DNA of 62,969 nucleotides, counting the filler. It is 5 parts of 5 records of this genome, joined end to end, with 100 filler letters (N's around TTAATTAATTAA, not from the genome) between each part and the next. Parts side by side here need not be neighbours in the genome. Positions count along the whole stretch, not along the records: positions 1 to 8,858 come from SRR31156797_25138; 4 more parts are not named here. One strand, 5' to 3'. The translations under genes and the position numbers were made by a program. The notes beneath the pieces were generated by a model. The model had not been told where the DNA came from. It made no database searches and saw only the letters and a list, made by a program, of their open reading frames with translations. Positions within the stretch are counted from its first letter, which is position 1, and each line of letters opens with the position of its first letter. Shown here piece after piece: positions 1-62,969 of this stretch.

Positions 1-1
1 A

Positions 2-3000
2 GTGGCCTATGACAACTCCAGCGAGCATGGCATGGGCGCAGTGGCAGATGCCATCAACCAGCTCAGTGACACGCTGGGTATCTCAGCCTCGGCAACAGTC
101 CAATCCACCACCTCCCTGAACCTTGCTGCCGGAACTACGGACAAAGGGTTTTCCATAAACGGCGTTACCATCGGGCAGGTCGATGTACAAACCAATGACT
201 CGGACGGCGCATTGGTCAAGGCCATTAACAGTAAAACCTCCGGCCACGGTATTGTGGCCTCCGTGGACTCAGCCGGATACCTGACCTTGACATCCAGTGA
301 TGACCGGGCGATTAAGGTTGAAACCGGAGGCACTGGAACCGAAGAGGTACTCCGGGACACTGATATGACCACTGCCGGGTATGTTACGTTGAACCAAACA
401 GGTTCCAGTGAAATCATTGTCAACAATGTGGGCGGCGGTGCGGCCGTGGCTCTAACCAGTGACCTGGAGGTCGGAAACAATACAGACGCCACTACGACGG
501 AATCTACTATTAAGTCCGGATCGACTTTAACGGACGGTTCCGTTCTCGGGGCAGGCTGGACAACGGGTCAGGACCTGTCAGGGGAAAATTTTTCCAACAG
601 CAATATCACTACCACCCAGGACTCCACCCTTAAAGCGGGTTCGGTCATTTCGGCCAATAGTACACTGGCAGCCGGCTCTGAACTGACAGGGGATGTCACT
701 GTGGGTGTAGATACATCCACCACCACCAGTGAAAGTATCATCGCAAAGAACTCCACACTAAAAGCAGATACGGAAATCGGCGCTGGAACCGTCATCGGCG
801 GCGATTTAACGGTTAAAACCACAACGGCTTCCACGGTGGAAGATTCAACAATTAAAGAAGGCTCCATCCTCGCGGAAGATAGTATTATTGCCCAAGGAAC
901 CAAAATCGGTGGCGATATTGCCATTAAAGGCAACACGGCCGCCACAACAACGGACAGCACCATTACAGCCCTGTCCACAATCGGCTCGGACTCGACCATT
1001 ACCGCAGGCTCGGTTCTTGGCGCAGATTTCACAAACAAAGGGGCCACGGCCGTGACCACAGGCGACAGTATGATCAAAGCCGGGTCTCAACTTTCTTCAA
1101 CTGCAGTTATCGGGGCGGGATCCGTACTTGGGGGCAACTTTACCCTCGGGGCCGGTGTCACCATAAGTGACGACAGCACCATTGCGGCCACGACTACTTT
1201 TGCCTCCAACGCCACCATAAAGGAAGGGACAATCCTGGGTGGTGATGTAGTGGGATCTGGAGCCACGGCAACCACAGCCGACTCCATCCTTACAGCCGGA
1301 TCAACAATTCAAAGTGGCAGCACCGTAGAGGCCGGGTCAGTTTTCAGTCAGAAAATCCAGATCAAAGATGGCGCCACCGCAACCACAGCATCTTCACTTA
1401 TTACAAATGGCTCCCAGTTCGACAACGGATCTACTCTGAAAGCCGGAACCGTTTTAACAAATGATCTGGTCGGCACCGACGGTGCCATCAAGGCTTCTGC
1501 AGGCACCTTAGGTACAGACCTTGTACTTGATGCGGATTCCAATGTGGTCGGTACTGTTGAACTTGCACTCGGTTCAATTCTGACCAGTTCGACGCAGCTT
1601 GCCGCAGGTTCATATGTGGCCACTGACACCACAGTAGATGAGAACGCTACTTTGACTGCGGAGATGACCATGAAAGCCGGTTCTTCTTTTGCATCATCTT
1701 CTAATTTTGCCAGAGGATCAAGCTTGGGGGGTGATATTGTCACCTCTGGTACGACGACTCTGGATGTCGAAATGTCCTTAAAATCAGGATCAGTCATTAG
1801 TGGTGGTTCTGCACTGAAAACAGAGTCACAAATTTTTGCAGATCTTACTACAAGTGGAGCGACGGTGACCACGACCAATGACATGATCCTTACTGCGGGA
1901 TCAAAGATCGCAAGTTCCTCCACCCTGACCGCCGATTCTTACTTACAGGCAGATATTGTCACCTCTGGTGGCGGTACGGAATTGAGCAATAGCATGACGT
2001 TGAAGGCGGGATCAATTCTCGACGATGACTCAATTCTGAAAGAAGGGTCTGTTCTGGGTACAGATTTCACAGCCAGCGGAACTTCTACCATGACCGGCGA
2101 CATGACCCTAAAGGCCGGATCTAAAATAGCTGACGACACTATCCTTGAAACCGGGTCTTCCCTTGGAACGGATTTTATTATGAAGTCCGATGCCACTCTG
2201 GACCAAGAGATGACCATGCAGGCCGGGTCTGTCATTAAATCCGGTGCCGTTCTCAAAGCCGGTTCCCAGGTGGGGGCAGATGTTGAGAACAGCAATAACA
2301 TCACTCTGTCAGAAGATGCCGACATTATGTCAGGTTCCAAGCTCAAGGTAAGCAGTTCAATGAACATTGTCGAAGGTTCCACAGTAGGCGGCACAGCGAA
2401 CTTGGACGGGGATTTGGCCCTGACAGGTGATATGACCCTGGGTGTAGGCTCCATCATTATGTCAGATTCCGTTCTTACCGACGGCTCAACATTCGGTGCG
2501 GCCATTACCCTGGAAAACGATGAAACCGTTGACACGGGCACTGACATGATGCTCAAGCAGGGCTCTGTCCTTGCCGCAGGCTCAACCATTGCCGAAGGCA
2601 CCTACCTGACAAGTGACTTCACCACGGCCGACGGTACCCTGTATACTGCAGGTACAATCCTGGAAAAGGACATCACAACAGATTCCGACGTGACTCTGGC
2701 AGCCGACATGACCCTGCAGAACGGTTCTGTAATGAAAGCCGGTACCGAGCTTGCGGCCAACGATGCGTCCAGTGACTTTGCCACGGCAAAGATGAGTGAC
2801 TCCGAAGTCAACCGCCTGTCCGACCTGAGCGTTCTGACCCAGGAAGATGCCCAGAAGGCCATCGCTATTGCCGATGCCGCCCTAAAGGATCTGGATAAGA
2901 ACAGGGCTGACCTTGGTTCCGTTCAGAACCAGCTGACCTCAACCGTTGCCAACATTACCACCACCCGTGTAAATGTGGCCTCTGCGGAATCCACCATCCG

Positions 3001-3124
3001 TGACGTTGACTTTGCAGAAGAATCTGCCAACTTCACCAAGATGCAGGTATTGCAGCAGGCAGGCAGTTTTGCCATGAGCCAGGCCAACGCCAGCTCCCAG
3101 ACCGTTATGACCCTGCTCCAATAA
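2..3124 (+). CDS. fliC: Giant flagellin, 5'-truncated by the window edge, with a ~760-aa repeat insertion
   Basis: C-terminus [30 protein letters not shown]...[47 protein letters not shown] is the flagellin C-terminal D0/D1 domain. The N-terminal part (INGVTIG...[12 protein letters not shown]...GIVASVD) resembles Flagellin_IN modules. Followed by fliD and fliS. Confidence 0.96.
488..2764 (+). repeat. Intragenic protein repeat: about 20 units of 36-37 aa with hexapeptide [LIVM]-x-x-x-[ST]-x sub-periodicity
   Basis: Units read directly, e.g. [108 protein letters not shown]. Confidence 0.9.
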
Positions 3125-3172
3125 TGCAACCGTCTTAACAGAAACCACTAACCGCGCCTGACCACCTCAGCC

Positions 3173-3207
3173 AAAGCCCCGGAAATTAAATTTCCGGGGC
3201 TTTTTTT
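3173..3207 (+). terminator. Rho-independent terminator after fliC
   Basis: AAAGCCCCGGAAA-ttaaa-TTTCCGGGGCTTT followed by a T-run. Confidence 0.88.
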
Positions 3208-3208
3208 C

Positions 3209-3235
3209 TTAGGTTTTCCCCCGGCCATCCGATAT
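3209..3235 (+). promoter_or_regulatory. Putative sigma-28 (FliA) promoter of fliD
   Basis: TTAGGTTT-N11-TCCGATAT versus consensus TAAAGTTT-N11-GCCGATAA (6/8 and 6/8, exact spacing), just upstream of fliD. Confidence 0.65.
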
Positions 3236-3270
3236 ATTAAATATGAACCTAAACCAAACGGAGGTTGACC

Positions 3271-4953
3271 ATGGCAGGATCAATTACAACATTGGGGCTG
3301 GGTTCCGGCCTTGAACTCCAGGACATTCTGGACCAGTTAAAAGAGGTGGACCAAGCCGCCATCACGTCTAAAGAGACCCAAAAAACACAACTTCAGGACA
3401 AAATCGACGCATACAACAGCGTCAACGCCAAGTTGTTCAATATTAAATCTAATGCCTTGTCTCTCTCCCTTGAATCCGATTTTTTAAAGACATCAGTATC
3501 CGTTTCCGATGAAGATATCGCCTCAGCCACGGCAAACGACGGTATTACCGCTGAAAGCTTTGATCTCAATGTGACAAAAAAGGCACGGTACAACTCCTGG
3601 CAGACCGTTGGTGTGGACAGTGGCTCTTCGCCCTTTTACCCCGCACCCGAATCCGGCATTGCCAGTGCGGAGGAAAGCGTCACCACCACAGGCCAGACCT
3701 ATGATATTCTTTACGGCGCAGCCGAAAGCCAGCAGACCATTTCGGTCAGTGTGGATCCCGGGCAAGACCTGAACCAGATTGCTGAAGCCATCAATGATTC
3801 GGAAAACAACAAGGATGATGACGGCACCCAGCTGGTAAACGCCTCTGTGGAAAAAAACGATGATGACGAATATTATATCCGGCTGTCGGCCGTTGCCGGG
3901 GGGGACAGTGTGGATGAGCAGGTCAGCCTGGTAGGATTTGACTATATAAAACCGGACACAACCTTCAGCATTTCCCGGGCGGACAATGAAGATCCCATGT
4001 ATGTCAGCCTGGCGCCGGGTGCCACCTATTCAGATACCGTTGCCGCCATCAACGCGGGCACTGGCAATCCCGGTGTGACTGCCACCCTGGTGGATACCGG
4101 CCTGGGAGATACCCCCTACCGCCTGACCCTGACCTCCGATGATACAGGGGAAGAGGGCAGGATTACCGTTTCCGAGAACCTGCCCATGACACAGGTTAAC
4201 GGAGCCGATGGAGACTCCCTGAATTCAGCCTTCACGGTGAACGGGGTCGAATACCAGCGCCAGACCAATGACGCCATCACCGACGTGATTTCAGGGGTGA
4301 CCCTGAACCTGAAAAAAACAGGTGAGACCACCATCGGTATCCAGAAAGACACTGAAGCGGTAAAGGAGAACATCACTGCCCTGGTGGAAAACTTTAATGA
4401 ACTGCTCAGCACCATTGCAGAAGAGTCAGGGGATACCGACATCGATACCGACAATGATACAGTGGCCCCCTTGGAAAATGACTACAGCATCACGGGAATG
4501 ATCTCCACCTTTAAGAATCAGTTCACAACCACGATAAACCTTCCTTCGGAATTTACCAGTCTTATGGACATCGGTCTTGGGCTTAATCAGGACGGAACCT
4601 TCTCCCTGGACGAGGATGAACTGGATCAGGCCCTGGCCTCCAATGCAGACGCGGTAACCGCCCTTTTTATCGGAAACAAGGACTCCGGCATAACAGGATT
4701 AGGCGATATTCTCAATGACGGAATCACGGATATGGTATCATCCACCGGGGTAGTGACAACGGCAATTGATGAAGCCGAGGCAAGGATAACCCGCCTCACC
4801 GAAAATATCGAAACCACCACCGAACAGCTGGACAAGCGGTATGAGACTATGGCGGAAACCTTTATTCGCCTGGACACCACGATACAGCAGTTGAATTCGC
4901 AATCTGCCTATATGGAGTCCATGATAGAATCTTTTAATGCAACCATGGAATAA
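3271..4953 (+). CDS. fliD: Flagellar filament cap protein FliD
   Basis: N-terminal ITTLGLGSGLELQDILDQL; TNDAITDVISGVTLNLKK; C-terminal QLDKRYETMAETFIRLDTTIQQLNSQ. GGAGG at 3260 favours ATG 3271. Confidence 0.95.
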   Translation: MAGSITTLGLGSGLELQDILDQLKEVDQAAITSKETQKTQLQDKIDAYNSVNAKLFNIKSNALSLSLESDFLKTSVSVSDEDIASATANDGITAESFDLNVTKKARYNSWQTVGVDSGSSPFYPAPESGIASAEESVTTTGQTYDILYGAAESQQTISVSVDPGQDLNQIAEAINDSENNKDDDGTQLVNASVEKNDDDEYYIRLSAVAGGDSVDEQVSLVGFDYIKPDTTFSISRADNEDPMYVSLAPGATYSDTVAAINAGTGNPGVTATLVDTGLGDTPYRLTLTSDDTGEEGRITVSENLPMTQVNGADGDSLNSAFTVNGVEYQRQTNDAITDVISGVTLNLKKTGETTIGIQKDTEAVKENITALVENFNELLSTIAEESGDTDIDTDNDTVAPLENDYSITGMISTFKNQFTTTINLPSEFTSLMDIGLGLNQDGTFSLDEDELDQALASNADAVTALFIGNKDSGITGLGDILNDGITDMVSSTGVVTTAIDEAEARITRLTENIETTTEQLDKRYETMAETFIRLDTTIQQLNSQSAYMESMIESFNATME

Positions 4954-4983
4954 CCATTATTAATCGAGGACAGGGGGAAATCA

Positions 4984-5511
4984 ATGATCGCCCAGGTAAA
5001 TACCTACCTAACCAACCATTATGAGGGCATGACGCCGGAACAGCTTATTCTCTTATTGTTCAAGGGGACCTTGGACCGTATCGAACTGGCCCGGCAGGGG
5101 ATAAGGGAAAACGATCTGCAAAAACGGGGCGAAAATCTTAGTAAAGTCATTGCCATCATTTCCGAATTGAATACATCCGTGAACACGGAAATGCAGGACG
5201 AGGGAACCCAGTTTCTCAGAGGGCTTTACGAAGCGATTCTGACTGAACTGCCCAAGGTGTCCATTACCAACGATAGCAGTATCCTTGACCGTACGGAAAA
5301 ATATATCACTAGGCTCAAAGAAATTTGGGAAACCGATGTTATGCCCGGCCAAGGCCAGGATACAGGGTCAGCAACCCAAGTAAAACCCCGGGCATCTGTC
5401 CCGGCTAAAAAAAATGGTACGCCTGCACCAATGCCCATGGCCTCCATGCCCCCGGCAGCGGCCTACGGCAGCCAAGGCGGCGTAAAACGGTTCAACAGTA
5501 TATCCGTTTAA
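4984..5511 (+). CDS. fliS: Flagellin export chaperone FliS with C-terminal low-complexity extension
   Basis: MTPEQLILLLFKG...KRGENLSKVIAIISELNTSV...LRGLY...LKEIWE; position after fliD. Confidence 0.9.
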   Translation: MIAQVNTYLTNHYEGMTPEQLILLLFKGTLDRIELARQGIRENDLQKRGENLSKVIAIISELNTSVNTEMQDEGTQFLRGLYEAILTELPKVSITNDSSILDRTEKYITRLKEIWETDVMPGQGQDTGSATQVKPRASVPAKKNGTPAPMPMASMPPAAAYGSQGGVKRFNSISV

Positions 5512-5546
5512 CCCCTGAATCAAGTAGATAAGCAGGAATAAGACAA

Positions 5547-5951
5547 ATGAGCATGGAAATTACCGGCCTGAAACAGGCCATAGAAAAATTAGGCGTATTA
5601 AACGAGGCACATATTGCTTCTTTTGACAGTGAATTATTGCCGGACCTTGACGCCCAGGCCCGGGAGCGCACCAGAGAATTCTCAAAGATGAAGGGACATG
5701 TTGACAAACTTATTCGCGAAATGACAGAAATAAAGGACGAAAACACCATCCGGCAGGTTAAGGAAATTGTGTCGGCTGTTCAGGAACTTGTGATGCAGAA
5801 CAAATGCCTCGAATCCAGGATCAGGGAGCATAGAAACCGACTGGAAGCCAGCATGAAACGGGTCAACCATGGCAAAAAAGCAATCCATGGATATGGTGCG
5901 GCAGCATCAAAGGGGCACTGCTCCAACAAAGTGATCGCCATCACAAATTGA
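5547..5951 (+). CDS. Helical flagellar chaperone-like protein (FliT/FlgN-like)
   Basis: 134-aa coiled-coil protein after fliD-fliS, ending LEASMKRVNHGKKAIHGYG. Assignment mostly from gene order. Confidence 0.5.
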   Translation: MSMEITGLKQAIEKLGVLNEAHIASFDSELLPDLDAQARERTREFSKMKGHVDKLIREMTEIKDENTIRQVKEIVSAVQELVMQNKCLESRIREHRNRLEASMKRVNHGKKAIHGYGAAASKGHCSNKVIAITN

Positions 5952-6133
5952 CTGTCAGGAAGCAACAATGAATATTACAATATCCTTCAGACGGGTACCG
6001 GGGATTCGGTACAAAAAGTTGCTGGCCGGCATTATCTTTGACCAGTCTGTGTAACTATCTCCACAATAGTTGACAGCCGTTCCACGGAATGGCCCAGATA
6101 AGTCTTAATTTTTATCTGATGGACGATTTCACT

Positions 6134-6571
6134 TCATTGCCGGGCCAGGACGTCATGCTGGTGGGAATAGCCGGAATCTGAAAGAATCACCTGAACCGCT
6201 TCATTTATTTTCGTATTGATTACCAGTGGCCCCATGAGGTTGGCTGTGATTCGGGTACCGGACTCATGCTTGGAAACATTAACGACAACGTAAATCGCAA
6301 TATCTTCAGGTGAAACCCCGTTCCAACCCTTGCCTTTAATAGCGTCTTTCAGTTCAATTTTATAATCGGGCATGAACAGGAAGGGATTGATAATAATCAA
6401 AGAAATATTGGAATCTTCCAGGGATTGAAGCCAGCAAAAAGGGGCATTTTGGGGATCTTCAAAAACCGTGAACTTGTAAAACGCCTCAAATCCTGGAAGC
6501 CCTTCGGGAAAGAACAATACTGTGGTTTCATCAATCTCAACCTCACCGAATCTTCTAGTTGAAATTTTCAC
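6134..6571 (-). CDS. fliW: Flagellar assembly factor FliW
   Basis: TRRFGEVEI...FPEGLPGFE...FCWLQS...NPF...TANLMGPLVIN; adjacent to csrA. Confidence 0.95.
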   Translation of the reverse strand: MKISTRRFGEVEIDETTVLFFPEGLPGFEAFYKFTVFEDPQNAPFCWLQSLEDSNISLIIINPFLFMPDYKIELKDAIKGKGWNGVSPEDIAIYVVVNVSKHESGTRITANLMGPLVINTKINEAVQVILSDSGYSHQHDVLARQ

Positions 6572-6576
6572 TGGCT

Positions 6577-6819
6577 CTACTCCTTGGAATGCCTGTTTTT
6601 AAAAAGTTCAAAAGCGTCTGAGATCTCATCCATATGTCCTGAAGCGGCCTCAATATTTTCTTGCTCAATTTTCTCGAAGACCTCCATTCTCAAAATATTG
6701 ACCTCTTTAGGGGCCTCTATCCCTACTTTTACGGTTGTGCCCTCAACTTTAAGGATATTGACCACAATATCCCTGCCGATCTTGATTGTTTCCCCGGATT
6801 TTCTGCTGAGTACGAGCAT
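6577..6819 (-). CDS. csrA: Carbon storage regulator CsrA (FliW-partner type)
   Basis: MLVLSRKSGETIKIG...VKVGIEAPKEVNILRMEV...IEQENIEAA. Confidence 0.96.
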   Translation of the reverse strand: MLVLSRKSGETIKIGRDIVVNILKVEGTTVKVGIEAPKEVNILRMEVFEKIEQENIEAASGHMDEISDAFELFKNRHSKE

Positions 6820-6829
6820 ATAAAGTTTC

Positions 6830-7133
6830 CTATCCTAAATAATCCACCAGGCTCAGGTTAAGTATTTGTGAAGTGGCACTCAACGCCGCCTGCTAGGCAA
6901 TTTCAACGTTCTTAAGCTCCACAATGGAAGCTACGATATCCGCATCCTCAATCATAGTCCTGCACTCGGTAAGGCTTTGATTCACCTCACTGGTAATAGT
7001 TTTTCAGGCCTCAAGGCGGCTGTACTTCATGCCGATGTCCACAATCCTTGATGTCATAGTTCTATTCCAGGCGGTTAATGGTCCGACCGACACCATCGAC
7101 ATCATTAGTGGACAAATAGGATTTCAAATTATC
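6830..7133 (-). pseudogene. flgL: Degraded 3' fragment of flgL (hook-associated protein 3)
   Basis: Manual minus-strand translation: DNLKSYLSTNDVDGVGRTINRLE* / frameshift / TMTSRIVDIGMKYSRLEA*KTITSEVNQSLTECRTMIEDADIVASIVELKNVEIA*QAALSATSQILNLSLVDYLG*. This is the FlgL C-terminal signature with stops at 7064-7062, 7006-7004 and 6895-6893, in the usual flgL-csrA-fliW position. Confidence 0.85.
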
Positions 7134-7143
7134 TCTTTTGATG

Positions 7144-8154
7144 TCATATATTATAGATGTCTGTTTTAAACTGTGAAAGGTTGTAAGGGTCGGTATACCA
7201 TTCAATGCAGTGTTCAAGTCCTTTTTCAAAGCCATTGATTCCTGCGTATCCGGGTTGCCAGCCGGTGAACTCTTTTATTTTGCTGTTATCTGCCCATAAC
7301 CGGTTGACCTCGCTTTTTTCAGGTCTTAAACGTGCTTCATCCGATATGATTTCGATCTCTTTATTCATAAGCCGGGCAATGATGTTGGCCGTATCTCCTA
7401 TGGATACTTCATAATTACTTCCTGCATTCATTGTTTTGCCTGTTGTCGTGTCGGATTCGGCAATTTTGATAAATGCTTCGGTAATGTCATCCACAAAGTT
7501 GAAATCCCTGGTAGGGCTGAGGGCGCCCAATTTTATTTTTTGGTTTCCTGTGGCAATCTGGGTGATAAGTGTGGGGATGACGGCCCGCAGAGACTGCCTG
7601 GGGCCATAGGTGTTAAACGGCCGAATTGTTGCCACCGGTGTATCAAAGGATGTAAAAAAAGACCAGGCGATCTGGTCTGCCCCGATTTTCGAAGCCGAAT
7701 AGGGGGATTGGCCTTGCAAGGGGTGTTCCTCAGTTATGGGAACAAATTGCGCGGTGCCGTAAACCTCGCTGGTGGAGGTGTGGACTACTTTTTCAATATC
7801 ATGGGTCCTGGCAGCCTGCATGACGTTAAGGGTGCCTTTTATGTTTGTGTCAATATAGGTGGCCGGGGAATGGTATGAATAGGGGATGGCAATAAGCGCC
7901 GCCAAATGGAAAACAACATCACAGCCTTCAACGGCCGTACTGACACCAAAAGGATCACGAACATCACCGGCAAAAATTTCCACCTGTGTTTTTATATCCG
8001 CCGGTGCATGGTCCAACCAGCCCCAGGAGTTAAAGGAATTATAGTAAACAAAAGCCTTTACCCGACATCCTTTGTTTACCAGTTTTTCCGTGAGATGGGA
8101 GCCGATAAATCCGTCAGCACCGGTGATTAGGATATTTTTATTTTCAAGTTTCAT
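7144..8154 (-). CDS. NAD-dependent nucleotide-sugar 4,6-dehydratase, LegB-like
   Basis: ITGADGFIGSHL, HLAALIAIPYSY, STSEVYG, YSASK, RPFNTYGPRQS. AGGAGGA RBS favours ATG 8154. Confidence 0.85.
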   Translation of the reverse strand: MKLENKNILITGADGFIGSHLTEKLVNKGCRVKAFVYYNSFNSWGWLDHAPADIKTQVEIFAGDVRDPFGVSTAVEGCDVVFHLAALIAIPYSYHSPATYIDTNIKGTLNVMQAARTHDIEKVVHTSTSEVYGTAQFVPITEEHPLQGQSPYSASKIGADQIAWSFFTSFDTPVATIRPFNTYGPRQSLRAVIPTLITQIATGNQKIKLGALSPTRDFNFVDDITEAFIKIAESDTTTGKTMNAGSNYEVSIGDTANIIARLMNKEIEIISDEARLRPEKSEVNRLWADNSKIKEFTGWQPGYAGINGFEKGLEHCIEWYTDPYNLSQFKTDIYNI

Positions 8155-8288
8155 CAATCCTCCTAATTGAAGCCGTACGTTGGATACTTCGCAACGGTGC
8201 CTAGTGGAAATTATTGCCAACCGACAGAGGAATATGGCTACGCTAAGGAACGGGTTTTAAATAACTTGCGTATTTTTGCTATATCCCA

Positions 8289-8313
8289 GAGCGCGGGCGG
8301 GACGCCCGCGCTC
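8289..8313. repeat. GC-rich REP-like palindrome
   Basis: GAGCGCGGGCG-GGA-CGCCCGCGCTC, a perfect 11-bp stem in AT-rich intergenic DNA with no T-tail. Confidence 0.5.
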
Positions 8314-8648
8314 CAAGTTAAATTATTTCGGACTCATTCTAAATGTCAACAGAACCTATAATGTTTCTTCTAAATTTTGTGATTATATTATCAACGTTTA
8401 AATTTATCCAGTCATAAAAACTTGATCATCGCGGGAAAATTGTCTTTGCCATGGCGCCTACGCATTGAAGTGTTCCTTTCAGATTGGCCAAAATTACTGA
8501 AACCAATTCAAGCCAATACAAACGCGCCGCGCAAAGATGCCGCTGCGGTCATCGCCAGCCTTTGGGAACTGTTCCGTACATTAAAAAAGAAAGGCGGTCC
8601 TGTGGAAACCGGTTCTGGATGAGTGACAAAATTCAATTAACGTCACAC

Positions 8649-8692
8649 AAAAAAAACGCCTGCTTCACTCAAAGAGTAAAGCAGGCGTTTTT
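8649..8692. terminator. Bidirectional Rho-independent terminator
   Basis: AAAAACGCCTGCTT...AAGCAGGCGTTTTT with A- and T-runs on either side. Confidence 0.8.
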
Positions 8693-8713
8693 CGTCTTTA
8701 CACATGCTAAATA

Positions 8714-8857
8714 TCAGTGATGGGAATCACCTTTATCATTGACCGTGTCATAGGCCGCCTTAAGAAAGCAATAGGTCATGCCCGCCCCTAAAATGGCAAT
8801 TGCATACCAGAATCCACCGAAAAAAATTGCATGGCCGATGTCCCAGGCCCATTCAAA
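8714..8857 (-). CDS. 3' part of a small membrane protein, truncated by the contig edge; absent from the ORF track
   Basis: FEWAWDIGHAIFFGGFWYAIAILGAGMTYCFLKAAYDTVNDKGDSHH*; one hydrophobic helix, ending just before the terminator. Confidence 0.6.
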   Translation of the reverse strand, partial: FEWAWDIGHAIFFGGFWYAIAILGAGMTYCFLKAAYDTVNDKGDSHH

Positions 8858-8858
8858 A

Positions 8859-8958
8859 NNNNNNNNNNNNNNNNNNNNNNNNNNNNNNNNNNNNNNNNNN
8901 NNTTAATTAATTAANNNNNNNNNNNNNNNNNNNNNNNNNNNNNNNNNNNNNNNNNNNN
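8859..8958. other. Artificial contig spacer
   Basis: 44 N + TTAATTAATTAA (stops in all six frames) + 44 N. Confidence 0.99.
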
Positions 8959-9458
8959 GCTTCGCCGTAGTGGCCGAGGAGATCCGCAAGCTGGCCGAAA
9001 CCTCCCGGGATTCCTCATCGTCCATTACGGGACTGATCGGCGAGATCACCAAAGGGGTTCACCAGACCGCCGAGAGCGTGAGCGACACCATCGAGATTTT
9101 CGAAGCCGTGGCCAGGGAGGTCGAATCCACGGTGAACGCTTTCAGCGAGATCGAGGCCGCCGTCTCCGAGCTCTCCCTGGGGGGACGGCAGATCATGGAG
9201 TCAACCGATGAGATCAACAACACCACCACCCAGGTGAACAACGGCTCCGGCGAGATCCATAGCGGCATCGAGTCCGTCAACAGCAGCCTGTCCACCATAG
9301 ACGGTCATTCCGGCGAGGTGGCTCTGGGGGTGGACGGCATCTCGGATAAGGCCGCCCTCGTCGTAGAGGCCATGAGCCGCCTGGAGGACAGGGGACGCGA
9401 GCTGGATTCTATAACCCGCGATCTCTCCGGTCAGTTCAGCCAGTTCCGGACGGAATAG
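8959..9458 (+). CDS. Methyl-accepting chemotaxis protein, C-terminal fragment
   Basis: Begins at (G)FAVVAEEIRKLAE at the contig edge. Confidence 0.92.
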
Positions 9459-9638
9459 CTGTTTCTTGATATCCTATGCTGTGTTCTGTACTTAAAACTC
9501 ATCTCTGCTTATAGATAGAGTATCAGCAAAAGTCAGGAAGATTCTCTTTAAGTCATCATTAATCATTATATTTTATTTTAAATGATAAAAATTGACATAA
9601 TACGAAAAATAGTGTAAAAAATAAATTGGAGGCAGGAG

Positions 9639-10388
9639 ATGTTACCCTATGTTCGTAGAAAAAAAATGCTTGAGTTATTGCATACGAAGGAGCTTGTTTA
9701 TCTGGATGAGCTTGTAGAGTATACAGGTGTTTCTCTTGCCACTGTGAGAAGGGATTTGAAGCTCTTCGAAGAGGAAGGTCAGGTTGAGTTCCTTCAGGGA
9801 GGGGCTGCAAAGATAAAGGTCAATAACCCTGAGCGAAATGTAAAAGAGAAGCTGACAATCAATGAAGATATGAAAGACATTGTTGCCGGCTATGCTGCCA
9901 CCCTTGTGAATGACGGGCAGTTTATCTATATAGGTCCCGGTACGACGGAGAACTGGATGTTTCCCAACCTCGGAGGGAAGGATGTCACCGTTGTGACGAA
10001 CGGAGCGCTCCATATCGGGAAGATTATGGATAATGGTATAAACGCGCAAATACTTGGTGGAGAACTAATTAACGATATTGCTGTAATCGTTGGGCATGAT
10101 GCTATCAGGCAGATTGAACAGATGAACTTTGATAAGTGCTTTTTGGGCGCGTCTGGATTTACCCTCGAGGCCGGAGCCTCAACTTCCCAATACGGTGTTG
10201 CCGAAATCAATAAGGTGGCTATAAAACGTTCAAGAAAGACATATTTGATGCTTGATTCAACAAAGCTTGGAAAGAACTCAAAGTACTCATTTGCTTCCGC
10301 TGATGAATTTGATACGATAATAGTCGCTGGTAATATCGAAAAGGAATACCTGAGCCTAGCGAATATATATTCAGTTGAAATGAACTGA
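9639..10388 (+). CDS. DeoR/GlpR-family transcriptional regulator
   Basis: HTH GVSLATVRRDL; sensor domain GPGTT, VVTNG, ILGGEL, FDKCFLGASG, DSTKLG. Confidence 0.95.
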   Translation: MLPYVRRKKMLELLHTKELVYLDELVEYTGVSLATVRRDLKLFEEEGQVEFLQGGAAKIKVNNPERNVKEKLTINEDMKDIVAGYAATLVNDGQFIYIGPGTTENWMFPNLGGKDVTVVTNGALHIGKIMDNGINAQILGGELINDIAVIVGHDAIRQIEQMNFDKCFLGASGFTLEAGASTSQYGVAEINKVAIKRSRKTYLMLDSTKLGKNSKYSFASADEFDTIIVAGNIEKEYLSLANIYSVEMN

Positions 10389-10443
10389 AGCCCCGCTGCC
10401 CGTCCGATTTGATGATATAGACTGACAGTGAAAGATTGCATCG

Positions 10444-10483
10444 CCAGTTGCCGTACGAATGTATTGGCAACTGGTTTTTTTTT
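10444..10483 (+). terminator. Rho-independent terminator after the DeoR gene
   Basis: CCAGTTGCC...GGCAACTGG followed by T9. Confidence 0.85.
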
Positions 10484-10492
10484 GTTTGAATA

Positions 10493-10600
10493 GTCATAAA
10501 TATTCATAAATATTCAAATAATGAAGAAAAAAAGCGATTTTAATTGACATGGGATGATCGTGTGTTATGATTGTATGAAATTAGATGAAACATGATGAAA
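10493..10600 (+). promoter_or_regulatory. Sigma-70 promoter of the ABC/mtn/BMC operon, flanked by 10-bp-periodic putative DeoR operator repeats
   Basis: TTGACA (10544) N16 TATGAT (10566) with a TGn extension. ATGAAA at 10575, 10585, 10595. Inverted-sense GTCAT/TTCAT/TTCAA at 10493, 10503, 10513. Confidence 0.7.
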
Positions 10601-10641
10601 TTGAAGGCATTGTGTTTCCCAACTATCATAAAGGAGCGATT

Positions 10642-11775
10642 ATGAAAAAGATAAGTAGTGTTCTGTTTACTGCTCTTCTCGTATTCGGGCTTGTAGCTTG
10701 TAGCGGAGGAAAGGCAGAAGAGAAAAAAGAGGTTCAAGCGGCTACTGAAGCACCGGCAGCGCCTGTTGCCACTGGTGATGTCCCGGCGCCATTCAATTCA
10801 GATAAGAAGATAAAGATTGCTCTTGTGAAAGAGTGGGGAACTGGTACCCATATGACCATGCATATCAATGGTGTTAAGAACGAAGCCGCCAAGTATGGGA
10901 TTGAGGTCAATGTTATTGATGCCAATAATGATCTTCAAGCTATGGCCGAGGGCATTGAGAACGCTGTGACCCAGGGCGTTGATGCCATTCTTACTTCCCA
11001 TGGGAAGAAAGATGCCCTCCAGGCATCTATCTCCAAGGCTCTGAGAGCCGGCATCCCCGTCATCGTATTCGACAATGACTTCGATGTCCCTTCTGATGTT
11101 GAATCCGGAATGCTTCTCTCTATGGATCAGTATGACTTGATGATGGGGCTAAAGTCTCAGATGTCTCTTGTGAGCTATATGGACGGTTCTGCGGATGTCA
11201 TTTACAACAGAGTTGCCAATGTCCCTCCCACAGACAAGAGGCATAGGATCTGGGAAGGCGGCATTCTCCCCACCTACACCGGTATCAATGTTCTGGAAAC
11301 CATCGACCTCGGCACAGCGGGAGTTATGGCCAAAGCGCAGACCGCTCTGGAGGCTATCCTCGACGCCGATAAGAATAATGAAATCGACGCCGTATATGCT
11401 GTCTGGGATGAGTATGCCAAGGGCTTTTACAATGCGATTCTCGCTTCAGGAAAGAAGCTGCCCCTGTTCTCAGTCGATATGTCTGACCAGGACCTTGCCA
11501 TGATGCAGACCCATCCCGAGATCTGGATCTCTTCTTCCGCCGTTGACCCTACTGTCATTGGTATTGTTCAGGTTCGGCTTGCCATGCTTGCTATCACCGG
11601 ACGTCCTCTGCCCAGATACTATTCCTTGACCCCTGTTCTTGTTAAATCGTCTGATCTTCCCACTATTGAGGAGAGACCGCTTTCTATGGCGGACCTCGCT
11701 GAGTTCTACTCTGGCTGGGGCTCTACCGACGAGTTTCTTGAGGAGTGGATGACTGCTCTGGCAGCTTCCAATTAA
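10642..11775 (+). CDS. Sugar ABC transporter substrate-binding lipoprotein (putative methylthioribose/5-deoxyribose-binding)
   Basis: Lipobox LVAC after MKKISSVLFTALL; RbsB-like IENAVTQGVDAIL, AGIPVIVFD. AAGGAG RBS favours ATG 10642. Substrate inferred from mtnK/mtnA linkage. Confidence 0.85.
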   Translation: MKKISSVLFTALLVFGLVACSGGKAEEKKEVQAATEAPAAPVATGDVPAPFNSDKKIKIALVKEWGTGTHMTMHINGVKNEAAKYGIEVNVIDANNDLQAMAEGIENAVTQGVDAILTSHGKKDALQASISKALRAGIPVIVFDNDFDVPSDVESGMLLSMDQYDLMMGLKSQMSLVSYMDGSADVIYNRVANVPPTDKRHRIWEGGILPTYTGINVLETIDLGTAGVMAKAQTALEAILDADKNNEIDAVYAVWDEYAKGFYNAILASGKKLPLFSVDMSDQDLAMMQTHPEIWISSSAVDPTVIGIVQVRLAMLAITGRPLPRYYSLTPVLVKSSDLPTIEERPLSMADLAEFYSGWGSTDEFLEEWMTALAASN

Positions 11776-11987
11776 GTATTGATACTGAAGCGGGATGGTC
11801 GCATTGCGCTTCAGTTACACTAGTCGTGGGATACTTCCAGAGGGATGGACGCCGGTGTTCGGCATCCCATTCCAAGGATTTTAAATCGTAAAATTGAAAG
11901 GGATCCTCTTGGATTTTTCAAGCATGGGCGGGCGTTCCGTCTCTGGTGAGAAACACGGGCAAGTACATTTTAGGTGGTTGAAGGAAT

Positions 11988-13496
11988 ATGAATTCTAAGG
12001 GCTTGGAAATGAAGGGAATTTCAATGGAATTCCCGGGAGTAAAAGCACTTGATGGAGTCGACTTCTCTGTAAAAAAGGGAGAAGTCCATGCCCTTATCGG
12101 TGCGAACGGCGCAGGAAAAAGTACCCTGATGAAGGTCCTTGCAGGTGTTAATAGAAACACTGCGGGGGAGATCTTCATCGACGGTAAAAAAGTTGAATTT
12201 CATAATCCAATGGATGCCAAAAAATATGGTATCGTTATTGTCTATCAAGAGGTAGATACTGCATTGATTCCGCATCTCACGGTTGCGGAAAACATCATGA
12301 TGGATTATTTGATTGGTGAACAGAAGAATCTTTTCATAGATTGGAATAAAATTCACCAGGAAGCAAAAGATGTATTAAAAAAGCTTGGTCTTGATATCGA
12401 TGTAAACAAGCTGATCAGCGAATTAACTCTATCGGAAAAACAGATGGTTCTTATTGGAAGAGCCGTTTTCCATAAAGCCGAATATCTAATCCTCGATGAG
12501 CCGACAGCGCCTTTGAGCGTAGAGGAAACAAATAAACTATTTGAGATTGTTGAAGCAATAAAAAATCGGGGTGTGAGTGTCATCTTCATCTCTCACAGAC
12601 TCGATGAAATTTTCAGGATTTGCGAACGCATCACAGTATTGCGGGACGGGAAGCTCGTCGGCGTCTATGATATCGGTTCGGAAACAATAGATTCTATTGT
12701 GGAAAAAATGCTTGGGCGAAAGCTGGAAGCCACATTCCCGAAGCATGATGTCGAGATCGGCAGTAAGATATTTGAGGTGAGGCAGCTCAGCGGGGAAGGC
12801 GGGATCAACCGCATAGATATGCATGTAAACGCCGGTGAGATTGTCGGCATCTCCGGTCTTGTCGGCGCAGGCAAGACAGAGCTGGTAAAACTCTTATTCG
12901 GGGCTGCGAAAACTCACAGCGGAGAGCTCATTCTTAAGGGGAGGGCGGTTGCTCCCAAGACACCGTCTCAAGCTGTGAAGACCGGTTTTGCTCTGGTTCC
13001 GGAAGAGCGAAGGCGAGAGGGGATACTTGTTCACGAATCTATTGAAACAAATGTTACCCTTCCCACCCTGAGAAAATACTGCGGCGGTCCGTTTATGAAT
13101 GCTTCTAAGATCAAGGAATCCGCAATACGCATGATCCGAACCGTAAAGATAAAAGCTCCCCATGAGAGAGTGCATGTCGCAAAATTATCCGGGGGAAACC
13201 AGCAAAAAGTGGCTATTGGTAAATGGCTTGTTTCTGATGCAGATATCTTTATGTTCGACGAGCCGACAAAGGGCGTGGATGTCGGCTCGAAAGCTGAGAT
13301 CTATAACCTTATCGGAAAGCTGGTCTCTCAGAAAAAAGCTGTGATCTACGCCACCTGCGAGTTCTCAGAAATTCTCGGTCTGACTGACAGAGTTTATGTG
13401 ATGTACAACGGAACCATTGCTGCCGAACTCGTTACGAGAAAAACAAATGAAGAAGAGTTGCTATTATACTCAACCGGCGGAGGAAAGAATGAATAA
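11988..13496 (+). CDS. Sugar ABC transporter ATP-binding protein (RbsA/MglA type, two ABC domains)
   Basis: GANGAGKST, ILDEPT, ISHRL, LSGGNQQKV, DEPTKGVDVG. Confidence 0.96.
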   Translation: MNSKGLEMKGISMEFPGVKALDGVDFSVKKGEVHALIGANGAGKSTLMKVLAGVNRNTAGEIFIDGKKVEFHNPMDAKKYGIVIVYQEVDTALIPHLTVAENIMMDYLIGEQKNLFIDWNKIHQEAKDVLKKLGLDIDVNKLISELTLSEKQMVLIGRAVFHKAEYLILDEPTAPLSVEETNKLFEIVEAIKNRGVSVIFISHRLDEIFRICERITVLRDGKLVGVYDIGSETIDSIVEKMLGRKLEATFPKHDVEIGSKIFEVRQLSGEGGINRIDMHVNAGEIVGISGLVGAGKTELVKLLFGAAKTHSGELILKGRAVAPKTPSQAVKTGFALVPEERRREGILVHESIETNVTLPTLRKYCGGPFMNASKIKESAIRMIRTVKIKAPHERVHVAKLSGGNQQKVAIGKWLVSDADIFMFDEPTKGVDVGSKAEIYNLIGKLVSQKKAVIYATCEFSEILGLTDRVYVMYNGTIAAELVTRKTNEEELLLYSTGGGKNE

Positions 13497-14511
13497 TTTG
13501 AAAGAGATGCCCGTTTTCCTGAACAGGAAAATGAGATTTGATATCTTTGGATTCCTTTACAGATATGGAACCATTGTCGTAACAATACTTGCGATAATCT
13601 ACTTTTCGGTGTCAGTAGAGAATTGGTTCACTTTCGGAAATATGACGAATATTTTCAGATCCGTTTCTATTGTCTGTTTGATAGCCCTGGCAATGACCAT
13701 GTCCCTCACTGTTGACGGATTCGACCTGTCGACGGCTGCCACCGCGTCATTTGCTGCCGTTATTGCCGCGAAGGTGATGATTATCTGGGAAATGCATCCT
13801 GTGATTGCCATCCTTCTGCCTGTCTCCGTGGGCTGTCTGATCGGGCTGGTGAATTCATTTCTGATCATCAGACTAGGGATCTCGGATATGCTGACTACAC
13901 TCTCTATGATGTTTGTCATCACAGGAATTTCCATTACATTCCAGGAAGGTTCGGCCATCTATAACTATATGCCCATGCTCGAGGGGGGTGTCGCTCCCGG
14001 TCTGATGAGTGAGAATTTCAAGGCCATCGGACAGGCGGAATTCCTTCAGATCCCCATACCGGTCTTTATCATGCTTGCCATCGCTGTCATTGTGCATGTT
14101 TTCCTGAACATGACGAAGTATGGCCGCTTTATGTACATGACGGGTGGCAACGAAGAAGCAGCGAGGCTTTCCGGTATTCCGACAAAGAAATTCAGAACCC
14201 TTGCCTATGTCCTTTCCGGAGCGATCGCAGCCCTTGCAGGCGTCGTTCTTTGCGCGAGACTCGGCTCAGGAGAAGTCGATGCCGCCGGGCCTTACCTGAT
14301 GGATGCGGTAGCGGCGGCCTATATCGGATATTCCGTCCTCGGCGCGGGTAAACCCAATGCCTTCGGTACGTTGCTCGGAGCCTTGCTCGTAGGCATTCTG
14401 ATGAACGGTCTGGTAATGATGAGCTTTCCATATTACTCACAGAATATTGTTAAGGGAGTCGTACTGATTCTGGGTCTTGGTCTTACATATTACAAGAGAA
14501 AGGGGTACTGA
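13489..14511 (+). CDS. Sugar ABC transporter permease (RbsC type)
   Basis: Multi-TM; GFDLS, TKYGRFMYMTGGNEEAARLSGI. ATG 13489 overlaps the ATPase stop. Confidence 0.93.
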   Translation: MNNLKEMPVFLNRKMRFDIFGFLYRYGTIVVTILAIIYFSVSVENWFTFGNMTNIFRSVSIVCLIALAMTMSLTVDGFDLSTAATASFAAVIAAKVMIIWEMHPVIAILLPVSVGCLIGLVNSFLIIRLGISDMLTTLSMMFVITGISITFQEGSAIYNYMPMLEGGVAPGLMSENFKAIGQAEFLQIPIPVFIMLAIAVIVHVFLNMTKYGRFMYMTGGNEEAARLSGIPTKKFRTLAYVLSGAIAALAGVVLCARLGSGEVDAAGPYLMDAVAAAYIGYSVLGAGKPNAFGTLLGALLVGILMNGLVMMSFPYYSQNIVKGVVLILGLGLTYYKRKGY

Positions 14512-14514
14512 AGA

Positions 14515-15726
14515 ATGGAAAGATACTACGAACTGAATACCGAAACAGTCATCGATTATGTTAATGAAAAAGTGAATGGTTTCTTTGCAGAGGATGCGGA
14601 ATTCGAGTGCACTGAGATCGGCGATGGAAATCTTAATTTGGTCTTTAGAGTAAAGGACGCGAGAAACTGTAAGAGCGTTATTGTAAAGCAATCGCTGCCA
14701 TATGTCAGAGCCGCCGGCGAGGACTGGCCCCTCGATATCGGAAGGGGTGAGATAGAAAGCAGAATCCTCGACATTGAGTATAAATTGACTGATGGGCTCG
14801 TACCTGAGATCCACCTTTATGACGGTGATATGTGCTGTATGATTATGGAAGATCTTTCTGATTATAGAATTATGAGATACGGCCTGATTGATCGAGAAAT
14901 ATATCCTGAATTTGTAGAGCAAATCTCAGATTTTATGGTCAAAACGCTTTTTCTCACATCTGATGTCGTGATGGAACATAAGGATAAAAAGGATTACGTA
15001 AAGAACTTTATCAATCCCGAGCTCTGCGAAATAACTGAGGATCTGGTTTATACCGAGCCTTTCAATAGCGGCGCAAGGAATGATATGGAAGAAAACCTTG
15101 TGGATTTCCATAAAAAGAACATTGTCGACGATCCGAAGCTTGCACTGGAGGCGGCGAAACTGAAGTTTGACTTCATGAATAATGCGCAGGCCCTTCTTCA
15201 TGGAGATCTTCATACGGGGTCAATTTTTGTTAATAAAGAGAGTACGAAGGTAATCGATCCTGAATTTGCTTTTTATGGACCCATCGCATACGACATCGGT
15301 GCCCTTGTCGCCAACCTGATAATGAGTTATTTATCAGCTTTTTTTGGAACAGAGCATCCTGAGAAGAAGGATGAGTACTGTCGCTGGATACTGAAAACCA
15401 TTAAGGATACTGTGGATGTAACGAAGGCTAAGTTCCTATGTGAATGGGACGGCGCCGTTACCGATCAGATGGCAAAGAAGGACGGTTTCAAAGAGTACTG
15501 GGTTGAGGATGTGTTTATTAATACCGCAGGTGTCTCAGGTTGTGAAATGACGCGGAGGACAGTCGGTTTCGCACATGTGAAAGACCTTGATGGAATGGAA
15601 GATGACGATGCCAGGTACAAGGCGAAAACTGTCAATCTTATCATAGCCAAAGAACTGATTATAAATAGAGCCGACTATGTATGCGGACAGGATTATCTCG
15701 ATCTCATCGACAAGCACTGTAAATAA
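14515..15726 (+). CDS. mtnK: 5-methylthioribose / 5-deoxyribose kinase
   Basis: EIGDGNLNLVF, KQSLPYVR, NPELCEITEDLVYTEP, LHGDLHTGSIF, IDPEFAFYGP, RRTVG. Confidence 0.95.
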   Translation: MERYYELNTETVIDYVNEKVNGFFAEDAEFECTEIGDGNLNLVFRVKDARNCKSVIVKQSLPYVRAAGEDWPLDIGRGEIESRILDIEYKLTDGLVPEIHLYDGDMCCMIMEDLSDYRIMRYGLIDREIYPEFVEQISDFMVKTLFLTSDVVMEHKDKKDYVKNFINPELCEITEDLVYTEPFNSGARNDMEENLVDFHKKNIVDDPKLALEAAKLKFDFMNNAQALLHGDLHTGSIFVNKESTKVIDPEFAFYGPIAYDIGALVANLIMSYLSAFFGTEHPEKKDEYCRWILKTIKDTVDVTKAKFLCEWDGAVTDQMAKKDGFKEYWVEDVFINTAGVSGCEMTRRTVGFAHVKDLDGMEDDDARYKAKTVNLIIAKELIINRADYVCGQDYLDLIDKHCK

Positions 15727-15744
15727 AGATAAGGAAGGTATTGA

Positions 15745-16803
15745 ATGAAGACTATTGTTCCCGCAAGACTGAACGATTCAAAAGATAAACTGGTTCTTCT
15801 TGACCAGACGCTGCTCCCTGGGGAAGAGAAATTCTTGGAACTGGATCAGAGAGAGGATATCTGGGAAGCCATTAAGAAGCTGAGGGTAAGAGGTGCACCC
15901 GCGATAGGGATTTCCGCTGCCTTCGGTATGTATGTTTGCTCGAACAGGGTAGATGCGGCTGATGTCCCCAGTTTCAAAAAAGAAGTCATTGAACTGAAAG
16001 AGTATTTCGCCACATCCCGTCCGACCGCTGTTAATCTGTTCTGGGCTCTCGATCGGATGTTCGATCGCTTCGAAAGCGAAGAGAAGGCTGGAAAATCGGT
16101 AGCGGAGATTAAGGCTGCTTTCCTTGAGGAAAGTGAAGAGATCCTTCGGGAGGACCAGGAGATGGGCGAGGCCATCGGTAGGTATGGACTTGAACTGCTT
16201 AAGCCCGGCATGGGGCTGCTGACCCATTGCAATGCCGGTGGTCTCGCCTGTTCGGGAATCGGCACGGCCCTGGCTCCCATGTATGCAGGGCATGATGCGG
16301 GCTATGGTTTCAAGATCTATGCCGATGAGACCAGACCCCTCCTTCAGGGATCAAGGCTGACAACTTATGAGTTAAACAAGGCCGGTCTCGATGTAACGGT
16401 TATCTGCGATAATATGGCCTCTATTGTGATGAGGCAGGGGAAGATCGGTGCCGTGCTTGTGGGAACCGACAGGATTACGGCTAACGGCGATGTCATCAAT
16501 AAGATTGGAACATCGGGCGTGGCCATACTCGCAAAGGAGTACGGAGTTCCTTTCTATGTCCTCGGACCCTATTCAACCATAGACCTCAATACGGCAACCG
16601 GCAACGAGGTCGAGATTGAGCTTCGCGACAGTGATGAAATCGGAAACGGTTTTGGAAAAAGGACCGCTCCCGAAGAGGTCGACGCTTATAACCCGGCCTT
16701 CGATATTACGGATCATAAATATGTTTCGGCCATTATAACCGAGAAAGGGATCGTAAGGCCTCCCTATAAAGAAAACCTTGCACGATTGTTTAAAGCGCAG
16801 TGA
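15745..16803 (+). CDS. mtnA: Methylthioribose-1-phosphate / 5-deoxyribose-1-phosphate isomerase
   Basis: LDQTLLP, VRGAPAIG, SRPTAVNL, THCNAGGLA, ETRPLLQGSRLT, NKIGT, NPAFDIT. Confidence 0.96.
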   Translation: MKTIVPARLNDSKDKLVLLDQTLLPGEEKFLELDQREDIWEAIKKLRVRGAPAIGISAAFGMYVCSNRVDAADVPSFKKEVIELKEYFATSRPTAVNLFWALDRMFDRFESEEKAGKSVAEIKAAFLEESEEILREDQEMGEAIGRYGLELLKPGMGLLTHCNAGGLACSGIGTALAPMYAGHDAGYGFKIYADETRPLLQGSRLTTYELNKAGLDVTVICDNMASIVMRQGKIGAVLVGTDRITANGDVINKIGTSGVAILAKEYGVPFYVLGPYSTIDLNTATGNEVEIELRDSDEIGNGFGKRTAPEEVDAYNPAFDITDHKYVSAIITEKGIVRPPYKENLARLFKAQ

Positions 16804-16810
16804 GGAAGCA

Positions 16811-17581
16811 ATGTCTGAATATATGACGGAAATCCAGGCTCGCAAAGCGATTTGTGAGATTGGCGATAAGATGTATTTCAAAGGGTATGTCGCCGCCAAT
16901 GATGGGAACATATCAGTCAAAATCAGTGATGATACCATCATAGTGACACCTACGGGTGTCAGTAAAGGCGGCATGACAGCGAATTCCCTCGTTAAAATGA
17001 AACTTGACGGGACTGTCATAGGGAAGAACAAGCCCAGCTCCGAGGTAAAGATGCATATCAGGGTGTATCAGCTGAACCGAAATGTCAAATCGGTTGTGCA
17101 CGCCCACCCGCCTGCGTCGACAGCCTTCGCCATAGCCGGAATCCCGATGGACAGACCCATAATGAGCGAGTCCATTCTCACCTTGGGTGTCGTTCCAGTG
17201 GCGGAATACGCGCTGCCCGGAACGAAGGAAGTGCCCGACTCGATTGAACCCTATGTTAACTCGCATAATGCTGTATTGCTTGCCAATCACGGCCTGCTGA
17301 CCTGGGGAGACGATATCACTCAGGCTATGTACAGAATGGAATCGGCGGAACAGTACTGCAATATTATGATTAACCTGAAATCCATAGGTGAGCCGAAGGA
17401 ATTCAGCTGTTCTCAGGTTAGCGATCTGATTTCCATCAGGGAGAGGCTCGGGATCGATGCCGGTGGGGTTCCCCCCTGTGATGGAAACACTGGCAACAGG
17501 ACGAGCGCCGATGCGGCTCAGGGGGATCAGGCAAAGCTGATAGAGACGATCACCCGCCAGGTCCTGTCTCAGTTGAAATAG
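16811..17581 (+). CDS. Class II (metal) aldolase, FucA/Ald2/DrdA-like, with C-terminal encapsulation peptide
   Basis: DGNIS, TPTG, PSSEVKMH, VHAHP, LLANHG; G/T/A linker then QAKLIETITRQVLSQLK. Confidence 0.9.
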   Translation: MSEYMTEIQARKAICEIGDKMYFKGYVAANDGNISVKISDDTIIVTPTGVSKGGMTANSLVKMKLDGTVIGKNKPSSEVKMHIRVYQLNRNVKSVVHAHPPASTAFAIAGIPMDRPIMSESILTLGVVPVAEYALPGTKEVPDSIEPYVNSHNAVLLANHGLLTWGDDITQAMYRMESAEQYCNIMINLKSIGEPKEFSCSQVSDLISIRERLGIDAGGVPPCDGNTGNRTSADAAQGDQAKLIETITRQVLSQLK

Positions 17582-17590
17582 GGGGGGCGT

Positions 17591-19048
17591 GTGAGTTATT
17601 CGGAAACACAGATAGAGGACATCGTCCGACAGGTCGTAAGCAAGACCCTTGGATCCGCATCCGGACAAGTGCCGGTGGCTCCTCCCGTTCAACCGCCGCC
17701 AAACAGCGGTGAACTCTGGGGGGTGTATGACGATATCAGCGAGGCCATTGATATTGCAAAGGCAAATTACTGTGCCCTGAGCAAGGATTACTCAATGGCT
17801 GACAGGCAGCGCTTTGTCGACGCGATCAGGCAGTATACGCTGGCTGAGAAAGAGATCCTTGCCCGTATGGTGCTGGAGGAGACGAAGCTCGGCAACTATG
17901 AAGACAAGATAGCGAAGCACGAGTTGGCTGCCATGACTTACGGCACTGAGATCCTGCAGACTTCGGCGCGCACAGGGGATACGGGGCTGGCGGTCGTCGA
18001 AGAGGCTCCGTTCGGGGTTATCGGGGCTACCACTCCGGTAACGAATCCGACGGAAACCATAATCAACAACTCTATGAGTATGTTGGCTGCCGGGAATACG
18101 GTTGTCTTCAATGTGCATCCCAGTTCCAAAGGCTGTTGCGCGTATGTCGTGGATAAGATAAACCGCGCCATTGTCAGTGCCGGCGGTCCTAAAGGCCTTA
18201 TCACCATGGTCCGGAACCCGACTATGGATAGCCTGAATGCTCTGGCAGACAGCCCTCATATCAATCTTTTAATGGGAACAGGCGGTCCGGGGCTGGTGAA
18301 GACATTGCTGAAATCCGGCAAGAAGGCTATTGGGGCCGGAGCCGGGAATCCGCCTGTTATAGTGGATTCGACGGCTATTGTAGACAAAGCCGCATCGGAT
18401 ATTGTTAAGGGACACTCCTTTGATAACAATATCGTCTGTATCCTCGAGAAAGAGGTTTTCGTATTGGATGATGTGGCAAATAGTCTCATCTCCGAGATGC
18501 AGAAGAACGGGGCCTGTCTGCTGCGTTCTGAGCAGGTGTCAGAGCTGATGTCCGTTGTCCTCTTGAAGAATGAACATGACACGACGGGAAAGAAACCCTA
18601 TATCCTGAATAAGGATTGGGTGGGGCAGGATCCCTGTAAATACCTTGATAGAATCGGAGTCACTTATCAGAGCAAGCCAAAGTGTCTGGTCTGCGAAGTC
18701 GATTTCGAGCATCCCTTCGTTCAGCTGGAGCTGCTTATGCCCATCCTGCCGATTGTCAGGGTGGAGACCTTTGATCAGGCCGTCGGCATGGCTGTCGAGG
18801 CCGAACACGGCAATAGGCATACTGCCATGATCCATTCCCAGAATATCGCGAATATCACCAAGTTCGCAAAGGCTGTCAATACAACGATCTTCGTGAAAAA
18901 CGGCCCGTCCCTGGCCGGGCTCGGAATCGGCAGCGAGGGAACCTGCAGTTTCTCGATCGCAGGACCTACGGGTGAAGGAATCACAACCGCGCGGACCTTT
19001 ACCAGATCCCGGCACTGCGTTCTGGTTGACGGATTCAGGATCATTTAA
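17591..19048 (+). CDS. CoA-acylating aldehyde dehydrogenase (PduP/EutE family) with N-terminal encapsulation peptide
   Basis: SETQIEDIVRQVVSKTL plus Pro-rich linker; PFGVIGATTPVTNP, GTGGPG, GAGAGNPP, catalytic FDNNIVCILEKE, ELLMP, AGPTGEG. Confidence 0.95.
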   Translation: MSYSETQIEDIVRQVVSKTLGSASGQVPVAPPVQPPPNSGELWGVYDDISEAIDIAKANYCALSKDYSMADRQRFVDAIRQYTLAEKEILARMVLEETKLGNYEDKIAKHELAAMTYGTEILQTSARTGDTGLAVVEEAPFGVIGATTPVTNPTETIINNSMSMLAAGNTVVFNVHPSSKGCCAYVVDKINRAIVSAGGPKGLITMVRNPTMDSLNALADSPHINLLMGTGGPGLVKTLLKSGKKAIGAGAGNPPVIVDSTAIVDKAASDIVKGHSFDNNIVCILEKEVFVLDDVANSLISEMQKNGACLLRSEQVSELMSVVLLKNEHDTTGKKPYILNKDWVGQDPCKYLDRIGVTYQSKPKCLVCEVDFEHPFVQLELLMPILPIVRVETFDQAVGMAVEAEHGNRHTAMIHSQNIANITKFAKAVNTTIFVKNGPSLAGLGIGSEGTCSFSIAGPTGEGITTARTFTRSRHCVLVDGFRII

Positions 19049-19389
19049 TGAAGGCATTAGGTATTCTCGAGCTCTGCGGTTATTCGACGGCATTGCTTGC
19101 GTCGGACAGCATGTGTAAAGCAGCTGATATCAGAATTGTCGCATTTGATTTTAACAAACCGGGCGCTGCGGATCTGGATAAGATACCGCTGCTTGCTCAG
19201 ATTAAATTTGTCGGCGGAGTGGATGACGTTAAGGCCGCGCTGGAAGCCGGTATACGCTGTGCTGAAAAGTACAATGACAGGGAAGAGATCCTGGGAAGGG
19301 TCATCCCGAATTACGATGAGGGACTGACAGGCTTAATTAAGCTTACGAAGATAAAGAAAGTTAATCGAAACATACGGAGGACATTATGA
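19048..19389 (+). CDS. Divergent BMC-H shell protein
   Basis: [26 protein letters not shown]...[13 protein letters not shown]...VIPN. Confidence 0.85.
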
Positions 19390-19661
19390 GTAGCGCGATT
19401 GGATTTATTGAAACACGGGGGCTGACTGCGGCGATTGAGGCATCTGATAATATGTTGAAGACCGCTATGGTCGAACTTGTGGGAATGGAAAAGATTGGAT
19501 CAGGCCTTGTCACTGTTATCGTTAAGGGCGAGGTCGGGGCCGTGAAGGCCGCAACGGAAGCCGGTGCGGAAACAGCAAGCGCTCTTGGAGAACTCGTTGC
19601 CATGCATGTCATACCGCGCCCCCATGCGGATGTTGCCAAGATACTTCCTTCCCTGAAATAG
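19386..19661 (+). CDS. BMC-H shell protein (PduA/EutM type)
   Basis: [22 protein letters not shown]...[21 protein letters not shown]...HVIPRPH. Confidence 0.97.
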
Positions 19662-19670
19662 AAGCGGACT

Positions 19671-19964
19671 ATGGAAAACAAACCGCTGTTGGTATTGGAG
19701 ATTCAAAACTATTCGGAATCCTTATTGATCTGCGACAAGCTCTCAAAATCTGCGGACCTCAAGCTCGTGCATCTGCAGACCAGTTTGGGAGGGCGTCTGG
19801 TGACATTGGTATTCAGCGGTACCAGTTCCGACTGCAGAATCGCTAAAGATCTGGCATGGCAAAGCTACGCAGGAACGAAGTTATTGAAGGTCTGCGACAC
19901 GATAGACCGGCCTTCAGAACAGTTATCCAACTACTTCAAAACAGGAGAATTTGATAATGAGTGA
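19671..19964 (+). CDS. Highly divergent BMC-H shell protein
   Basis: LVLEIQNY...[13 protein letters not shown]...[20 protein letters not shown]...TIDRP; BMC-domain pattern and size within the shell cluster. Confidence 0.75.
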
Positions 19965-20259
19965 TACAAAATCAGCCGTAAAGCTCGGCACCGCGATAGG
20001 TTTCATTGAAACAAGAGGACTGACCGCAGCCATTGAAGCGGCAGATAACATGCTGAAGTCGGCAGAGGTCGCGCTCGTAGGGATGGAGAAGATCGGTTCC
20101 GGTCTGGTCACTGTCATCGTCCAGGGTGATGTGGGGGCGGTGAAGGCCGCTACCGAAGCCGGTTCGGAAAGCGCTTCGGCTCTTGGAGAGCTCGTCGCCT
20201 CCCATGTTATTCCCAGGCCTCATGACAATGTCGGAAATCTTCTTCCGTCTGTCAAGTAA
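19957..20259 (+). CDS. BMC-H shell protein (PduA/PduJ type)
   Basis: [24 protein letters not shown]...KIGSGLVT...GDVGAVKAA...[15 protein letters not shown] before ATG 19957. Confidence 0.97.
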
Positions 20260-20265
20260 ACGGTT

Positions 20266-21000
20266 ATGGAGGATGTCGTTCGCCAGGTGACCGCCAGAGT
20301 GATGGCCGCCCTTGCAGCGGGGGAGCCATGCGGGCATACCAGTGCTGAAGGTTCCGTCTCTTCTCATGCTTACCGGCATGGAGTCACTGTAGGAGTCTCC
20401 AATAGGCATGTACACCTGGACGCCGCTTCTTTGGAGACGCTGTTCGGGCCGGGGTATGAGTTAGAGCCGTTTAAGGAGCTTAGCCAGCCGGGTGAGTTTG
20501 CCTCAAGCGCATTCGTTGATATTGAGCACGATGGCTATCGCATAGAAAGACTCAGGGTTCTCGGACCTCTGCGCGGCAAAACTCAGATAGAGTTATCAGA
20601 GACCGATGCCAGGAGCCTGAAGATGACGCTGCCTATTCGCAGCTCGGGCAAGCTGGAAGGCACGCCCGGTCTCAGGATCTCAGGCCCTGCGGGAAGCCTG
20701 GACCTGAAGGAGGGATGCATCATCGCCTCAAGGCATATTCATCTGCATAGCTCAGATGCTCAGCGTCTGGGGGTGAAGGACGGTCAGACGGTTCACGTCA
20801 GAATGCTTGGCGAAAAATCCGGTGTGATAGGCGATGTCGTGTGCAGGGTCAGCGACCGCTACAGTTTTGAGCTTCACATCGATACGGATGACGCAAATGC
20901 TTTTCTGCAGAAGACCGGCGATATTGCGGAAATCCTACTTGAACCATTTTACTTTAATCACAAAGAGGAAGCCTATGTTGTTAGGAACGATAACCGGTAA
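20266..21000 (+). CDS. pduL: BMC phosphate acyltransferase PduL with N-terminal encapsulation peptide
   Basis: MEDVVRQVTARVMAAL; GVSNRHVHL, LSQPGEF, RVLGPLR, SRHIH, LHIDTDDANA. Confidence 0.94.
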   Translation: MEDVVRQVTARVMAALAAGEPCGHTSAEGSVSSHAYRHGVTVGVSNRHVHLDAASLETLFGPGYELEPFKELSQPGEFASSAFVDIEHDGYRIERLRVLGPLRGKTQIELSETDARSLKMTLPIRSSGKLEGTPGLRISGPAGSLDLKEGCIIASRHIHLHSSDAQRLGVKDGQTVHVRMLGEKSGVIGDVVCRVSDRYSFELHIDTDDANAFLQKTGDIAEILLEPFYFNHKEEAYVVRNDNR

Positions 21001-21211
21001 TGTTGTTTCAACTAAAAAAATAGAAAAGCTCGTCGGATGCAAGTTTATGAAAGTAAAGATCGATTCAAGGTCTGAAGAGATTGTTGCCGTAGACGCAGTC
21101 GGCGCGGGTATTGGAGAACAGGTCCTTGTTACGACAGGCCACAATGCCAGATTCGCTATGGCTGGAGCGGAACAAGCTGTCGATGCCGTGATCGTCGGAA
21201 TTGTCGACTGA
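20975..21211 (+). CDS. BMC-P vertex protein (EutN/CcmL/PduN family)
   Basis: MLLGTITGNVVSTKK...VAVDAVGAGIGEQVLV...DAVIVGIVD; GAGGA RBS before ATG 20975. Confidence 0.95.
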   Translation: MLLGTITGNVVSTKKIEKLVGCKFMKVKIDSRSEEIVAVDAVGAGIGEQVLVTTGHNARFAMAGAEQAVDAVIVGIVD

Positions 21212-21213
21212 TA

Positions 21214-21753
21214 ATGAACGATTCGCTAGGAGTTGTTGAATTCACTTCGATACCCGCCGGTTACAGATTGTATAACCGTATTCTGAAAGACGTTCAGCTG
21301 AGTCTCTTCCGGGATATGATTGTTGCCCCTGCCAGATTCATAATCATGCTGAAGGGGAGTTATGCTGCCATTGAACATGCTGTCGAATGGGCCGTTCATT
21401 CATCTGCGGAAGATATTCTGGACTACTCAATTATTGGGGCCGTGCATGATGCACTTCGCTTATGGCTGGGGAATGGAACCCATTCAGATGCGGGTACGGA
21501 CATCGGCCTCTTTGAAACAGAAACCCTGTGCGCTGGCATTGAACTGACAAACCGCCTGCTCCATGGAGCGCCGGTGGGGTTGCTGCATATGAACTGGAGC
21601 ACGGAAATGCATGGGCGCTGCCTGATCGCTGTCAGCGGTTCAGTATCCTCAATACAGACGGCCCTTGAATATGCCGGCGGCGCATTGATTTCAAATGTAG
21701 AGCCGACAGTCCTTAGAAGCATCACGGCGAATACCGGAGATTGTAATGGCTAA
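21214..21753 (+). CDS. BMC-T tandem-domain shell protein (PduT-like, divergent)
   Basis: SLGVVEFTSIPAG...GSYAAIEHAV; second domain IGLFETET...GRCLIAVSGSVSSIQTAL; 179 aa. Confidence 0.85.
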   Translation: MNDSLGVVEFTSIPAGYRLYNRILKDVQLSLFRDMIVAPARFIIMLKGSYAAIEHAVEWAVHSSAEDILDYSIIGAVHDALRLWLGNGTHSDAGTDIGLFETETLCAGIELTNRLLHGAPVGLLHMNWSTEMHGRCLIAVSGSVSSIQTALEYAGGALISNVEPTVLRSITANTGDCNG

Positions 21754-22894
21754 TTTCTATGCACCTCAGAATAATCTGCTCGGTCCCGGCTGTCTTGAAC
21801 AGATCACGGATGAGATCGCAGCAAAGGGATTTGGAAAGGCCCTCATCGTTACCGACTCCTTTATGGAGAAAACCGATGCGTTCAAACGTCTCCTTGCCGC
21901 TCTGACGAAAGCGGGTTGCTGCTGGAAGGTTTACAGCGGCACCGTTCCCAACCCGACGGTAGAAAATGTAGAGGACGCTTACGGCCTGATCTGCAAGGAC
22001 CCCTGTGATTTCATTGTATCCCTCGGTGGCGGTTCGGTACATGATTGCGCGAAAGCCGTCGGCATTACAGCGACAAGCGGCGGCTGCATAAGGCAGTATG
22101 CGGGAACGGGAAAGCTCAAGGCTCCGATCCTGCCCTTAGTCGCGGTGAATACAACGGCCGGTACGGGCTCTGAGGTAACAGGATTCTGTATCATCACCGA
22201 TAAGCAGAGACGGGTTAAGCTTGCGATTGTCGATCCGGCAATGACATCCTGGATATCGGTGAATGATCCGACGACGATGCTTTCTAAACCTCCGGCGTTG
22301 ACGGCGGCAACCGGCATGGACGCTTTGACCCATGCCATCGAGGCCTATGTTTCGCTAAACGCAAGCTGCGTAACCGATGCTCTGGCGATCAAGGCCGTGG
22401 ATATGATTATCAAGAATCTGCCGGCGGCTGTCGAGAACGGAGGCGATCTGGAGGCTCGTGAAAGGATGGCTGAGGCGCAGTTCCTCGCGGGTATGGCCTT
22501 TTCCAATGCCTCCCTCGGCTGGGTTCATGCCATAGCCCATCAGCTTGGGGGGATCTACAACCTGCCCCACGGCATATGTAATGCGGTTCTCCTTCCCTAT
22601 GTCGTGGCCTACAACGGCAGGCATATGACCGGTCGCCGTTTCGCCGATATCGCGGCCTGTTTCGGACGGGAGCTCTTTAACGGGCAGGACCGTTTCAGTT
22701 CAAGGATCGTCGCGGATGCTATTGGAAAACTGAACGCCCGATTGGGTATTCCGAAGAGGCTGCGCCATATGGGCGTAAAGAAAGATGATTTCGGGGTGAT
22801 CGCGAATCATGCGCTTGAGGATGCCTGTGCCTCGACTAACCCCGTTCAGACAGGAGAGCCGGGCATCACAGCTATCTTGGAAGCGGCCTGGTGA
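21746..22894 (+). CDS. Iron-containing alcohol dehydrogenase
   Basis: GGGSVHDCAK, NTTAGTGSE, GMDALTHAIE, HAIAHQLGG, PHGICN. Confidence 0.95.
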   Translation: MANFYAPQNNLLGPGCLEQITDEIAAKGFGKALIVTDSFMEKTDAFKRLLAALTKAGCCWKVYSGTVPNPTVENVEDAYGLICKDPCDFIVSLGGGSVHDCAKAVGITATSGGCIRQYAGTGKLKAPILPLVAVNTTAGTGSEVTGFCIITDKQRRVKLAIVDPAMTSWISVNDPTTMLSKPPALTAATGMDALTHAIEAYVSLNASCVTDALAIKAVDMIIKNLPAAVENGGDLEARERMAEAQFLAGMAFSNASLGWVHAIAHQLGGIYNLPHGICNAVLLPYVVAYNGRHMTGRRFADIAACFGRELFNGQDRFSSRIVADAIGKLNARLGIPKRLRHMGVKKDDFGVIANHALEDACASTNPVQTGEPGITAILEAAW

Positions 22895-22909
22895 CAAGGA
22901 TGGATTGAC

Positions 22910-24244
22910 GTGAAGGTAATAGTGATAGGCGGTGTCGCCGCAGGTATGAGCGCCGCCGGAAAGATACGGCGCAATATGCTCGAATCTGAGGTCGTTGTCT
23001 ATGAAAAGGGCAGCACCCTATCGTACGGAGCCTGCGGCTTGCCGTACTATGTCAGCAATGTGATAAAGGATCGTGATGCTATGATCGCCAGAACGGCTGA
23101 GGAGTTCAGAGCGCAGGGAATATCAGTGAAGCTCTTCCATGAGGTCGTAGGGCTGAAGACGGATGAACATACTGTCGTGGTCAGGGATCTGCAGAATGGC
23201 GGGATCTTTACGGATAGCTATGACAAGCTTGTTATCACCAGCGGTGCTTCCGCCGTCGTTCCTCCGTGGAAAGGGGTGGAGCTCGACAATATCTTCGTCC
23301 TGTCAAATCTTGAGGATGGAGATTCCATCAAGCAGGCGGCGCATCATAGCCGCGTTAAATCGGTGACAGTCATAGGAGCCGGGTTCATAGGTGTCGAGCT
23401 GGTGGAAGCCTTCCTTGAGATAGGGAAACGGGTTACTCTTGTGGAGCTGCAGAACCAGATTCTCCCCGGCTTTGATAAGGATATGGCGCAGCCCCTTCAG
23501 GAAGAGCTGGAGAGCAAGGGGGCGGTCCTCAAGCTTGGGGAAAAGGTCGAACGCTTCGAGGGCGCTTCCTGTGTTGAACGCGTTGTCACGAACGTAAACT
23601 CCTATGCCTCCGATCTCGTTGTGATTGCCGTCGGTGTCAGACCGAACACATCCTTTTTGGACGGTACGGATATTGAAAGGCTTGGCAACGGCGCGGTCGT
23701 TGTAGACAGGAGCATGCGGTCGAGCCATCCCGACATCTTTGCCGGAGGAGACTGTGCGACAGTATTTCACAAGGTCCTGGTACGCAGCGATTCCTACATC
23801 CCTCTTGGCACCAACGCGAATAAGCAGGGGAGGATGATTGGCGACATCCTCTGTTCTGTTCCTGTGGATTATCAGGGGACTCTCGGAACCGCCATGATTA
23901 AGGTTTGCGATTATGAAGCCGCGAAGACCGGCATTACCGAAAAGGACGCCATTCTGAATCATATCCCCTACCAGACTGTGAGCGTGAAAGCTGGAAGCCA
24001 TGCCGCCTACTATCCCCGTCAGGAGCCGACCTACATTAAGCTCGTCACGGCTCCGGATTCAAAGAAAATCCTTGGTGCGCAAGTTGTTGGCAAAGAGGGG
24101 GCTGCCCTTCGTGCCGATATCTTTGCTATGGCGGTGCACACAGGTATGACCGCTCCCGAGCTCGGCTATGTCGACTTCGGTTATTCCCCGCCCTTCGCAG
24201 GCGTTTGGGATGCTGTAAGCGTTGCAGCTAACAGGGTGAAATAG
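22910..24244 (+). CDS. CoA-disulfide reductase / NADH (per)oxidase family flavoprotein
   Basis: IGGVAAGMSAA, redox Cys SYGACGLPY, IGAGFIGVE, AGGDCA, C-terminal YSPPF. Confidence 0.9.
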   Translation: MKVIVIGGVAAGMSAAGKIRRNMLESEVVVYEKGSTLSYGACGLPYYVSNVIKDRDAMIARTAEEFRAQGISVKLFHEVVGLKTDEHTVVVRDLQNGGIFTDSYDKLVITSGASAVVPPWKGVELDNIFVLSNLEDGDSIKQAAHHSRVKSVTVIGAGFIGVELVEAFLEIGKRVTLVELQNQILPGFDKDMAQPLQEELESKGAVLKLGEKVERFEGASCVERVVTNVNSYASDLVVIAVGVRPNTSFLDGTDIERLGNGAVVVDRSMRSSHPDIFAGGDCATVFHKVLVRSDSYIPLGTNANKQGRMIGDILCSVPVDYQGTLGTAMIKVCDYEAAKTGITEKDAILNHIPYQTVSVKAGSHAAYYPRQEPTYIKLVTAPDSKKILGAQVVGKEGAALRADIFAMAVHTGMTAPELGYVDFGYSPPFAGVWDAVSVAANRVK

Positions 24245-24256
24245 CGGAGGCCGCCG

Positions 24257-25082
24257 ATGATAGACAAACGGGTAGACTTAAAAGATGCGGCCGGGAGCGT
24301 CAGGGATCGAAGCACTCTGGCTCTCGGCGGGAATACATTGAACCGGGGCGCTATGGCTTTCTGCCGTGAGTTGGCGAGACAGAAGAAGAGAGCTGGCTCT
24401 GGTTAAAACCGCCGGAGGAATGGATGTCGATTTGCTTGTCCTTGCCGATTGCGTCAGATCGGTTGCCGCCGGTTTTATCAGCTTTGAGACTAAATACGGG
24501 CTTGCTGATAATTACCGCAGGGCAGTTCAGTCAGGAAGCGTAAAGGCCGATGAGCATGCATGCTATACCATCGTGTCCGCTCTCCGCGCTGCGGTTGCGG
24601 CTCTTCCGTTCATGCCGGTCCGGGGGCTTGTAAACTCGGATCTTATCTCTGCAAACGACTACTTCAAAGAGGTCGAATGCCCTTTTACAGCTGAGAAGCT
24701 GACAGCCGTAAAGGCTATTGTTCCGGATGTCGCGGTTATACATGCGCATGAAGCCGATCGAAACGGCAATGCTCTTATCAAAGGTCCGAAATTTGATGAT
24801 GTCCTTATGAGCCGGGCTGCCAGGCGGGTTATCGTCACGGCTGAAAGGATCCTTCCGGAAAGTTATTTCCAGAATAAGACGACGGCTGTTGATATTCCTC
24901 ACTTTCTGGTCTCCCATGTCGTGCATGTGCCGGGAGGCGCTTTCCCGAATGCCTGTTCTCCCTGTTACGAGGTTTCTGAGTCAGAGCTCAGGGAGTATAT
25001 GGCGCTTCAGGATCCGGCGGGCTTGGAGGAGTACCTGAAGAAACATGAGCGAAAAGATTATCAGGGAAAAAGGAGTTTCTGA
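24257..25082 (+). pseudogene. CoA-transferase family I-like subunit A, frameshifted near 24389 (pseudogene, slippage variant or assembly error)
   Basis: GGAGG + ATG 24257 gives MIDKRVDLKDAAGSVRDRSTLALGGNTLNRGAMAFCRELARQKKR then a stop at 24404. The homologous continuation ELALVKTAGGMD...LRAAVAALPFMP...CPFTAE...PDVAVIHA..AD..GN is in the +1 frame. Confidence 0.8.
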
Positions 25083-25819
25083 TGCCGGTCAAGATTGATG
25101 CCACCCTCCGGAAGGCCGATATGATGGTCACTGCCATAGCACGGCTGATGAGGAACGGAGAAACTGTATTTCATGGCGTCTCTTCGCCCATCCCTCTCGC
25201 TGCGGTCAGCCTGGCAAAGGCGCTGCATGCCCCTGACATGGTCTATTTGAATATACCCGGCGGCGTGGATGGCAAGCCATCCAGGATATTGAACCACTCT
25301 ACCGCCGGCGCTGATATTCTTGATCGCGCCCCTGCCTATTTTCCATTGATGGAGGTCTTTGACTTATCCATGAGAGGGGGACTGGATGTGGCTTTTCTTT
25401 CGGGTGTCCAGTTCGATCCGTATGGTAATGTGAATGCAAGTGTGATCGGGGATTACTGTAAGCCTAAGGTCAGGCTTCCCGGCGGTGCCGGTTCGGCAGT
25501 GCTGATTCCCACCGCTAAAAAACCCATAATCTGGCGTACCGTCCATAACAAACGCACTTTCGTGAAGAAATGTGATTTTAATACGACCCGCGGTGAGCTC
25601 TACCGTATCGTGACGCCTTTGTGCGTATTCAGAATGGAAAAGGGCAGGGTCGTTCTGGACAGAGTGTTCCCCTACTCCTCGATCGAAGAGATCAGAGAAA
25701 ACACGGGTTTTGAGCTGATCTATGATGAGCTGGTCTACGAACCGGAACCGACAGCTGAAGAGCTCAGGATCCTGCGGATGATAGATCCGAAAAAGAATCG
25801 GACTATGGAATTTAAATAG
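25082..25819 (+). CDS. CoA-transferase family I-like subunit B (GctB/AibB-like)
   Basis: GVSSPIPLAA...HAPD, DVAFLSGVQFDPYGNVNASVIG, RLPGGAGS, IVTPLCVF, IRENTGF. Confidence 0.88.
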   Translation: MPVKIDATLRKADMMVTAIARLMRNGETVFHGVSSPIPLAAVSLAKALHAPDMVYLNIPGGVDGKPSRILNHSTAGADILDRAPAYFPLMEVFDLSMRGGLDVAFLSGVQFDPYGNVNASVIGDYCKPKVRLPGGAGSAVLIPTAKKPIIWRTVHNKRTFVKKCDFNTTRGELYRIVTPLCVFRMEKGRVVLDRVFPYSSIEEIRENTGFELIYDELVYEPEPTAEELRILRMIDPKKNRTMEFK

Positions 25820-25897
25820 CTGTCTTCATCGTTTGTTATTGTTTTTAAGTTTCCGGGTTGTCTATACACTTGGCTCTTATAAAAGGAGGATCCTATA

Positions 25898-26332
25898 ATG
25901 TTAAATAATATTCCCAAGATACTATCACCCGAGATCGTCAAGTTCCTGATGGAAATGGGGCATGGGGATGAATTGATCATTGCCGATGGTAATTTCCCGT
26001 CAGTAACATGCGCGCAGAGGCTTGTACGTGCGGACGGACATACCGGCACGGATATTCTCGATGCCGTTCTGCAGCTTTTTCCACTGGATCCATATGGTGA
26101 TGAGATACCTGTGTCTCTGATGGAAAAGGTTCCGGGAGACAGCGTGGAGACTCCCATTTGGGATGAATACAGGGATATCGTGAAAAAGTACAATCCCGAT
26201 TTCTCTGAATTCAACTTCATTGAGCGCTTTGATTTCTATGATAGGGCTAAAAAATCCTTTGGTGTTATAGCAACGGGTGAAAGTGCCCTCTATGCCTGCC
26301 TGGTGCTGAGAAAAGGGATCATTGCTGGCTAA
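25898..26332 (+). CDS. RbsD/FucU-family sugar mutarotase
   Basis: ILSPEIVKFLMEMGHGDELIIADGNFP, ERFDFYDRAK, ATGESALYA. Confidence 0.92.
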   Translation: MLNNIPKILSPEIVKFLMEMGHGDELIIADGNFPSVTCAQRLVRADGHTGTDILDAVLQLFPLDPYGDEIPVSLMEKVPGDSVETPIWDEYRDIVKKYNPDFSEFNFIERFDFYDRAKKSFGVIATGESALYACLVLRKGIIAG

Positions 26333-26676
26333 CGCATTGACAGCCTGTGATCTGGTTTATATGACTCCCTGAACTCCATGGGGCTCAGGCCCGTCTCCTT
26401 CTTGAACACCCGGCTGAAGTAGTTCTGGTCCGCATATCCCAGGAAGGCGGAGACCTCCTTGACCTCCATCTCGGGATGGCGGACCAGGAGCCGCTTGGCC
26501 TGGTCCGTCTTCTCCTGCTGGATAAAGCGCGAGGGGGTGACGCCGTACTGTTCCTTGAAGGTCCGGGACAGGTATGTACTGTTGACTTTCAGTTCGTCGG
26601 CAATCTGCTGAATCGCCATATTCTCCCTGATCCGGCTGCGGATCAGTTCCGCCGTCTGGAGGGCCAGGTCCTTTCC
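26329..26676 (-). CDS. AraC-family regulator, C-terminal HTH fragment
   Basis: TYLSRTFKEQYG...LGYADQNYFSRVFKKETGLSPMEFR; frame open to the contig edge. Confidence 0.9.
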   Translation of the reverse strand, partial: GKDLALQTAELIRSRIRENMAIQQIADELKVNSTYLSRTFKEQYGVTPSRFIQQEKTDQAKRLLVRHPEMEVKEVSAFLGYADQNYFSRVFKKETGLSPMEFRESYKPDHRLSMR

Positions 26677-26776
26677 NNNNNNNNNNNNNNNNNNNNNNNN
26701 NNNNNNNNNNNNNNNNNNNNTTAATTAATTAANNNNNNNNNNNNNNNNNNNNNNNNNNNNNNNNNNNNNNNNNNNN
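26677..26776. other. Artificial contig spacer
   Basis: 44 N + TTAATTAATTAA + 44 N. Confidence 0.99.
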
Positions 26777-28543
26777 AGCAACAACAGCAAAACCGCGTCC
26801 GGCATCTCCGGCTCTTGCAGCCTCGATAGCTGCGTTCAAAGCCAGCAAGTTGGTCTGGTCAGCGATATCGGTGATCACGTTCATAATCTTGCCGATTCCA
26901 TCTGCCTGTTCGCCGAGCATGCCGAGACCTTTTTCCATCTCAACGGTCATACCCTGAACCTTGTTAATCCGTTCAACCACATCGTTAACGATGTTTCCAC
27001 CATTCTCAGCTTCGGAACGGGCATTATCAGCTGAATCCGCAGCTTCGGCTGCATTACGGGCAACTTCCAGAACACTGGCATTCATCTGTTCCATGGCAGT
27101 AGCGGACTCGGCTGTACGCTCACGCTGGGTTTCGGAACCACGGCTGGATTCATCAATCTGGGCGGTAAGTTCCTGACTTGCGCTGGCAACCTGCGAAACA
27201 ATACCTGCCAGCTGTTCAGCAGCGTGGAGCATACCTTCGCGTTTAGCGTTTTCAGCTTCAGCACGGGCCTCGTCAGCTTCCTTGAGGGCCACCTGAGCTT
27301 TGTCGGTCTGATCTTTGGCTTCCTCGGCCATTTTTTCAGCCTTGGAGATATTTTCCACCAACCCGGTCAGCATGGCTCGCATAGCCGAATGCAGGTCTTT
27401 GAGTTCTCCACCAAATATGGACTCTTCTAGATGAACTTTATAATTTCCGTCAGCAACTTCCATGGCTGCATCGGCTATAATTCCGATGGGCTTGGAAATA
27501 GAACGGGCCACAAAAAAGATTGCAATCATGACCAGCACGAGGGCAATTCCGCCCATAGTTAGCAGGTCGAAGGTAAGAGTATGCGCATCTGCAAGAATTT
27601 TATCCAACGGAGCACTGACAGCAAGATACCAGCGCTGCCCGCTGTCCTTAAATTCAATGGGTACATACTGAATCATGGACCTTTTCCCATTTGCAGCAGC
27701 CACACGAATTTCGAAAAATGAATCCCCATCTTTCAGCGCCCGACGTAAATCACCTTTATTCGCAGACTCATCAACATCAAACATATTTTTCCCAATACGT
27801 TCTTCTGAAGGATGATAAATAAAGTCGCCATCAGGCATCATCAGCCACGCATACCCAGTACCGTAGGGACGAATTTTGGATACAAGATCGCTGATGTTGG
27901 TAATAGGCATATCCACGCAGACAACCCCAAGAGGACGGCCATCAACCATGATAGGTGCGCCGATAGTGGTCAACATGAGACGCTTACCGTCAACATCGTA
28001 CGGATAAGGAGGAGTAATATACGGTCTGCGCCTTTCAATAGGCTTCAGGTAATAGTCACCGTCACCGGGCACAAAATACTCTGCGAGGGGTACAACTTCT
28101 ATTCCCCCACCAGCCCTGAAAACATAAGGGATATGGCGCCCGGTTCTATCATGCAGTTCGCTATTAGCGAATTCTGCATCACGTCCGTCAAAAGCATTGG
28201 GTTCCCATGCGTTACTGCCGCCGATAAAGCTCTCGTCGCCTTTAATAAGACCGATAAGCATGGAAATAGCATCTGTTCTGCTCAATTCGATATTTTCACG
28301 CCTGAATTGAGCAAAGGTACTGGCAAGCCCCTGAGCCTGTCCCTGTGCATGGGTCATATAATTGAGGATACGTCCGCTATATTCTCCAGCGAGGGCGGAA
28401 ATTTCTTTTCTTGCAACTTTTTCAATAGCTTTCGAACTACTAACAGTGGCAAAATATTCCATACTGCCCAAAGTAAGCAGGAGCAATGCTCCTACCGGCA
28501 GCATAATCTTGTACCTCATTCTTAAATTTCTAAACCATTTCAT
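26777..28543 (-). CDS. Methyl-accepting chemotaxis protein (Cache sensor, HAMP), 3'-truncated
   Basis: Two TMs around a periplasmic domain; [30 protein letters not shown] at the contig edge. Confidence 0.95.
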
Positions 28544-28767
28544 CCAGTCACCACCTTAATTAAAGTTATAAATGATCCCCTCACTATAACCCTGTCGCGC
28601 TAGTTATTTTCATTTTCGCAATGTGTCAATATTGACGTTAAATAATACTACAACCGCACCAAGATACTTGTTCGACAAAATGTTAAATAAATTTATATGT
28701 AATTCGTAAACTTTACCCATTTTGATATCTGATCTATCATTCATCTAAGATTAGAAAAGGACGAACA

Positions 28768-29487
28768 ATGAAATTAAAAAAGATCGCCATAGTTGCAGCC
28801 ATGGAACAGGAAGCACAAGCTCTCTGCCCTGCACCGCAGAATGAAACCCTCGGGAAATTCCCGATTCTTTCAGGGACCCTCAAAAACAACATCAGCTATC
28901 GCTGCATCATTTCCGGAATCGGAATTGCTCGTGCTAGTGAGGCAGCAGAACTACTATGTGCTGAAAAGCCGGATTTAATCCTGAGTATAGGTGTTTCCGG
29001 AGGACTGGCAGCCGGACTCGAAGCTGGAGATCTTATAGCGGCTACCAGCATTCATTCTGATATTGCGGAATTTAATTCATGGTTTGAAAGCGATGATGAC
29101 GCAACAATGCGTAATGAATTGATTTCCAGCTGTGGAGAGATTCAATGCGGAAAATTGATCACTGCCAAAGAAGCCGTACTCACCCCGCAAGATAAATTGT
29201 TCATGCATGAACGGACCGGGGCACTGGCCGTAGATATGGAATCAATCGCAGTGGCACAGACTGCAAAAAAAATCGGAATACCCTTCGACTGCATCCGGGC
29301 CATCAGTGACGACTCCAAACGGGGCATCCCTCAAGAGTCGCTGGCTGGCGTAGATGAGTCAGGAAAGACGCAGCTCAGCCCCATTTTGAAAGCAATCATG
29401 AAACGCCCCGGCCTGATATTGGAATTGATTCCCATGGGTAGAGATTATTCAAAGGCTTTGAAGGCTTTGGGGGAGATTTTAAAATAA
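28768..29487 (+). CDS. hpnG: Hopanoid-associated nucleosidase/phosphorylase HpnG-like
   Basis: AAMEQEA, SGIG, GVSGGL, AVDMES, IRAISDD (PNP/MTA-nucleosidase fold); convergent with hpnH. Confidence 0.75.
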   Translation: MKLKKIAIVAAMEQEAQALCPAPQNETLGKFPILSGTLKNNISYRCIISGIGIARASEAAELLCAEKPDLILSIGVSGGLAAGLEAGDLIAATSIHSDIAEFNSWFESDDDATMRNELISSCGEIQCGKLITAKEAVLTPQDKLFMHERTGALAVDMESIAVAQTAKKIGIPFDCIRAISDDSKRGIPQESLAGVDESGKTQLSPILKAIMKRPGLILELIPMGRDYSKALKALGEILK

Positions 29488-29525
29488 AAAAGGCCCGTTA
29501 AAGAAAACTTCAACGGGCCTTTTTT
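29486..29525. terminator. Bidirectional terminator between hpnG and hpnH
   Basis: AAAAAAGGCCCGTT...AACGGGCCTTTTTT. Confidence 0.88.
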
Positions 29526-29540
29526 CTAAATTATTCAAAA

Positions 29541-30557
29541 CTATTTTACGCATACACCTTTCAGAGCAAGCATAGCTCCTTTAATGGGACGCCTTACTGA
29601 GTCTGCAACCGCTGTGGGTTCGAAACCGCAGTGAACCATGCAGTTTGCGCAGCGGGGATCGTTGCCCACGCCGAACTTATCCCAATCGGTCTGCTCCATG
29701 AGTTCCTTGTAGGAAGACACAAAGCCGTCTTCAAGCAGGTAGCAGGGACGCTGCCAGCCATGCACGGAACGACAGGGGTTCCCCCAAGGAGAGCATTTGT
29801 AGTCCGGCTGGTTTCCAGCAAGAAAATCAAGATAAAAGCTGCTGTGGCTGAAATCCCAATTCTTGCTCTTGCCGATGGTGAAAATTTCACGGAAAAGTTT
29901 TTCACTCTGTGGACGGGTCAGGAAAGCATCCTGATCTTCCGCTGCTTCGTAGCTGAAGGCAGAAGAAAGGGTCATGCCGTCAACATTGAGATCCATGAGG
30001 AAATCAAAAAAATCAGCAGCCTTTTCAGCAGTCTGGCCGCCAAAAAGAGTAGTATTGGTGTTTACCCGGAATCCCTTGGACTTGAGCAGTTTAATGGTAC
30101 GTACAGCGGAATCAAAAACACCCTGTTTGCAAACGACCTTGTCGTGAACTTCAGCAGGACCGTCCAGATGGAGGTTGAAGGTCAGATACGGGCTGGGCTT
30201 GAACTCGTGGATACGCTCAGGCATGAGGATGCCGTTGGTGCAAAGATAAACGAATTTTTTACGCTTGATCAGCTCGCTGACGATCGTCGGGATCTCGGGG
30301 TGCAGCAGCGGCTCACCACCGGGAATGGAGACAATAGGTGCGCCGCACTCTTCCACAGCGTCAATGCACTCCTGAACGGAAAGACGCTTGTTGAGAATTT
30401 CCGGCGGCTGGTTGACCTTACCACAGCCCTTGCAACGCAGGTTGCACTGAAACAGGGGTTCGAGCATAAGCACCAGAGGGTAATGCTTGTTACCTTTAAG
30501 AGTCTGAGTGAGAATGTATTTACCGAGTCTTGCTACTTGAATTGCAGGAATTGCCAA
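29541..30557 (-). CDS. hpnH: Adenosyl-hopene transferase (radical SAM) HpnH
   Basis: YPLVLMLEPLFQCNLRCKGCGK, ECGAPIVSIPGGEPLLH, CSPWGNP, GWQRPCYLL, CANCMVHCGFEPTAV. Confidence 0.93.
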   Translation of the reverse strand: MAIPAIQVARLGKYILTQTLKGNKHYPLVLMLEPLFQCNLRCKGCGKVNQPPEILNKRLSVQECIDAVEECGAPIVSIPGGEPLLHPEIPTIVSELIKRKKFVYLCTNGILMPERIHEFKPSPYLTFNLHLDGPAEVHDKVVCKQGVFDSAVRTIKLLKSKGFRVNTNTTLFGGQTAEKAADFFDFLMDLNVDGMTLSSAFSYEAAEDQDAFLTRPQSEKLFREIFTIGKSKNWDFSHSSFYLDFLAGNQPDYKCSPWGNPCRSVHGWQRPCYLLEDGFVSSYKELMEQTDWDKFGVGNDPRCANCMVHCGFEPTAVADSVRRPIKGAMLALKGVCVK

Positions 30558-30596
30558 GGTCTTAACCTCATTTCCGCCGCATGGGGACGGGTTGTA

Positions 30597-31316
30597 TTAT
30601 TCAGCTGTCTTCTGCCCCTCACAGGCTTTGACCAGCTTTTTACAGGAATCAACTTTTAATAATTTTGCATCAAAGCATTTGCTTTGCAGAGCCTCATCAT
30701 AATGAACGCAGGCTTCTTCAACTTCATCATCTTCCAGCAACGCAGTTGCGAAACCGAGACGATTCATGGCGAAGTTCGGCGCGACTTTAACGGCCTTTTC
30801 ATAATATTCTAAGGCATTGTCCATATCCCCGATGCTGATAGGCGCGGAAGGAGCCTTCAAATAAAGCTCACCCAGAAAACGATCCGGGCCGCCGTGATCT
30901 ACTTCCGGAGAAAGCTTGGACGCTGCGATTGCTTCTTGCTCCATCCGGGGCACAAGGTCAAGACCCTTCATAGGAGCAAACTGAGCCTCTTTAGCAATTA
31001 AATAAGCCAAAAGATAGTGTCCCAGACCGGATTGAGGATTTTTAGCCAGATATTTTTCCAGTTTTGCCTGCGACGATTTCGCATAATCGGCACTCTTAAC
31101 TGCCCCGCTTTCCAGCAGCCACGTGGAACAGGCCGCTCCCTGCAAAATATCTTTATCCTTAGGAGAATTAGAGAGCACTTCGGCCTGAGCCTTAGAACAA
31201 GGCTTCCAAAGAACCACTCCACCTGCATTGTATTCATAAAGCGGCAGCTCATACTTTGCGGAACAGCCGCAAAGCAGTACCACAATCAGTAATGGTAAAA
31301 GACGCAGCCCCTTCAT
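30597..31316 (-). CDS. TPR-like lipoprotein of unknown function
   Basis: Lipobox LCGC; helical repeats; GGPDRFLGELYLKAP...GD...ALEYYEKAV. Confidence 0.7.
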   Translation of the reverse strand: MKGLRLLPLLIVVLLCGCSAKYELPLYEYNAGGVVLWKPCSKAQAEVLSNSPKDKDILQGAACSTWLLESGAVKSADYAKSSQAKLEKYLAKNPQSGLGHYLLAYLIAKEAQFAPMKGLDLVPRMEQEAIAASKLSPEVDHGGPDRFLGELYLKAPSAPISIGDMDNALEYYEKAVKVAPNFAMNRLGFATALLEDDEVEEACVHYDEALQSKCFDAKLLKVDSCKKLVKACEGQKTAE

Positions 31317-32113
31317 TATTTCAAATCCTTGTCAGCGGGATTGAAGCCGGAAGTCTGCAACAGCTTGAGCAGTTCCTTTGCAGCAGGGTCTTTGTCCATA
31401 TCTAAAAGCACTGCCTGCAAACGGAAAGCATCATCAGTGGTCTTACCAAACCAAACAACTGGGCTGTTGGACAATTCGGTTGAAGTATAAATCACTTTGG
31501 TCCCGGAATAACGGTCTGAATCCTTGATCACTGAGTACTGCACAGCATCAAGCACCACACCGGAAACCTTCCCTTTATTGACCTTCCTGAGCATGCGTAA
31601 AGCCTTGTGCGTACCTTCCACGGCGAACTCTCCACCCTTTTTACCACTGAACAAAATCCCTAGAGACTTCGGGGTATAAAGCATGGAACCGTAGACTGTA
31701 CCCTGAACACCTCCCGGTGAATCCGGTCCATTGGCAGGAACGATCAAACGCCAGACATCCTTTTCCATGCCCTGCGGCAGAGTCGAGGCCACCGGGGTCA
31801 TGGAAAATTCAGCCGCATACGAATCAAAAAAGGTCAGCCCGGTGATAGCCCAGGCAGGCTTGTCTTTACCAAGGCTCTTAATTGCCGCGTTCAAGTCATT
31901 GTAATAAAAACCCTTCACTTCCTCACCCAGTTTGCCGGAAAGATACTTAGCCAGCTCATCCATAACCGGCTGCGCTTCGGCAGTGGTTCCCGGCTGACCA
32001 GGCTGGATAATAGCGAAATCAAATCGTCCACCCGAAGCAGCAGAACAGATAGACGCAACAGAACTCAATCCAAGGACCAGAACAAATGCAAGTGCGATAA
32101 TTCTTCTGAACAT
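31316..32113 (-). CDS. Periplasmic solute-binding-fold protein (PhnD/SsuA-like)
   Basis: Signal peptide; LAKYLSGKLG...; C-terminal LLDMDKDPAAKELLKLLQTSGFNP. Confidence 0.6.
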   Translation of the reverse strand: MFRRIIALAFVLVLGLSSVASICSAASGGRFDFAIIQPGQPGTTAEAQPVMDELAKYLSGKLGEEVKGFYYNDLNAAIKSLGKDKPAWAITGLTFFDSYAAEFSMTPVASTLPQGMEKDVWRLIVPANGPDSPGGVQGTVYGSMLYTPKSLGILFSGKKGGEFAVEGTHKALRMLRKVNKGKVSGVVLDAVQYSVIKDSDRYSGTKVIYTSTELSNSPVVWFGKTTDDAFRLQAVLLDMDKDPAAKELLKLLQTSGFNPADKDLK

Positions 32114-32116
32114 AGA

Positions 32117-34813
32117 TTACTTTCCTTTAATCCTTTCAATCAGTCTGAACACGGCTGGCAAGACCACCATGCAACCAACAAGACAGGTAGCGGAACCGGT
32201 AACCATAATCCCGCCCAGCGAAGCAAGACCTCGGTGATGGGCCAGAAGCAGGCCGCCAAAACCGATCATGGTTGTACAAAAACTAAGTCCCACCGCCACG
32301 GGGGTGCTGGTATCGTAAAGACGTTCCCCTTTGGAAAGCTCCTTCCAACGGGCCAGAAAATGTACTCCGCCGTCAACACCGATAGCGATAAGTACAGGAA
32401 TAGCAAAGAAATTGGCTAAGTTAAAACTCAGTCCGGTCATTCCCATAATCTCCAACAGCCAGAATATTCCGGCAAAAAGCGGAACAAGGGTCAGCAGCAC
32501 GTAACTGATGCTGAAAGAACTGAGAAACAGGATCACTGAAACCAGAATGATAGTCAGCCCGGCAGCCTCAAGGAATGTCTCACGCATGAGCAGGGAAGAT
32601 TCAAGGACCACCACCGGAACGCCGGTCACTTCGGGATCGATCTTGCGCAGATCAGCCACGAAACCGGTCAACTTGTCGAAATCCCAAATGTTTTCCACCG
32701 GGGAAATCTTGACCATGAAACTGCCATCCTTGCCCACATAGAGGGAACGGAGATGGTCGGGCAAATCGTCTGGCCCAACGGATTGTACTTCCAGAATCTC
32801 CTTGAGCCAGGAAAAGGAGCTGGAAAGTTCACTAACCATACGGGCCTGCAACGGGGTCAAGTTGACCGCATCCGCAGGATTATTCTGTAAAATTTCAAGG
32901 CATGCGTCAGCCCGGTCAATAATTCCACCAACCTGATCCAGTTCCTTCTTAGCCCCAGCGGAAAAAAGCTTTTCCTCGAGACCTTCAAGGGATTCAATCA
33001 AGTTTTCAAGAGAAGCGGCTACTTCGGAAGGCACAAGATAGGAATTGCGGGCATCAAGATTGATTCCCTGCAAAACCTCGGCTTCGCCACGCAAAATTTC
33101 TGCTTTCTCTTTTTGTCCTTCAGGCAGGAAATCCAGAATGGATTCAACACGCCCAACAGAGGGAACCTGTTTAAGGTCTGCAATCAACGACTTTACAGAC
33201 TCAAGGTCCGGGCGGGTCATGACTGCAAACCATGTAGACTCATCGGAATCATTGATCAGCACATGTTCGTACTCAACAGACTCCAGCCCCTTGGCCTGTA
33301 ATTCCAATAGATTATAATTAAACCCGGCCTTCTGAAAACCGGGAAAAGCCAGCGCAGTAAGCAAACCGAAAACGAGCAGTACAGTCACCGGACGGGAAAT
33401 GACCTTTTCCATAAACGGCAAGGTCGCCATGCGCGGCCGTGAGGATGGGAACCAATTACGTCTGCCTGCGATAAGCATCATGGACGGCAGTACAGTGAGC
33501 ATGGAGATCAGACAAAAGATGATGCCGGTTCCGCCCACAAGGCCCAACTCCGAAAGACCGACAAATTCCTGCCCAATTACAGCATAAAAGGCGCAAACCG
33601 AAGTCAGTCCGCCCAGCAGCACTCCGGGACCGGTATGGACCAAAGCTTCTTCCACAGCCTCATCCGGAGACAGACCGGAATCGGAAGCTTCCACATAACG
33701 CATGACAATATGGATACCGAAATCTACCCCGATACCAACCAACACAAGGGCAAAGACAATGGACAACAGATTCAGGCTGCCCAGCGTGACCAGCGTAAAT
33801 CCAAAAGTCCAAGCCATAGCGCAAAAGAGCGACCCCATAACCAGCATGGGCCGCAGCCAGCCATGGAGGATAAACATAAACAGCAGCCCTACCGCAACCA
33901 CCGAAATTATGGCCGCAATGGTCATATCCTGATCCGTAGTATGCATTTCATCAGCGGAAAGCACAGGACGCCCGGTCAAACCGGCTTCAATTTCCGGAAA
34001 TTCTGCACGGGCTGTTTCTAACGAAGAACGCACGAAATTAAGCGAAGGACCAATCACATCCATGACCCGGAAATCCTTCTTGGGCAGAATACGCATGATC
34101 AGCAGCTTGTTATTGCGGGTAAAGAAATACTGAATTCCGGCCTTATCCAGATCGAAAACCGGGGCATTCATGGTTTCCAGTGTCGGACCGGAAACAAGGG
34201 AAGACTGCATTTCGCCCACTAGGTTATCCAGAGCACCTATGAATGGGCCGAACATTTCCGAATCAACACTGCCGCCCTTTTCGCCCCCCTTCTCACCATT
34301 AATCAGCCCTGCTGTCATATCCAGAAAACGGGATAATCCCGGAGCTTCGAACCACTCCCTGCCCAGCGGACCGAAATCACGGGCAAGAGCCACAAACTGG
34401 CGCAACTCATCCGGGGAAGCGAACATGAGCACCCCCGGTCCCATGTCACGGGCGGACATGGCATAATGCACTTCTTTGACCAGATCGGGCCTTTTATTAA
34501 GCTTTGTGGCGAGAGTTGAAGCAAACTTTGCGGCCTTGGTTTTGCCAGCTTCAGTCCCCCCGGTCTTAATCACCACAAACATGTATTCCTGATCACCGAA
34601 ATTCCTGATCTGCTCAAGGTTGCGCTTTTGAAAGGGAAGTTCGTGGGAAATGAGGTTGTCCTGATCACTATCCAGCTTGAGCCAGAGAGCGGAAGAGCCA
34701 GCGCAAACCGCAGCCAGCAATACAGCACAAATGACAATGGCAACAGGTGCCTTACGAACCAGCTTCCATATGAAGCGGATCATTTTTTCTAGAAAACTAT
34801 AAAAAATATTCAT
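32117..34813 (-). CDS. hpnN: MMPL/RND hopanoid transporter HpnN-like
   Basis: Two TM bundles; LTGRPVLSADE, GIGVDFGIH, IGVDGGVH, HRGLASLG; hopanoid gene context. Confidence 0.85.
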   Translation of the reverse strand: MNIFYSFLEKMIRFIWKLVRKAPVAIVICAVLLAAVCAGSSALWLKLDSDQDNLISHELPFQKRNLEQIRNFGDQEYMFVVIKTGGTEAGKTKAAKFASTLATKLNKRPDLVKEVHYAMSARDMGPGVLMFASPDELRQFVALARDFGPLGREWFEAPGLSRFLDMTAGLINGEKGGEKGGSVDSEMFGPFIGALDNLVGEMQSSLVSGPTLETMNAPVFDLDKAGIQYFFTRNNKLLIMRILPKKDFRVMDVIGPSLNFVRSSLETARAEFPEIEAGLTGRPVLSADEMHTTDQDMTIAAIISVVAVGLLFMFILHGWLRPMLVMGSLFCAMAWTFGFTLVTLGSLNLLSIVFALVLVGIGVDFGIHIVMRYVEASDSGLSPDEAVEEALVHTGPGVLLGGLTSVCAFYAVIGQEFVGLSELGLVGGTGIIFCLISMLTVLPSMMLIAGRRNWFPSSRPRMATLPFMEKVISRPVTVLLVFGLLTALAFPGFQKAGFNYNLLELQAKGLESVEYEHVLINDSDESTWFAVMTRPDLESVKSLIADLKQVPSVGRVESILDFLPEGQKEKAEILRGEAEVLQGINLDARNSYLVPSEVAASLENLIESLEGLEEKLFSAGAKKELDQVGGIIDRADACLEILQNNPADAVNLTPLQARMVSELSSSFSWLKEILEVQSVGPDDLPDHLRSLYVGKDGSFMVKISPVENIWDFDKLTGFVADLRKIDPEVTGVPVVVLESSLLMRETFLEAAGLTIILVSVILFLSSFSISYVLLTLVPLFAGIFWLLEIMGMTGLSFNLANFFAIPVLIAIGVDGGVHFLARWKELSKGERLYDTSTPVAVGLSFCTTMIGFGGLLLAHHRGLASLGGIMVTGSATCLVGCMVVLPAVFRLIERIKGK

Positions 34814-34952
34814 TAAATTATGCCCGCTGTGGTAGGACCGTCAGGGGTCTTTTTTAAACAGGGTGAATAATCAAAGAAGGCAAACTATCATACAGTTTGC
34901 CTTCTATCATTACCACGAATCTCAGTTTTCCGCATAGAAATGGAAAGTCTAA

Positions 34953-36335
34953 TTATGAAGTCTTAGCTGTACGGATTCCAAGGTCCTTCACAGTCTTCCA
35001 TGCGGAACCGGTGATCTTGTGCGCTTCCTTGAGCACATCATCCATGGCAGCGAGGAATTTATCCACGTCCTCATCGTTGATCATCAACGGAGGCAAAAAC
35101 TTAACAGTATCAAGACCGTGTCCGGCAACCTGACTGAGAATGTTATGTTTCTCCAGCAAAGGCATAGTGATCATCTGACAAAAAAGGTCATCATTCATTT
35201 TATGCAGCAACTTCCAGCTAGCCTTGAGAGCCATAGATTTGGGTTCACCGAACTGCATGCCGATCATAAGTCCTTTAGCTCGGACATCGGTCAGCATTTC
35301 GTACTTATCGGCAAGCTTCTGCAAACCTTCTTCTATACGCTGGCCCATCTTAGCGGCATTTTCCACCAGATTTTCCTTTTCAAGAACTTCAAAGGTAGCC
35401 AGTCCGGCTGCCATGGCCAAATCGTTCTGCCCGAAGGTATTAGAATGAGCAAAACAGCGTTCCATGGAATCGAAAATTTTGCCGTGAATCTCACGGGTGG
35501 TGATGATTGCGCCCACCGGGATAAAACCACCGGAAAGAGCCTTGGAAATAACCAGAATGTCCGGCTGTACTCCCCAATGGTCTACGGCAAACATCTTCCC
35601 GGTACGTCCCATACCACACTGGACTTCATCAGCGATCATGCAGGTTCCGTACTTGTCGCAAAGTTCACGCACACCCTCAAGGTAGCCCTCTTCAGGCACA
35701 AAAACACCCTTGCCTTGTACGGTTTCAAATATGAATGCGCCCACGTCACCACCCTTAAGAGCTTCTTCCAACGCTTCAAGGTCGTTAAACGGCACAGGCA
35801 CACAATCGGGCAAAAGCGGTTCGTTACGGTCCCTGAATTCACGGTTGGCATTAACTGACAGGGAACCAAGAGTCAGCCCATGGAAAGCATGGTGGCAGTG
35901 GACCAGCTTATGTTTGCCGCTGGCCTGACGGGCGAATTTTAGAGCGCCTTCAACCCCTTCAGTACCGGAATTGGTAAAAAAGACGGCTTCAAGATCACCG
36001 GGAGCAAGCTCTGCCAATTTTTCTGCCAGCATGCCGGACATAACCCCAAGGTCCATTTGCACGATACTGGCGGTCTTCTCATCCATAACTTCCTTAAGCA
36101 CCTCGGCAACATAAGGATGGTTGCGTCCGATGTTGTAGACACCGAAGCCGGACAGGAAATCAAGGACCTTAACGCCATTGGCATCGGTCAGGTATGCACC
36201 TTCGGAGGAGACATAATTACGGTCATAACCGATAACTTCAAGGACCCGCACAAACTGGGGGTTCACATACTTGCGGTGCAGCTCATACGCTTCCGCCATT
36301 CTTTCTCTATATTTATTAACAATCTCAGAACTCAT
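34953..36335 (-). CDS. hpnO: Class III PLP aminotransferase, HpnO-like
   Basis: DFLSGFGV..GRNHP, NSGTE, FHGLTLG, ADEVQCGMGRTG, SKALSGG, HSNTF. GGAG favours ATG 36335. Confidence 0.82.
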   Translation of the reverse strand: MSSEIVNKYRERMAEAYELHRKYVNPQFVRVLEVIGYDRNYVSSEGAYLTDANGVKVLDFLSGFGVYNIGRNHPYVAEVLKEVMDEKTASIVQMDLGVMSGMLAEKLAELAPGDLEAVFFTNSGTEGVEGALKFARQASGKHKLVHCHHAFHGLTLGSLSVNANREFRDRNEPLLPDCVPVPFNDLEALEEALKGGDVGAFIFETVQGKGVFVPEEGYLEGVRELCDKYGTCMIADEVQCGMGRTGKMFAVDHWGVQPDILVISKALSGGFIPVGAIITTREIHGKIFDSMERCFAHSNTFGQNDLAMAAGLATFEVLEKENLVENAAKMGQRIEEGLQKLADKYEMLTDVRAKGLMIGMQFGEPKSMALKASWKLLHKMNDDLFCQMITMPLLEKHNILSQVAGHGLDTVKFLPPLMINDEDVDKFLAAMDDVLKEAHKITGSAWKTVKDLGIRTAKTS

Positions 36336-36538
36336 TTTTTCAGGCTCCAATTTATATCAATATTAACTGCTAAATGATTTTCGGGGAAAATACCCCCCTT
36401 CCCCCTTGGGGTCAATGGGTTATCACCGGGTTAAAGTCAAAACAAGCTCATTGCAAAATAAAACGATGAAATGTAGTATAAATAAGTTAAACAGAAAACA
36501 AAACGGCGACACATGCCGTAAAATATATGGAGGCCGAA

Positions 36539-37387
36539 ATGGTTGAAGTTATCAGGGCTAAAACAGCCGGATTCTGCATGGGCGTAGACCTTGCCCTTAA
36601 CAAACTGGATTCCCTCATTGAAAAAGATGAAAACAGGAAAATATACATTTTAGGACCGATCATCCACAATCCTCAGGTTCTTGAAGATTATGAAAAACAG
36701 GGTGTCTTCACCGCCAAGACTCCGGATGAAGTACCTGATGGTGCCTACGTGGTAATCCGTGCCCACGGCATACCTAAGGCTGTAGAAGAAGACCTGCGCA
36801 AGCGCGGAGTAAACGTCATTGACGCCACCTGCCCCAAAGTAAAAAAAGCGCAGCTGCTCATCCAGCGCAACACTGAAGATGACCGCGTGCTACTCCTTTA
36901 CGGCGAAGACAGCCATCCGGAAGTAAAAGGATTACTTAGCTACGGCCCTGCAGGCCCGCATCTTTTTGATTCCCTTGAAGAACTTCAGGCCATTAATCTG
37001 GACCCGAACCAAAAATACTGCCTCGCAGCCCAGACAACTCAGGATCGCGCGATTTATGATGACTGCATCAATTATCTTGAAAGCAAAGGGCTTGATTTCG
37101 TAACTCTGAAAACCATCTGCGACGCAACCCGCCAGCGTCAGGACGAAGCAATCTCTCTTTCCGAAGAAGTGGACCACATGATCGTTGTGGGCGGCCGCAT
37201 TTCCGGCAATACCCGCCGTCTCGTGCAGGTGGTGGAAACCGCTGGCACCCAATGCACCCACGTAGAAATTGCCGATGAGCTTCCTCTTGAAGAACTCAAA
37301 AAAATGAAAAAAATAGGTCTCACCGCCGGGGCTTCCACTCCCAAACGTCTGGTAGATTCCATCCAGCAGATTCTGGAAGATTTGTAA
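36539..37387 (+). CDS. ispH: 4-hydroxy-3-methylbut-2-enyl diphosphate reductase
   Basis: AGFCMGV, IIHN, RAHG, DATCP, HPEV, QTT, TICDAT..RQ, TAGASTP. Confidence 0.96.
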   Translation: MVEVIRAKTAGFCMGVDLALNKLDSLIEKDENRKIYILGPIIHNPQVLEDYEKQGVFTAKTPDEVPDGAYVVIRAHGIPKAVEEDLRKRGVNVIDATCPKVKKAQLLIQRNTEDDRVLLLYGEDSHPEVKGLLSYGPAGPHLFDSLEELQAINLDPNQKYCLAAQTTQDRAIYDDCINYLESKGLDFVTLKTICDATRQRQDEAISLSEEVDHMIVVGGRISGNTRRLVQVVETAGTQCTHVEIADELPLEELKKMKKIGLTAGASTPKRLVDSIQQILEDL

Positions 37388-37405
37388 GATCTGTAAAGAG
37401 CAAAG

Positions 37406-37443
37406 AAAAAGGCCCGTAACTCGGAAGAGTTACGGGCCTTTTT
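37406..37443. terminator. Bidirectional terminator
   Basis: AAAAAGGCCCGTAACTC-ggaa-GAGTTACGGGCCTTTTT between convergent genes. Confidence 0.9.
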
Positions 37444-37461
37444 AAATTCATAAGCAAAACC

Positions 37462-40400
37462 TTACACATCACTGCCCTGCTCAACCACAGCCTGATTCCA
37501 TTCATACTTCTTGAAACTCTGTTTAAAGAAAAGTGAATAAAGAACCGGGCAGAGGATCAGAGTCAGCACGGTGGCGAACATAAGCCCGGACATGATGCAG
37601 TTAGCCATGGGCCGCCACATCTCCCCGCCCTGCAATGAGAGCGGAACCATGCCGATGATGGTAGTAGTCGCGGTCATGATGATCGGCCTTGCGCGTTCAA
37701 GGGAAGCCAGCACAATGGAGTTATCCAAAGTCAGTCCCCGACCACGCAGGATTTCAATGCGGTCAATAAGCATAATGGCGTTATTGACGATAATCCCCAG
37801 CAGACTGATCATTCCCAGCATGGGCATAAATCCGAAGGGGGAATTAGTCAGGATCATGCCCGGAGTAATACCGCACATCATGGGCGGCAGAGTCAGCAGA
37901 ATGATCAGCGGACGACGGAAGGAGTTAAACTGAAAGATCAGCACCAGCACCAGCAGTCCCATGGCAAGAGGCATGTTGGCGTTGATTGCTTCCTGACTTT
38001 CCTGACTCTTCTCAAATTCACCACCGTAGGCCACGGAATAACCCACGGGCCAGTTTTCGGACTGCATCATTTTTCCAATATCAGGACGCACAGCATCAAG
38101 GGTCTGCATGGCAAAATAGCCATCGAAGAGGTCTGCCTTGACTGTCATGGTCCTTGTCTGGTCCCTGCGACGGATATCTGAAGGCTGCCAGACCAATTCC
38201 GATGATGCGATCTGGCTAAGCGGTACATTCTTCTGGGCCTGATAGGAATAGACATTGAGACTTTCCAGCTTATCCAAGCGGTCACGGAAATCGCCCTCAC
38301 TACGCAGCATGATGGGAATATTGGTATCCCCATCGCGATAAGTTGAAGCTTGATAACCGCTCATACTTGATTGCAGGCTAAGCGCCACGTCAGAACTGGT
38401 TAAACCTGCCTGACGAGCCTTATCTTGATCAACATTTACCTCCATCTTTTTGGTCCACTGCCCCCAGTCATCCCAGACACGGGCTACACCGGGAGTCTTT
38501 TCCAGTAAGGCCACAACCTTATCACGCAAATGATATAGGGTTTTCTGATCCGGCCCGGAGATACGGATCTGCACAGGAGCACCCACCGGAGGACCATTCA
38601 TCAATTTTTTAAGACTGAAATCAGCATCAGGAAACTCAGCCTTGAGTTCCTTACGGGTACGCTCGATAACCTCATCAGTAGCTTCAACACTTTTGGTATT
38701 AACTACAAATGTGGCGAGGTTGTCGTTGCGTTGCTCAAGGTTCAGCGGCAGATACCAGCGCGGTCCGCCATGTCCGATAAATGTGCCGATACTTTCAACG
38801 CCCTTGTCAGCAAGCAGGAACTGTTCCAGCCTGCCGACCTCACCTGCTGTGGCGGTTATGTCGGTACCGAACGGCTGCCAAAAATCAATGGTAAACTGAG
38901 CACGCTCGTTGGGCGGAAAGAACATCTTGGGTACAAACTGAAATCCCCAGAACGCTGCCATACAACCAATAAGCACCACTGCAAGGAAGCTGGGACGATG
39001 CCTGAGGCAGAACAGTAGCATAGACCGATAAATACAATACATGCGACTGGAAAAAGTCTGAAACACAACCTTAGGCTTAAGCACATAGTAGCAAAGCATG
39101 GGCACCATAGACATGGACAGCCCCCATGAGCAAAGCAAGGTCAGACTGACCACGATAAACAGAGAAAAACAAAATTCTCCTGTGGCATTTTCTGCCAACG
39201 GAATGGGAAGAAAGGCGAAAACAGTGGTCAGGGAAGCGGCCAGAAGCGGCATCCACAGCTCGGAAACAGCCCCGACAACAGCTTTTAACCGTTCTTCCCC
39301 AGTTGCCAAACGCACCAGAATAGCCTCTGAAACAACAACCCCGTTATCAACTAGTATACCAAGGGAGATAATCAGCGATGCAATGGAAATTCGCTGCAAG
39401 CCCACATCCAAAAGGGGCATCAGGCAGAGGCAACCCAGCATAGCCATCGGCACCAGAGAACCTGCAATGAGCCCGGTACGGAACCCAGCGAAGACCAAAA
39501 TAACAATTACCACGAAGACAAATGATTCAAGTAAGTTGATCATAAAGTCGGTAATAGCCGTATCCACATATTCCGGCTGGTAGACGACCACATTGTATTC
39601 CATGCCGTGATATAGGTTCTTGGAAAGCTTTTCCAGCTTCGCAGAAACCTTCTCGCCTACCTCCATAATATTGTTATCGTCAGCCATGGAGACAGCCAAC
39701 ATGATGCACGGTTCGCCATTGTAACGGGCCATAACTCCCGGAGGATCGGCAAAACCGCGAGTGATCTTGGTTACGTCAGAAAGCTTTAACGAAGACTTCA
39801 TACCCTCAACACGCAAAGACATGTTGCGGATATCATCTACAGACTTGAACTCACCGGTAGGCTCAATATAAATACGCTCCGGTCCGACCTTAGCCGAACC
39901 ACTGGGACGGATCATGTTCTGCTGGCTGAGCATCTGGGCCAGAGCAAAGGGAGTGATCCCGGCCGCAGCCATGCGGGAATTGGAAAAATCCACAAAGACC
40001 CGCTCATCCTGCAGTCCCCAGCGGTCGACCTTCCCGACACTTGGAATGGAAAGCAATTCATCGCGGGTGTAATCGGCAACATCTTTCAATTCGCGGTAGC
40101 TAAAGCCGTCTCCGGTCAGGGCAACCATAATACCGAAAACATCCCCGAACTCGTCGTTAACCACAGGCTCATAAGCCTCAGCAGGCAGAGTTTTCTTGGC
40201 ATCAAGCACTTTATTGCGCAGACGCTGCCAGATAGGAATCATATTTTTCTGATTTTCCAGAAATTCGACTTCGATAATCGAAAGTCCGGTCATGGACTGA
40301 GACCTGACGTTTTTGATAACGTCAATCTCCCTGATCTTTTCTTCCAATTTATCAGTAACCAGCTCTTCTACCCTCTGAGGGGAGGCACCGGGAAAAACCG

Positions 40401-40545
40401 TACTGATAACAGCTGTACGAATGGTAAAATCAGGGTCTTCAGCTTTCGGAATACTAAAAAAAGTAGACACCCCGGCAAAGGCAATCAACAAGAAAATAGC
40501 TATGGAGGTCCGATTGTTCTCTATGCACCATCTGGCAAGATTCAC
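37462..40545 (-). CDS. RND efflux permease (AcrB/AcrD/AcrF family)
   Basis: 1027 aa; PGASPQRVEELVT, GILVDNGVVV, GIIVNNAIMLID, RARPIIMT. Confidence 0.95.
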   Translation of the reverse strand: MNLARWCIENNRTSIAIFLLIAFAGVSTFFSIPKAEDPDFTIRTAVISTVFPGASPQRVEELVTDKLEEKIREIDVIKNVRSQSMTGLSIIEVEFLENQKNMIPIWQRLRNKVLDAKKTLPAEAYEPVVNDEFGDVFGIMVALTGDGFSYRELKDVADYTRDELLSIPSVGKVDRWGLQDERVFVDFSNSRMAAAGITPFALAQMLSQQNMIRPSGSAKVGPERIYIEPTGEFKSVDDIRNMSLRVEGMKSSLKLSDVTKITRGFADPPGVMARYNGEPCIMLAVSMADDNNIMEVGEKVSAKLEKLSKNLYHGMEYNVVVYQPEYVDTAITDFMINLLESFVFVVIVILVFAGFRTGLIAGSLVPMAMLGCLCLMPLLDVGLQRISIASLIISLGILVDNGVVVSEAILVRLATGEERLKAVVGAVSELWMPLLAASLTTVFAFLPIPLAENATGEFCFSLFIVVSLTLLCSWGLSMSMVPMLCYYVLKPKVVFQTFSSRMYCIYRSMLLFCLRHRPSFLAVVLIGCMAAFWGFQFVPKMFFPPNERAQFTIDFWQPFGTDITATAGEVGRLEQFLLADKGVESIGTFIGHGGPRWYLPLNLEQRNDNLATFVVNTKSVEATDEVIERTRKELKAEFPDADFSLKKLMNGPPVGAPVQIRISGPDQKTLYHLRDKVVALLEKTPGVARVWDDWGQWTKKMEVNVDQDKARQAGLTSSDVALSLQSSMSGYQASTYRDGDTNIPIMLRSEGDFRDRLDKLESLNVYSYQAQKNVPLSQIASSELVWQPSDIRRRDQTRTMTVKADLFDGYFAMQTLDAVRPDIGKMMQSENWPVGYSVAYGGEFEKSQESQEAINANMPLAMGLLVLVLIFQFNSFRRPLIILLTLPPMMCGITPGMILTNSPFGFMPMLGMISLLGIIVNNAIMLIDRIEILRGRGLTLDNSIVLASLERARPIIMTATTTIIGMVPLSLQGGEMWRPMANCIMSGLMFATVLTLILCPVLYSLFFKQSFKKYEWNQAVVEQGSDV

Positions 40546-41621
40546 GATAGCCCCCCGACATTACGTACCTTCAGACCATCCTTAAGTGAGTGCACACCAC
40601 GAGTGACAACAATTTCACCGGACTTGAGACCATTCTTGATCAGCACGCCTTTAAAAGAAATATTCCCGATTTCAACGTCACGGCGTTTGACAACCGAACC
40701 GTTCTCCACAACCCAGACATGCTTGCTACCGTCAGGATTGCCGACAATGGCCGAGGGGGCCACATAAATATTAGAACTTACAGAGCGTCCGGCGAATCTA
40801 ACATTACCGGACATGCCGCTACGCACCAGTTGCTTGGAATTATCAAGATAGACTTTAACCGGGAAGGAAGCTCCTTCGTTAGTCCCGATACCTACTTCCA
40901 TAATTACACCCTGCATGTCCTTACCGGGCAAAGCATCAAAGGTAACCTGTACTTTCTCACCTTCGTTCACGGTAGCAATCAGAGTGTCTGGCAGAGAAAT
41001 AGACATCTTCATCTGCTTACCAGCATTGAAACCGACTACTTTCTGACCGGACTGCACATTCTGATGGACATTTACAGCAACTGCACCGACCCAACCGTCA
41101 AAGGGAGCCTTGAGCACGGTATAGCGCAGACGCTTGCGGGCAATGTCGAGCTTCTTATCCGAAGCATTCAGCTGGGCCTGATAGGATTTAAAATCCGCTT
41201 CAGACTGGTCAAGCTCTGACTTGGAAACAACCTTGCGTTTATAAAGCTGCTCAATGCGTTTCACGTCAGCCTTGGCACGCACGAAATTAGCGCGAACCTG
41301 CTCAAGATTGGACTCGGCCTGACGAACCTCAAGCTCGTAATCAGCAGGGTCAAGGCGGGCAATAACTTCTCCGGCCCGGAATTTCCGACCGATCTGGTCA
41401 CCGGGAAAAGAAGTAATTTTACCACCTACACGGAAAGAAAGGTCAGACTGCAAGGCATCCTCAGCAGTACCGGAGAAAACCCACTGTCTACCGGAAACTC
41501 CTTCACCGACCAGCATGGTCTTTACCGGACGCAGTACTTCCTGCACCGGAGAAGGTTTTTCTTTACAACCAGTCAAGACAAAACCAAAAACTAATATTGA
41601 TACAACTATTAATCTTTTCAT
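40542..41621 (-). CDS. RND periplasmic adaptor (membrane fusion) lipoprotein
   Basis: Lipobox LTGC; LSFRVGG, LKAPFDG, GMSG. Confidence 0.94.
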   Translation of the reverse strand: MKRLIVVSILVFGFVLTGCKEKPSPVQEVLRPVKTMLVGEGVSGRQWVFSGTAEDALQSDLSFRVGGKITSFPGDQIGRKFRAGEVIARLDPADYELEVRQAESNLEQVRANFVRAKADVKRIEQLYKRKVVSKSELDQSEADFKSYQAQLNASDKKLDIARKRLRYTVLKAPFDGWVGAVAVNVHQNVQSGQKVVGFNAGKQMKMSISLPDTLIATVNEGEKVQVTFDALPGKDMQGVIMEVGIGTNEGASFPVKVYLDNSKQLVRSGMSGNVRFAGRSVSSNIYVAPSAIVGNPDGSKHVWVVENGSVVKRRDVEIGNISFKGVLIKNGLKSGEIVVTRGVHSLKDGLKVRNVGGLS

Positions 41622-41633
41622 TTTAATCTCCTC

Positions 41634-42299
41634 CTAACAGCAGATAAAAGCCACTACTCTTCTGGACAGGATTTCTATGAGTTCTTCAATTCGCTCCGGA
41701 GTCATTTCATCCCAGCCCACGCGGTCAGTAAAAGCCTTGGACTTGACAAACTTGAGCACTATACCAATCAGCGCAGTACTCACTGCCATAATTTCGGTAT
41801 TTGAAGTGTCCTCAGGCATAGCAGTCTGGATCACAGCATTCATGGACTGTATGGAAGGCTCAAAAAATTCTTTATCCAATAACGGATATACTTCGCTTGG
41901 AGCGGCCATTTCTCGGTTAATCAGCATAATGCCCCAAATGGTAATCGGATCGCTGAGCACTCCCAACATCTGGGAACGGAAAAACCAGGCGACCAGATCT
42001 TCCGTAGAAATTTCACCGGATTTGATTCGGTCTATTTGCTCTTGGACAGCTGCGAGGCTGGGCATAATCTCTTCACGAAAACGGATAATTTCGTGGATAA
42101 CCGCTTCATACAATCCCTGTTTGCCGCCAAAATGGTAACCCACGGTAGCCAGATTGACTTCAGCTTCTGAAGCAAGACTGCGCATGCTCACACCGTTAAA
42201 ACCATTCATGGCAAACAGCCGTAAGCCCACTTCAAGAAGTTTCTGGCGGGTCTCTTCACCACGAGCCTTATTTGTCTTTCCCTTGGGATGAACTGTCAT
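41634..42299 (-). CDS. TetR-family regulator (CecR/YbiH-like)
   Basis: TRQKLLEVGLRLFAMNGF...VNLATVGYHFGGKQGLY; first gene of the pump operon. Confidence 0.9.
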   Translation of the reverse strand: MTVHPKGKTNKARGEETRQKLLEVGLRLFAMNGFNGVSMRSLASEAEVNLATVGYHFGGKQGLYEAVIHEIIRFREEIMPSLAAVQEQIDRIKSGEISTEDLVAWFFRSQMLGVLSDPITIWGIMLINREMAAPSEVYPLLDKEFFEPSIQSMNAVIQTAMPEDTSNTEIMAVSTALIGIVLKFVKSKAFTDRVGWDEMTPERIEELIEILSRRVVAFICC

Positions 42300-42368
42300 A
42301 TTTAAACCTCTCAATTGAGAATTTTGCATTCTTTCTAATGTGAGAATTAAACACTGCTTCTCATAAAG

Positions 42369-42384
42369 TCAAACGTTTGTTTAA
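42369..42384. promoter_or_regulatory. Putative TetR operator of the RND operon
   Basis: Imperfect palindrome TCAAACG-TT-TGTTTAA overlapping a minus-strand TTGACT. Confidence 0.5.
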
Positions 42385-42534
42385 ATATTACGTTTAAAAC
42401 TTATGTTTACAAATCTTAACTTTTAATTACAGAAGGTTAATTAAAGAGAAATCGTGAGACTTCCAATTCATCTAAAAATAACCTAGAAATTTTATGATTA
42501 AAGCCTCAAAGGACCCATAAGACAGGAAGTCAGC

Positions 42535-43065
42535 ATGAAAGCACTACTGGTAATAGACATGCAGAAAGCATTATTTGCTGCGGGAAACCGCCATAATGCA
42601 GGCGGAGTAATCAACAAAATTAATGCGCTTTTAACAAAAGCACGGAATAAGGACCTCCCGGTAATATTTATTCGCCACAACAGCGAAGAAGACGGCCTGA
42701 AACTCAACTCCGAAGGCTGGCAGATTTTGGAAGAACTTGACTTCCGTTCCACAGATTTGACCGTGGAAAAGAGCTGTTGCGACTCATTCTGCCAGACCGA
42801 ACTTTATCAAATGCTGAATGAAATAAATGTGAAGGAACTAATTATCTGCGGCTGCTGCACAGACTTCTGCATCGACACCACCGTGCGGCAGGCCGCAAGC
42901 ATGAATTTCAAAGTGACCGTATCTTCGAATGCGCATACCACAGCGGACAAGCCTTATCTTGATGCAAAAACAATCATCAAACACCACAATTTCGTATGGT
43001 CAGAAATGTACGCACCTGTATTAATAAAGGTTGAACCAGCAGAAACAATCATTAACGAACTATAA
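42535..43065 (+). CDS. Isochorismatase / cysteine hydrolase family protein
   Basis: ALLVIDMQ, VEK, TDFCIDTTVR. Confidence 0.9.
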   Translation: MKALLVIDMQKALFAAGNRHNAGGVINKINALLTKARNKDLPVIFIRHNSEEDGLKLNSEGWQILEELDFRSTDLTVEKSCCDSFCQTELYQMLNEINVKELIICGCCTDFCIDTTVRQAASMNFKVTVSSNAHTTADKPYLDAKTIIKHHNFVWSEMYAPVLIKVEPAETIINEL

Positions 43066-43068
43066 AAC

Positions 43069-43104
43069 AAAAAAAGTCCCGCCAAAACAAGTTCAGCGGG
43101 ACTT
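43069..43104 (-). terminator. Terminator downstream of relA/spoT
   Basis: AAGTCCCGC...GCGGGACTT with a T-run on the minus strand. Confidence 0.7.
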
Positions 43105-43127
43105 ACTATTAATCAAAATAAATCAAG

Positions 43128-44894
43128 TTAGCTTAATCGCGTAGCCTCCAACACATGCTCAATGGTCTTGAGCTTGTTCAATGAGCGATGCAGATGTCCG
43201 AGATCTGTTACTTCCACGGTAAATTCCAACACGGAACTGCCGTCCAGATCGGACTTGAATTCACCGGAATCAATGTTCACATCCATATCAGTTAGCACGG
43301 TGCAGATTTTTGCCAGCATACCTTTATGGTTGCGGCAACGGATACGAATCTGGGCCGGATGCTGGGACTCTTCTTGTCCACCTGTCCATGAAACGCTAAG
43401 TAAACGCTCCTCTTCAAGATTCTTGATATTAGGACAAGTTGCGGAATGGATAACCACCCCACGCCCACGGCTGATGTAGCCGATAATCGGCTCACCCGGA
43501 AGAGGAGTACAACACCCGGCAAAACGGATCAGAACATTATCCACACCTTCAATATCAATGGAACTGGCAGCGCCTTTGGCCTTATCTTCTCCGCTCTCGT
43601 GCTGATGCTGTTCCTGCTTGGGTGTTTCTTCCTCAACACCCTCAATTTCATTCATGACAGCATGCAGACGGCCAAGAACCTTGCGCGGGGTAATCCGTGA
43701 GTAGCCGATATTTGAAAGCAGGTCATCCACATGGCCAAAATTGAATTCATCGGCCAGCATGACAAAATAACCGTCTTTCATGGCCTTGGGCACATTGATA
43801 TTCATGCGCCGACCTTCCTTCTCAAGCAACTCCTTAGCAAGAATAATGGAGCGGGTCCGTTCCTCGGTGCGGATGTAGTGCTTGATGCGGGTGCGGGCCT
43901 TAGCGGTTTTTACGAACTTAAGCCAGTCGCGGCTGGGCTTACGCTTCTTATCGGTGAACACCTCAATGGTGTCCCCGTTTTTAAGCACGGAGGTAAGGGG
44001 AACCATACGCCCGTTGACTTTGGCTCCGGTACAGTGGTTACCTACCTCGGTATGAATTGAATACGCAAAATCAACAGGGGTTGCGCCATCGGGAAGTTCC
44101 TTGATCTCCCCTGCAGGGGTGAAGACGTAGACCTCATCGTTAAAAAGATCGAATCGCAATGAGGCCATGAATTCACGGGGATCTTCAAGCTCCCGCTGCC
44201 AATCCATGATCTGACGCAGCCATGAAAACCTTTCGGCATCACGGTTCTGCTTAGCGTCACTTTTACCTGATTCCTTATACTGCCAGTGGGCTGCAACACC
44301 GTACTCCGCCACCTGCTGCATCTCGTCGGTCCTGATCTGGATCTCGATGCGCTCACCTTCCGGCCCGATAACCGTGGTGTGCAGGGACTGATACATGTTA
44401 GCCTTGGGGATGGAAATATAATCCTTGAACTTACCGGAAACAGGCTTCCACATGGAGTGGACCAGACCGAGCACGGAATAACAGTCCTTCACGGACTCAA
44501 CGATTACCCGGAAAGCTATGATATCATGCACCTGATCAAGACTCAGGTTCTGGCGCTGCATCTTTTTATGGATGCTGTACTTATGCTTGGTACGCCCGTA
44601 AATTGTTCCCTTAAGCTCGTTATTATCGAGAATTCCGGTCAGCAGCCCGATAACATTGTCTACGTATTCTTTACCGATGGTATGCTGACGCTCCAGCCCG
44701 TCGGTAATATCCTGATAGACATCCGGCTTGAGGTAAAAAAGACAGAGGTCTTCTAGATCGCGTTTAACCATGTACAGCCCGAGCCTATTGGCAAGGGGGG
44801 AATAAATATCCATGGTTTCCTGCGCGATGAGCAGCTGCTTATAATTCTTCTGGAAATCAAGGGTGCGCATATTGTGCAGACGGTCGGCCAGCTT
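43128..44894 (-). CDS. Long RelA/SpoT (p)ppGpp synthetase/hydrolase, 5'-truncated
   Basis: KLADRLHNMRTL, YQSLHT, EIQIRT, AAHWQYK, TGS (PVDFAYSIHT), CC..P.PG, ACT domain. Confidence 0.96.
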   Translation of the reverse strand, partial: KLADRLHNMRTLDFQKNYKQLLIAQETMDIYSPLANRLGLYMVKRDLEDLCLFYLKPDVYQDITDGLERQHTIGKEYVDNVIGLLTGILDNNELKGTIYGRTKHKYSIHKKMQRQNLSLDQVHDIIAFRVIVESVKDCYSVLGLVHSMWKPVSGKFKDYISIPKANMYQSLHTTVIGPEGERIEIQIRTDEMQQVAEYGVAAHWQYKESGKSDAKQNRDAERFSWLRQIMDWQRELEDPREFMASLRFDLFNDEVYVFTPAGEIKELPDGATPVDFAYSIHTEVGNHCTGAKVNGRMVPLTSVLKNGDTIEVFTDKKRKPSRDWLKFVKTAKARTRIKHYIRTEERTRSIILAKELLEKEGRRMNINVPKAMKDGYFVMLADEFNFGHVDDLLSNIGYSRITPRKVLGRLHAVMNEIEGVEEETPKQEQHQHESGEDKAKGAASSIDIEGVDNVLIRFAGCCTPLPGEPIIGYISRGRGVVIHSATCPNIKNLEEERLLSVSWTGGQEESQHPAQIRIRCRNHKGMLAKICTVLTDMDVNIDSGEFKSDLDGSSVLEFTVEVTDLGHLHRSLNKLKTIEHVLEATRLS

Positions 44895-44896
44895 AA

Positions 44897-44996
44897 NNNN
44901 NNNNNNNNNNNNNNNNNNNNNNNNNNNNNNNNNNNNNNNNTTAATTAATTAANNNNNNNNNNNNNNNNNNNNNNNNNNNNNNNNNNNNNNNNNNNN
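44897..44996. other. Artificial contig spacer
   Basis: 44 N + TTAATTAATTAA + 44 N. Confidence 0.99.
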
Positions 44997-45471
44997 TGCC
45001 ACCATCGAGGCGGCCAGGGCCGGAGAAGCGGGAAAGGGGTTTGCGGTGGTGGCCACCGAAATTAAGGAACTGGCCAACCAGACCGCCGCGGCAACCTTTG
45101 ATATCAAGGAGAAGATCGAGAACGTTCAGCAATCCTCCTCGGTCACCGCCCGGGAGATAAGGGAGATCACCTCCGTGATCAACGATGTGAGTGAGATCGT
45201 CCTGTTTGTCGCCTCGGCCGTTGAGGAGCAGTCCTCCGCAACCCGGGAGGTGGTTGAGAACATTACCCAGGCATCGGAGGGCATCAGGGATATCACCCGG
45301 AGTATTCATTCCAGCACCAGGCTTGCGGAGAAAATTTCAGGGGATACCGCGGGGATCAGCACGGAGGCCAATGAACTTTCCGAAACGGCGGATCAGGTAA
45401 ACCTCAACTCCGGTGAGCTTGCGGACCTTGGAGAAAAATTGAAGACCATCGTGGCGAAATTCACGTTGTAG
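44997..45471 (+). CDS. Methyl-accepting chemotaxis protein, C-terminal fragment
   Basis: ATIEAARAGEAGKGFAVVATEIKELANQT at the contig edge. Confidence 0.93.
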
Positions 45472-45828
45472 AACGTATGCCGGTTATCCCGGGAACAAGC
45501 AATCCCAAAGCCCTTAAACTCGTTTCTTAGGAGCGGTCTGTTTCCTTACGGCTGCTGAAAGATGTTTCTATAAGTCCTTCTATAAACCGCATCGAAAAAC
45601 TGCTTCCGGCTTACCTCGAATTCCAATTCCTTATCCGGGGTGGTGATGCTTACCTGGGGCCGTTATGGAGGTGACATTTTTTAAGGAAAGAGAGTGGTGT
45701 TTCTCTTCCCAGCTCAATTTTCGGAGAAGCAAAATTATATCAAATCCCCCATCTCCCTTGAACAAGTCTGAAATACATTCTTTTTGAAATGAATGCAATT
45801 TTTGTTTTTCGATTTATTTAAAAAATGG

Positions 45829-45969
45829 TTGACATTTTTTGTGGGGTCTCATATTTTTTTTACATCAAACTACCGCTCGGTAGGCTGATATATTTCTTTC
45901 CTTTACAGTTGTTTAAGTCTTAAACGCCAGACAGATTTGTATTTAAAATCTACCGTTCGGTAGTTTGAT
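45829..45969 (+). promoter_or_regulatory. Sigma-70 promoter with two palindromic TetR-type operators
   Basis: TTGACA (45829) N17 TATTTT; CTACCG-CT-CGGTAG at 45870-45883 and CTACCG-TT-CGGTAG at 45950-45963. Confidence 0.75.
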
Positions 45970-46008
45970 TGGGTTTTGTTTTTACCCTTCAAATCAAGGG
46001 GAAATTCC

Positions 46009-46638
46009 ATGGGTTGCATGCGATCGACCATCAAACAGGTGGCCATTGATTTATTTTATAAAAAGAGTTATTTCGCCACGTCCATGAGCACCATCGCCCT
46101 TGGCAGCGGTATTCGAAAGGCAAGTATTTACCATCACTTTTCAAGCAAGGAGGATATCCTTTTTGATATTCTCATGACTACCATGGACGATTTGAACGAT
46201 TATTTGAGCCGCTCCCTTTCCGGATTGGAGAACATTGAAAACCGGATGCGGGCCGCGGTCCGGGCCCATGTCATGTTTCATTGCGACAGACAGAAGGAGG
46301 TGTTGATCTCGGACAGCGAGCTGAGGGGATTGACGGCGAAAAATTATAAAGCCTTTGTTGAGAAACGTGATGCCTATGAACGAAGGTTTCAGGATCTCAT
46401 TGCCCTTGGCATGCGCCAGGGATATTTCGCCCCCGGAGATGTTAAGGTTATCTCCTATGCGATTTTGACCATGTGCACCGCTGTGGCCCATTGGTTTAAG
46501 CCCGCCGGCAGGCTTACCGGTGAGCAGATTGTCAACATTTACGAAGAGCTTGTGGTGACACGATTATTGCGCGAAGCCATTTCCCTTCATCCCCCTGTGG
46601 TAATGGACCGGGGTGTTTCAGGAGATGGGTGTACATAA
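46009..46638 (+). CDS. TetR-family regulator (KstR2/PaaR-like C-terminus)
   Basis: IA..SGIRKASIYHHFSSKEDIL; RDAYE, WFKPAGRLT. Start uncertain. Confidence 0.9.
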   Translation: MGCMRSTIKQVAIDLFYKKSYFATSMSTIALGSGIRKASIYHHFSSKEDILFDILMTTMDDLNDYLSRSLSGLENIENRMRAAVRAHVMFHCDRQKEVLISDSELRGLTAKNYKAFVEKRDAYERRFQDLIALGMRQGYFAPGDVKVISYAILTMCTAVAHWFKPAGRLTGEQIVNIYEELVVTRLLREAISLHPPVVMDRGVSGDGCT

Positions 46639-46667
46639 CCGTTCAGCAACCTTCAAGGAGGGTAACA

Positions 46668-47693
46668 ATGAAAAAGCTTAACCGTATCATCGTTGGATTA
46701 ACGGCTTCTCTTCTCGTCCTGGCTGTGGCACTTCCCCAGGCTAATTCCGGAACATCCTATCGATGGAAAATCAGCCAGGGAATTGCGGAAGACCACCCCG
46801 CTTCGGCCCGGTGCAAGCAGTTTGCCGAATTGGTTCAGAAGAAATCCAAAGGCAAGATCAAGCTGACATACTTTCCGGCAGGCGCCCTTGGTGACTGGTC
46901 GGAACAGATTGAGGCCAACAGAATGGGAACCCTTGAGATAGGACTTAACGCAGGTTCCACCTCCTACAATCCCAAGACCAATCTCATGTTTATGCCTTAT
47001 CTCTTCTCTTCCTGGGACGAGGCAAGGAGTGCCATCGGCTCAAAGGGATGGCTGACCCCCATCTTCAACGAGCTCTATGCCGACATCGGTCTCAAGGTGC
47101 TTGGGATCTATCTCAACGCCTGGGATGGAATGGCCTACACCAGCCGGGTGAAAAAAGTCGTCAAGACCCCGGGAAATGCCCACGGTATCAAGATGAGGGT
47201 TCCCCCCATACGCATCTTCGAGGTTTATATTCCCACCCTTGGATTCATCTCCACGCCGGTTGCCTTTTCTGAAACTTTTACCGCGCTTCAGACAGGCATC
47301 GTGGATGCCCGCTCTGCCTGTCCGGCCGTTGAGGCCTATGTGATGAGAGATGCCCTGAGCTACTGGGTGGCCACCAGGGATGCCTTTGAATACTGGTTCC
47401 TCACCATGAACAAGAAGCTCTGGGACAGCCTCTCCCAGGAAGACCAGGCGTTGCTCACCGCCAGTGCCGATACGGTTATGGCCGAGCAGGCCCTGCAGGC
47501 GGAACTGGATGAGAAAGAGTTCAAGGCAAAACTCGTTGAAACCGGCATCAAGGTCTACGAGGTGACGGACGCTGAATGGAAAGCCTCGGCCAGGGTCTGC
47601 CGGGAAAAAGCCTGGCCTGTCATTGAAAAGGAACTCCTGGGCAAGGAGCTTATGGCAAGGGTGAAAAAGCACGCCACTCCCATCGCCCGATAG
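46668..47693 (+). CDS. dctP: TRAP transporter substrate-binding protein DctP
   Basis: Signal peptide; GIKMRVP, FSETFTALQTGIVD; AAGGAGG RBS before ATG 46668. Confidence 0.92.
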   Translation: MKKLNRIIVGLTASLLVLAVALPQANSGTSYRWKISQGIAEDHPASARCKQFAELVQKKSKGKIKLTYFPAGALGDWSEQIEANRMGTLEIGLNAGSTSYNPKTNLMFMPYLFSSWDEARSAIGSKGWLTPIFNELYADIGLKVLGIYLNAWDGMAYTSRVKKVVKTPGNAHGIKMRVPPIRIFEVYIPTLGFISTPVAFSETFTALQTGIVDARSACPAVEAYVMRDALSYWVATRDAFEYWFLTMNKKLWDSLSQEDQALLTASADTVMAEQALQAELDEKEFKAKLVETGIKVYEVTDAEWKASARVCREKAWPVIEKELLGKELMARVKKHATPIAR

Positions 47694-47719
47694 GCTCACC
47701 CCCAAACAAGGAGAGCGCT

Positions 47720-48256
47720 ATGACCTGGGTGCGAATTAAACAGACCTGTAAAGGGATTGACAGGAATCTTGACAGCATTTTTTCAATTTTAATCATTGCC
47801 GGCGGAGCAGTCATGACCCTCACCGTGGTTCTACAGGTGCTGCTCCGCTACGTGTTCAAGCAACCTCTCTTCGGCCTGGAGGAGTTCTCCCGCCTGGTGG
47901 CCATATGGATCTATTTTATAGGCGCTGTCTTCAGCACCAGGCAGGACAATCATGTCCAGGGGGATGTGGCGGCCAAATATATAAAAAGCGAGAGGGGCCG
48001 AATGGTGTTGAAAACCGTGGTATGGCTTCTCTGCCTTGTCACCTGCTCGGTGTTTCTTTTCCATTCCGGGGTCTACTCCTGGTGGATTTTCGGCACGGGC
48101 GAGCGCACCACCGGGCTGTGGTGGCCGAGGATCATCAGTGTCTCCAGCATGCTTATGGGAGCCTTTTTCATGACCATCTACAGTGCTGCCAACTTTATCA
48201 ACTACCTGCTCCGGGCTGTCAATGTTCGGGAACAGACCCAAAGGAGGCTGCCATGA
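47720..48256 (+). CDS. dctQ: TRAP small permease DctQ
   Basis: Four TMs; QVLLRYVF...EEFSR...HV. Confidence 0.9.
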   Translation: MTWVRIKQTCKGIDRNLDSIFSILIIAGGAVMTLTVVLQVLLRYVFKQPLFGLEEFSRLVAIWIYFIGAVFSTRQDNHVQGDVAAKYIKSERGRMVLKTVVWLLCLVTCSVFLFHSGVYSWWIFGTGERTTGLWWPRIISVSSMLMGAFFMTIYSAANFINYLLRAVNVREQTQRRLP

Positions 48257-49554
48257 CAATCGTGTTTACGATCTTACTCGTTGTGATTTTCATGATGCTT
48301 CTGGGGGTACCCGTGGGATTTGCCTTCGGCCTCGGCGGATTTGCCATTCTCTTTTTCTCCGGCATAGACCCGAGGTTTGCCATGCCCGCGGCCTTTAGGT
48401 CCATAGAATCATACACCCTCATGGCCCTGCCCCTGTTTATCCTTGCAGGGGGACTGATCAGTGAATCGGGTATCTCCCGTCGCCTTCTCGACTTTACCAT
48501 GGCAATTGTGGGGCGGACCCGGGGAGGCCTTGGGGTTGTGTGCGTGGTTACCTGCACCCTGTTTGGCGCCATCTCGGGAAGCGCCTCCGGGGCCATCGCA
48601 GCCATCGGTTCCATCATGATTCCGGAGATGACCGAACAGGGCTATCCAAGGGGGTACGCCACAGGCCTGGTGGCCACCTCCTCAATGCTGGCCCTGCTTA
48701 TTCCGCCCAGCATCCCGATGATCGCCTTTGCCATGACCGCCCAGATCTCGATTCTTTCCGCCTTTTTGAGCACTCTCATTCCCGGGTTGCTTATGATGAC
48801 AAGTTACAGCATCATCAACATCTTCATGAGCCGCAGGATGGAGACGATCACCCTGGGGGAGGTAAGGAGTTCCCGGCAACGGATTTACGAAATCTCGACC
48901 ACCACCCGGCGCGCCACCTTCGCCCTTCTGATGCCGGTGATTGTCCTGGGGGGCATTTACGGAGGCATCTTTACTCCTACGGAGGCCGCGGCCATCTCAG
49001 CCATCTATGCCGCACTCGCCGGCACGGTGCTGTACCGAATCATGGATGCCAACACCATGGTCACCACGATCAAGGGGGCCATGGTCACCTCCGGAGCCAT
49101 CATGATCCTGCTATTCTTCATCCTCATGGTGAGCCGTATCATGGTGTTCCAGCAGGTTCCCCAGCACCTCACCGAAGCCATGTTCAAGATTACCACCAAC
49201 CGGTGGCTGGTGCTTCTGATGCTCAATTTGATCCTGCTGTTCATGGGCATGCTGGTTGACGATGTCTCAGGAAACATCCTCTCCGCCGCCATTCTTTTGC
49301 CGGTGGCCCAATCCGTGGGTATTGATCCGGTTCATTTTGCGGCCATCTCGGTGACCAACCTCTCCCTGGGCAACGTCACGCCTCCCTGCGCTCCCATGCT
49401 CTACCTTGCCGGCATGATCGGCGGTAACCTGCCCTTGAACGAGTATGTTAAGCCAGCTCTCTGTTTTATGGTGTTCGGAGCGCTGCCGGTCATCCTGATG
49501 GTGACCTATGTACCGGGATTTGCCCTGCTGCTGGTGGATCTGCTGCTGCGATAA
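48253..49554 (+). CDS. dctM: TRAP large permease DctM
   Basis: ALPLFILAG, FGAISGS, LIPPSIPM, GIFTPTEAA, GIDPVHF, TPP; AAGGAGG before ATG 48253. Confidence 0.94.
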   Translation: MTIVFTILLVVIFMMLLGVPVGFAFGLGGFAILFFSGIDPRFAMPAAFRSIESYTLMALPLFILAGGLISESGISRRLLDFTMAIVGRTRGGLGVVCVVTCTLFGAISGSASGAIAAIGSIMIPEMTEQGYPRGYATGLVATSSMLALLIPPSIPMIAFAMTAQISILSAFLSTLIPGLLMMTSYSIINIFMSRRMETITLGEVRSSRQRIYEISTTTRRATFALLMPVIVLGGIYGGIFTPTEAAAISAIYAALAGTVLYRIMDANTMVTTIKGAMVTSGAIMILLFFILMVSRIMVFQQVPQHLTEAMFKITTNRWLVLLMLNLILLFMGMLVDDVSGNILSAAILLPVAQSVGIDPVHFAAISVTNLSLGNVTPPCAPMLYLAGMIGGNLPLNEYVKPALCFMVFGALPVILMVTYVPGFALLLVDLLLR

Positions 49555-49575
49555 CAACTTATAATGGAGAAAACC

Positions 49576-50340
49576 ATGGAAAATAAAAGCGTACACTACG
49601 AATGCCGGGAAGAGGCCGGCATCATTACCCTGAATCGTCCCCACCGTCTCAATGCCATCAATCTGGATCTTTTAACCTCTTTTATAGAAGCGCTCTGCCT
49701 GGCAAGAGATGACCACTCGGCACGGGTGATCCTTCTCATGGGGCAGGGCAAGGCCTTTTGCGCAGGCGAGGACCTGAAGGAGACGGCCCTGGGAAAGGAC
49801 CTTGATCAATGGATCAGGGAGGCAGATTTGCTCCAGGAGGTCCAGCGAATGACCATGAAGCTTGGCAAACCAATGATTGCAGCGGTCCAGGGCTATGCCC
49901 TTGGAGGCGGTTGCGAGTTTGCCATGGGGTGCGATATCAGGATCGTCTCGGAAGACGCTGTGTTTGGATTTCCGGAAACCACGGTGGGGATGACGGTCAC
50001 CAATGCGGGCACCAAGCTTTTGACCCACCTGGTCGGCCTGGGCAAGGCCAAGGAGCTTATCTTTACAGGCGATTTTATCAATGCCCGACAGGCCCTGACC
50101 CTGGGGCTTGCAAACCGGGTGGTGCCAAAGGAGGAGCTGTTAACCGAAACCATGGCCATGGCCCGGAAGCTCTGTCAACGCTCCCCCCTGTCCCTCAGCC
50201 TTTCCCGCATCGCCATTGACCAGGGAATGGAGGCAAGTTTTGACCAGATCATGGAGCTTGAGCGTACCCATCTTCTGGTCTGCGCCCAGGCCGGAAACGA
50301 CTATGCAATAAAGCGTCTGAGAGAAATGGATACCGACTGA
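49576..50340 (+). CDS. Enoyl-CoA hydratase/isomerase
   Basis: LNRPHRLNA, FCAGEDL, GGGCEFAMGCD, FGFPE. Confidence 0.93.
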   Translation: MENKSVHYECREEAGIITLNRPHRLNAINLDLLTSFIEALCLARDDHSARVILLMGQGKAFCAGEDLKETALGKDLDQWIREADLLQEVQRMTMKLGKPMIAAVQGYALGGGCEFAMGCDIRIVSEDAVFGFPETTVGMTVTNAGTKLLTHLVGLGKAKELIFTGDFINARQALTLGLANRVVPKEELLTETMAMARKLCQRSPLSLSLSRIAIDQGMEASFDQIMELERTHLLVCAQAGNDYAIKRLREMDTD

Positions 50341-50361
50341 CGCCTGTCAAAGGAGACAACC

Positions 50362-51699
50362 ATGGGACAGACCCTGTTCAACCCGGAAATGGAGGCCATC
50401 TCACCCAACGACCGGCAGCGGATGGAAAAGGAGCGCTTGAGGGAGCAGATCGCCTATGTCTATCACAACAGTACCATGTACAAGAAAAAATTCGCCAGGG
50501 CAGGGGTGGGGCCTGACAGGATAGGGGAGGTGCAGGACCTTTCCCTGCTGCCCTTTACCACAAAGCAGGAGCTGAGGGATTCCCAGGAGAGAAACCCGCC
50601 CTTTGGTGATTTCCTGGCCGCCTCCCCTGAAAAGATCAACCGCATTCACAGGACCTCCGGGACCACAGGAAAATTCATTTATACGGCCCTTACACAAAAT
50701 GACCTGGCCCTTACCCACAATTGTGGGGGACGGGCCTTCTGGGCAGGGGGGCTCAGGCCCCACCACAGGGTGGTTCACTGCCTCAACTATTGTATGTGGA
50801 TGGGCGGTTACACCGACCATGCCAACCTGGAGGCCACGGGAGCTGCTGTCCTGCCCTTCGGGGTCGGCAACGCAAAGCAGATGGTGCGGATCATAAGGGA
50901 TGCCGGCATCAACGCCATCTCCTCCACCCCTTCTTATCCCAAATATCTGGAAACCGTGGTCCGGGAGGAGCTTGGCATGGAGCCCCGGGAACTCGGGCTT
51001 GAGTTGGGGCTGTTTGGGGGGGAGCCCGGCCTTGACAACCCGGTGCTCAGGGAACGAATGGAGGAGACCTGGGGCATGAGGGCCCAGAATGCGAATTACG
51101 GGGTGTCCGATGTGCTGTGCAACTTCGCATCCGTGTGCGACCACAACTACAAGCTCCATTTCCTTGGGCAGGGAGCCCTTCTGGTTCAGCTTATCAACCC
51201 GGTAACCCTGGAAGACATTCCCCTAGTGGAGGGAGTTGTAGGGGAGATGGTCCTTACCCATCTCAGGAAAGAGGCGCAACCCCTTGTTCGATACCGGACT
51301 TCGGACCTCATGGAGATTCTGGAGACCGGTCCCTGCTCCTGTGGCAGGACCGGATTCAGGTTCAGGATCACGGGCCGGGCGGACGACATGCTCCATGTCA
51401 AGGGAATCAACGTGTTTCCCAACGGGGTCGCTATGGTTCTTGAAGATCTGTTTCCGGATGTGACCGGAGAGTTTCAGATCATCCTGGATCATCCTTCCCC
51501 TTATACATTTCTTAACATCAATGTGGAACACGGAGATAGCATTCCGGACGAAGCCATGGAAGGATTGAAAGAGACCATCGAAACAAGGATAAAGGAGATC
51601 CTGAACTTCAGGGCAAGGGTCACCATGGTAAAACCCGATTCCATAGAGCGGTCCCGGATGGGGAAGGCCATCCGGGTCAAGAGAAACTATTCTTCATGA
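50362..51699 (+). CDS. Phenylacetate-CoA ligase family protein
   Basis: LPFTTKQELR, HRTSGTTG, GGEP, YGVSD, RYRTSD, GRADDM..KGINVFP. Confidence 0.9.
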   Translation: MGQTLFNPEMEAISPNDRQRMEKERLREQIAYVYHNSTMYKKKFARAGVGPDRIGEVQDLSLLPFTTKQELRDSQERNPPFGDFLAASPEKINRIHRTSGTTGKFIYTALTQNDLALTHNCGGRAFWAGGLRPHHRVVHCLNYCMWMGGYTDHANLEATGAAVLPFGVGNAKQMVRIIRDAGINAISSTPSYPKYLETVVREELGMEPRELGLELGLFGGEPGLDNPVLRERMEETWGMRAQNANYGVSDVLCNFASVCDHNYKLHFLGQGALLVQLINPVTLEDIPLVEGVVGEMVLTHLRKEAQPLVRYRTSDLMEILETGPCSCGRTGFRFRITGRADDMLHVKGINVFPNGVAMVLEDLFPDVTGEFQIILDHPSPYTFLNINVEHGDSIPDEAMEGLKETIETRIKEILNFRARVTMVKPDSIERSRMGKAIRVKRNYSS

Positions 51700-51736
51700 A
51701 AATATCGCATCCCATCGCCGCGATGCGAACAACGGC

Positions 51737-52333
51737 TCAGAGAATGATGAGGTCTGAGACCGTGGCGGATAGCTCTTCCGAGAATCCGGAATAGAAGTGG
51801 TCTGCTCCCTCCATGACCACAAGGTCGCTTCCCGGATTCAGCCGTTCCATGAGGGGGGTGACAACTGCCGGAGAGGCAAGCTCGTCAAGGGAGCCGGTTA
51901 CGGCTGAAACCGGGCAGTCTGTGGGGGTTGCCCCTGAGAAATCCATGAATGCCGCCGGCGGGGAGACCAGAAGCATCCGGCTTACCTCCGGGCGCCGGGT
52001 GTGGGCAATGACCCAGGCGCCAAAGGAGTAACCTGCCAGGTATGGCGCCTGGATTCCTAGACCCTTGAGATGGTCAAGGGCGTAACCCAGGTCCCGGGTT
52101 TCGCCCCTGCCGTTGTCAAACCGGCCCGTGCTTTTGCCAACGCCCCTGAAGTTGAACCTGAGGGTCGTAAATCCCTTTTCCCGGAACGCTCCTTCGATGA
52201 CGGATACCACGGGGTTGTCCATGTCTCCGCCGTAGAGGGGGTGGGGATGGGTGATCACCACCCCCCTTGTGGGCGACTGGATCTCAAGCCTTGCCTCGAG
52301 GGTGAGGGGGCCGGCAGGTATCTCTTTTTTCAT
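51737..52333 (-). CDS. Alpha/beta hydrolase
   Basis: HPHPLYGGDMDN, RFNFRGVG, GYSFG, GADHFY. Confidence 0.92.
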   Translation of the reverse strand: MKKEIPAGPLTLEARLEIQSPTRGVVITHPHPLYGGDMDNPVVSVIEGAFREKGFTTLRFNFRGVGKSTGRFDNGRGETRDLGYALDHLKGLGIQAPYLAGYSFGAWVIAHTRRPEVSRMLLVSPPAAFMDFSGATPTDCPVSAVTGSLDELASPAVVTPLMERLNPGSDLVVMEGADHFYSGFSEELSATVSDLIIL

Positions 52334-52350
52334 GGAGCCCCTCCTTCAGG

Positions 52351-52713
52351 TCAGGCTGCGGCTGTGGAAGTGGAAGACTTCTTTTTGGAAGCCCTGGGTT
52401 TGGGTTCCGCTTTGGTGGCCGCCTTTTTCTTGCCAGGGGTGCGTTTCTCCGGTTTTGCCTCCGGAGACGCTGCCGCCTTTGGCGGTTTCGCCCCCCTGAG
52501 AAGGGCGTTGACGGTATCACGTTCCTGGGCAAGGAGCAGGGAGATCTCTTCGTTCTGCTCCTCATCCAGTTTGATGTCGCTGTCCCTGAGAAAGGCATAT
52601 AGATTGTCTGCTATATCGAGCATTTTGTCATGGGCGTCGGCTTCTTTTTTTGTCGCAAATGTCATTTTTTCGACTCCGTTTCTGACGACGATGTATTGAA
52701 CAACTACTGCCAT
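52351..52713 (-). CDS. YebG-family protein with basic tail
   Basis: MAVVVQYIVVRNGVEKMTFATKKEADAHDKMLD. Confidence 0.85.
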   Translation of the reverse strand: MAVVVQYIVVRNGVEKMTFATKKEADAHDKMLDIADNLYAFLRDSDIKLDEEQNEEISLLLAQERDTVNALLRGAKPPKAAASPEAKPEKRTPGKKKAATKAEPKPRASKKKSSTSTAAA

Positions 52714-52724
52714 AGTCTACTCCT

Positions 52725-53684
52725 CTAATCAAACAAAGCATTGATAAATAATTCGGGATCAAATTCCTGAAGATCGTCTATGCCTTCCCCTACGCCGATA
52801 TATTTCAGGGGAACATCCATGGTGTTGGCAACCGATGCCACAATGCCGCCCTTGGCGGTTCCGTCCAGCTTGGTCAGGGCCAGGGCGGTGATGCCCACGG
52901 CCTCGTCAAAGAGCCGTGCCTGGGACAGGGCGTTCTGGCCCGTGGTGGCGTCAAGGACCATGAGCACCTCGTGGGGAGAACCCTTGAGCCGTTTTCCAAC
53001 CGACCGCTTGATTTTTTTGAGCTCCTCCATGAGGTTCTTCTGGGTATGGAGCCTGCCTGCCGTGTCGATGAGCAGGACGTCCATGCCCCTTGCAATGGCG
53101 GCTTCCACGCCGTCAAAGGCCACGGCTGCGGGATCTGCGCCTGCCCGGTGCTTGACAATGCCGACGTTGGCCCGGTTGGCCCACACCTCCACCTGCTCGA
53201 TGGCGGCGGCCCTGAAGGTGTCTGCCGCTGCAATGAGGACCTTTTTGCCCTGGTTGGTGAATTTGGTGGCAAGCTTGCCAAGGGTGGTTGTCTTGCCGGT
53301 GCCGTTGACCCCGACCACCATGATCACTTTGGGCTTTACCGCCTCGGCGGGGTCTTCCTCCGGAGATTCGGCCGGAAAGAGGGCGCTGATTTCCTCTCTG
53401 AGTACTGCCTTGAGTTCATCGGCCGTTGACAGTTTCTTGCTTTTTCTGGTGACCCGTTCCATGATCTCAAGGGTGATGTCCACCCCCAGATCCGCCATGA
53501 TGAGGCTCTCTTCAAGTTCTTCGAGCAGGGTGTCATCAATGGCTCTTTTGCTGGAAAAGAGTTCATCAATATCGGTGAAAAGAATATCCCTGGTTTTGGA
53601 TAGTCCTTGCTTTAGTTTTCCAAAGAGCCCTTTACGGGTCTCCTCCTGGGTTTCCCCATTATTTTTTTTAAGATTAAACGCCAC
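52725..53684 (-). CDS. ftsY: Signal recognition particle receptor FtsY
   Basis: GVNGTGKTTT, DTFRAAA, DTAGR, DATTGQN, TKLDGTAKGG. Confidence 0.97.
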   Translation of the reverse strand: MAFNLKKNNGETQEETRKGLFGKLKQGLSKTRDILFTDIDELFSSKRAIDDTLLEELEESLIMADLGVDITLEIMERVTRKSKKLSTADELKAVLREEISALFPAESPEEDPAEAVKPKVIMVVGVNGTGKTTTLGKLATKFTNQGKKVLIAAADTFRAAAIEQVEVWANRANVGIVKHRAGADPAAVAFDGVEAAIARGMDVLLIDTAGRLHTQKNLMEELKKIKRSVGKRLKGSPHEVLMVLDATTGQNALSQARLFDEAVGITALALTKLDGTAKGGIVASVANTMDVPLKYIGVGEGIDDLQEFDPELFINALFD

Positions 53685-54032
53685 GTTTGCTAATTCCTTA
53701 GTATAGTTTAGTATTGCTTCTCTTTTACATCTTTATCCCGAGTTTATCAAGGGGCAAAAGGGTTCGGGCCTGGAAACAGCCGGACTTCCCCCGGCCGATG
53801 ATCGGGATATGAACGATCCAAGGGCGTTGATATGATGAAGATACTTGCAAACAGGGCATTACCATGATAGTTGTTACCCATGAAAACAGGATTTACAAAG
53901 GTGGTGACCGGTCGGGTCATTATCATTAATACCGTTGCCATCGTTGAACAGGGGCTCCCGAGCTTTTTTTCAGAATTTCCGGACACAGTAGAAACAAGCG
54001 TTGTATAGAACAGATTTTTGCAGGGTTAAGCC

Positions 54033-55445
54033 ATGGCGGACACAACCAGTGTTAAACAGATCTATGAGTTGAGAACAGAGATAGAGCGTCTTCAATCCCA
54101 GAAGGACACCCTATTAAAGGAACTGGATCAGACAGAAGAGAATCTTGAAACGTCACAAAAGCTCTATCAGCGGTATCTGCCCCTGATCATCGATCTTTTG
54201 ACCGAGGGAAGAAGCGGGTTCCCGCCGGTGTTGAATGAGCTGAGCGCGGCATTTAAAAAAGGGTCCTCCCTCTCCAAGATCGAGTACCTGTTTTTTAAAT
54301 TCCACGAAGCCATGCTCAAGGAGGAACAGGCCGCGGGTAAAACAGGTGGTCCTTCCCTGTTTGCCAGGCTCTTCACCAGCTCCAACCGGCGTCTCCAGGA
54401 AGAGTTGAAACAGGGGTATCTCGAGATCATCAACACCTTGAAGGGCTCCCTGGAAAACAGGCACATGGAGACCCTCACCGCCCTTTCCAAACGGATTGTC
54501 AAGGCCAGGGACCTTCGGACCATTGGAAATGTGCGGGACGATCTCTTTGACCTGCTTCAGAATCACATTGCCGGACTCGGCGAGGACCGGCAAAAGCTCG
54601 CCCTGTTTGTCCAGGAGATTGTCCAGAGAATTGTGGGCATGGAGGAGCTCATCGGCAAGTCTTTTGATTATGCCCATGAGGTGCTGGAGCCGGGTGAGGG
54701 GTTTGACAGTCTGTTGACCGGGGAGATCGAACGGTTGAGGACGGATATGGATGTTGCCGAGACCCTGGACGAGCTCAAGGCCCAGGTCTCCGGTACGCTC
54801 CTGACCATTGAAGACGCCCTGAAGAAAAAGGTTGCCAAGGAGCGGATGATCAAAGAGGTGGCGGAAAAGAACCGGTATGCGTTTCAAACGGGATTTGCCA
54901 GGTTCAAAAAAGAGCTGGAAGAGGCCACCCGCCACTCCAGGGAACTTGAAAAGAAGCTCAACCAGGATCCCTTGACCGGGGCCTTCAACCGAAGGGCCTA
55001 CAACAAAAGGATCGAGGATGAGATGGACCGGTTTTTACGGTACGGCGCCCTTTTTTCCCTGCTGGTCATTGATGCGGATAATTTCAAGGACGTCAACGAC
55101 ACCTACGGCCACGCCATCGGGGATAAGTGCCTTCAGGAGATCATCAAGCGGACCGGGACCCATATTAGAAAGAGCGACATGCTGGCCCGGTACGGCGGGG
55201 AGGAGTTTGTGGTGGTGATGCCCGAGACCGACGGCCATGGCGCAAGAGAGGTTGCCGAGAAAATCCGGGAGACCATAGCCAAAATAGAATTTATTTACAA
55301 GGAAGACGCTGTAAAGCTTACAGTCAGCATCGGCGCCACCCAGGTCAAGGAAGGTGATGCTGTGCCCCAGGATGTCTTTGATCGTGCGGATGTTGCCGTG
55401 TATCAGGCAAAAGAGGGCGGAAGAAACAAGGTGGTGCTGAATTAA
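54033..55445 (+). CDS. Diguanylate cyclase with N-terminal coiled coil
   Basis: DPLTGAFNRR, DADNFKDVNDTYGHAIGD, RYGGEEF. Confidence 0.94.
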   Translation: MADTTSVKQIYELRTEIERLQSQKDTLLKELDQTEENLETSQKLYQRYLPLIIDLLTEGRSGFPPVLNELSAAFKKGSSLSKIEYLFFKFHEAMLKEEQAAGKTGGPSLFARLFTSSNRRLQEELKQGYLEIINTLKGSLENRHMETLTALSKRIVKARDLRTIGNVRDDLFDLLQNHIAGLGEDRQKLALFVQEIVQRIVGMEELIGKSFDYAHEVLEPGEGFDSLLTGEIERLRTDMDVAETLDELKAQVSGTLLTIEDALKKKVAKERMIKEVAEKNRYAFQTGFARFKKELEEATRHSRELEKKLNQDPLTGAFNRRAYNKRIEDEMDRFLRYGALFSLLVIDADNFKDVNDTYGHAIGDKCLQEIIKRTGTHIRKSDMLARYGGEEFVVVMPETDGHGAREVAEKIRETIAKIEFIYKEDAVKLTVSIGATQVKEGDAVPQDVFDRADVAVYQAKEGGRNKVVLN

Positions 55446-55470
55446 GAGAACATGGAGAATATAATATAGA

Positions 55471-57558
55471 ATGAGACCTTCATCCAGGATTGATATTGAA
55501 ACGCTGCTGAATCATTCAAAGACCGAGCGTGTCATCGCGGATATAAATAGAGAAACCATTGAACGGCGGACGTTCTTACCCAAAAAGTGCAAGGTGTTTT
55601 CCGAACGCTTTACCGTGCTTCAGGATCAGCCCCAATACCGGTTTACCATTGATCAGGAGGCGGAAAAGGTGTTGCCTGACATCATCGACAACCACGTCCA
55701 GAAGATCGTTCCCGGTACACAGGCGGATCAGCAGGCCCAGGACCTCTATTTCAAAAAGAGAAACATCGGCATCGTGTTTTCAGGGGGGCCTGCCCCCGGC
55801 GGCCATAACGTCATTGCCGGAATATTCGACGCCGCCAAAACCGCCAACCCCGACTCCAGGATATACGGGTTTATCCTGGGGCCCGAAGGCATCCTTGAGA
55901 ACGCCTATGTGGAGATCACCGAGAGCCTGGTGGATGCCTACCGGAACCTGGGCGGCTTTACCATGATCAAGACCGGCCGGACCAAGATCGACTCCCGGAA
56001 AAAGATGGATCTTTCCCGGGCCACCTGCAAGGCGTTGAATCTGGATGCCCTGGTGATCGTGGGCGGGGATGATTCAAATACCAATGCGGCCTTTCTTGCC
56101 CAGGAGCTCAAGGCGGACGGCATTCAGGTCATCGGTATCCCCAAAACCATTGACGGTGACATTCAGGTCAAGACCGAGGACGGCGAGGTGCTCTGCGCCA
56201 TTTCCTTTGGTTTCCACACGGCGGCGCGGGCCTTTGCCCAGAATATCAGCAACCTTTGCACCGATGCCAGCAGCGACATCAAGTACTGGCACATCTGCAA
56301 GGTAATGGGACGGGTGGCAAGCCACCTGGCCCTGGAGACGGCCCTCCAGACCCACGCCAACCTGACCCTCGTCGGTGAGGACCTTGCGGACTACGTTGAC
56401 CAGGATCGCCTCAGGGAAGCGGAGAAGCGCGGTGAGATTGATTATACCGCCTATGGCATGACCCTTCGCCACCTCTCCCGGCTCATCTGTGACACCATTG
56501 TAAAACGGGCCGCCAGCGGAAAGAATTACGGGGTGATGATCATTCCCGAGGGCGTGCTGGAATTTATCAACGAGATCCAGATCTTCATCATCAAGCTTTC
56601 CACCATCATTGCCGAGTTCAACGAGGTCCATGACGTGGATTTCCATGCCTCCTTTCCCAGCCTCGATGCGAGGCTCGACTACCTGAGGCGGCTTGCCAGG
56701 GGAATCAGTGACAGGGAAGCATCCCCCATGTGGAACCTGAGGGATGACGAGCTGTTCAACGATCTTCCCTCGTTTTTCCAGGAGGGGCTGCTGGTGGAGC
56801 GGGATACCCACGGCAATTTCCAGTTCTCCCAGGTCAAGACGGAGAAGATCGTCATGGACATGGTCACCGATTACCTGGATATCCTGAGGGAAAAAGGTTT
56901 GTATAAGGTGGGTATCAACGCGGATGCCTACAGGGCGGCCATGGAAAGGGAAGGGCTTGATGCCGGCGCTTTTGGCGAGGCCATCTTCAAAAATTACGGC
57001 AGCGCCGATTATCTGCTTGTAAAGGAGACGATCATCTCCCTCAAGACCCTGACCCAGGCGGTGGTGGCCGCAGGCCTCATCGAGGAGGGCCAGGCCTTGC
57101 CCGAGGTCGTGGTCGATATCTTCAAAAAGTCCGTTCCCAAGTTCAAGACCCAGACCCATTTCTACGGATATGACGGCCGGGGCAGCGATCCCACCAAGTT
57201 CGACTGCAACTACACCTACAACCTGGGATTGACCGCCTTCAGCCTTATCGCCAATGGTGCAACCGGCCAGATGGCCGTGATCAAGAACCTTGAGCACAAG
57301 TTCTGCAAATGGGAGCCCCTGGGTATTCCCATCTCGAGCCTGATGCACCTCGAGGAGAGAAAGGGAAAGCTTTCCCTCGTCATCGAGAAGAGCATCGTGG
57401 ATGTGGACTCCAACGCCTTCAGGATTGTCAAGGCCCTGCGCCAGAAGTGGATGGCCGCCGAACCCGGTGAAGACTGTTACCGGCGTCCCGGGCCCGTCCG
57501 GTTCACCGGCAGCAGCGAGGAGGACCGTCCCATCACCCTCATGCTGAACTCCATCTAA
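55471..57558 (+). CDS. 6-phosphofructokinase, probably PPi-dependent long clade
   Basis: SGGPAPGG, GGDDSNT, PKTIDGD, MGR, GYDGRG. Confidence 0.88.
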   Translation: MRPSSRIDIETLLNHSKTERVIADINRETIERRTFLPKKCKVFSERFTVLQDQPQYRFTIDQEAEKVLPDIIDNHVQKIVPGTQADQQAQDLYFKKRNIGIVFSGGPAPGGHNVIAGIFDAAKTANPDSRIYGFILGPEGILENAYVEITESLVDAYRNLGGFTMIKTGRTKIDSRKKMDLSRATCKALNLDALVIVGGDDSNTNAAFLAQELKADGIQVIGIPKTIDGDIQVKTEDGEVLCAISFGFHTAARAFAQNISNLCTDASSDIKYWHICKVMGRVASHLALETALQTHANLTLVGEDLADYVDQDRLREAEKRGEIDYTAYGMTLRHLSRLICDTIVKRAASGKNYGVMIIPEGVLEFINEIQIFIIKLSTIIAEFNEVHDVDFHASFPSLDARLDYLRRLARGISDREASPMWNLRDDELFNDLPSFFQEGLLVERDTHGNFQFSQVKTEKIVMDMVTDYLDILREKGLYKVGINADAYRAAMEREGLDAGAFGEAIFKNYGSADYLLVKETIISLKTLTQAVVAAGLIEEGQALPEVVVDIFKKSVPKFKTQTHFYGYDGRGSDPTKFDCNYTYNLGLTAFSLIANGATGQMAVIKNLEHKFCKWEPLGIPISSLMHLEERKGKLSLVIEKSIVDVDSNAFRIVKALRQKWMAAEPGEDCYRRPGPVRFTGSSEEDRPITLMLNSI

Positions 57559-57586
57559 ATTGGGGTCAGGCCTAGCTTATTAGCTT

Positions 57587-57686
57587 NNNNNNNNNNNNNN
57601 NNNNNNNNNNNNNNNNNNNNNNNNNNNNNNTTAATTAATTAANNNNNNNNNNNNNNNNNNNNNNNNNNNNNNNNNNNNNNNNNNNN
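57587..57686. other. Artificial contig spacer
   Basis: 44 N + TTAATTAATTAA + 44 N. Confidence 0.99.
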
Positions 57687-58541
57687 CCATCGGGACATTC
57701 TTCTGATGTCCTTTTCGTCGTCATTGGCCGTCGGGAGAACCAGGTTGACAATTTCCACCCATAAGCCGGTTTCCATTAGCGTCTCAAGGGTTTCCAATAC
57801 GGGTTTAAGCCTGGCCGAGCAGTATTCCCGGTAATATTGTTCGGTAAATCCTTTCAGGTCGACCTTGTACGCAGACAAAAACGGGGCCAGCTTTTTAACC
57901 GCCTGCCTGGATATGAAGCCGTTGCTCACGACCACGCAATCAATGCCGGATTCCTTGGCCAGCTTGGCGATATCGTACATGTATTCAAAAAAAATGGTCG
58001 GCTCGGCATAGGTCAGGGCGATGCTGGGTATGTTTTTTTCCACGGCCAGCTTGACGACTTTTTGCGGCGATAAATAGAAAGCATCTATCTCTTCGGGTTT
58101 AGCCTGGGAAATTTGCCAGTTTTGACAAAATTTGCAGATAATATTGCAACCCGGCGTAGCCAGGGAAAGGACCATGGTTCCGGGACGAAAATGATAGAAC
58201 GGCTTCTTTTCTATAGGGTCGTTGTGCAGGGCTACGGTCCGCCCGTAGACCAATGTGAAATAATCGCCGTCCCTGTTTTCCCTGACCCCGCAACGGCCCC
58301 TGCTGCCGTCGCTGACGCGGCAATTCCACGGGCACAGGCCGCATTCGATGCGGCCGTTGTCCAGTTTTTTATAAAACATGGCCGGACGGACAAATGAAGC
58401 GTCGCCTTCCGCCGGTTCGCTTTCAGGTTTATTCAGGGGCGGGGCGGCTTCATGGGCAAGGGATTCGAGTGGATACATGGAATTGAAGCCCAGGCCGGCC
58501 GCGGTCAAACCGGAATATTTTAAAAAATCTCTTCTTTTCAT
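57687..58541 (-). CDS. amrS: AmmeMemoRadiSam system radical SAM enzyme with Tat signal, 3'-truncated
   Basis: MKRRDFLK; CGLCPWNC..GRCGVR, DPIEKKPFYHF.PG, GCNIICKFCQNWQISQ, TYAEP. Confidence 0.92.
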
Positions 58542-58544
58542 TGT

Positions 58545-60077
58545 TTATTCCTTGCCAGGCTTGCCAGACTCATGGAAAACCTGGGCGCTGAAGCTGAATA
58601 AACGTGCTTGCTTCCCATTCCAGGCGTCCGGCGGCAGGCCTGCTTTAAGGCAGGTGGATTCAAGGAATTCCTGCCTGTTCCAGCCCTGTTCCACCGGGAC
58701 CTGCGGCAAAAGCAAGCCTTGTGCGCCGCCATGAACGATAAGCAGGCCGTGAGTTCCTATTTTTATATCATTAACATCGGTAACCTGTTCAAAAGGCGTC
58801 AGCACTGATATTTCCACTTCGACTTTGTTAAATTCCGATTTACTCAAAGGATGGAATCGCGGGTCGTGGAAGGCTGCGGCCAGGGCCATGGAAGCAATCG
58901 TTTCGGGCAGAGGCTGGTCGGAAACAAGGCGTCCGATGCATCCGCGCAAATGCCCGTTTATTTTTAAGGTGACAAAGGCGCCTCGTGAAACCATCAGGCT
59001 TTCGGGCATGTTTTGCGGAACGAAAACCGTATCATTAAATTTGGCGGAAATGGCCTGCCTGGCGATATCTAACAGTCTCTTCTGATCGGCCGGCTTCAGG
59101 CCCGGATCGACGCCGGTTTTTATGCCCGCGGACTTATCTTTTTCAGGTATGGTGAGAACCGCGGAAAGATATCCCACGACCCTGGAGTTGTCTCCGGTCA
59201 CGTCTCCGGAATGGGCGTAATTCAGAATTGTGGATTTGGAGGCGCCAAGCTTTTGAGCGGCCATCATGACCGTGACCAGGGCCGATCCGCCGCAGGCTTC
59301 GAATTCACCTTCCACAAGTCCCTGGTGCAGTTTTTCCGGGGTAAAATTCCGGACGTGTTGAATCAGCTCTTTATCCAAAAGGCGAGCCTTTTTTCCCGAA
59401 TGGAAATGGGAAAGATCGGTGCTGCATAATAGGAGAATTTCAGGATCCGCGGCTGCGTCAGCTAAAACCTCGGCCAGGGCCCGGCAGGTTTCCAAATCGT
59501 GGGAGCCCATAAGCAGGGGCACGATCTTTACATTGCCCAGAACTGTTTGAAGAAAAGGCATTTCAATTTCCAGGCAGTGTTCTTCCTCATGAACTTCAGG
59601 ATGACCGGCTATTAAACCTTTTCCTTTTTCTTTGATGCGCCCCGCCAATTCAAGATCGACGTCCAATCGGCCCATGGGGGTCTCGTAATTCTGCATGTTC
59701 AGGGACACTCCCTGGAATCTGCCCCTATGGCTCGGCCCGACCAGTATAACGGTCTTGAATTCACCCATTTTTAGCAGTGAAAAAGCATGGGCCGCCACCT
59801 GGCCGGAATATACGTAACCGGCATGGGGAACGATCAGGGCCTTGATTTGTCCTTTGGGCCCGGCCGGTGAAACATTGGTCATAAAGCCATTTATCATTTT
59901 GGATAGTTCAGCCTTGTCGCCCGGGTACCAGTATCCGGCCAGTGGGGAAGGCCTTGTGGGCAGGTCTGTTGAAAAAGCCGGGCCGCATAACAATATAATA
60001 AGTACAAAGGATAGTGATGATATACAGGCATGTTTGGAATAACGCCTGATCAAAAAAAAGACTTTTGGGGCGGCCAT
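58545..60077 (-). CDS. Fused AmmeMemoRadiSam protein B (Memo) and protein A (AMMECR1)
   Basis: AGYWYP, PHAGYVYSG, GPSH, EHCLE, TDLSH; GAFVTL..LRGCIG, DPRF, EISVL, LLLPQV; hydrophobic N-terminal segment. Confidence 0.92.
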   Translation of the reverse strand: MAAPKVFFLIRRYSKHACISSLSFVLIILLCGPAFSTDLPTRPSPLAGYWYPGDKAELSKMINGFMTNVSPAGPKGQIKALIVPHAGYVYSGQVAAHAFSLLKMGEFKTVILVGPSHRGRFQGVSLNMQNYETPMGRLDVDLELAGRIKEKGKGLIAGHPEVHEEEHCLEIEMPFLQTVLGNVKIVPLLMGSHDLETCRALAEVLADAAADPEILLLCSTDLSHFHSGKKARLLDKELIQHVRNFTPEKLHQGLVEGEFEACGGSALVTVMMAAQKLGASKSTILNYAHSGDVTGDNSRVVGYLSAVLTIPEKDKSAGIKTGVDPGLKPADQKRLLDIARQAISAKFNDTVFVPQNMPESLMVSRGAFVTLKINGHLRGCIGRLVSDQPLPETIASMALAAAFHDPRFHPLSKSEFNKVEVEISVLTPFEQVTDVNDIKIGTHGLLIVHGGAQGLLLPQVPVEQGWNRQEFLESTCLKAGLPPDAWNGKQARLFSFSAQVFHESGKPGKE

Positions 60078-60081
60078 GATT

Positions 60082-61755
60082 TTATTTCTCCCCGCTGCTT
60101 TTTCGCGGCAGCAAAATACGGTTTGACGATGAACGGGTTTCACCGACCGAATTTACATATACGGCCGGGCGGCCCTGCACGGGGCATTTGTTGGAGCACA
60201 CTCCGCACCCCACGCAACGTGACAGGTTTACCTGGGGAACCATGAGCTTTTGAGATTTTTCCTTGTCAGTCGCCACTTCCATTGGCGTCAGGAAAATTGC
60301 CTTGGGTGATGTCGGACAGACTTCCTCGCAGACAAGGCAAGGCCCCTGGCCTGACCAGGGAAGACAGCGCCCCCGGTCGAAAAATGACGAACCGATGACA
60401 ATGGGGGTTTCGGTTTTTTCTTTACCGGTAATAAGCCGTATGGCGCCTGTAGGGCAGACGCTGGAACAGAGAGTGCAGGAGTATTCGCAATATCCCAAGT
60501 TGAAATCCAGGTACGGCGTCCAAATGCCTTCCACTCCGGCTTCCATCAGTGTGGGGCTGAGCACGTTTGTGGGGCAGACCCGCATACACAGCCCGCAGCG
60601 GACGCATTTTTTTAGAAATTCTTTTTCGTCAATGGAACCCGGAGGCCGGACCAGTTCAGACAACGGTTTATCCGGCGAAGCCTTTGAAGAACGGGCCATT
60701 CCCACGAAGAAAAAGCTTCCGGCCAGGGAAGCCAGCACGGTCCTTCTGCCTATATCCGGGGCGTCGCTGTGACCGGACGGCGAAGGTTTCGGGCTGCCGG
60801 CCTGAAATTTGAATTTAAGCGCATCATGGGGACAGACGGCCTGGCAGTTGAAGCAGAGATGGCATTCGCTCCGCAGCCATGGGTCTTCAGGATGGGGATT
60901 GCAGGCGCCCGGACAGTCGGCGCGGCAGAGGCCGCAGTCCGTGCAAAGGTCGGGATCCTTGGTCAAGTTGAGGATGCTGTATCTGTTGAACAGACCAAGC
61001 AACGCTCCGAGAGGGCACAGGTTGCGGCAAAAGAACCTGGGGCTTCTTTTATTTATTATCAGAATAAGGATAAATAGAAGGCCGAACAGGAAACCTCCCT
61101 TGTAAGCCAGGAAACCCGGACCGAAAATACGGTTTAAAAGCATTGGACCCATGTACCCCAGGTAACCGATGGGTTTGGGCTGATCGGCCAGAAAGGATGA
61201 GGCTGAGCCGACAAGGGAGCCCAGACCCGGGAAAATGGAAAGCGCCAACCCTCGGTACATAAATGAAATCGGGTCAAGCAGGCCGGATTGATTGGAGCCT
61301 AAAACAGCGGCCAAAAGGGCGAAGGCCAGGAGATAATACTTTAATTTCTGCCCGGATCCGGGTTTGTTGCGACCGGCTTTTTCCTTGAGCGGGTCTTTGC
61401 GGCCGGTTTGAACAAAAATTTGGTTGAAGGCGCCGAAAGGGCATATGAAGCCGCAAAAAAACCGCCCCAGGAAGATCACTCCCAAAAGGACAGCCAGGGA
61501 AATGAGCAGGGAGGGTTTGAGGGTCCAGCCGGAAAGCATTGTGCTGAGCCCGACCAGGGGATCTAAGTCGAAAAATAGCGATACAGGCGAAGAGAGTCTG
61601 AGGTCCTGGCCTGTTGCTTCGATATAACCGGCCGGGCCGGCGCCCGGGGGCGCCTGGGCCGCGGCCGTCAATATGAGAAAAAGGATGAGGAAACCGGCTT
61701 GGATAATTCTCCTGAAGCCCCGCCAGCCGCTGAATATTTTTCTTATGCGTTTCAA
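60082..61755 (-). CDS. Membrane polyferredoxin (NapH/MauN-like TM part fused to a MauM/NapG-like 4Fe-4S part)
   Basis: GRFFCGFICPFG, FCRNLCPLG, several CxxCxxCxxxCP motifs, RPPG; internal GRRTVLASL. Confidence 0.88.
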   Translation of the reverse strand: MKRIRKIFSGWRGFRRIIQAGFLILFLILTAAAQAPPGAGPAGYIEATGQDLRLSSPVSLFFDLDPLVGLSTMLSGWTLKPSLLISLAVLLGVIFLGRFFCGFICPFGAFNQIFVQTGRKDPLKEKAGRNKPGSGQKLKYYLLAFALLAAVLGSNQSGLLDPISFMYRGLALSIFPGLGSLVGSASSFLADQPKPIGYLGYMGPMLLNRIFGPGFLAYKGGFLFGLLFILILIINKRSPRFFCRNLCPLGALLGLFNRYSILNLTKDPDLCTDCGLCRADCPGACNPHPEDPWLRSECHLCFNCQAVCPHDALKFKFQAGSPKPSPSGHSDAPDIGRRTVLASLAGSFFFVGMARSSKASPDKPLSELVRPPGSIDEKEFLKKCVRCGLCMRVCPTNVLSPTLMEAGVEGIWTPYLDFNLGYCEYSCTLCSSVCPTGAIRLITGKEKTETPIVIGSSFFDRGRCLPWSGQGPCLVCEEVCPTSPKAIFLTPMEVATDKEKSQKLMVPQVNLSRCVGCGVCSNKCPVQGRPAVYVNSVGETRSSSNRILLPRKSSGEK

Positions 61756-62717
61756 AGTTCTATTCGGGTAATGAGGTTGGGTTCAGGGTTGATTTTTCCC
61801 AATCCGGTTTTTTCGCCGATTGTTAAAAATGGGAGTTCTTTCGGGTTCAGGTCGAAAAGATGGGCCGCGGCGGCATCCACGGCTACGGGATCGACGCCGG
61901 CTATTATGGCGTCCTTTTCCTTTACATCGGACATCCTGCCGCCGGACGGCCCGTTACGGATCATGATCCGGGTGGCGTCGACAATAGTCAGGGTCGGATC
62001 GAAAAATGCGGCCAAATCGACGATGGTCTGGTGAATATCCTGGTGAAGGGCGCCCCGGCTTCCTCCGACAGCGCCAATCCAGCCTTTGATGCCTATGGTA
62101 ACTCTGGAAAGGCTGTGATGCTTGGCCACGGGCATGTTTATCAGTTTGTCCGCTTCAATTATGGGGGTGTATACTTTCCATTCCTCGATCCTGGCGCCGC
62201 CGATATACATTTTTTTGAAAAGGCCCGAATCCGGATAGACCAGAATTGCGCCGCTTTCCTTTGCCGCGCGATCCATTCCGCAGTTAATAAAAACGCGCCT
62301 GGCGTCATTTATGGTGTGGTCGACAAGTTTTACTTTGGAAGCTCCTGCATCCAGGCACATGTTGACTACTGTTTTAACGACATTTGGATTGGTGTTGGCG
62401 GCCAGGGCGGCCGGCCTGTCCCATGACATATTGGGTTTTATAACTACAACGTCTCCCCTGGAAATGAATTTCTCCAGGCCGCCCAATTCGGCCAGGGCCT
62501 GCCTGACCAGGGCGTCGTGGTTTTTACCCTTGGCAATTACCAGTTTGTCGGATGCGCCTTTGACTCTAAAATGGCTTTTCCACGTTTTTACCTTATTCTG
62601 CGCGCCGACCGGGGCGCGGTCATACAAAACGCCGTAAAATCCCGCGGTCAGGCAGGCGGCGCCGCCAAGTTTCGCCAGGCGAATCATGGCTTCCCGGCGA
62701 GTCTGGTCGTTGGACAT
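61752..62717 (-). CDS. DUF362-family protein with twin-arginine-like N-terminus
   Basis: TRREAMIRL; LGGLEKFISRGDVVVIKPN, NTNP, PVAKHH, DPVAVDA; GGAGG before ATG 62717. Confidence 0.85.
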   Translation of the reverse strand: MSNDQTRREAMIRLAKLGGAACLTAGFYGVLYDRAPVGAQNKVKTWKSHFRVKGASDKLVIAKGKNHDALVRQALAELGGLEKFISRGDVVVIKPNMSWDRPAALAANTNPNVVKTVVNMCLDAGASKVKLVDHTINDARRVFINCGMDRAAKESGAILVYPDSGLFKKMYIGGARIEEWKVYTPIIEADKLINMPVAKHHSLSRVTIGIKGWIGAVGGSRGALHQDIHQTIVDLAAFFDPTLTIVDATRIMIRNGPSGGRMSDVKEKDAIIAGVDPVAVDAAAAHLFDLNPKELPFLTIGEKTGLGKINPEPNLITRIEL

Positions 62718-62946
62718 TTCTCGGCCTCCATTAAGTTTTGGAACGATTCCATTGTACCACATAGGGCTGTTTCTTGCACCAGAGGATCAATGGTAAGGGC
62801 TTCATAATTTGAAAAGAATTTGTAAATTTTTCAAGCCCTGCATATGTCTGTCTGCATACTATAGAAACTTGACATTCATTAGGAGCGGCCCATTGGTCAA
62901 ATTCACGCGATAATTTTGTAAAAGGGTAAAAGATGGCAACCTGATT

Positions 62947-62969
62947 GTAGGGGCGGTTCGCGAACCGCC
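62947..62969 (+). repeat. GTAG-type REP element at the window end
   Basis: GTAG followed by the palindrome GGCGGTTCGCGAACCGCC. Confidence 0.65.

Follow-up and report, generated by a model that had tools for sequence, protein, structure and literature searches.

A giant flagellin carries a hexapeptide-repeat insert whose two arms lengthen together and may wind as one antiparallel beta-helix

Giant flagellins of more than 1000 aa, grown by internal duplication, have been described by Thomson et al. 2018 (PMC6248924), and the available part of that paper asks how repeats can suit the out-and-back topology of a flagellin. The DE repeats of those proteins, which come from Oceanospirillales, are globular duplications, and no hexad solenoid is seen in the same part of the source. 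A beta-helical outer domain is also on record: according to the available portion of Fields et al. 2024 (PMC11532411), the outer domain of cluster 35 was likened to the beta-helical pectate trisaccharide lyase, and the 27 of its 84 rows examined are proteins of Gastranaerophilales type, about 560-690 aa long and often with Glug/PF07581. The flagellin reported here gives no match to PF07581 at E values up to 1, and cluster 35 is a different family from the hexad-insert flagellins. As far as the available cluster table and text of that study extend, none of four accessions of the hexad-insert family is listed, no row names PF00132 and hexad-insert flagellins are not described; clusters 119 and 268 are candidates for this family by their taxa and protein sizes. 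The view of the earlier note that no beta-solenoid flagellin had been described stands, within these partial sources, for the hexad type, but not for beta-helical flagellins as such. No paper in our literature search treats a hexapeptide flagellin as beta-helical or describes a two-stranded solenoid, and the available part of PMC7018530 holds nothing relevant. Helicobacter pylori FlaA/FlaB (PDB 9ygu, 9yh1) and Campylobacter jejuni FlaA (6x80) lack the rod proposed below. In C. jejuni FlaA an additional D4 contains a few short Ser/Gly runs resembling hexads (6x80 chain A, about residues 405-460); it was not co-aligned (454 of 574), shows a weak alignment of these runs to the last hexads of the insert and probably occupies a different loop.

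The window, that is the whole stretch of 62,969 nucleotides analysed here including filler, begins with a single contig (positions 1-8858), and N runs at 8859-8958, 26677-26776, 44897-44996 and 57587-57686 divide it from and join it to the other pieces. The genes past 8958, among them a sugar ABC transporter and microcompartment-like genes, may be neither neighbours of the flagellin gene nor from the same organism. The flagellin gene itself (2..3124, plus strand) is cut at its 5' end by the window edge, as judged by profile matches and by alignment to a 1247-aa flagellin of Desulfobacter latus. Counted from the edge, the ORF encodes 1040 aa, a length that within the window alone already exceeds the 1000 aa of giant flagellins and that bears out the earlier claim of a protein of this size even without its N-terminal D0/D1. 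Since residue 1 of the ORF aligns with residue 207 of the D. latus protein (67% identical), about 206 aa of D0/D1/D2 would lie beyond the edge, for a predicted full length of about 1246 aa. The N-terminal D0/D1 helices (PF00669) are present in the D. latus protein, and the corresponding region falls outside the window. What follows is an outer-domain segment of the Helicobacter/Campylobacter D2/D3 type (2..436, aa 1-145), the repeat insert, and the C-terminal D1/D0 helices (2864..3118; PF00700 at aa 955-1039, E 6e-26, 91 bits against a cut-off of 23). The best NCBIfam matches are to flagellin A/B, with FlgL far weaker. A deeper contig from the same DNA run (X1 record 4) carries a second flagellin end, of which 223 bases are identical to window 2902-3124, and another flagellin apparently without the insert; it may represent a paralog or a co-occurring strain.

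Downstream of the flagellin gene lie other flagellar genes. A terminator-like hairpin with a T run (3173..3213, plus strand) is found 3' of the gene, a weak sign when taken alone (one such hairpin against 0.8 in shuffles). It is followed on the plus strand by fliD for the filament cap (3271..4953; FliD_N and FliD_C above cut-off) and by fliS for the flagellin chaperone (4984..5511; profile matches); at the usual fliT position, a 134-aa ORF (5547-5951, plus strand) is without a clear Pfam match. On the minus strand are fliW and csrA for control of the flagellin level (6134..6819) and, adjoining them 4 kb downstream of the flagellin, a legB-type dehydratase gene (7144..8154; TIGR04180, 525 bits, cut-off 475). 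LegB-type dehydratases catalyse the first step of legionaminic-acid synthesis, and the position of the gene hints at it as a candidate for legionaminic-acid glycosylation of the flagellin or filament.

The insert spans nt 452-2767 on the plus strand (aa 151-922) and comprises 124 hexads arranged in 36-37-aa units, 20.7 units in all. This agrees with the about 20 units read earlier, and the repeat that had been placed at 488..2764 is real, with a slightly earlier start. Against 200 shuffles, self-identity peaks at lags 6 (z 8.2), 12, 36 (8.8), 37 (10.8), 73 and 74. Composition is likewise as first read, rich in Thr, Ser, Gly and Asp with neither Pro nor Cys: aa 163-921 contain 16.9% Thr, 13.4% Ser, 12.3% Gly, 10.7% Ala and 8.0% Asp, lack Pro, Cys and His altogether and have a net charge of -56. 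The hexad pattern is recognized by Pfam Hexapep (PF00132; 93.8 bits, cut-off 27) and by LbH_EIF2B (73.8 bits, cut-off 54), whereas the strict [LIV]xxx[STAV]x form given at first fits only 61 of the 124 hexads; 112 are exactly 6 aa long and 103 begin with L, I, V, M, F or Y. Within a unit, hexads H1-H3 are canonical with Gly at position 4, and H4-H6 are of a mirror type with Asp at position 4 and often Gly at position 2.

A short-hairpin unit interrupts the series twice and divides the insert into an outgoing arm (452..1471, aa 151-490), a tip hairpin at which the chain reverses (1454..1507, aa 485-502), a returning arm (1493..2623, aa 498-874), a base hairpin with a conserved motif (2606..2659, aa 869-886) and a C-terminal piece (2642..2767, aa 881-922) that climbs back to the entry point, all on the plus strand. 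The tip and base were mapped from the anti-diagonal centres i+j=943 and i+j=1274, respectively, in P0037, a short member of the family. With the C-terminal piece counted in the outgoing part, the two arms of the window flagellin are equal, at 62 hexads each. The chain enters the insert at an H4 (aa 151) and leaves it at an H3 (aa 917-922), two hexads that follow one another in the repeat order, so that the two ends of the insert would be neighbours.

An assembly artefact is an unlikely source of the repeat, because no DNA-level tandem array was found in the flagellin gene, a public contig agrees and the D. latus flagellin gene has the same unit count. That public contig covers the stretch with zero differences; it may be the source, and is hence not independent.

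A protein search with the window insert returned 264 proteins, and one with a short member as query 430. Among the matches listed for the insert query, 120 of 120 carry a flagellin N or C domain, and our family sample comprised 225 distinct inserts with both flanks. The insert is a recurrent flagellin outer-domain variant of Desulfobacterota and sulfur-cycling Campylobacterota, with Desulfobacter, Desulfobacula, Desulfospira, Desulfobotulus, Desulfurivibrio, Dissulfurimicrobium, Sulfurospirillum, Sulfurimonas and Sulfuricurvum as named carriers; cultured carriers exist in Desulfobacter, Desulfobacula, Desulfospira and Sulfurospirillum. The window protein, of a sulfate-reducer-type bacterium, clusters with two Desulfobacteraceae loci in the core tree, and of 28 related loci, 12 also contain fliD. 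RNA-library contigs of about 95% identity cover the insert in two studies, reaching 29 of 30 bins in each with 4 of the 17 runs examined; these matches do not prove transcription, and the libraries are sediment metatranscriptomes or metagenomes of unspecified kind. Loci L008, L012, L017, L022, L027 and L045 each hold two or three flagellin genes with the insert, and the paralogs of L012, on opposite strands, differ in rod length (1290 versus 1561 aa).

We then asked how insert length varies, which it does threefold among close relatives. Both hairpins were placed in 222 of the 225 inserts (202 by rule, 20 by eye); 165 are of the basic size, 56 are longer and one short member is marginal. Across relatives the arms expand together. 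Both are extended to within one unit in 44 of the 56 longer inserts, in steps of +1 to +9, so that flagellins with varying copy number, which the earlier note had proposed to look for, do exist. Regression of one arm length on the other gives a slope of 0.99 and r 0.99 for the 44 matched inserts, and r 0.73 over all 56. Phylogenetic contrasts on a tree of 98 cores (56 of long and 42 of short members) give r 0.78 (97 contrasts), or 0.98 (85 contrasts) without the 12 exceptions. These unequal-arm members are three paralogs of L017, L019, two of L022, P0076, P0096, P0139, P0145, P0189 and P0043; in all 9 of the 12 that were inspected, the extra sequence, one or two modules within an arm, contains a hairpin-like motif of its own, suggesting that such modules may be self-closed side branches of branched rods. 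In P0165 (1062 aa), a HEXXH metalloprotease-like domain (about aa 640-890; NF038122, 47.8 bits, below the cut-off of 80) sits inside the base hairpin loop, and this protein is possibly a proteolytic flagellin on a rod scaffold.

To examine contacts between the arms we applied mean-field DCA to 177 short inserts (effective number 139), so that the coevolution results below concern the short form. The strongest long-range pairs sit on anti-diagonals centred on the two hairpins, and in arm coordinates both anti-diagonals belong to one antiparallel inter-arm register with a z of 20.2 (spread about 1.1 over 273 registers). A second register at +18 reaches z 8.2, compared with 0.1 at -18 and at most 1.9 at other same-phase registers. 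The main register is present on the outward positions of all three faces (mean z 1.5, 3.4 and 3.2), and the +18 register unevenly so (1.2, 1.6 and 0.7). Signals within an arm do exist; i+18 at outward positions, however, has a mean z of only 0.49, against 1.5-3.4 between the arms, so stacking of i on i+18 as in a left-handed parallel beta-helix (LbH) does not, by this indirect measure, appear to be the main contact in the short form. The top pair classes, H2.6-H4.6, H2.2-H5.4, H3.2-H4.4, H1.2-H6.4 (often Lys-Asp) and H1.6-H5.6, span the three faces and hold to the same degree in the C-terminal piece as in either part of the outgoing arm. Across the arms, position 2 is paired with position 4, which accounts for the way the H4-type hexads mirror H1-H3. 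The register runs unbroken out of both hairpins and is kept by the C-terminal piece (z 10.7 over 42 pairs in P0037). It ranks first by mutual information in two disjoint sets of 124 and 53 sequences (z 10.4 and 5.0) and is gone in 8 of 8 controls, comprising five permutations and three swaps with near relatives. The sole H2 that often bulges faces a bulging H5 in 123 of 123 bulged cases and bulges in 0 of 20 with a regular H5; the match is seen in the window flagellin too.

Contact on every face, a neighbour at +18 but not at -18, and weak stacking of i on i+18 argue for a two-start arrangement. We therefore favour, at a probability of about 0.72, a reading of the sequence patterns in which the insert would be one beta-hairpin ribbon wound as a two-stranded antiparallel helix with three faces. 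Two parallel left-handed beta-helices, one per arm and packed side by side in antiparallel fashion as a rod of about 10 nm and double thickness, would also account for the equal arms, the paired expansion, the Hexapep match and the i+18 signal within arms. Such packing should bring only one face of each helix into contact and produce registers at both +18 and -18, whereas the register occupies all three faces, -18 is absent, i+18 stacking is far weaker than pairing between the arms and the register continues out of both hairpins; we regard this arrangement as improbable. The picture of the earlier note, in which each subunit projects a single unbroken left-handed beta-helix (about 42 turns for this insert), is still less credible and largely refuted by the coevolution. 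It fits the hexad pattern and the Pfam and PDB similarity to LpxD-type enzymes (best E 7.5e-05), but would place the ends of the insert 20 nm apart although both join D2, and leaves equal arms, hairpin units and anti-diagonal coevolution unexplained. Of that proposal the hexad beta-solenoid with 18 residues per turn survives; its one-way course is probably wrong, as the two halves pair antiparallel along their whole length and expand together.

Structure prediction bears on these readings in two ways. An AlphaFold2 model of P0037, built from 75 sequences, has an insert pLDDT of 83-97 with low-confidence linkers at both ends, and predicted disorder, which the earlier note had named as telling against its proposal, is thus not what is found. 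The low-confidence model of the window protein (18 sequences) has a pLDDT of 57.7, rising to 84-89 around the base hairpin, and draws the outgoing arm as a one-chain helix, a feature that fits side-by-side helices.

In the coiled ribbon, the fold, the orientation of the rod and its assembly into filaments being what we infer, the chain would exit D2 and wind outward at 18 residues per turn per strand, turn at the tip hairpin, wind back interleaved with the outgoing strand, turn again at the base hairpin, climb about two turns and leave beside its entry. Lengthening would add one 36-aa unit to each arm, and folding would probably start at the tip hairpin after export and zip toward the base. 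At the standard spacing of 0.48 nm per strand, the rod would measure about 8 nm in the basic members of 800 aa, about 20 nm here and about 26 nm in the longest. With its ends adjacent, a two-stranded helix of this kind would let a repeat protein satisfy the out-and-back constraint of flagellins.

As for function, we tentatively propose, at somewhat less than even odds, that the insert is a non-catalytic, Ser/Thr-rich and probably nonulosonate-glycosylated brush, which would thicken the filament and shield it from phage fibres, grazers and fouling. This is favoured because variability is greatest at outward positions (entropy 2.1-2.2 versus 1.3-1.5 bits inward), Ser and Thr make up about 30% of the insert, length varies, charge is not conserved, the legB-type gene lies nearby and the nearest solved flagellins, in the available part of the report, carry Ser/Thr glycosylation (10.64898/2025.12.30.697013). 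A mainly mechanical rod, which together with its neighbours would make the filament thicker or cross-braced and so give thrust where sediment or biofilm is viscous, seems unlikely by comparison: the available parts of two papers link giant flagellins to thick filaments (PMC6248924) and outer-domain networks to motility in viscous media (PMC10256154), and the origin of the RNA matches is compatible with it, yet the threefold length range and the variable outward positions suit surface display better than a fixed lattice. We rate slightly lower a role as an adhesin, with ladders of Thr and Asp that would attach to surfaces of iron sulfide, iron oxide or sulfur. The window insert is indeed acidic (-7.6 per 100 aa, a value exceeded in acidity by 21 of the 225 inserts), Thr occupies position 6 in 43% of hexads and a similar proposal was made for Geovibrio flagella (PMC11532411, available part); family charge, however, runs between -14 and +2 per 100 aa (median -3.9, n=225), we saw no conserved patch among the outward positions and glycans would hide the ladders. 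The acidity given in the earlier note holds for this insert and is not a constant of the family, which weakens mineral binding as a general function. That the insert is an acyltransferase-like enzyme shown on the filament is scarcely plausible: it gives weak matches to LpxD, LpxA and NeuD models, all far below the curated NCBIfam cut-offs (LpxD 64.9 versus 242.5 bits, NeuD 74.4 versus 160.8), aa 163-921 have no His, and a helical or Rossmann partner domain is absent.

There is a fair chance that the solenoid topology is undescribed, and we consider it reasonably likely, with less assurance than for the coiled ribbon itself, that the family represents an undescribed fold: an antiparallel triangular beta-helix with adjacent ends and matched arm growth, serving as a tunable filament bristle that tolerates branches and a metalloprotease. 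If so, it would show a repeat solenoid satisfying the out-and-back topology about which Thomson et al. 2018 asked, add a topology of which our literature search found no description, and mean that a Hexapep match need not imply a parallel LbH. It would also pose an evolutionary puzzle, in that distant parts of a single gene must lengthen in step, and a stiff rod of tunable length, whose ends adjoin and whose loops accept additions, could make a useful display or spacer module.

Compared with known solenoids, the insert shares with the LbH of LpxA, LpxD and GlmU (PF00132) the six-residue period, a hydrophobic residue at position 1, Gly, Asp or Asn at position 4, a small residue at position 5 and 18 residues per turn. 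Unlike those enzymes, it most likely takes its strands in turn from two antiparallel arms, half of its hexads are of the mirror type (with Gly at 2 and Asp at 4), it has no catalytic His and it is far longer. The double-stranded beta-helix of cupins and jelly rolls is likewise a self-coiled beta-hairpin, in which the two halves of the chain supply strands that run antiparallel. Cupins and jelly rolls are two-sided and compact, with about two turns, whereas the insert would be three-sided and repetitive, with 9-27 turns per arm.

Follow-up and report, generated by a model that had tools for sequence, protein, structure and literature searches.

Twenty genes on the plus strand, between positions 9639 and 26332 of the window (the whole stretch of 62,969 nucleotides analysed, made of five joined parts), appear with moderate confidence to form an operon for the catabolism of 5-deoxy-pentoses taken up from outside; the final steps of the DHAP shunt would take place inside a bacterial microcompartment (BMC). 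Sequence comparisons support the idea, put forward in the initial annotation, that the shell and the kinase-isomerase-aldolase trio are functionally connected and are not neighbours by chance: among 53 relatives, a helix on the aldolase goes with shell linkage, no second signature enzyme occurs in the module, the arrangement recurs in different gene orders, in two phyla and in metagenomes, and other methionine-salvage genes are absent from the relatives (neither MtnB over its cut-off nor MtnD was found in five of five genomes). This suggests that many anaerobes ferment SAM-derived leftover 5-deoxy sugars inside an organelle.

Gene content and organization of the locus

All the genes of the co-directional run initially described were recovered by Pfam/NCBIfam searches, on the plus strand and tightly packed:

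9639..10388, +, DeoR-family regulator (PF00455, 133 bits; PF08220)
10585..11775, likely start 10642, +, sugar ABC substrate-binding lipoprotein (PF13407, Peripla_BP_4, 98 bits)
11988..13496, +, ABC transporter ATPase with two ABC domains (PF00005, 182 bits, 2 stretches)
13417..14511, +, ABC permease (PF02653, 124 bits)
14515..15726, +, MtnK/DrdK-type 5-methylthioribose/5-deoxyribose kinase (TIGR01767 equivalog, 462.7 bits, cut-off 275)
15745..16803, +, MtnA/DrdI-type aldose-1-phosphate isomerase (TIGR00512, 398.4 bits, cut-off 279; PF01008, 262 bits)
16823..17581 (ORF from 16778), +, class II aldolase, putative signature enzyme (PF00596, 170 bits)
17591..19048, +, CoA-acylating AldDH with N-terminal helix and Pro-rich linker (PRK15398, 636 bits)
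19048..19389, +, divergent BMC-H, H1 (PF00936, 51.7 bits, profile positions 1-63)
19386..19661, +, canonical BMC-H, H2 (PF00936, 98 bits)
19671..19964, +, divergent BMC-H, H3 (PF00936, 27.4 bits, slightly above the cut-off of 24.5)
19951..20259, +, canonical BMC-H, H4 (PF00936, 103.5 bits)
20266..21000, +, PduL-type phosphotransacylase (PF06130, 222 bits, domain from residue 42)
20972..21211, +, BMC-P, vertex pentamer (PF03319, 82 bits, residues 48-125 of ORF 20834-21211)
21214..21753, +, BMC-T with tandem BMC domains (PF00936, 60.8 bits, 2 stretches)
21746..22894, +, iron-type alcohol dehydrogenase, Fe-ADH (PF00465, PF25137)
22910..24244, +, CoA-disulfide reductase (CoADR)/NADH oxidase family flavoprotein (PRK09564, 528 bits, cut-off 458)
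24257..25082, +, glutaconate-CoA-transferase-family subunit A-like, frameshifted (PF01144, 53 bits on ORF 24366-25082)
25082..25819, +, glutaconate-CoA-transferase-family subunit B-like (PF01144, 69 bits)
25898..26332, +, RbsD/FucU-family mutarotase (PF05025, 128 bits)

As also claimed beforehand, the DeoC, RpiB, glycyl-radical enzyme, diol dehydratase, EutBC, FucI and FucK families are missing among the 20 locus proteins by Pfam and NCBIfam. The same searches returned no Rha gene in the locus, no nucleoside phosphorylase in the operon and no other signature or aldehyde-forming enzyme in the BMC module. The sole PNP-family gene nearby resembles hopanoid HpnG.

The concern that the contig might be chimeric was dispelled at the joint between shunt and BMC genes, which is bridged by an independent contig spanning 9000-18254 with 25 differences and belonging to run X2 of another study; the MAG locus L001 repeats the MtnA-aldolase-AldDH-shell order of the window. 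Further contigs cover the remainder of the locus to 26676. The GC content shifts from ~0.45 (10-16 kb) to 0.51-0.55 (16-26 kb). Gene spacing, with gaps of 0-20 bases from MtnK to AldDH, and short contigs in one RNA library suggest co-transcription of the locus, these contigs, with possible DNA carry-over, being a weak sign of expression. Promoter-like and terminator-like sites were not commoner than in shuffles; the best promoter-like site (10544-10571, near the binding-protein gene) and a terminator-like site at 26378-26394 are consensus matches only.

MtnK aligned from residue 21 with the B. subtilis MtnK structure 2olc (295 bits). For the aldolase, Met16 of its ORF (16823) is the most likely start, matching its relatives, and the protein retains a Glu and three His residues that line up with those of E. 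coli FucA. No NCBIfam model placed it above its cut-off, the best match being 3-oxo-tetronate-4-P decarboxylase (140 bits, cut-off 250) and the second-best the haloarchaeal ribulose-1-phosphate aldolase (114 bits, cut-off 300). Its likeness to DrdA (structure 6btd, 86 bits) is distant and no greater than that to 6voq and 6vop, two further structures of the aldolase family.

Regarding the shell and its core enzymes, the best structures for AldDH were 5jfl and 4c3s (~430 bits), and H1 orthologues occupy the corresponding position in L001, L004, L005 and L050-L052. BMC-P probably starts at Met47 of its ORF, near 20972, while the BMC-T gene has an in-frame 3-base insertion after 21674 in three other runs. 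For Fe-ADH, no NCBIfam model was above its cut-off; the best was PRK09860 (428 bits), and the lactaldehyde reductase model gave 386 bits.

The binding protein carries a lipoprotein-type signal with a lipobox-like 'LVAC' after Met20 (position 10642), and weakly resembles ribose, xylose and allose binders (NCBIfam). The mutarotase scored 119 bits on the L-fucose mutarotase model, below the cut-off of 141. A DeoR gene also heads the locus in L002, L003, L008, L050-L052 and the six genomes with the same gene order.

Targeting helices track shell linkage

Encapsulation-peptide-like helices were found at the C-terminus of the aldolase, where the helix follows a Gly/Pro-rich linker (tail '...AKLIETITRQVLSQLK'), at the N-terminus of AldDH, where it precedes the Pro-rich linker ('TQIEDIVRQVVSKTL'), and at the N-terminus of PduL ('MEDVVRQVTARVMAAL'). 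Inspection of the termini gave no such helix on the CoADR or CoA-transferase (CoAT)-like proteins, and no targeting extension on MtnK or MtnA.

The predicted tail helix of the aldolase follows shell linkage across 53 distinct aldolase tails: the amphipathic-helix pattern is present in 25/26 tails from shell-linked loci and in 11/27 from other loci, with 3.6% of 8600 shuffled tails matching as background. Among the 11 motif-bearing aldolases outside the shell-linked set, seven end at a contig end (L003, L006, L011, L012, L053, L058 and L062) and two (L009 and L013) carry BMC genes farther off on the same contig. The relatives' aldolases are 225-260 aa long without the encapsulation-peptide tail and 261-319 aa with it. 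In the close relatives L002 and L008 this shunt operon is likewise present and its aldolase has the helix, and no BMC adjoins it.

Recurrence of the arrangement in genomes and metagenomes

The shunt and shell arrangement is present in Spirochaetales and several Bacillota lineages, and the adjacency recurs in at least three gene orders, in two phyla and in metagenomes. A total of 34 genome loci with the aldolase were found, 11 of them with MtnK, and after contig extension BMC genes adjoin six of these 11 (L001, L004, L005, L007, L009 and L013). In a sample of one order, MtnK is present in 25/301 genomes and lies beside shell genes in 13/25, six genomes having the exact gene order of the window. 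Among the metagenome loci, chosen as the best 80 of 559 by likeness to MtnK, shell genes are present in 18/80 (21/80 when AldDH/PduL are also counted) and in 13 of the 20 that carry this aldolase clade. Among the same best 80, only 5 of the 24 loci with at least 8 kb on both sides have shell genes; therefore, most MtnK genes of the wider group are not shell-linked. On a quick MtnK tree, the shell-linked label took 15 changes versus a shuffled mean of 22.7, and 0/500 shuffles were as low.

The shell module is not tied to MtnK/MtnA: the sister locus L010/L131, in a genome without MtnK, has an FGGY kinase, a TIM-barrel isomerase and an aldolase 53% identical to that of the window.

Proposed pathway and alternative explanations

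Under DeoR control, the lipoprotein binding protein and the ABC transporter would import free 5-deoxy-D-ribose and/or 5-methylthioribose, whose anomers the FucU-like mutarotase would equilibrate. In the cytosol, MtnK would phosphorylate the sugar at C1 and MtnA would isomerise the product to 5-deoxyribulose-1-P or methylthioribulose-1-P. This ketose-1-phosphate would pass into the shell, where the peptide-tagged class II aldolase would release DHAP, which would exit to glycolysis, and either acetaldehyde or 2-(methylthio)acetaldehyde, which would be trapped and dismutated: the tagged AldDH would convert the aldehyde to acyl-CoA and NADH, the tagged PduL would form acyl-phosphate and recycle CoA, and Fe-ADH, where present, would form the alcohol and recycle NAD+. 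The sequences show linkage and targeting rather than chemistry; we infer the place of each step, the flows and the substrates (5-deoxyribose, methylthioribose), the latter from family membership and the published specificity of DrdK/MtnK. The model gives no role to two to three conserved genes, the CoADR-like gene and the CoAT-like A/B pair.

The locus could instead be an ordinary PVM-like BMC for a 6-deoxyhexose or another plant/algal sugar, with MtnK/MtnA-like enzymes of shifted specificity, a kinase-first ketose-1-phosphate (e.g., fuculose-1-P) and lactaldehyde in the shell, which we regard as unlikely. A FucU-family gene is indeed present and the lactaldehyde reductase model gives Fe-ADH 386 bits, but neither this model nor the FucU one reaches its cut-off, and a fucose-mutarotase homologue also occurs in a non-BMC drd cluster (PMC6079011, available text). 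The promiscuity of the aldolase family for aldehydes (same source) and the sister locus L010/L131, which supplies its 53%-identical aldolase via another kinase and isomerase, would fit such a sugar; MtnK and MtnA, however, are far over their equivalog cut-offs, the characterised DrdK rejected six other pentoses and hexoses (PMC6079011, available text), and FucI, FucK and Rha genes were not found in the locus.

A route from ribose or nucleoside-derived ribose-1-phosphate, with ribulose-1-phosphate cleaved to DHAP and glycolaldehyde and the latter detoxified by the shell, seems to us very improbable. The second-best match of the aldolase (114 bits) points that way but is far below its cut-off of 300; the weak likeness of the binding protein to ribose-family binders and the presence of ribose pyranase among RbsD/FucU proteins are set against an equivalog-level methylthioribose kinase and an operon with no nucleoside phosphorylase, the sole nearby PNP-family gene being HpnG-like. 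It is hardly to be expected, finally, that the two neighbours are unrelated, one being a DHAP-shunt operon of the cytosol and the other a generic aldehyde/ethanol BMC with its substrate made elsewhere. The GC step at 16 kb and the shunt operon standing alone in L002 and L008 would agree with this, but the shunt aldolase itself bears the targeting helix that tracks shell linkage, the BMC part is without another aldehyde-forming enzyme, the MtnK-AldDH gaps are only 0-20 bases, and the adjacency holds in at least three gene orders and two phyla.

Comparison with known systems

The proposed encapsulated shunt shares its kinase/isomerase/class II aldolase operon with the DHAP shunts of Bacillus thuringiensis (DrdK-DrdI-DrdA) and E. 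coli ATCC 25922 (MtnK-MtnA-Ald2), as well as the products, DHAP together with either acetaldehyde or 2-(methylthio)acetaldehyde. According to the available text of PMC6079011, the trio yields DHAP and acetaldehyde, B. thuringiensis DrdK accepted only 5-deoxyribose and methylthioribose among the sugars tested, and some drd clusters include sugar transporters and a fucose-mutarotase homologue. As described in the available sections of PMC6079011 and PMC10986504, the known shunts are cytosolic, without shell, AldDH and PduL, and their aldolases have no targeting tail, whereas the window has all three and a tailed aldolase. The E. coli shunt is a growth pathway that did not support fermentative growth (PMC10986504, available text); E. 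coli was unable to ferment 5-deoxyribose, whereas fermentation is proposed for the window. A literature search found no paper joining the DHAP shunt to a BMC, in line with the initial view that an encapsulated form had not been characterised.

The guess that catalogues may list such loci as PVM-like agrees with the descriptors in the available text of Axen 2014 (PMC4207490); the locus fits this uncharacterised type by published description only. In the main texts of Axen 2014, Sutter 2021 (PMC8217296) and Asija 2021 (PMC8156839), PVM-like loci share with the window a class II aldolase signature enzyme and a DeoR regulator, occur in Firmicutes including gut species, and have a presumed fucose/rhamnose-like substrate; none of these main texts names MtnK, MtnA, methylthio- compounds or 5-deoxyribose. 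As far as PMC4207490 and PMC8217296 describe them in the text available, the PVM BMC (Planctomycetes, Verrucomicrobia) and GRM5 (Clostridium phytofermentans) also let a sugar-1-phosphate enter the shell, where an encapsulated class II aldolase gives DHAP and an aldehyde for AldDH, as proposed here. Their substrate, however, comes from FucI/FucK-type enzymes, which the window locus lacks, and their aldehyde is lactaldehyde; GRM5 has in addition a glycyl-radical diol dehydratase, with none in the window locus. For the SPU (sugar-phosphate utilisation) BMC, acetaldehyde from a deoxy-pentose phosphate in the shell has also been proposed in the descriptions available, but this type is defined by DeoC (PF01791) and RpiB (PF02502), with 2-deoxyribose-5-P as substrate, and both families are absent from the window locus. 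An SPU-type locus lies elsewhere in the genomes of two relatives (G001 and G002).

CoADR-like and CoA-transferase-like genes

The CoADR-like gene and the glutaconate-CoA-transferase-like pair co-occur with the shell-linked form. The flavoprotein scored 363 bits against structure 3cgb and 472 bits on TIGR03385, below the cut-off of 578.8, and its Cys42 is conserved in 29 orthologues.

The initial call of CoA-transferase-like A/B genes stands for the family folds, which are present, but not for the catalytic Glu, which E. coli AtoA has and this pair lacks: aligned to AtoA, the subunit B-like protein has a conserved 'LNIPGGVD' and a gap in place of the 'SENG' that holds this residue. Because of this absence, the pair is probably no ordinary transferase. 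It resembles the non-transferase members of the glutaconate CoA-transferase family in the two-subunit family I fold and the missing beta-subunit catalytic Glu, although sequence identity with the solved structures is low, at 93-103 bits. The best PDB matches were 5mzw-5n03, which we take to be the AibA/B decarboxylase (93 bits for subunit A-like on 5mzw_A, 103 bits for subunit B-like on 5n03_D), and 6co6/6con, presumably the IpdAB hydrolase. Subunit A-like has a conserved 'EHACYT' motif. Its gene is frameshifted near 24386 in the window, the first 43 codons, from the ATG at 24257, lying in the other frame, and in an independent contig two extra bases after 24386 restore a single frame.

Gene content of the locus

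The locus at 9639-26332 (+ strand, in the part of the window that comes from record SRR31156797_25140) holds 20 co-directional genes, mostly overlapping or 0-20 bases apart. Pfam and NCBIfam scans confirmed the gene list that the initial annotation had proposed for this interval.

Genes of the locus 9639-26332 (+ strand), each line following the one before it in gene order, with the supporting match
DeoR regulator, first gene of the locus: Pfam/NCBIfam scan
Sugar-type ABC importer (binding protein, double ATPase, permease): Pfam/NCBIfam scan
MtnK kinase: TIGR01767 equivalog, 462.7 bits (cut-off 275); structure 2olc, 295 bits
MtnA isomerase: TIGR00512, 398.4 bits (cut-off 279); PRK05720, 436.6 bits (cut-off 271)
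Class II aldolase: PF00596, 170 bits
CoA-acylating aldehyde dehydrogenase (AldDH): PRK15398, 636 bits
Four single-domain BMC-H shell proteins: PF00936
PduL phosphotransacylase: PF06130, 222 bits
BMC-P shell protein: PF03319, one protein
Tandem-domain BMC-T shell protein: PF00936
Iron alcohol dehydrogenase (Fe-ADH): PF00465/PF25137
22910-24244, CoADR/NADH-oxidase-family flavoprotein: Pfam/NCBIfam scan
24257-25819, two CoA_trans proteins (CoAT-like A and B), weak matches: Pfam/NCBIfam scan
RbsD/FucU protein, last gene of the locus: Pfam/NCBIfam scan

By Pfam, the full bacterial microcompartment (BMC) shell set of BMC-H, BMC-P, and BMC-T is present, and the metabolosome core is complete, with an acylating AldDH, PduL, and an alcohol dehydrogenase. 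The same Pfam and NCBIfam scans of the 20 proteins found none of the signature enzymes of characterised metabolosomes (diol dehydratase, glycyl-radical enzyme, EutBC, DeoC/RpiB, FucI/FucK), and neither MtnB nor MtnD in the locus. MtnK/MtnA-type enzymes together with a class II aldolase, without the later enzymes of methionine salvage, constitute the DHAP shunt. Five relatives' genomes carry one MtnK each, and in none of the five was MtnB over the cut-off or MtnD (ARD) found, these being MAGs in which absence is not proof.

As regards the gene models, the probable start of the binding protein is Met20, and with this start a lipoprotein-type signal becomes apparent; BMC-P occupies the final 79 codons of its ORF. 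The BMC-T gene has an in-frame 3-base insertion at 21674 in the sequencing runs X2, X3, and X4 relative to the window. GC content steps up from about 0.45 in the transporter genes and MtnK to 0.51-0.55 from the aldolase on, even though distant carriers keep the synteny of the entire locus. In a consensus scan of the locus, counts of promoter-like and terminator-like sites did not exceed those of shuffled sequences. In the RNA run X4, the contigs were short and lay on the permease, MtnK, AldDH, and the joint between BMC-T and the alcohol dehydrogenase; they do not establish a single transcript and could derive from DNA carry-over.

Assembly and host

A contig from X2, an independent DNA run labelled as a coral metagenome, spans 9000-18254 with 25 differences from the window, and thus crosses the joint between the aldolase and AldDH; the remainder up to 26676 is covered by further contigs. 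Furthermore, the locus L001, from a Spirochaetales MAG, is collinear with the window between MtnK and the CoA-transferase-like gene, and the proteins share about 80% identity. The chimeric contig that the initial annotation had considered is therefore excluded by both the independent contigs and this synteny.

The closest relatives of the locus genes are all in Spirochaetales MAGs, and flagellar and chemotaxis genes lie in the flanks, which suggests that the host is probably a spirochaete. Just downstream, at 28768-37387 of the window, there is a hopanoid gene set, unexpected if the host is a spirochaete: it includes an HpnG-like phosphorylase, HpnH (517 bits, cut-off 225), BstC/BstB-like proteins, an HpnN-like RND transporter, an aminotransferase, and IspH. 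For the PNP-family gene at 28768-29487, a role as a nucleosidase providing the sugars was considered and rejected, as its best score was to hopanoid HpnG and it adjoins HpnH.

The aldolase and its predicted targeting to the shell

The aldolase gene lies 19 bases downstream of MtnA, and its product probably starts at Met16 (16823). It keeps the "PSSE", "HAH", and "NHG" motifs, the Glu and three His of which align with those of E. coli FucA and which we take to be the catalytic Glu and the metal-binding His triad. The protein scored under every NCBIfam subfamily cut-off (OtnC 140/250, Ru1P aldolase 114/300, FucA 110/264, MtnB 89/137), and among PDB structures it matched 6voq with 94 bits and DrdA (6btd) with 86 bits. 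These scores place it in no curated subfamily and do not favour the DrdA/Ald2 clade over FucA, MtnB, or OtnC; it is as near to a decarboxylase model as to DrdA.

The aldolase bears a 50-residue C-terminal extension, formed by a Gly/Pro-rich linker followed by an amphipathic helix. A similar amphipathic helix is found at the N-terminus of AldDH, where a Pro-rich linker follows it, and of PduL. No terminal extension was found on MtnK, MtnA, the flavoprotein, or the CoA-transferase-like proteins; in MtnK, the alignment with the B. subtilis enzyme begins at residue 21.

Using a simple helix pattern of our own, we searched the C-terminal 32 residues of 53 distinct aldolase orthologues, leaving the tails of L088 and L143 out of the counts. 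The pattern was matched in 25 of the 26 tails from loci with shell genes, the one miss (L120) having a similar helix with other spacing, and in 11 of the 27 tails from stretches without shell genes; among shuffled tails, 311/8600 (3.6%) matched. Two of these 11 (L009 and L013) have BMC genes farther along the same contig, seven (L003, L006, L011, L012, L053, L058, and L062) are within a few kb of a contig end, and two (L002 and L008) are truly without a neighbouring BMC. The other 16 orthologues without nearby shell genes have short tails or no such helix. The terminal helices of the aldolase, AldDH, and PduL are thus predicted encapsulation peptides on cargo.

In the two Spirochaetales exceptions (L002 10001-10759, L008 7563-8333), the operon runs from DeoR through the ABC importer, MtnK, and MtnA to the tagged aldolase and stops there, with unrelated genes next. 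An SPU-type BMC (RpiB, DeoC, three BMC-P) is found elsewhere in the genomes G002 and G001; G002 has the SPU-type BMC only, G001 both types. From this arrangement, it looks like the BMC part has been lost or relocated, or that another shell is used.

The tagged aldolases (window 17400-17520 and orthologues) also have conserved Cys residues before and within the linker ("SC..Q", "GGVPxC"; often "CGC" in Bacillota), which are missing from the untagged orthologues. These cysteines could serve in metal binding or form a disulfide.

Conservation of the linkage between shunt and shell

Among the relatives' genomes, we found 34 loci with the aldolase, of which 11 hold MtnK; with contigs extended, BMC genes stand beside MtnK in six of the 11 (L001, L004, L005, L007, L009, and L013). 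Gene order varies among them: in genome G009 it is aldolase, CoADR, CoAT, ABC importer, MtnK, MtnA, PduL, BMC-P, AldDH, shell genes, and FucU, and in G007 the shell genes are upstream. A metagenome scan with an MtnK alignment gave 559 relatives, the best 80 of which were examined: shell genes occur in 18 of them, and shell genes or AldDH/PduL in 21, while this aldolase clade is present in 20, 13 with shell genes. Within the best 80 of 559, shell linkage is seen in only five of the 24 loci with at least 8 kb on each side; most MtnK genes in the wider group therefore lack it.

In a sample of the order to which genome G005 belongs, MtnK is present in 25 of 301 genomes, and 13 of its 29 places, in 13 of the 25 genomes, are beside shell genes. 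Six of these 13 have exactly the gene order of the window with an MtnK identity of 65-70%, which suggests that the locus has been transferred as a unit between Bacillota and spirochaetes. The shell-linked label is clustered, though not confined to a single clade, on a quick MtnK tree, where it required 15 changes (shuffled mean 22.7; 0/500 shuffles as low). The search for MtnK and MtnA within shell loci that the initial annotation had recommended thus returned a recurrent association, in genomes, metagenomes, and the order sample.

The exact order of the window is also found on a single 3.8-Mb contig (L139, G172:C1), in a genome that is probably finished. Since the locus occurs in such complete-looking genomes, experiments are within reach.

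A sister BMC (L010 9968-17621 and L131 627-7500) contains a 53%-identical tagged aldolase, PduL, BMC-P, AldDH, a PduS-like flavoprotein, and shell genes. Its front end consists of an ABC importer, a xylose-isomerase-like TIM barrel, an FGGY kinase, and a second aldolase, and MtnK was not found in its genome (G010), so the same shell module serves more than one sugar front end.

Two other features were observed at the relatives' loci. Dihydroxyacetone-kinase genes lie at the edge of some shunt loci (L007 14267-14774, L006 11394-11838, and L017 111-1767; Dak1, in L017 also Dak2), with no evident role if the aldolase product is DHAP. In two Bacillota loci (L004 12670-13839, L005 7770-8789), a gene of the PF01547 solute-binding-protein family is placed within the BMC module, between PduL and the next gene.

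Proposed function

Three lines of evidence argue that the shunt is wired to the shell, as predicted from sequence: the targeting helices, the recurrent linkage, and the absence of any other source of aldehyde, as Pfam and NCBIfam detected no second aldehyde-forming enzyme in the BMC part. The interpretation of the initial annotation, a microcompartment fed by the DHAP shunt, stands as regards genomic linkage and targeting, while its chemistry remains a prediction.

In the proposed model, free 5-deoxy-pentoses would be taken up, phosphorylated, and then isomerised in the cytosol, and the resulting ketose-1-phosphate would pass into the shell. There, aldol cleavage would release DHAP, to be exported, and an aldehyde, which the tagged AldDH, the tagged PduL, and the alcohol dehydrogenase would dismutate to an acyl-phosphate (yielding ATP) and an alcohol. 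We hold this whole model, with its substrates and the placing of its steps, to be somewhat more probable than its negation; the narrower claim, that a ketose-1-phosphate made by the kinase and isomerase is cleaved inside the shell, deserves considerably greater confidence.

The available text of the work on the B. thuringiensis enzymes (PMC6079011) is relevant to the substrates: DrdK used 5-deoxyribose and methylthioribose with similar efficiency and accepted none of six other sugars, the Drd trio produced DHAP and acetaldehyde, some drd clusters include sugar transporters, and one cluster has a homologue of fucose mutarotase. One misfit with the model is that FucU and the alcohol dehydrogenase lean slightly towards a fucose-type chemistry, both under the cut-off.

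If the model is true, it would offer a testable substrate for a widespread uncharacterised BMC type, presumed so far to use fucose or rhamnose, and would flag two conserved accessory enzymes. Radical-SAM and polyamine chemistry inevitably generates 5-deoxyribose and methylthioribose, which many cells excrete. On the model, members of gut, mat, and coral communities would cross-feed and grow on both sugars. According to the available text of PMC10986504, the DHAP shunt gives E. coli access to a carbon source but does not sustain growth by fermentation. The model would account for how strict fermenters benefit from a pathway that depends on respiration in E. coli (PMC10986504), since the aldehyde would be trapped within the shell and used for substrate-level phosphorylation.

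Relation to known microcompartments

The gene content of the locus agrees with the description of the PVM-like type in the available text of Axen 2014 (PMC4207490), membership being judged by description only. The PVM-like type is uncharacterised, with fucose/rhamnose-type substrates presumed in the available parts of PMC8217296 and PMC8156839. We considered the PVM, GRM5, and SPU types and rejected them on gene content from the Pfam and NCBIfam scans. PVM and GRM5 share the same organelle logic, but the front end of the locus differs. The DeoC (PF01791) and RpiB (PF02502) of the SPU type are absent among the 20 proteins, although both occur in a separate locus of G002.

The shell type is thus almost surely already catalogued. 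MtnK, MtnA, methylthio- compounds, and 5-deoxyribose are unmentioned in the main texts, as far as available, of the catalogues and the human-microbiome survey (PMC4207490, PMC8217296, PMC8156839), and Ravcheev 2019 (PMC6620236) does not mention methylthio, deoxyribose, MtnA, MtnK, or aldolase. In the full-text literature, we found no paper joining the DHAP shunt, 5-deoxyribose, or methylthioribose to a microcompartment, noting that supplementary locus diagrams may show such genes unnamed. The literature on methylthioadenosine or 5-deoxy compounds with microcompartments was irrelevant by title and abstract, a listing of the DHAP-shunt/CoA literature had nothing on CoADR or CoA-transferase, and the literature from 2021 offered nothing new on PVM-like BMCs. 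As far as the literature could be searched, neither the proposed substrate nor the proposed pathway has been published.

Accessory genes

The flavoprotein keeps Cys42, at the place of the single redox-active Cys of CoA-disulfide reductases, in 29 orthologues. It falls between the CoADR and NADH-oxidase models, and its scores are 528 bits to PRK09564 (cut-off 458) and 472 bits to TIGR03385 (below 578.8); the CoADR fold is common to NADH oxidases and peroxidases. In the sample of G005's order, it is present in 9/11 shell-linked places versus 1/16 others, the one being on a truncated contig, and among the best 80 of 559 metagenome relatives, 12 of 13 loci bearing it have shell or core genes. We thus dropped the idea that CoADR and the CoAT-like pair are tied to the shunt regardless of the shell, both being almost confined to its shell-linked form. 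That Fe-ADH and CoADR are complementary was not borne out either: in a tabulation of 32 rows, in which many stretches end early, both occur in 5, only CoADR in 12, only Fe-ADH in 1, and neither in 14.

The best solved relatives of the CoAT-like pair are "glutaconate CoA-transferase family" proteins, and CoAT-like B falls in the Protein Atlas in generic "CoA-transferase subunit beta" clusters only. In all five orthologues aligned, CoAT-like B has, in place of the SENG motif of E. coli AtoA, a conserved "LNIPGGVD" together with a gap of 5 residues; we take the SENG Glu of the beta subunit to be the catalytic glutamate of family I (AtoDA-type) CoA-transferases. In CoAT-like A, an "EHACYT" motif is conserved.

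A bold reading, to which we give very little credence, is that the flavoprotein and the CoAT-like pair could cleave (methylthio)acetyl-CoA, reductively or thiolytically, to acetyl-CoA and methanethiol, by analogy with the reductive cleavage of 2-ketopropyl-CoM. (Methylthio)acetyl-CoA would be the AldDH product from methylthioribose; attack of a thiol on the thioether sulfur would give acetyl-CoA and a methyl-disulfide, which the flavoprotein would reduce to methanethiol with the NADH made by AldDH. If so, the metabolosome would be redox-neutral without an alcohol dehydrogenase and would gain one acetyl-CoA (one ATP) per aldehyde, together with an oxygen-independent sulfur salvage.

The first CoAT-like gene is split over two frames in the window at 24257-24400, and in the contig of an independent run two additional bases after 24386 would bring them into one frame. 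The split reflects either a frameshift in this strain or misassembly of a short AG-rich run.

Follow-up and report, generated by a model that had tools for sequence, protein, structure and literature searches.

The DNA analysed here (the window) comprises 62,969 nucleotides, filler included, in five parts of five records, and positions 8,959-26,676, from SRR31156797_25140, carry a gene cluster whose members all lie on the plus strand. At its head is a DeoR-family regulator (9639-10388; Pfam HTH_DeoR and DeoRC), followed by a sugar ABC importer (10585-14511; Pfam Peripla_BP_4, two ABC_tran and BPD_transp_2) with a binding protein (10585-11775), an ATPase (11988-13496) and a permease that ends at 14511 and whose start is uncertain (the ORF caller chose a TTG at 13417). 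The binding protein scored above cut-off for no characterised sugar-binding family in NCBIfam, and a TTGACA-16-TATGAT element at 10544-10571 is promoter-like by consensus match alone. An MtnK-family sugar 1-kinase (14515-15726; NCBIfam TIGR01767, 462.7 bits, cut-off 275) and an MtnA-family isomerase, converting aldose-1-phosphate to ketose-1-phosphate (15745-16803; NCBIfam TIGR00512, 398.4 bits, cut-off 279), precede a class II (metal-dependent) aldolase of 256 residues (16811-17581), with gaps of 18 bases between mtnK and mtnA and 7 bases between mtnA and the aldolase gene.

Downstream lie a CoA-acylating aldehyde dehydrogenase (AldDH) of the EutE/PduP type (17591-19048; NCBIfam PRK15398, 636 bits, cut-off 403) and four single-domain BMC shell genes (19048-20259), matching PF00936 at E-values of 8.8e-14 (19048-19389), 2.6e-28 (19386-19661), 3.3e-6 (19671-19964) and 5.8e-30 (19951-20259). 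The PduL phosphotransacylase (20266-21000; Pfam PTAC at residues 42-214), a BMC-P vertex protein (20972-21211; EutN_CcmL) and a tandem-domain BMC-T (21214-21753; PF00936 in two stretches) come next, then an Fe-dependent alcohol dehydrogenase (ADH; 21746-22894; Pfam Fe-ADH and ADH_Fe_C), a CoA-disulfide reductase (CoADR; 22910-24244; NCBIfam NF007123, 528 bits, cut-off 458), CoA-transferase subunits A (24257-25082, its frame broken near 24380-24400) and B (25082-25819), and an RbsD/FucU-family mutarotase (25898-26332; Pfam RbsD_FucU). By Pfam annotation, the cluster lacks homologues of FucI, FucK, RhaA and RhaB.

Residues E78, H97, H99 and H160 of the aldolase are invariant in 40 relatives, as is C283 of the AldDH in 31. 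The aldolase passes no NCBIfam equivalog; its best models, both below cut-off, are those for 3-oxo-tetronate-4-phosphate decarboxylase, at 140 bits against a cut-off of 250, and for a haloarchaeal ribulose-1-phosphate aldolase, at 114.5 bits against 300. Among solved structures 6voq scores highest (93.9 bits), followed by DrdA (6btd) at 86 bits, while E. coli FucA reaches 56 bits; to judge by these scores, the aldolase is distant kin of DrdA and no close orthologue. An earlier note on this DNA had named the aldolase as the signature enzyme, and for this locus type that assignment, as a signature-type enzyme, is supported.

Tagged and untagged enzymes

Similar helices at the aldolase C-terminus and at the AldDH and PduL N-termini, as proposed in the earlier note, were found in each of these places. 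The aldolase (ATG at 16811) carries LIETITRQVLSQL at residues 243-255 (17537-17575), the AldDH (GTG at 17591) carries IEDIVRQVVSKTL at residues 8-20 (17612-17650), and PduL (ATG at 20266) begins with MEDVVRQVTARVMAAL, residues 1-16 (20266-20313), followed by a linker to about residue 41. All three lie outside their own Pfam domains (Aldolase_II at 13-186, Aldedh from 47, PTAC from 42). In an AlphaFold2 model of the aldolase (40-row alignment, mean pLDDT 91.3), the last helix of the core spans residues 200-212, a coil occupies 213-235 (17447-17515; pLDDT below 50 at 228-233), and a terminal helix runs from 236 to 255 (17516-17575); the linker has no consensus residues in alignment A1. The corresponding AldDH model (31 rows, mean pLDDT 87.6) places a helix at residues 5-21 and the core from about 45, with the linker (22-44; helix and linker together 17603-17722) at pLDDT below 50 over 21-39. 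Thus modelled, both peptides are predicted to be a helix on a disordered linker.

A core, E[DT][IV][VT]RQV, is common to the three termini and has exactly three matches among the window's 125,938 six-frame residues, although it was defined only after the three peptides were known. The scan for encapsulation peptides that the earlier note had proposed was made with an HMM built from the C-terminal 26 residues of 57 tailed aldolases, all from other genomes, and run over every six-frame segment of the window 40 residues or longer (733 in total). Its three best matches were, in this order, the aldolase C-terminus at 15.5 bits with E 5e-4, then the N-termini of PduL at 14.0 bits with E 1.6e-3 and of the AldDH at 4.6 bits with E 1.6, the last weak by itself; no MtnK, MtnA, ADH or CoADR segment was among the 15 best matches listed. 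Hydrophobic moment alone (0.63, 0.59, 0.47) did not separate the peptides from internal helices, and tags within one locus were not clearly more alike than tags between loci (105, 898 and 126 of 2000 permutations at or above the observed mean). All sequence features known from published encapsulation peptides, which draw cargo into the shell, are present in the three predicted helices. As tags they are ordinary, because encapsulation peptides are already on record for these three enzymes in PVM-like loci, and a published survey gives the extension on 21 of 23 BMC-associated aldolases.

The further proposal that MtnK, MtnA and the Fe-ADH carry no such extension is borne out by alignments that are near end to end: MtnK 21-397 to 24-390 of the 397-residue B. 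subtilis kinase 2olc, MtnA 6-351 to 29-370 of the 374-residue chain 2yrf, and the Fe-ADH (382 residues) 3-381 to 5-382 in an NCBIfam model of 383 positions. The same is true of CoADR (1-443 to 1-443 of 444, NCBIfam). At a threshold of at least 4 bits across the loci of the best 80 of 599 aldolase relatives, the tail HMM matched 8 of 41 AldDH and 10 of 35 PduL proteins, always N-terminally, and 0 of 25 MtnK, 0 of 44 MtnA, 0 of 15 CoADR and 0 of 4 Fe-ADH; the ends of MtnK and MtnA in this set are alike in shell-linked and shell-free loci. However, the absence of a tag is no proof that MtnK, MtnA or the ADH sit outside the shell; the published survey describes alcohol dehydrogenases as generally untagged, some enzyme subunits likewise as untagged, and both as possibly entering by piggybacking.

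Tails, shell genes and mtn genes among relatives

The comparison set consisted of the best 80 of 599 aldolase relatives in GTDB species genomes. Beyond core position 205 the aldolases of these 80 run on for either at most 39 or at least 51 residues, a bimodal distribution, and shell genes, detected solely by blastp with the window's shell proteins, lay within 10 kb of 43 of 57 tailed and 0 of 23 untailed aldolases. Fisher's test, which ignores relatedness, gives p 9e-11; with relatedness allowed for, the association is not significant (four independent pairs on supported branches, median p 0.125), shell genes going with the tail in 3.5 pairs on average and never the opposite way. Of the 14 tailed loci in which no shell genes were detected, six have at least one flank under 5 kb, and six of nine such exceptions tested have shell genes elsewhere in the genome. 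The tailed Cytobacillus oceanisediminis has as its sole shell locus one of purine type, lacking AldDH and PduL. The earlier note would have been refuted by the same tail in BMC-free genomes, and in part it is: three genomes with intact-looking tails (a Christensenella sp. with a 2.6-Mb chromosome, and MAGs of 4.3 and 1.9 Mb) have no BMC-domain gene genome-wide. For the Christensenella, recent shell loss is plausible, because shell genes are present in a sister species.

That the mtn genes are tied to the microcompartment beyond their position in the window, as the earlier note also suggested, is upheld by synteny conserved elsewhere. Among the same 80 of 599 relatives, mtnA or mtnK occurs in 18 of 43 tailed shell-linked loci, and 17 of 23 untailed aldolases are still near mtnA or mtnK, without shell genes. 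Metagenome contig L094 reproduces the whole window order, starting at DeoR and ending with CoA-transferase B, with protein identities of 54-100%, and loci L102 and L093 reproduce parts of it. Of these 80 loci, 11 of the 18 that are both shell- and Mtn-linked have CoADR/CoA-transferase genes, as do 1 of the 25 remaining shell loci and 0 of the 17 Mtn loci with an untailed aldolase; as judged from gene content, these are accessory genes specific to the Mtn-linked locus type.

In a tree of the aldolase core (110 rows, six long-branch rows left out), the window falls in a clade of 31 rows (support 99) whose members with known context (4 of 4) are tailed, shell-linked and Mtn-linked, and shell loci lacking Mtn genes make up another clade, of 29 rows (support 99). 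The Mtn-free shell loci have other feeders or none, one having a TIM-barrel isomerase and two FGGY kinases. In four of five genomes with Mtn-linked shell loci, the shell-linked MtnK is the sole MtnK homologue and no MtnB was found above cut-off, and their MtnK and MtnA therefore cannot feed classical methionine salvage; in the fifth, a further MtnK lies about 5 kb from a true MtnB. Literature searches turned up no paper that connects microcompartments with the MtnK/MtnA pathway, and the coupling looks new.

A proposed organelle and its alternatives

The reading we favour, and hold to be reasonably probable, is that the locus encodes a PVM-like metabolosome, with tagged aldolase, AldDH and PduL, that burns 5-deoxy-D-ribose or 5-methylthio-D-ribose by DHAP-shunt chemistry; against it count the intact tails in shell-free genomes, the tail-shell association losing significance with relatedness allowed for, the aldolase's failure to pass any NCBIfam equivalog and its distance from DrdA, the weak AldDH match to the tail HMM and the frameshift in the CoA-transferase A gene. 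For the substrate, the place of the untagged enzymes and the metabolites crossing the shell, we infer the following course. The ABC system would import one of these two 5-deoxypentoses, the MtnK homologue would phosphorylate it at C1, and the MtnA homologue would convert the product to a ketose-1-phosphate, which would enter the shell and be cleaved there by the tagged aldolase to DHAP and acetaldehyde (or 2-methylthioacetaldehyde). The AldDH would trap the aldehyde as acyl-CoA, PduL would recycle the CoA with formation of acyl-phosphate, the ADH would re-oxidise NADH, and DHAP would exit to glycolysis. If true, the organelle would make use of 5-deoxy sugars left by SAM chemistry.

It is rather unlikely, in our estimate, that the whole pathway lies in the shell, with MtnK, MtnA and ADH piggybacking on tagged cargo and with free sugar and ATP, not ketose-1-phosphate, crossing. 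The untagged and perhaps piggybacked enzymes of the published survey would fit this arrangement, as would probable co-translation of mtnK, mtnA and the aldolase gene at their 18- and 7-base spacing; against it are the 0 of 25 MtnK and 0 of 44 MtnA proteins with a tag-like terminus and their like ends with or without a shell (best 80 of 599), and the pairing of untailed aldolases with the same MtnA neighbours in shell-free loci. The same architecture could instead serve another pentose, for example ribose-derived ribulose-1-phosphate split to glycolaldehyde and DHAP, to which the second-best aldolase model (114.5 bits, under its cut-off of 300) and the lack of a characterised family above cut-off for the binding protein could point; MtnK and MtnA, however, pass the equivalog cut-offs of methylthioribose enzymes, and we regard another pentose as distinctly unlikely.

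An aldolase acting on fuculose- or rhamnulose-1-phosphate to give lactaldehyde, with mtn genes as mere neighbours serving methionine or SAM salvage, would agree with the FucU-family mutarotase at 25898-26332, with the want of a close DrdA orthologue, and with reviews that give PVM-like loci a PVM-similar substrate because the aldolase family is shared. It is nonetheless very unlikely in view of the missing FucI, FucK, RhaA and RhaB, the Mtn linkage recurring in 18 shell loci as well as among untailed relatives (best 80 of 599), the separate supported clades of Mtn-linked and Mtn-free shell aldolases, and the missing MtnB in four of five genomes. Most improbable is a tail acting mainly as a self-association or regulatory helix, not specific to microcompartments and resembling the AldDH and PduL termini by convergence on a generic amphipathic helix. 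Intact tails in three shell-free genomes and in a fourth whose sole shell locus is unrelated, the unremarkable hydrophobic moment and the permutation results would suit it, but nearby shell genes at 0 of 23 untailed against 43 of 57 tailed aldolases (best 80 of 599), shell genes elsewhere in six of nine tested exceptions, a seven-residue core found nowhere else in the window and a plausible recent loss in Christensenella argue against it.

Comparison with known systems

The locus is of the same catalogued kind as the PVM-like loci (Axen 2014; Sutter 2021 catalogue, 36 loci), and the catalogued genome Paramaledivibacter DSM 15212 has a tailed aldolase 57% identical to that of the window. The PVM-like literature, in its running text as far as available, assumes a fucose/rhamnose-like substrate and names no MtnK or MtnA, whereas the window's feeders are MtnK and MtnA, accompanied by CoADR and the CoA-transferase pair; its nearest named relatives are Spirochaetales MAGs, in contrast to a catalogued range of Firmicutes. 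The PVM organelle of Planctomycetes and Verrucomicrobia, for fucose and rhamnose, likewise has a tagged class II aldolase as signature and DHAP as by-product, but differs in a BMC-P triplet, a lactate/malate-type dehydrogenase, acetate kinase and its restriction to those phyla, and its aldehyde is lactaldehyde. For SPU loci, entry of a phosphorylated sugar, aldolase cleavage to acetaldehyde and triose phosphate, and triose phosphate exit have similarly been proposed; their signature, however, is a class I DeoC-type aldolase that bears an N-terminal extension and acts on deoxyribose-5-phosphate, with RpiB alongside.

The chemistry itself is that of the DHAP shunt or 5-deoxyribose disposal, DrdK-DrdI-DrdA in B. 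thuringiensis and MtnK-MtnA-Ald2 in E. coli ExPEC, in which a kinase, an isomerase and a class II aldolase yield DHAP and an aldehyde. The B. thuringiensis kinase, isomerase and aldolase have been shown to turn 5-deoxyribose into DHAP and acetaldehyde in vitro, and such loci often have sugar transporters, a fucose-mutarotase homologue (drawn in the published 5-deoxyribose cluster) and a DeoR-family repressor, the E. coli operon being repressed by DeoR-family MtnR. The described pathways are cytosolic, and the word "microcompartment" occurs in neither paper; in the window, by contrast, the aldolase is tagged and distant from DrdA (86 bits), and a full aldehyde-processing core lies downstream of it together with shell genes.

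Composition of the gene cluster

The genes under study form a single tight, co-directional cluster on the plus strand (9639-26332). It begins with a DeoR regulator, next to which lies a sugar ABC importer, and continues with an MtnK-family kinase (14515-15726; NCBIfam TIGR01767, 462.7 bits against a cut-off of 275), an MtnA-family isomerase (15745-16803; TIGR00512, 398.4 bits, cut-off 279), a class II aldolase (16811-17581; Pfam domain at residues 13-186) and a CoA-acylating aldehyde dehydrogenase, AldDH (17591-19048; Pfam domain from residue 47). Four BMC-H genes separate AldDH from PduL (20266-21000; Pfam domain from residue 42), after which come a BMC-P and a BMC-T gene, an Fe-alcohol dehydrogenase, a CoA-disulfide reductase (NF007123, 528 bits, cut-off 458), two CoA-transferase subunits and, as the last gene, a FucU-family mutarotase, all on the same strand. 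From mtnK through to the shell genes the intergenic gaps are 18, 7 and 9 bases and then give way to overlaps, the 7 bases being those between the end of mtnA and the start of the aldolase gene. The best promoter-like site (10544-10571) is positioned ahead of the binding-protein gene, and promoter-like consensus matches are not commoner in the window than in shuffled sequence.

Residues E78, H97, H99 and H160 of the aldolase are invariant in 40 relatives, and correspond to the glutamate and the three metal-binding histidines of FucA-type enzymes; C283 of AldDH is likewise invariant. The aldolase passes no NCBIfam equivalog, and its score on the MtnB model (88.8 bits) is below the cut-off of 137. 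Compared with solved relatives it scores 93.9 bits with 6voq, 86 bits with DrdA (6btd), the aldolase of the 5-deoxyribose pathway of B. thuringiensis, and 56 bits with E. coli FucA; DrdA is no nearer a relative than 6voq, though a nearer one than E. coli FucA.

Several other features of the region were recorded. The first shell gene (19048-19389) encodes an atypical BMC-H of 113 aa, conserved in two loci of aldolase relatives (L093 and L094); its domain contains an insertion, and its C-terminal tail is strongly basic and has a helical moment of 0.84, the highest in the locus. The CoA-transferase A gene (24257-25082) has a frameshift near 24380-24400, such that its first ~50 residues (from the ATG at 24257) are in a different frame from the remainder (ORF 24366-25082); either the sequence is in error here or the gene is a pseudogene, and in the syntenic contig L094 the gene is intact, as a single gene of 295 aa. 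The upstream flank (8970-9458) contains a chemoreceptor signalling-domain fragment, and the downstream flank has a dCache-type chemoreceptor gene on the strand opposite to the cluster (26729-28543, minus). The open-ended ORF 2-3124 (>1040 aa), with a flagellin C-terminal domain at its end and hexapeptide-repeat (left-handed beta-helix) matches mid-protein, would from its sequence specify an unusually large flagellin-like protein, and is followed downstream by fliD, fliS and then fliW on the other strand. A PNP_UDP_1 gene (28768-29487) was considered as an MTA nucleosidase and rejected, being under all cut-offs and best matched by a hopanoid-associated phosphorylase.

Terminal peptides of the aldolase, AldDH and PduL

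The earlier note had described helical encapsulation peptides on three enzymes of the cluster, and these were found in the sequence exactly where it had placed them, outside the Pfam domains of the aldolase (residues 236-255), AldDH (5-21) and PduL (1-16). AlphaFold2 helix predictions cover the aldolase and AldDH termini. In the aldolase model (40-row alignment, mean pLDDT 91.3) the core closes with a helix at residues 200-212, residues 213-235 are coil with pLDDT <50 at 228-233, and a terminal helix occupies 236-255; in the AldDH model (31 rows) a helix at 5-21 is followed by a stretch with pLDDT <50 (21-39), and the enzyme body starts at about residue 45. The linker columns of both enzymes are without alignment consensus, and a hydrophobic spacing of i, i+3/4, i+7/8 and i+11/12 is readable in the peptide sequences. 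A core, E[DT][IV][VT]RQV, defined post hoc from the three peptides themselves, is common to all of them; in the six-frame translation of the window it has three occurrences, all at these termini.

For an independent check, the C-terminal 26 residues of 57 tailed aldolases from other genomes were made into an HMM, which was searched against 733 six-frame segments of at least 40 aa. Scanned in this way for encapsulation peptides, the window gave all three termini at the top of the ranking: the aldolase end (15.5 bits), the PduL start (14.0 bits) and the AldDH start (4.6 bits, a weak match taken alone). Hydrophobic moment was rejected as a tag detector, internal helices of many proteins equalling or exceeding the peptide scores. 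It had also been claimed that MtnK, MtnA and the Fe-alcohol dehydrogenase have no such extension, and this was borne out by their end-to-end matches to solved or modelled homologues; the CoA-disulfide reductase is matched end to end as well, and there is therefore no room for a tag on any of the four.

These assignments were extended to 80 loci, the best 80 of 599 aldolase relatives in species-representative genomes. Among them, the tail HMM scored at least 4 bits at the N-terminus of 8/41 AldDH and 10/35 PduL proteins, and a tag-like terminus was found in 0/25 MtnK and 0/44 MtnA homologues. A test for co-evolution, measured as tag similarity within a locus, gave weak or no signal (105, 898 and 126 of 2000 permutations reached the observed mean), the AldDH tag being cut off in some loci with long linkers. 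The PduL proteins of one Mtn-linked group (L019, L021, L023-L026) have a C-terminal extension of 72-142 residues past the window PduL. The identification of the three termini as cargo tags is well founded but ordinary, and adds nothing new to known rules: a published survey already describes N-terminal tags on PduL-type transacylases, AldDH tags at either end, and alcohol dehydrogenases without tags.

Association of tail, shell and mtn genes among aldolase relatives

Among the 120 best of 7938 aldolase relatives, 104 have at least 249 aa and 16 at most 233 aa, with nearly all of the long proteins ending in a similar helix motif. In the 80 loci, blastp searches with the window's proteins were used to score neighbours within 10 kb. 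Tails, measured past core position 205, fall into two length classes (<=39 aa in 23 loci, >=51 aa in 57), and aldolases with tails of at least 45 aa were classed as tailed, a regular expression that missed L019, L021, L024 and L026 having been dropped. Shell genes were present within 10 kb of 43/57 tailed and 0/23 untailed aldolases (Fisher p = 9e-11, relatedness ignored), and at 24/32 tailed and 0/15 untailed loci having at least 8 kb on both flanks. Independent pairs on supported branches provided only 4 contrasts, in which shell follows tail in 3.5 on average and never the reverse (median p 0.125); the test is not significant because the pairs are too few.

The 14 tailed, shell-less loci were considered separately. 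Six have a flank of <5 kb on at least one side, and nine were searched genome-wide for PF00936, with shell genes found elsewhere in 6/9 genomes, among them an EUT and a glycyl-radical locus in Paenibacillus alvei, another aldolase-type shell locus in Christensenella tenuis, and only a purine-type shell locus in Cytobacillus oceanisediminis. The same genome-wide search found no BMC-domain gene in 3/9, namely a 2.6-Mb Christensenella chromosome and two MAGs. Tails in BMC-free genomes, which the earlier note had named as evidence against its reading, thus do occur in a minority of genomes; by locus counts the tail is therefore strongly, not exclusively, shell-associated, and recent shell loss would be a plausible explanation of the exceptions.

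In the shell-free cases L014, L027 and L053, the aldolase (at about 10001-10800 in each) has an intact-looking tag helix and adjoins mtnA; these tails may be left over from a shell since lost, or may serve a second purpose. In P. alvei (L017, L020 with L091, L092) the tailed aldolase, mtnK and mtnA are on a different contig from the EUT and glycyl-radical loci, and the aldolase could be a satellite cargo for the acetaldehyde-processing EUT compartment. Three individual aldolase relatives (P0011, P0012, P0014; 219-223 aa), 87-88% identical to the window's, end just before the linker and nest within its tailed clade. Contig ends may have truncated them, or they may be genuinely without tails; the short form was absent from 11 loci found by a metagenome scan with P0011.

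An mtnA or mtnK gene lies within 10 kb in 18/43 tailed, shell-linked loci. Such genes are also near 17/23 untailed aldolases, none of these with shell genes, so the link between aldolase and MtnA predates the shell and does not depend on it. The window's whole gene order is repeated in L094, a 76-kb metagenome contig, at 54-100% protein identity, and parts of it in L102 and L093. A tree was computed from 110 aldolase cores after removal of six very long rows. It places the window in a clade of 31 rows with support of 99; the 4 members whose context is known are all tailed and linked to both shell and Mtn genes. The remaining Mtn-linked aldolases make up a group of 47 with weak support (77), in which tailed and untailed members are intermixed, and shell loci lacking Mtn genes are set apart in a clade of 29 (support 99). 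A previous tree of 81 rows had the window on a long branch near this Mtn-free shell clade, a placement that was lost once close relatives were added. Among the Mtn-free loci, the feeders of L055 are a TIM-barrel isomerase and two FGGY kinases, and L076 and L078 have no feeder genes nearby.

In 4/5 genomes with Mtn-linked shell loci, the MtnK beside the shell genes has no second copy and nothing reaches the MtnB cut-off; in the fifth genome another MtnK lies ~5 kb from a true MtnB. The MtnK/MtnA pairs of these shell loci are therefore not enzymes of classical methionine salvage. The CoA-disulfide reductase with the CoA-transferase A/B pair further distinguishes these loci, being present in 11/18 Mtn-linked shell loci, 1/25 other shell loci and 0/17 untailed Mtn loci. 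Besides the window (22910-25819), loci listed with this observation are L002-L010, L023, L025, L060, L094 and L102; none of these enzymes is tagged, and they might act in CoA-pool protection, in handling of a non-acetyl acyl-CoA (e.g., of a methylthio acid) or in NAD regeneration. Together, comparative genomics gives good support to the functional tie of the mtn genes to the microcompartment that the earlier note had proposed, and the tie appears undescribed in the literature searched.

Proposed pathway and relation to known microcompartments

In the literature searched, no paper was found linking microcompartments to the 5-deoxyribose, methylthioribose or DHAP-shunt pathway. One paper that mentions both a microcompartment and methylthioribose describes the kinase gene as having no relation to BMC function. 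The terms mtn, methylthio and aldolase are absent from a gut-microbiome BMC survey, and PF01008, IF-2B and methylthioribose from the supplement text of the microcompartment catalogue, the locus drawings being outside that text.

In the proposed pathway, a 5-deoxypentose would be imported, phosphorylated at C1 by MtnK and isomerised by MtnA to a ketose-1-phosphate. The tagged aldolase would cleave this in the lumen to DHAP and either acetaldehyde (from 5-deoxyribose) or 2-methylthioacetaldehyde (from methylthioribose), and AldDH, PduL and the alcohol dehydrogenase would run the usual metabolosome core. The shell would join a cytosolic DHAP shunt at the aldolase step and contain the acetaldehyde or methylthioacetaldehyde, with the CoA-disulfide reductase and CoA-transferase pair as putative type-specific helpers. 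We infer which substrate is used, that the untagged enzymes stay in the cytosol and which metabolites cross the shell; ketose-1-phosphate would be a reasonable point of entry. Published work shows the kinase-isomerase-aldolase chemistry in vitro for a cytosolic B. thuringiensis cluster, and growth on 5-deoxyribose, with a DeoR-family repressor, for E. coli strains with the pathway. That such loci constitute a distinct, widespread metabolosome class for 5-deoxyribose and/or 5-methylthioribose catabolism, in which a DHAP shunt is joined to a shell at the aldolase and the CoA-disulfide reductase and CoA-transferases are type-specific helpers, is a proposal with equal chances of proving right or wrong.

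PVM-like microcompartments are catalogued and present in human-gut bacteria without a tested function, their substrate having been guessed from the aldolase family alone, and the conserved MtnK/MtnA feeders provide a concrete and cheaply testable substrate hypothesis. If true, much of the catalogued PVM-like set, whose members occur in Bacillaceae, Clostridia, spirochaetes and some gut bacteria, would have its substrate re-assigned. 5-Deoxyribose and 5-methylthioribose are sugar remnants of radical-SAM and polyamine chemistry; the pathway would also tie microcompartments to the disposal of SAM by-products, made by every radical-SAM-rich anaerobe. The pattern of tagged and untagged enzymes provides a natural case for asking if a phosphorylated ketose crosses a shell.

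With respect to known systems, the window peptides share with encapsulation peptides a terminal position outside the catalytic domain, a predicted amphipathic helix of roughly 15-20 residues and a poorly conserved, flexible linker. The catalogue counts 36 PVM-like loci, mostly in Clostridia and Bacilli, with AldDH, PTAC and BMC-P closest to GRM5/GRM5-like homologues, and the literature gives them a PVM-like substrate by analogy. Like these loci, the window has a PF00596 aldolase with a C-terminal tag adjoining shell genes, AldDH, PTAC (PduL), BMC-H and BMC-P in one locus, and the DeoR regulator found in most of them. With the DHAP shunt it shares an MtnK-family kinase and MtnA-family isomerase above their cut-offs, with which a class II aldolase, not an MtnB dehydratase, is clustered. 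The locus is best classed among the PVM-like microcompartments, as a functionally new variant.
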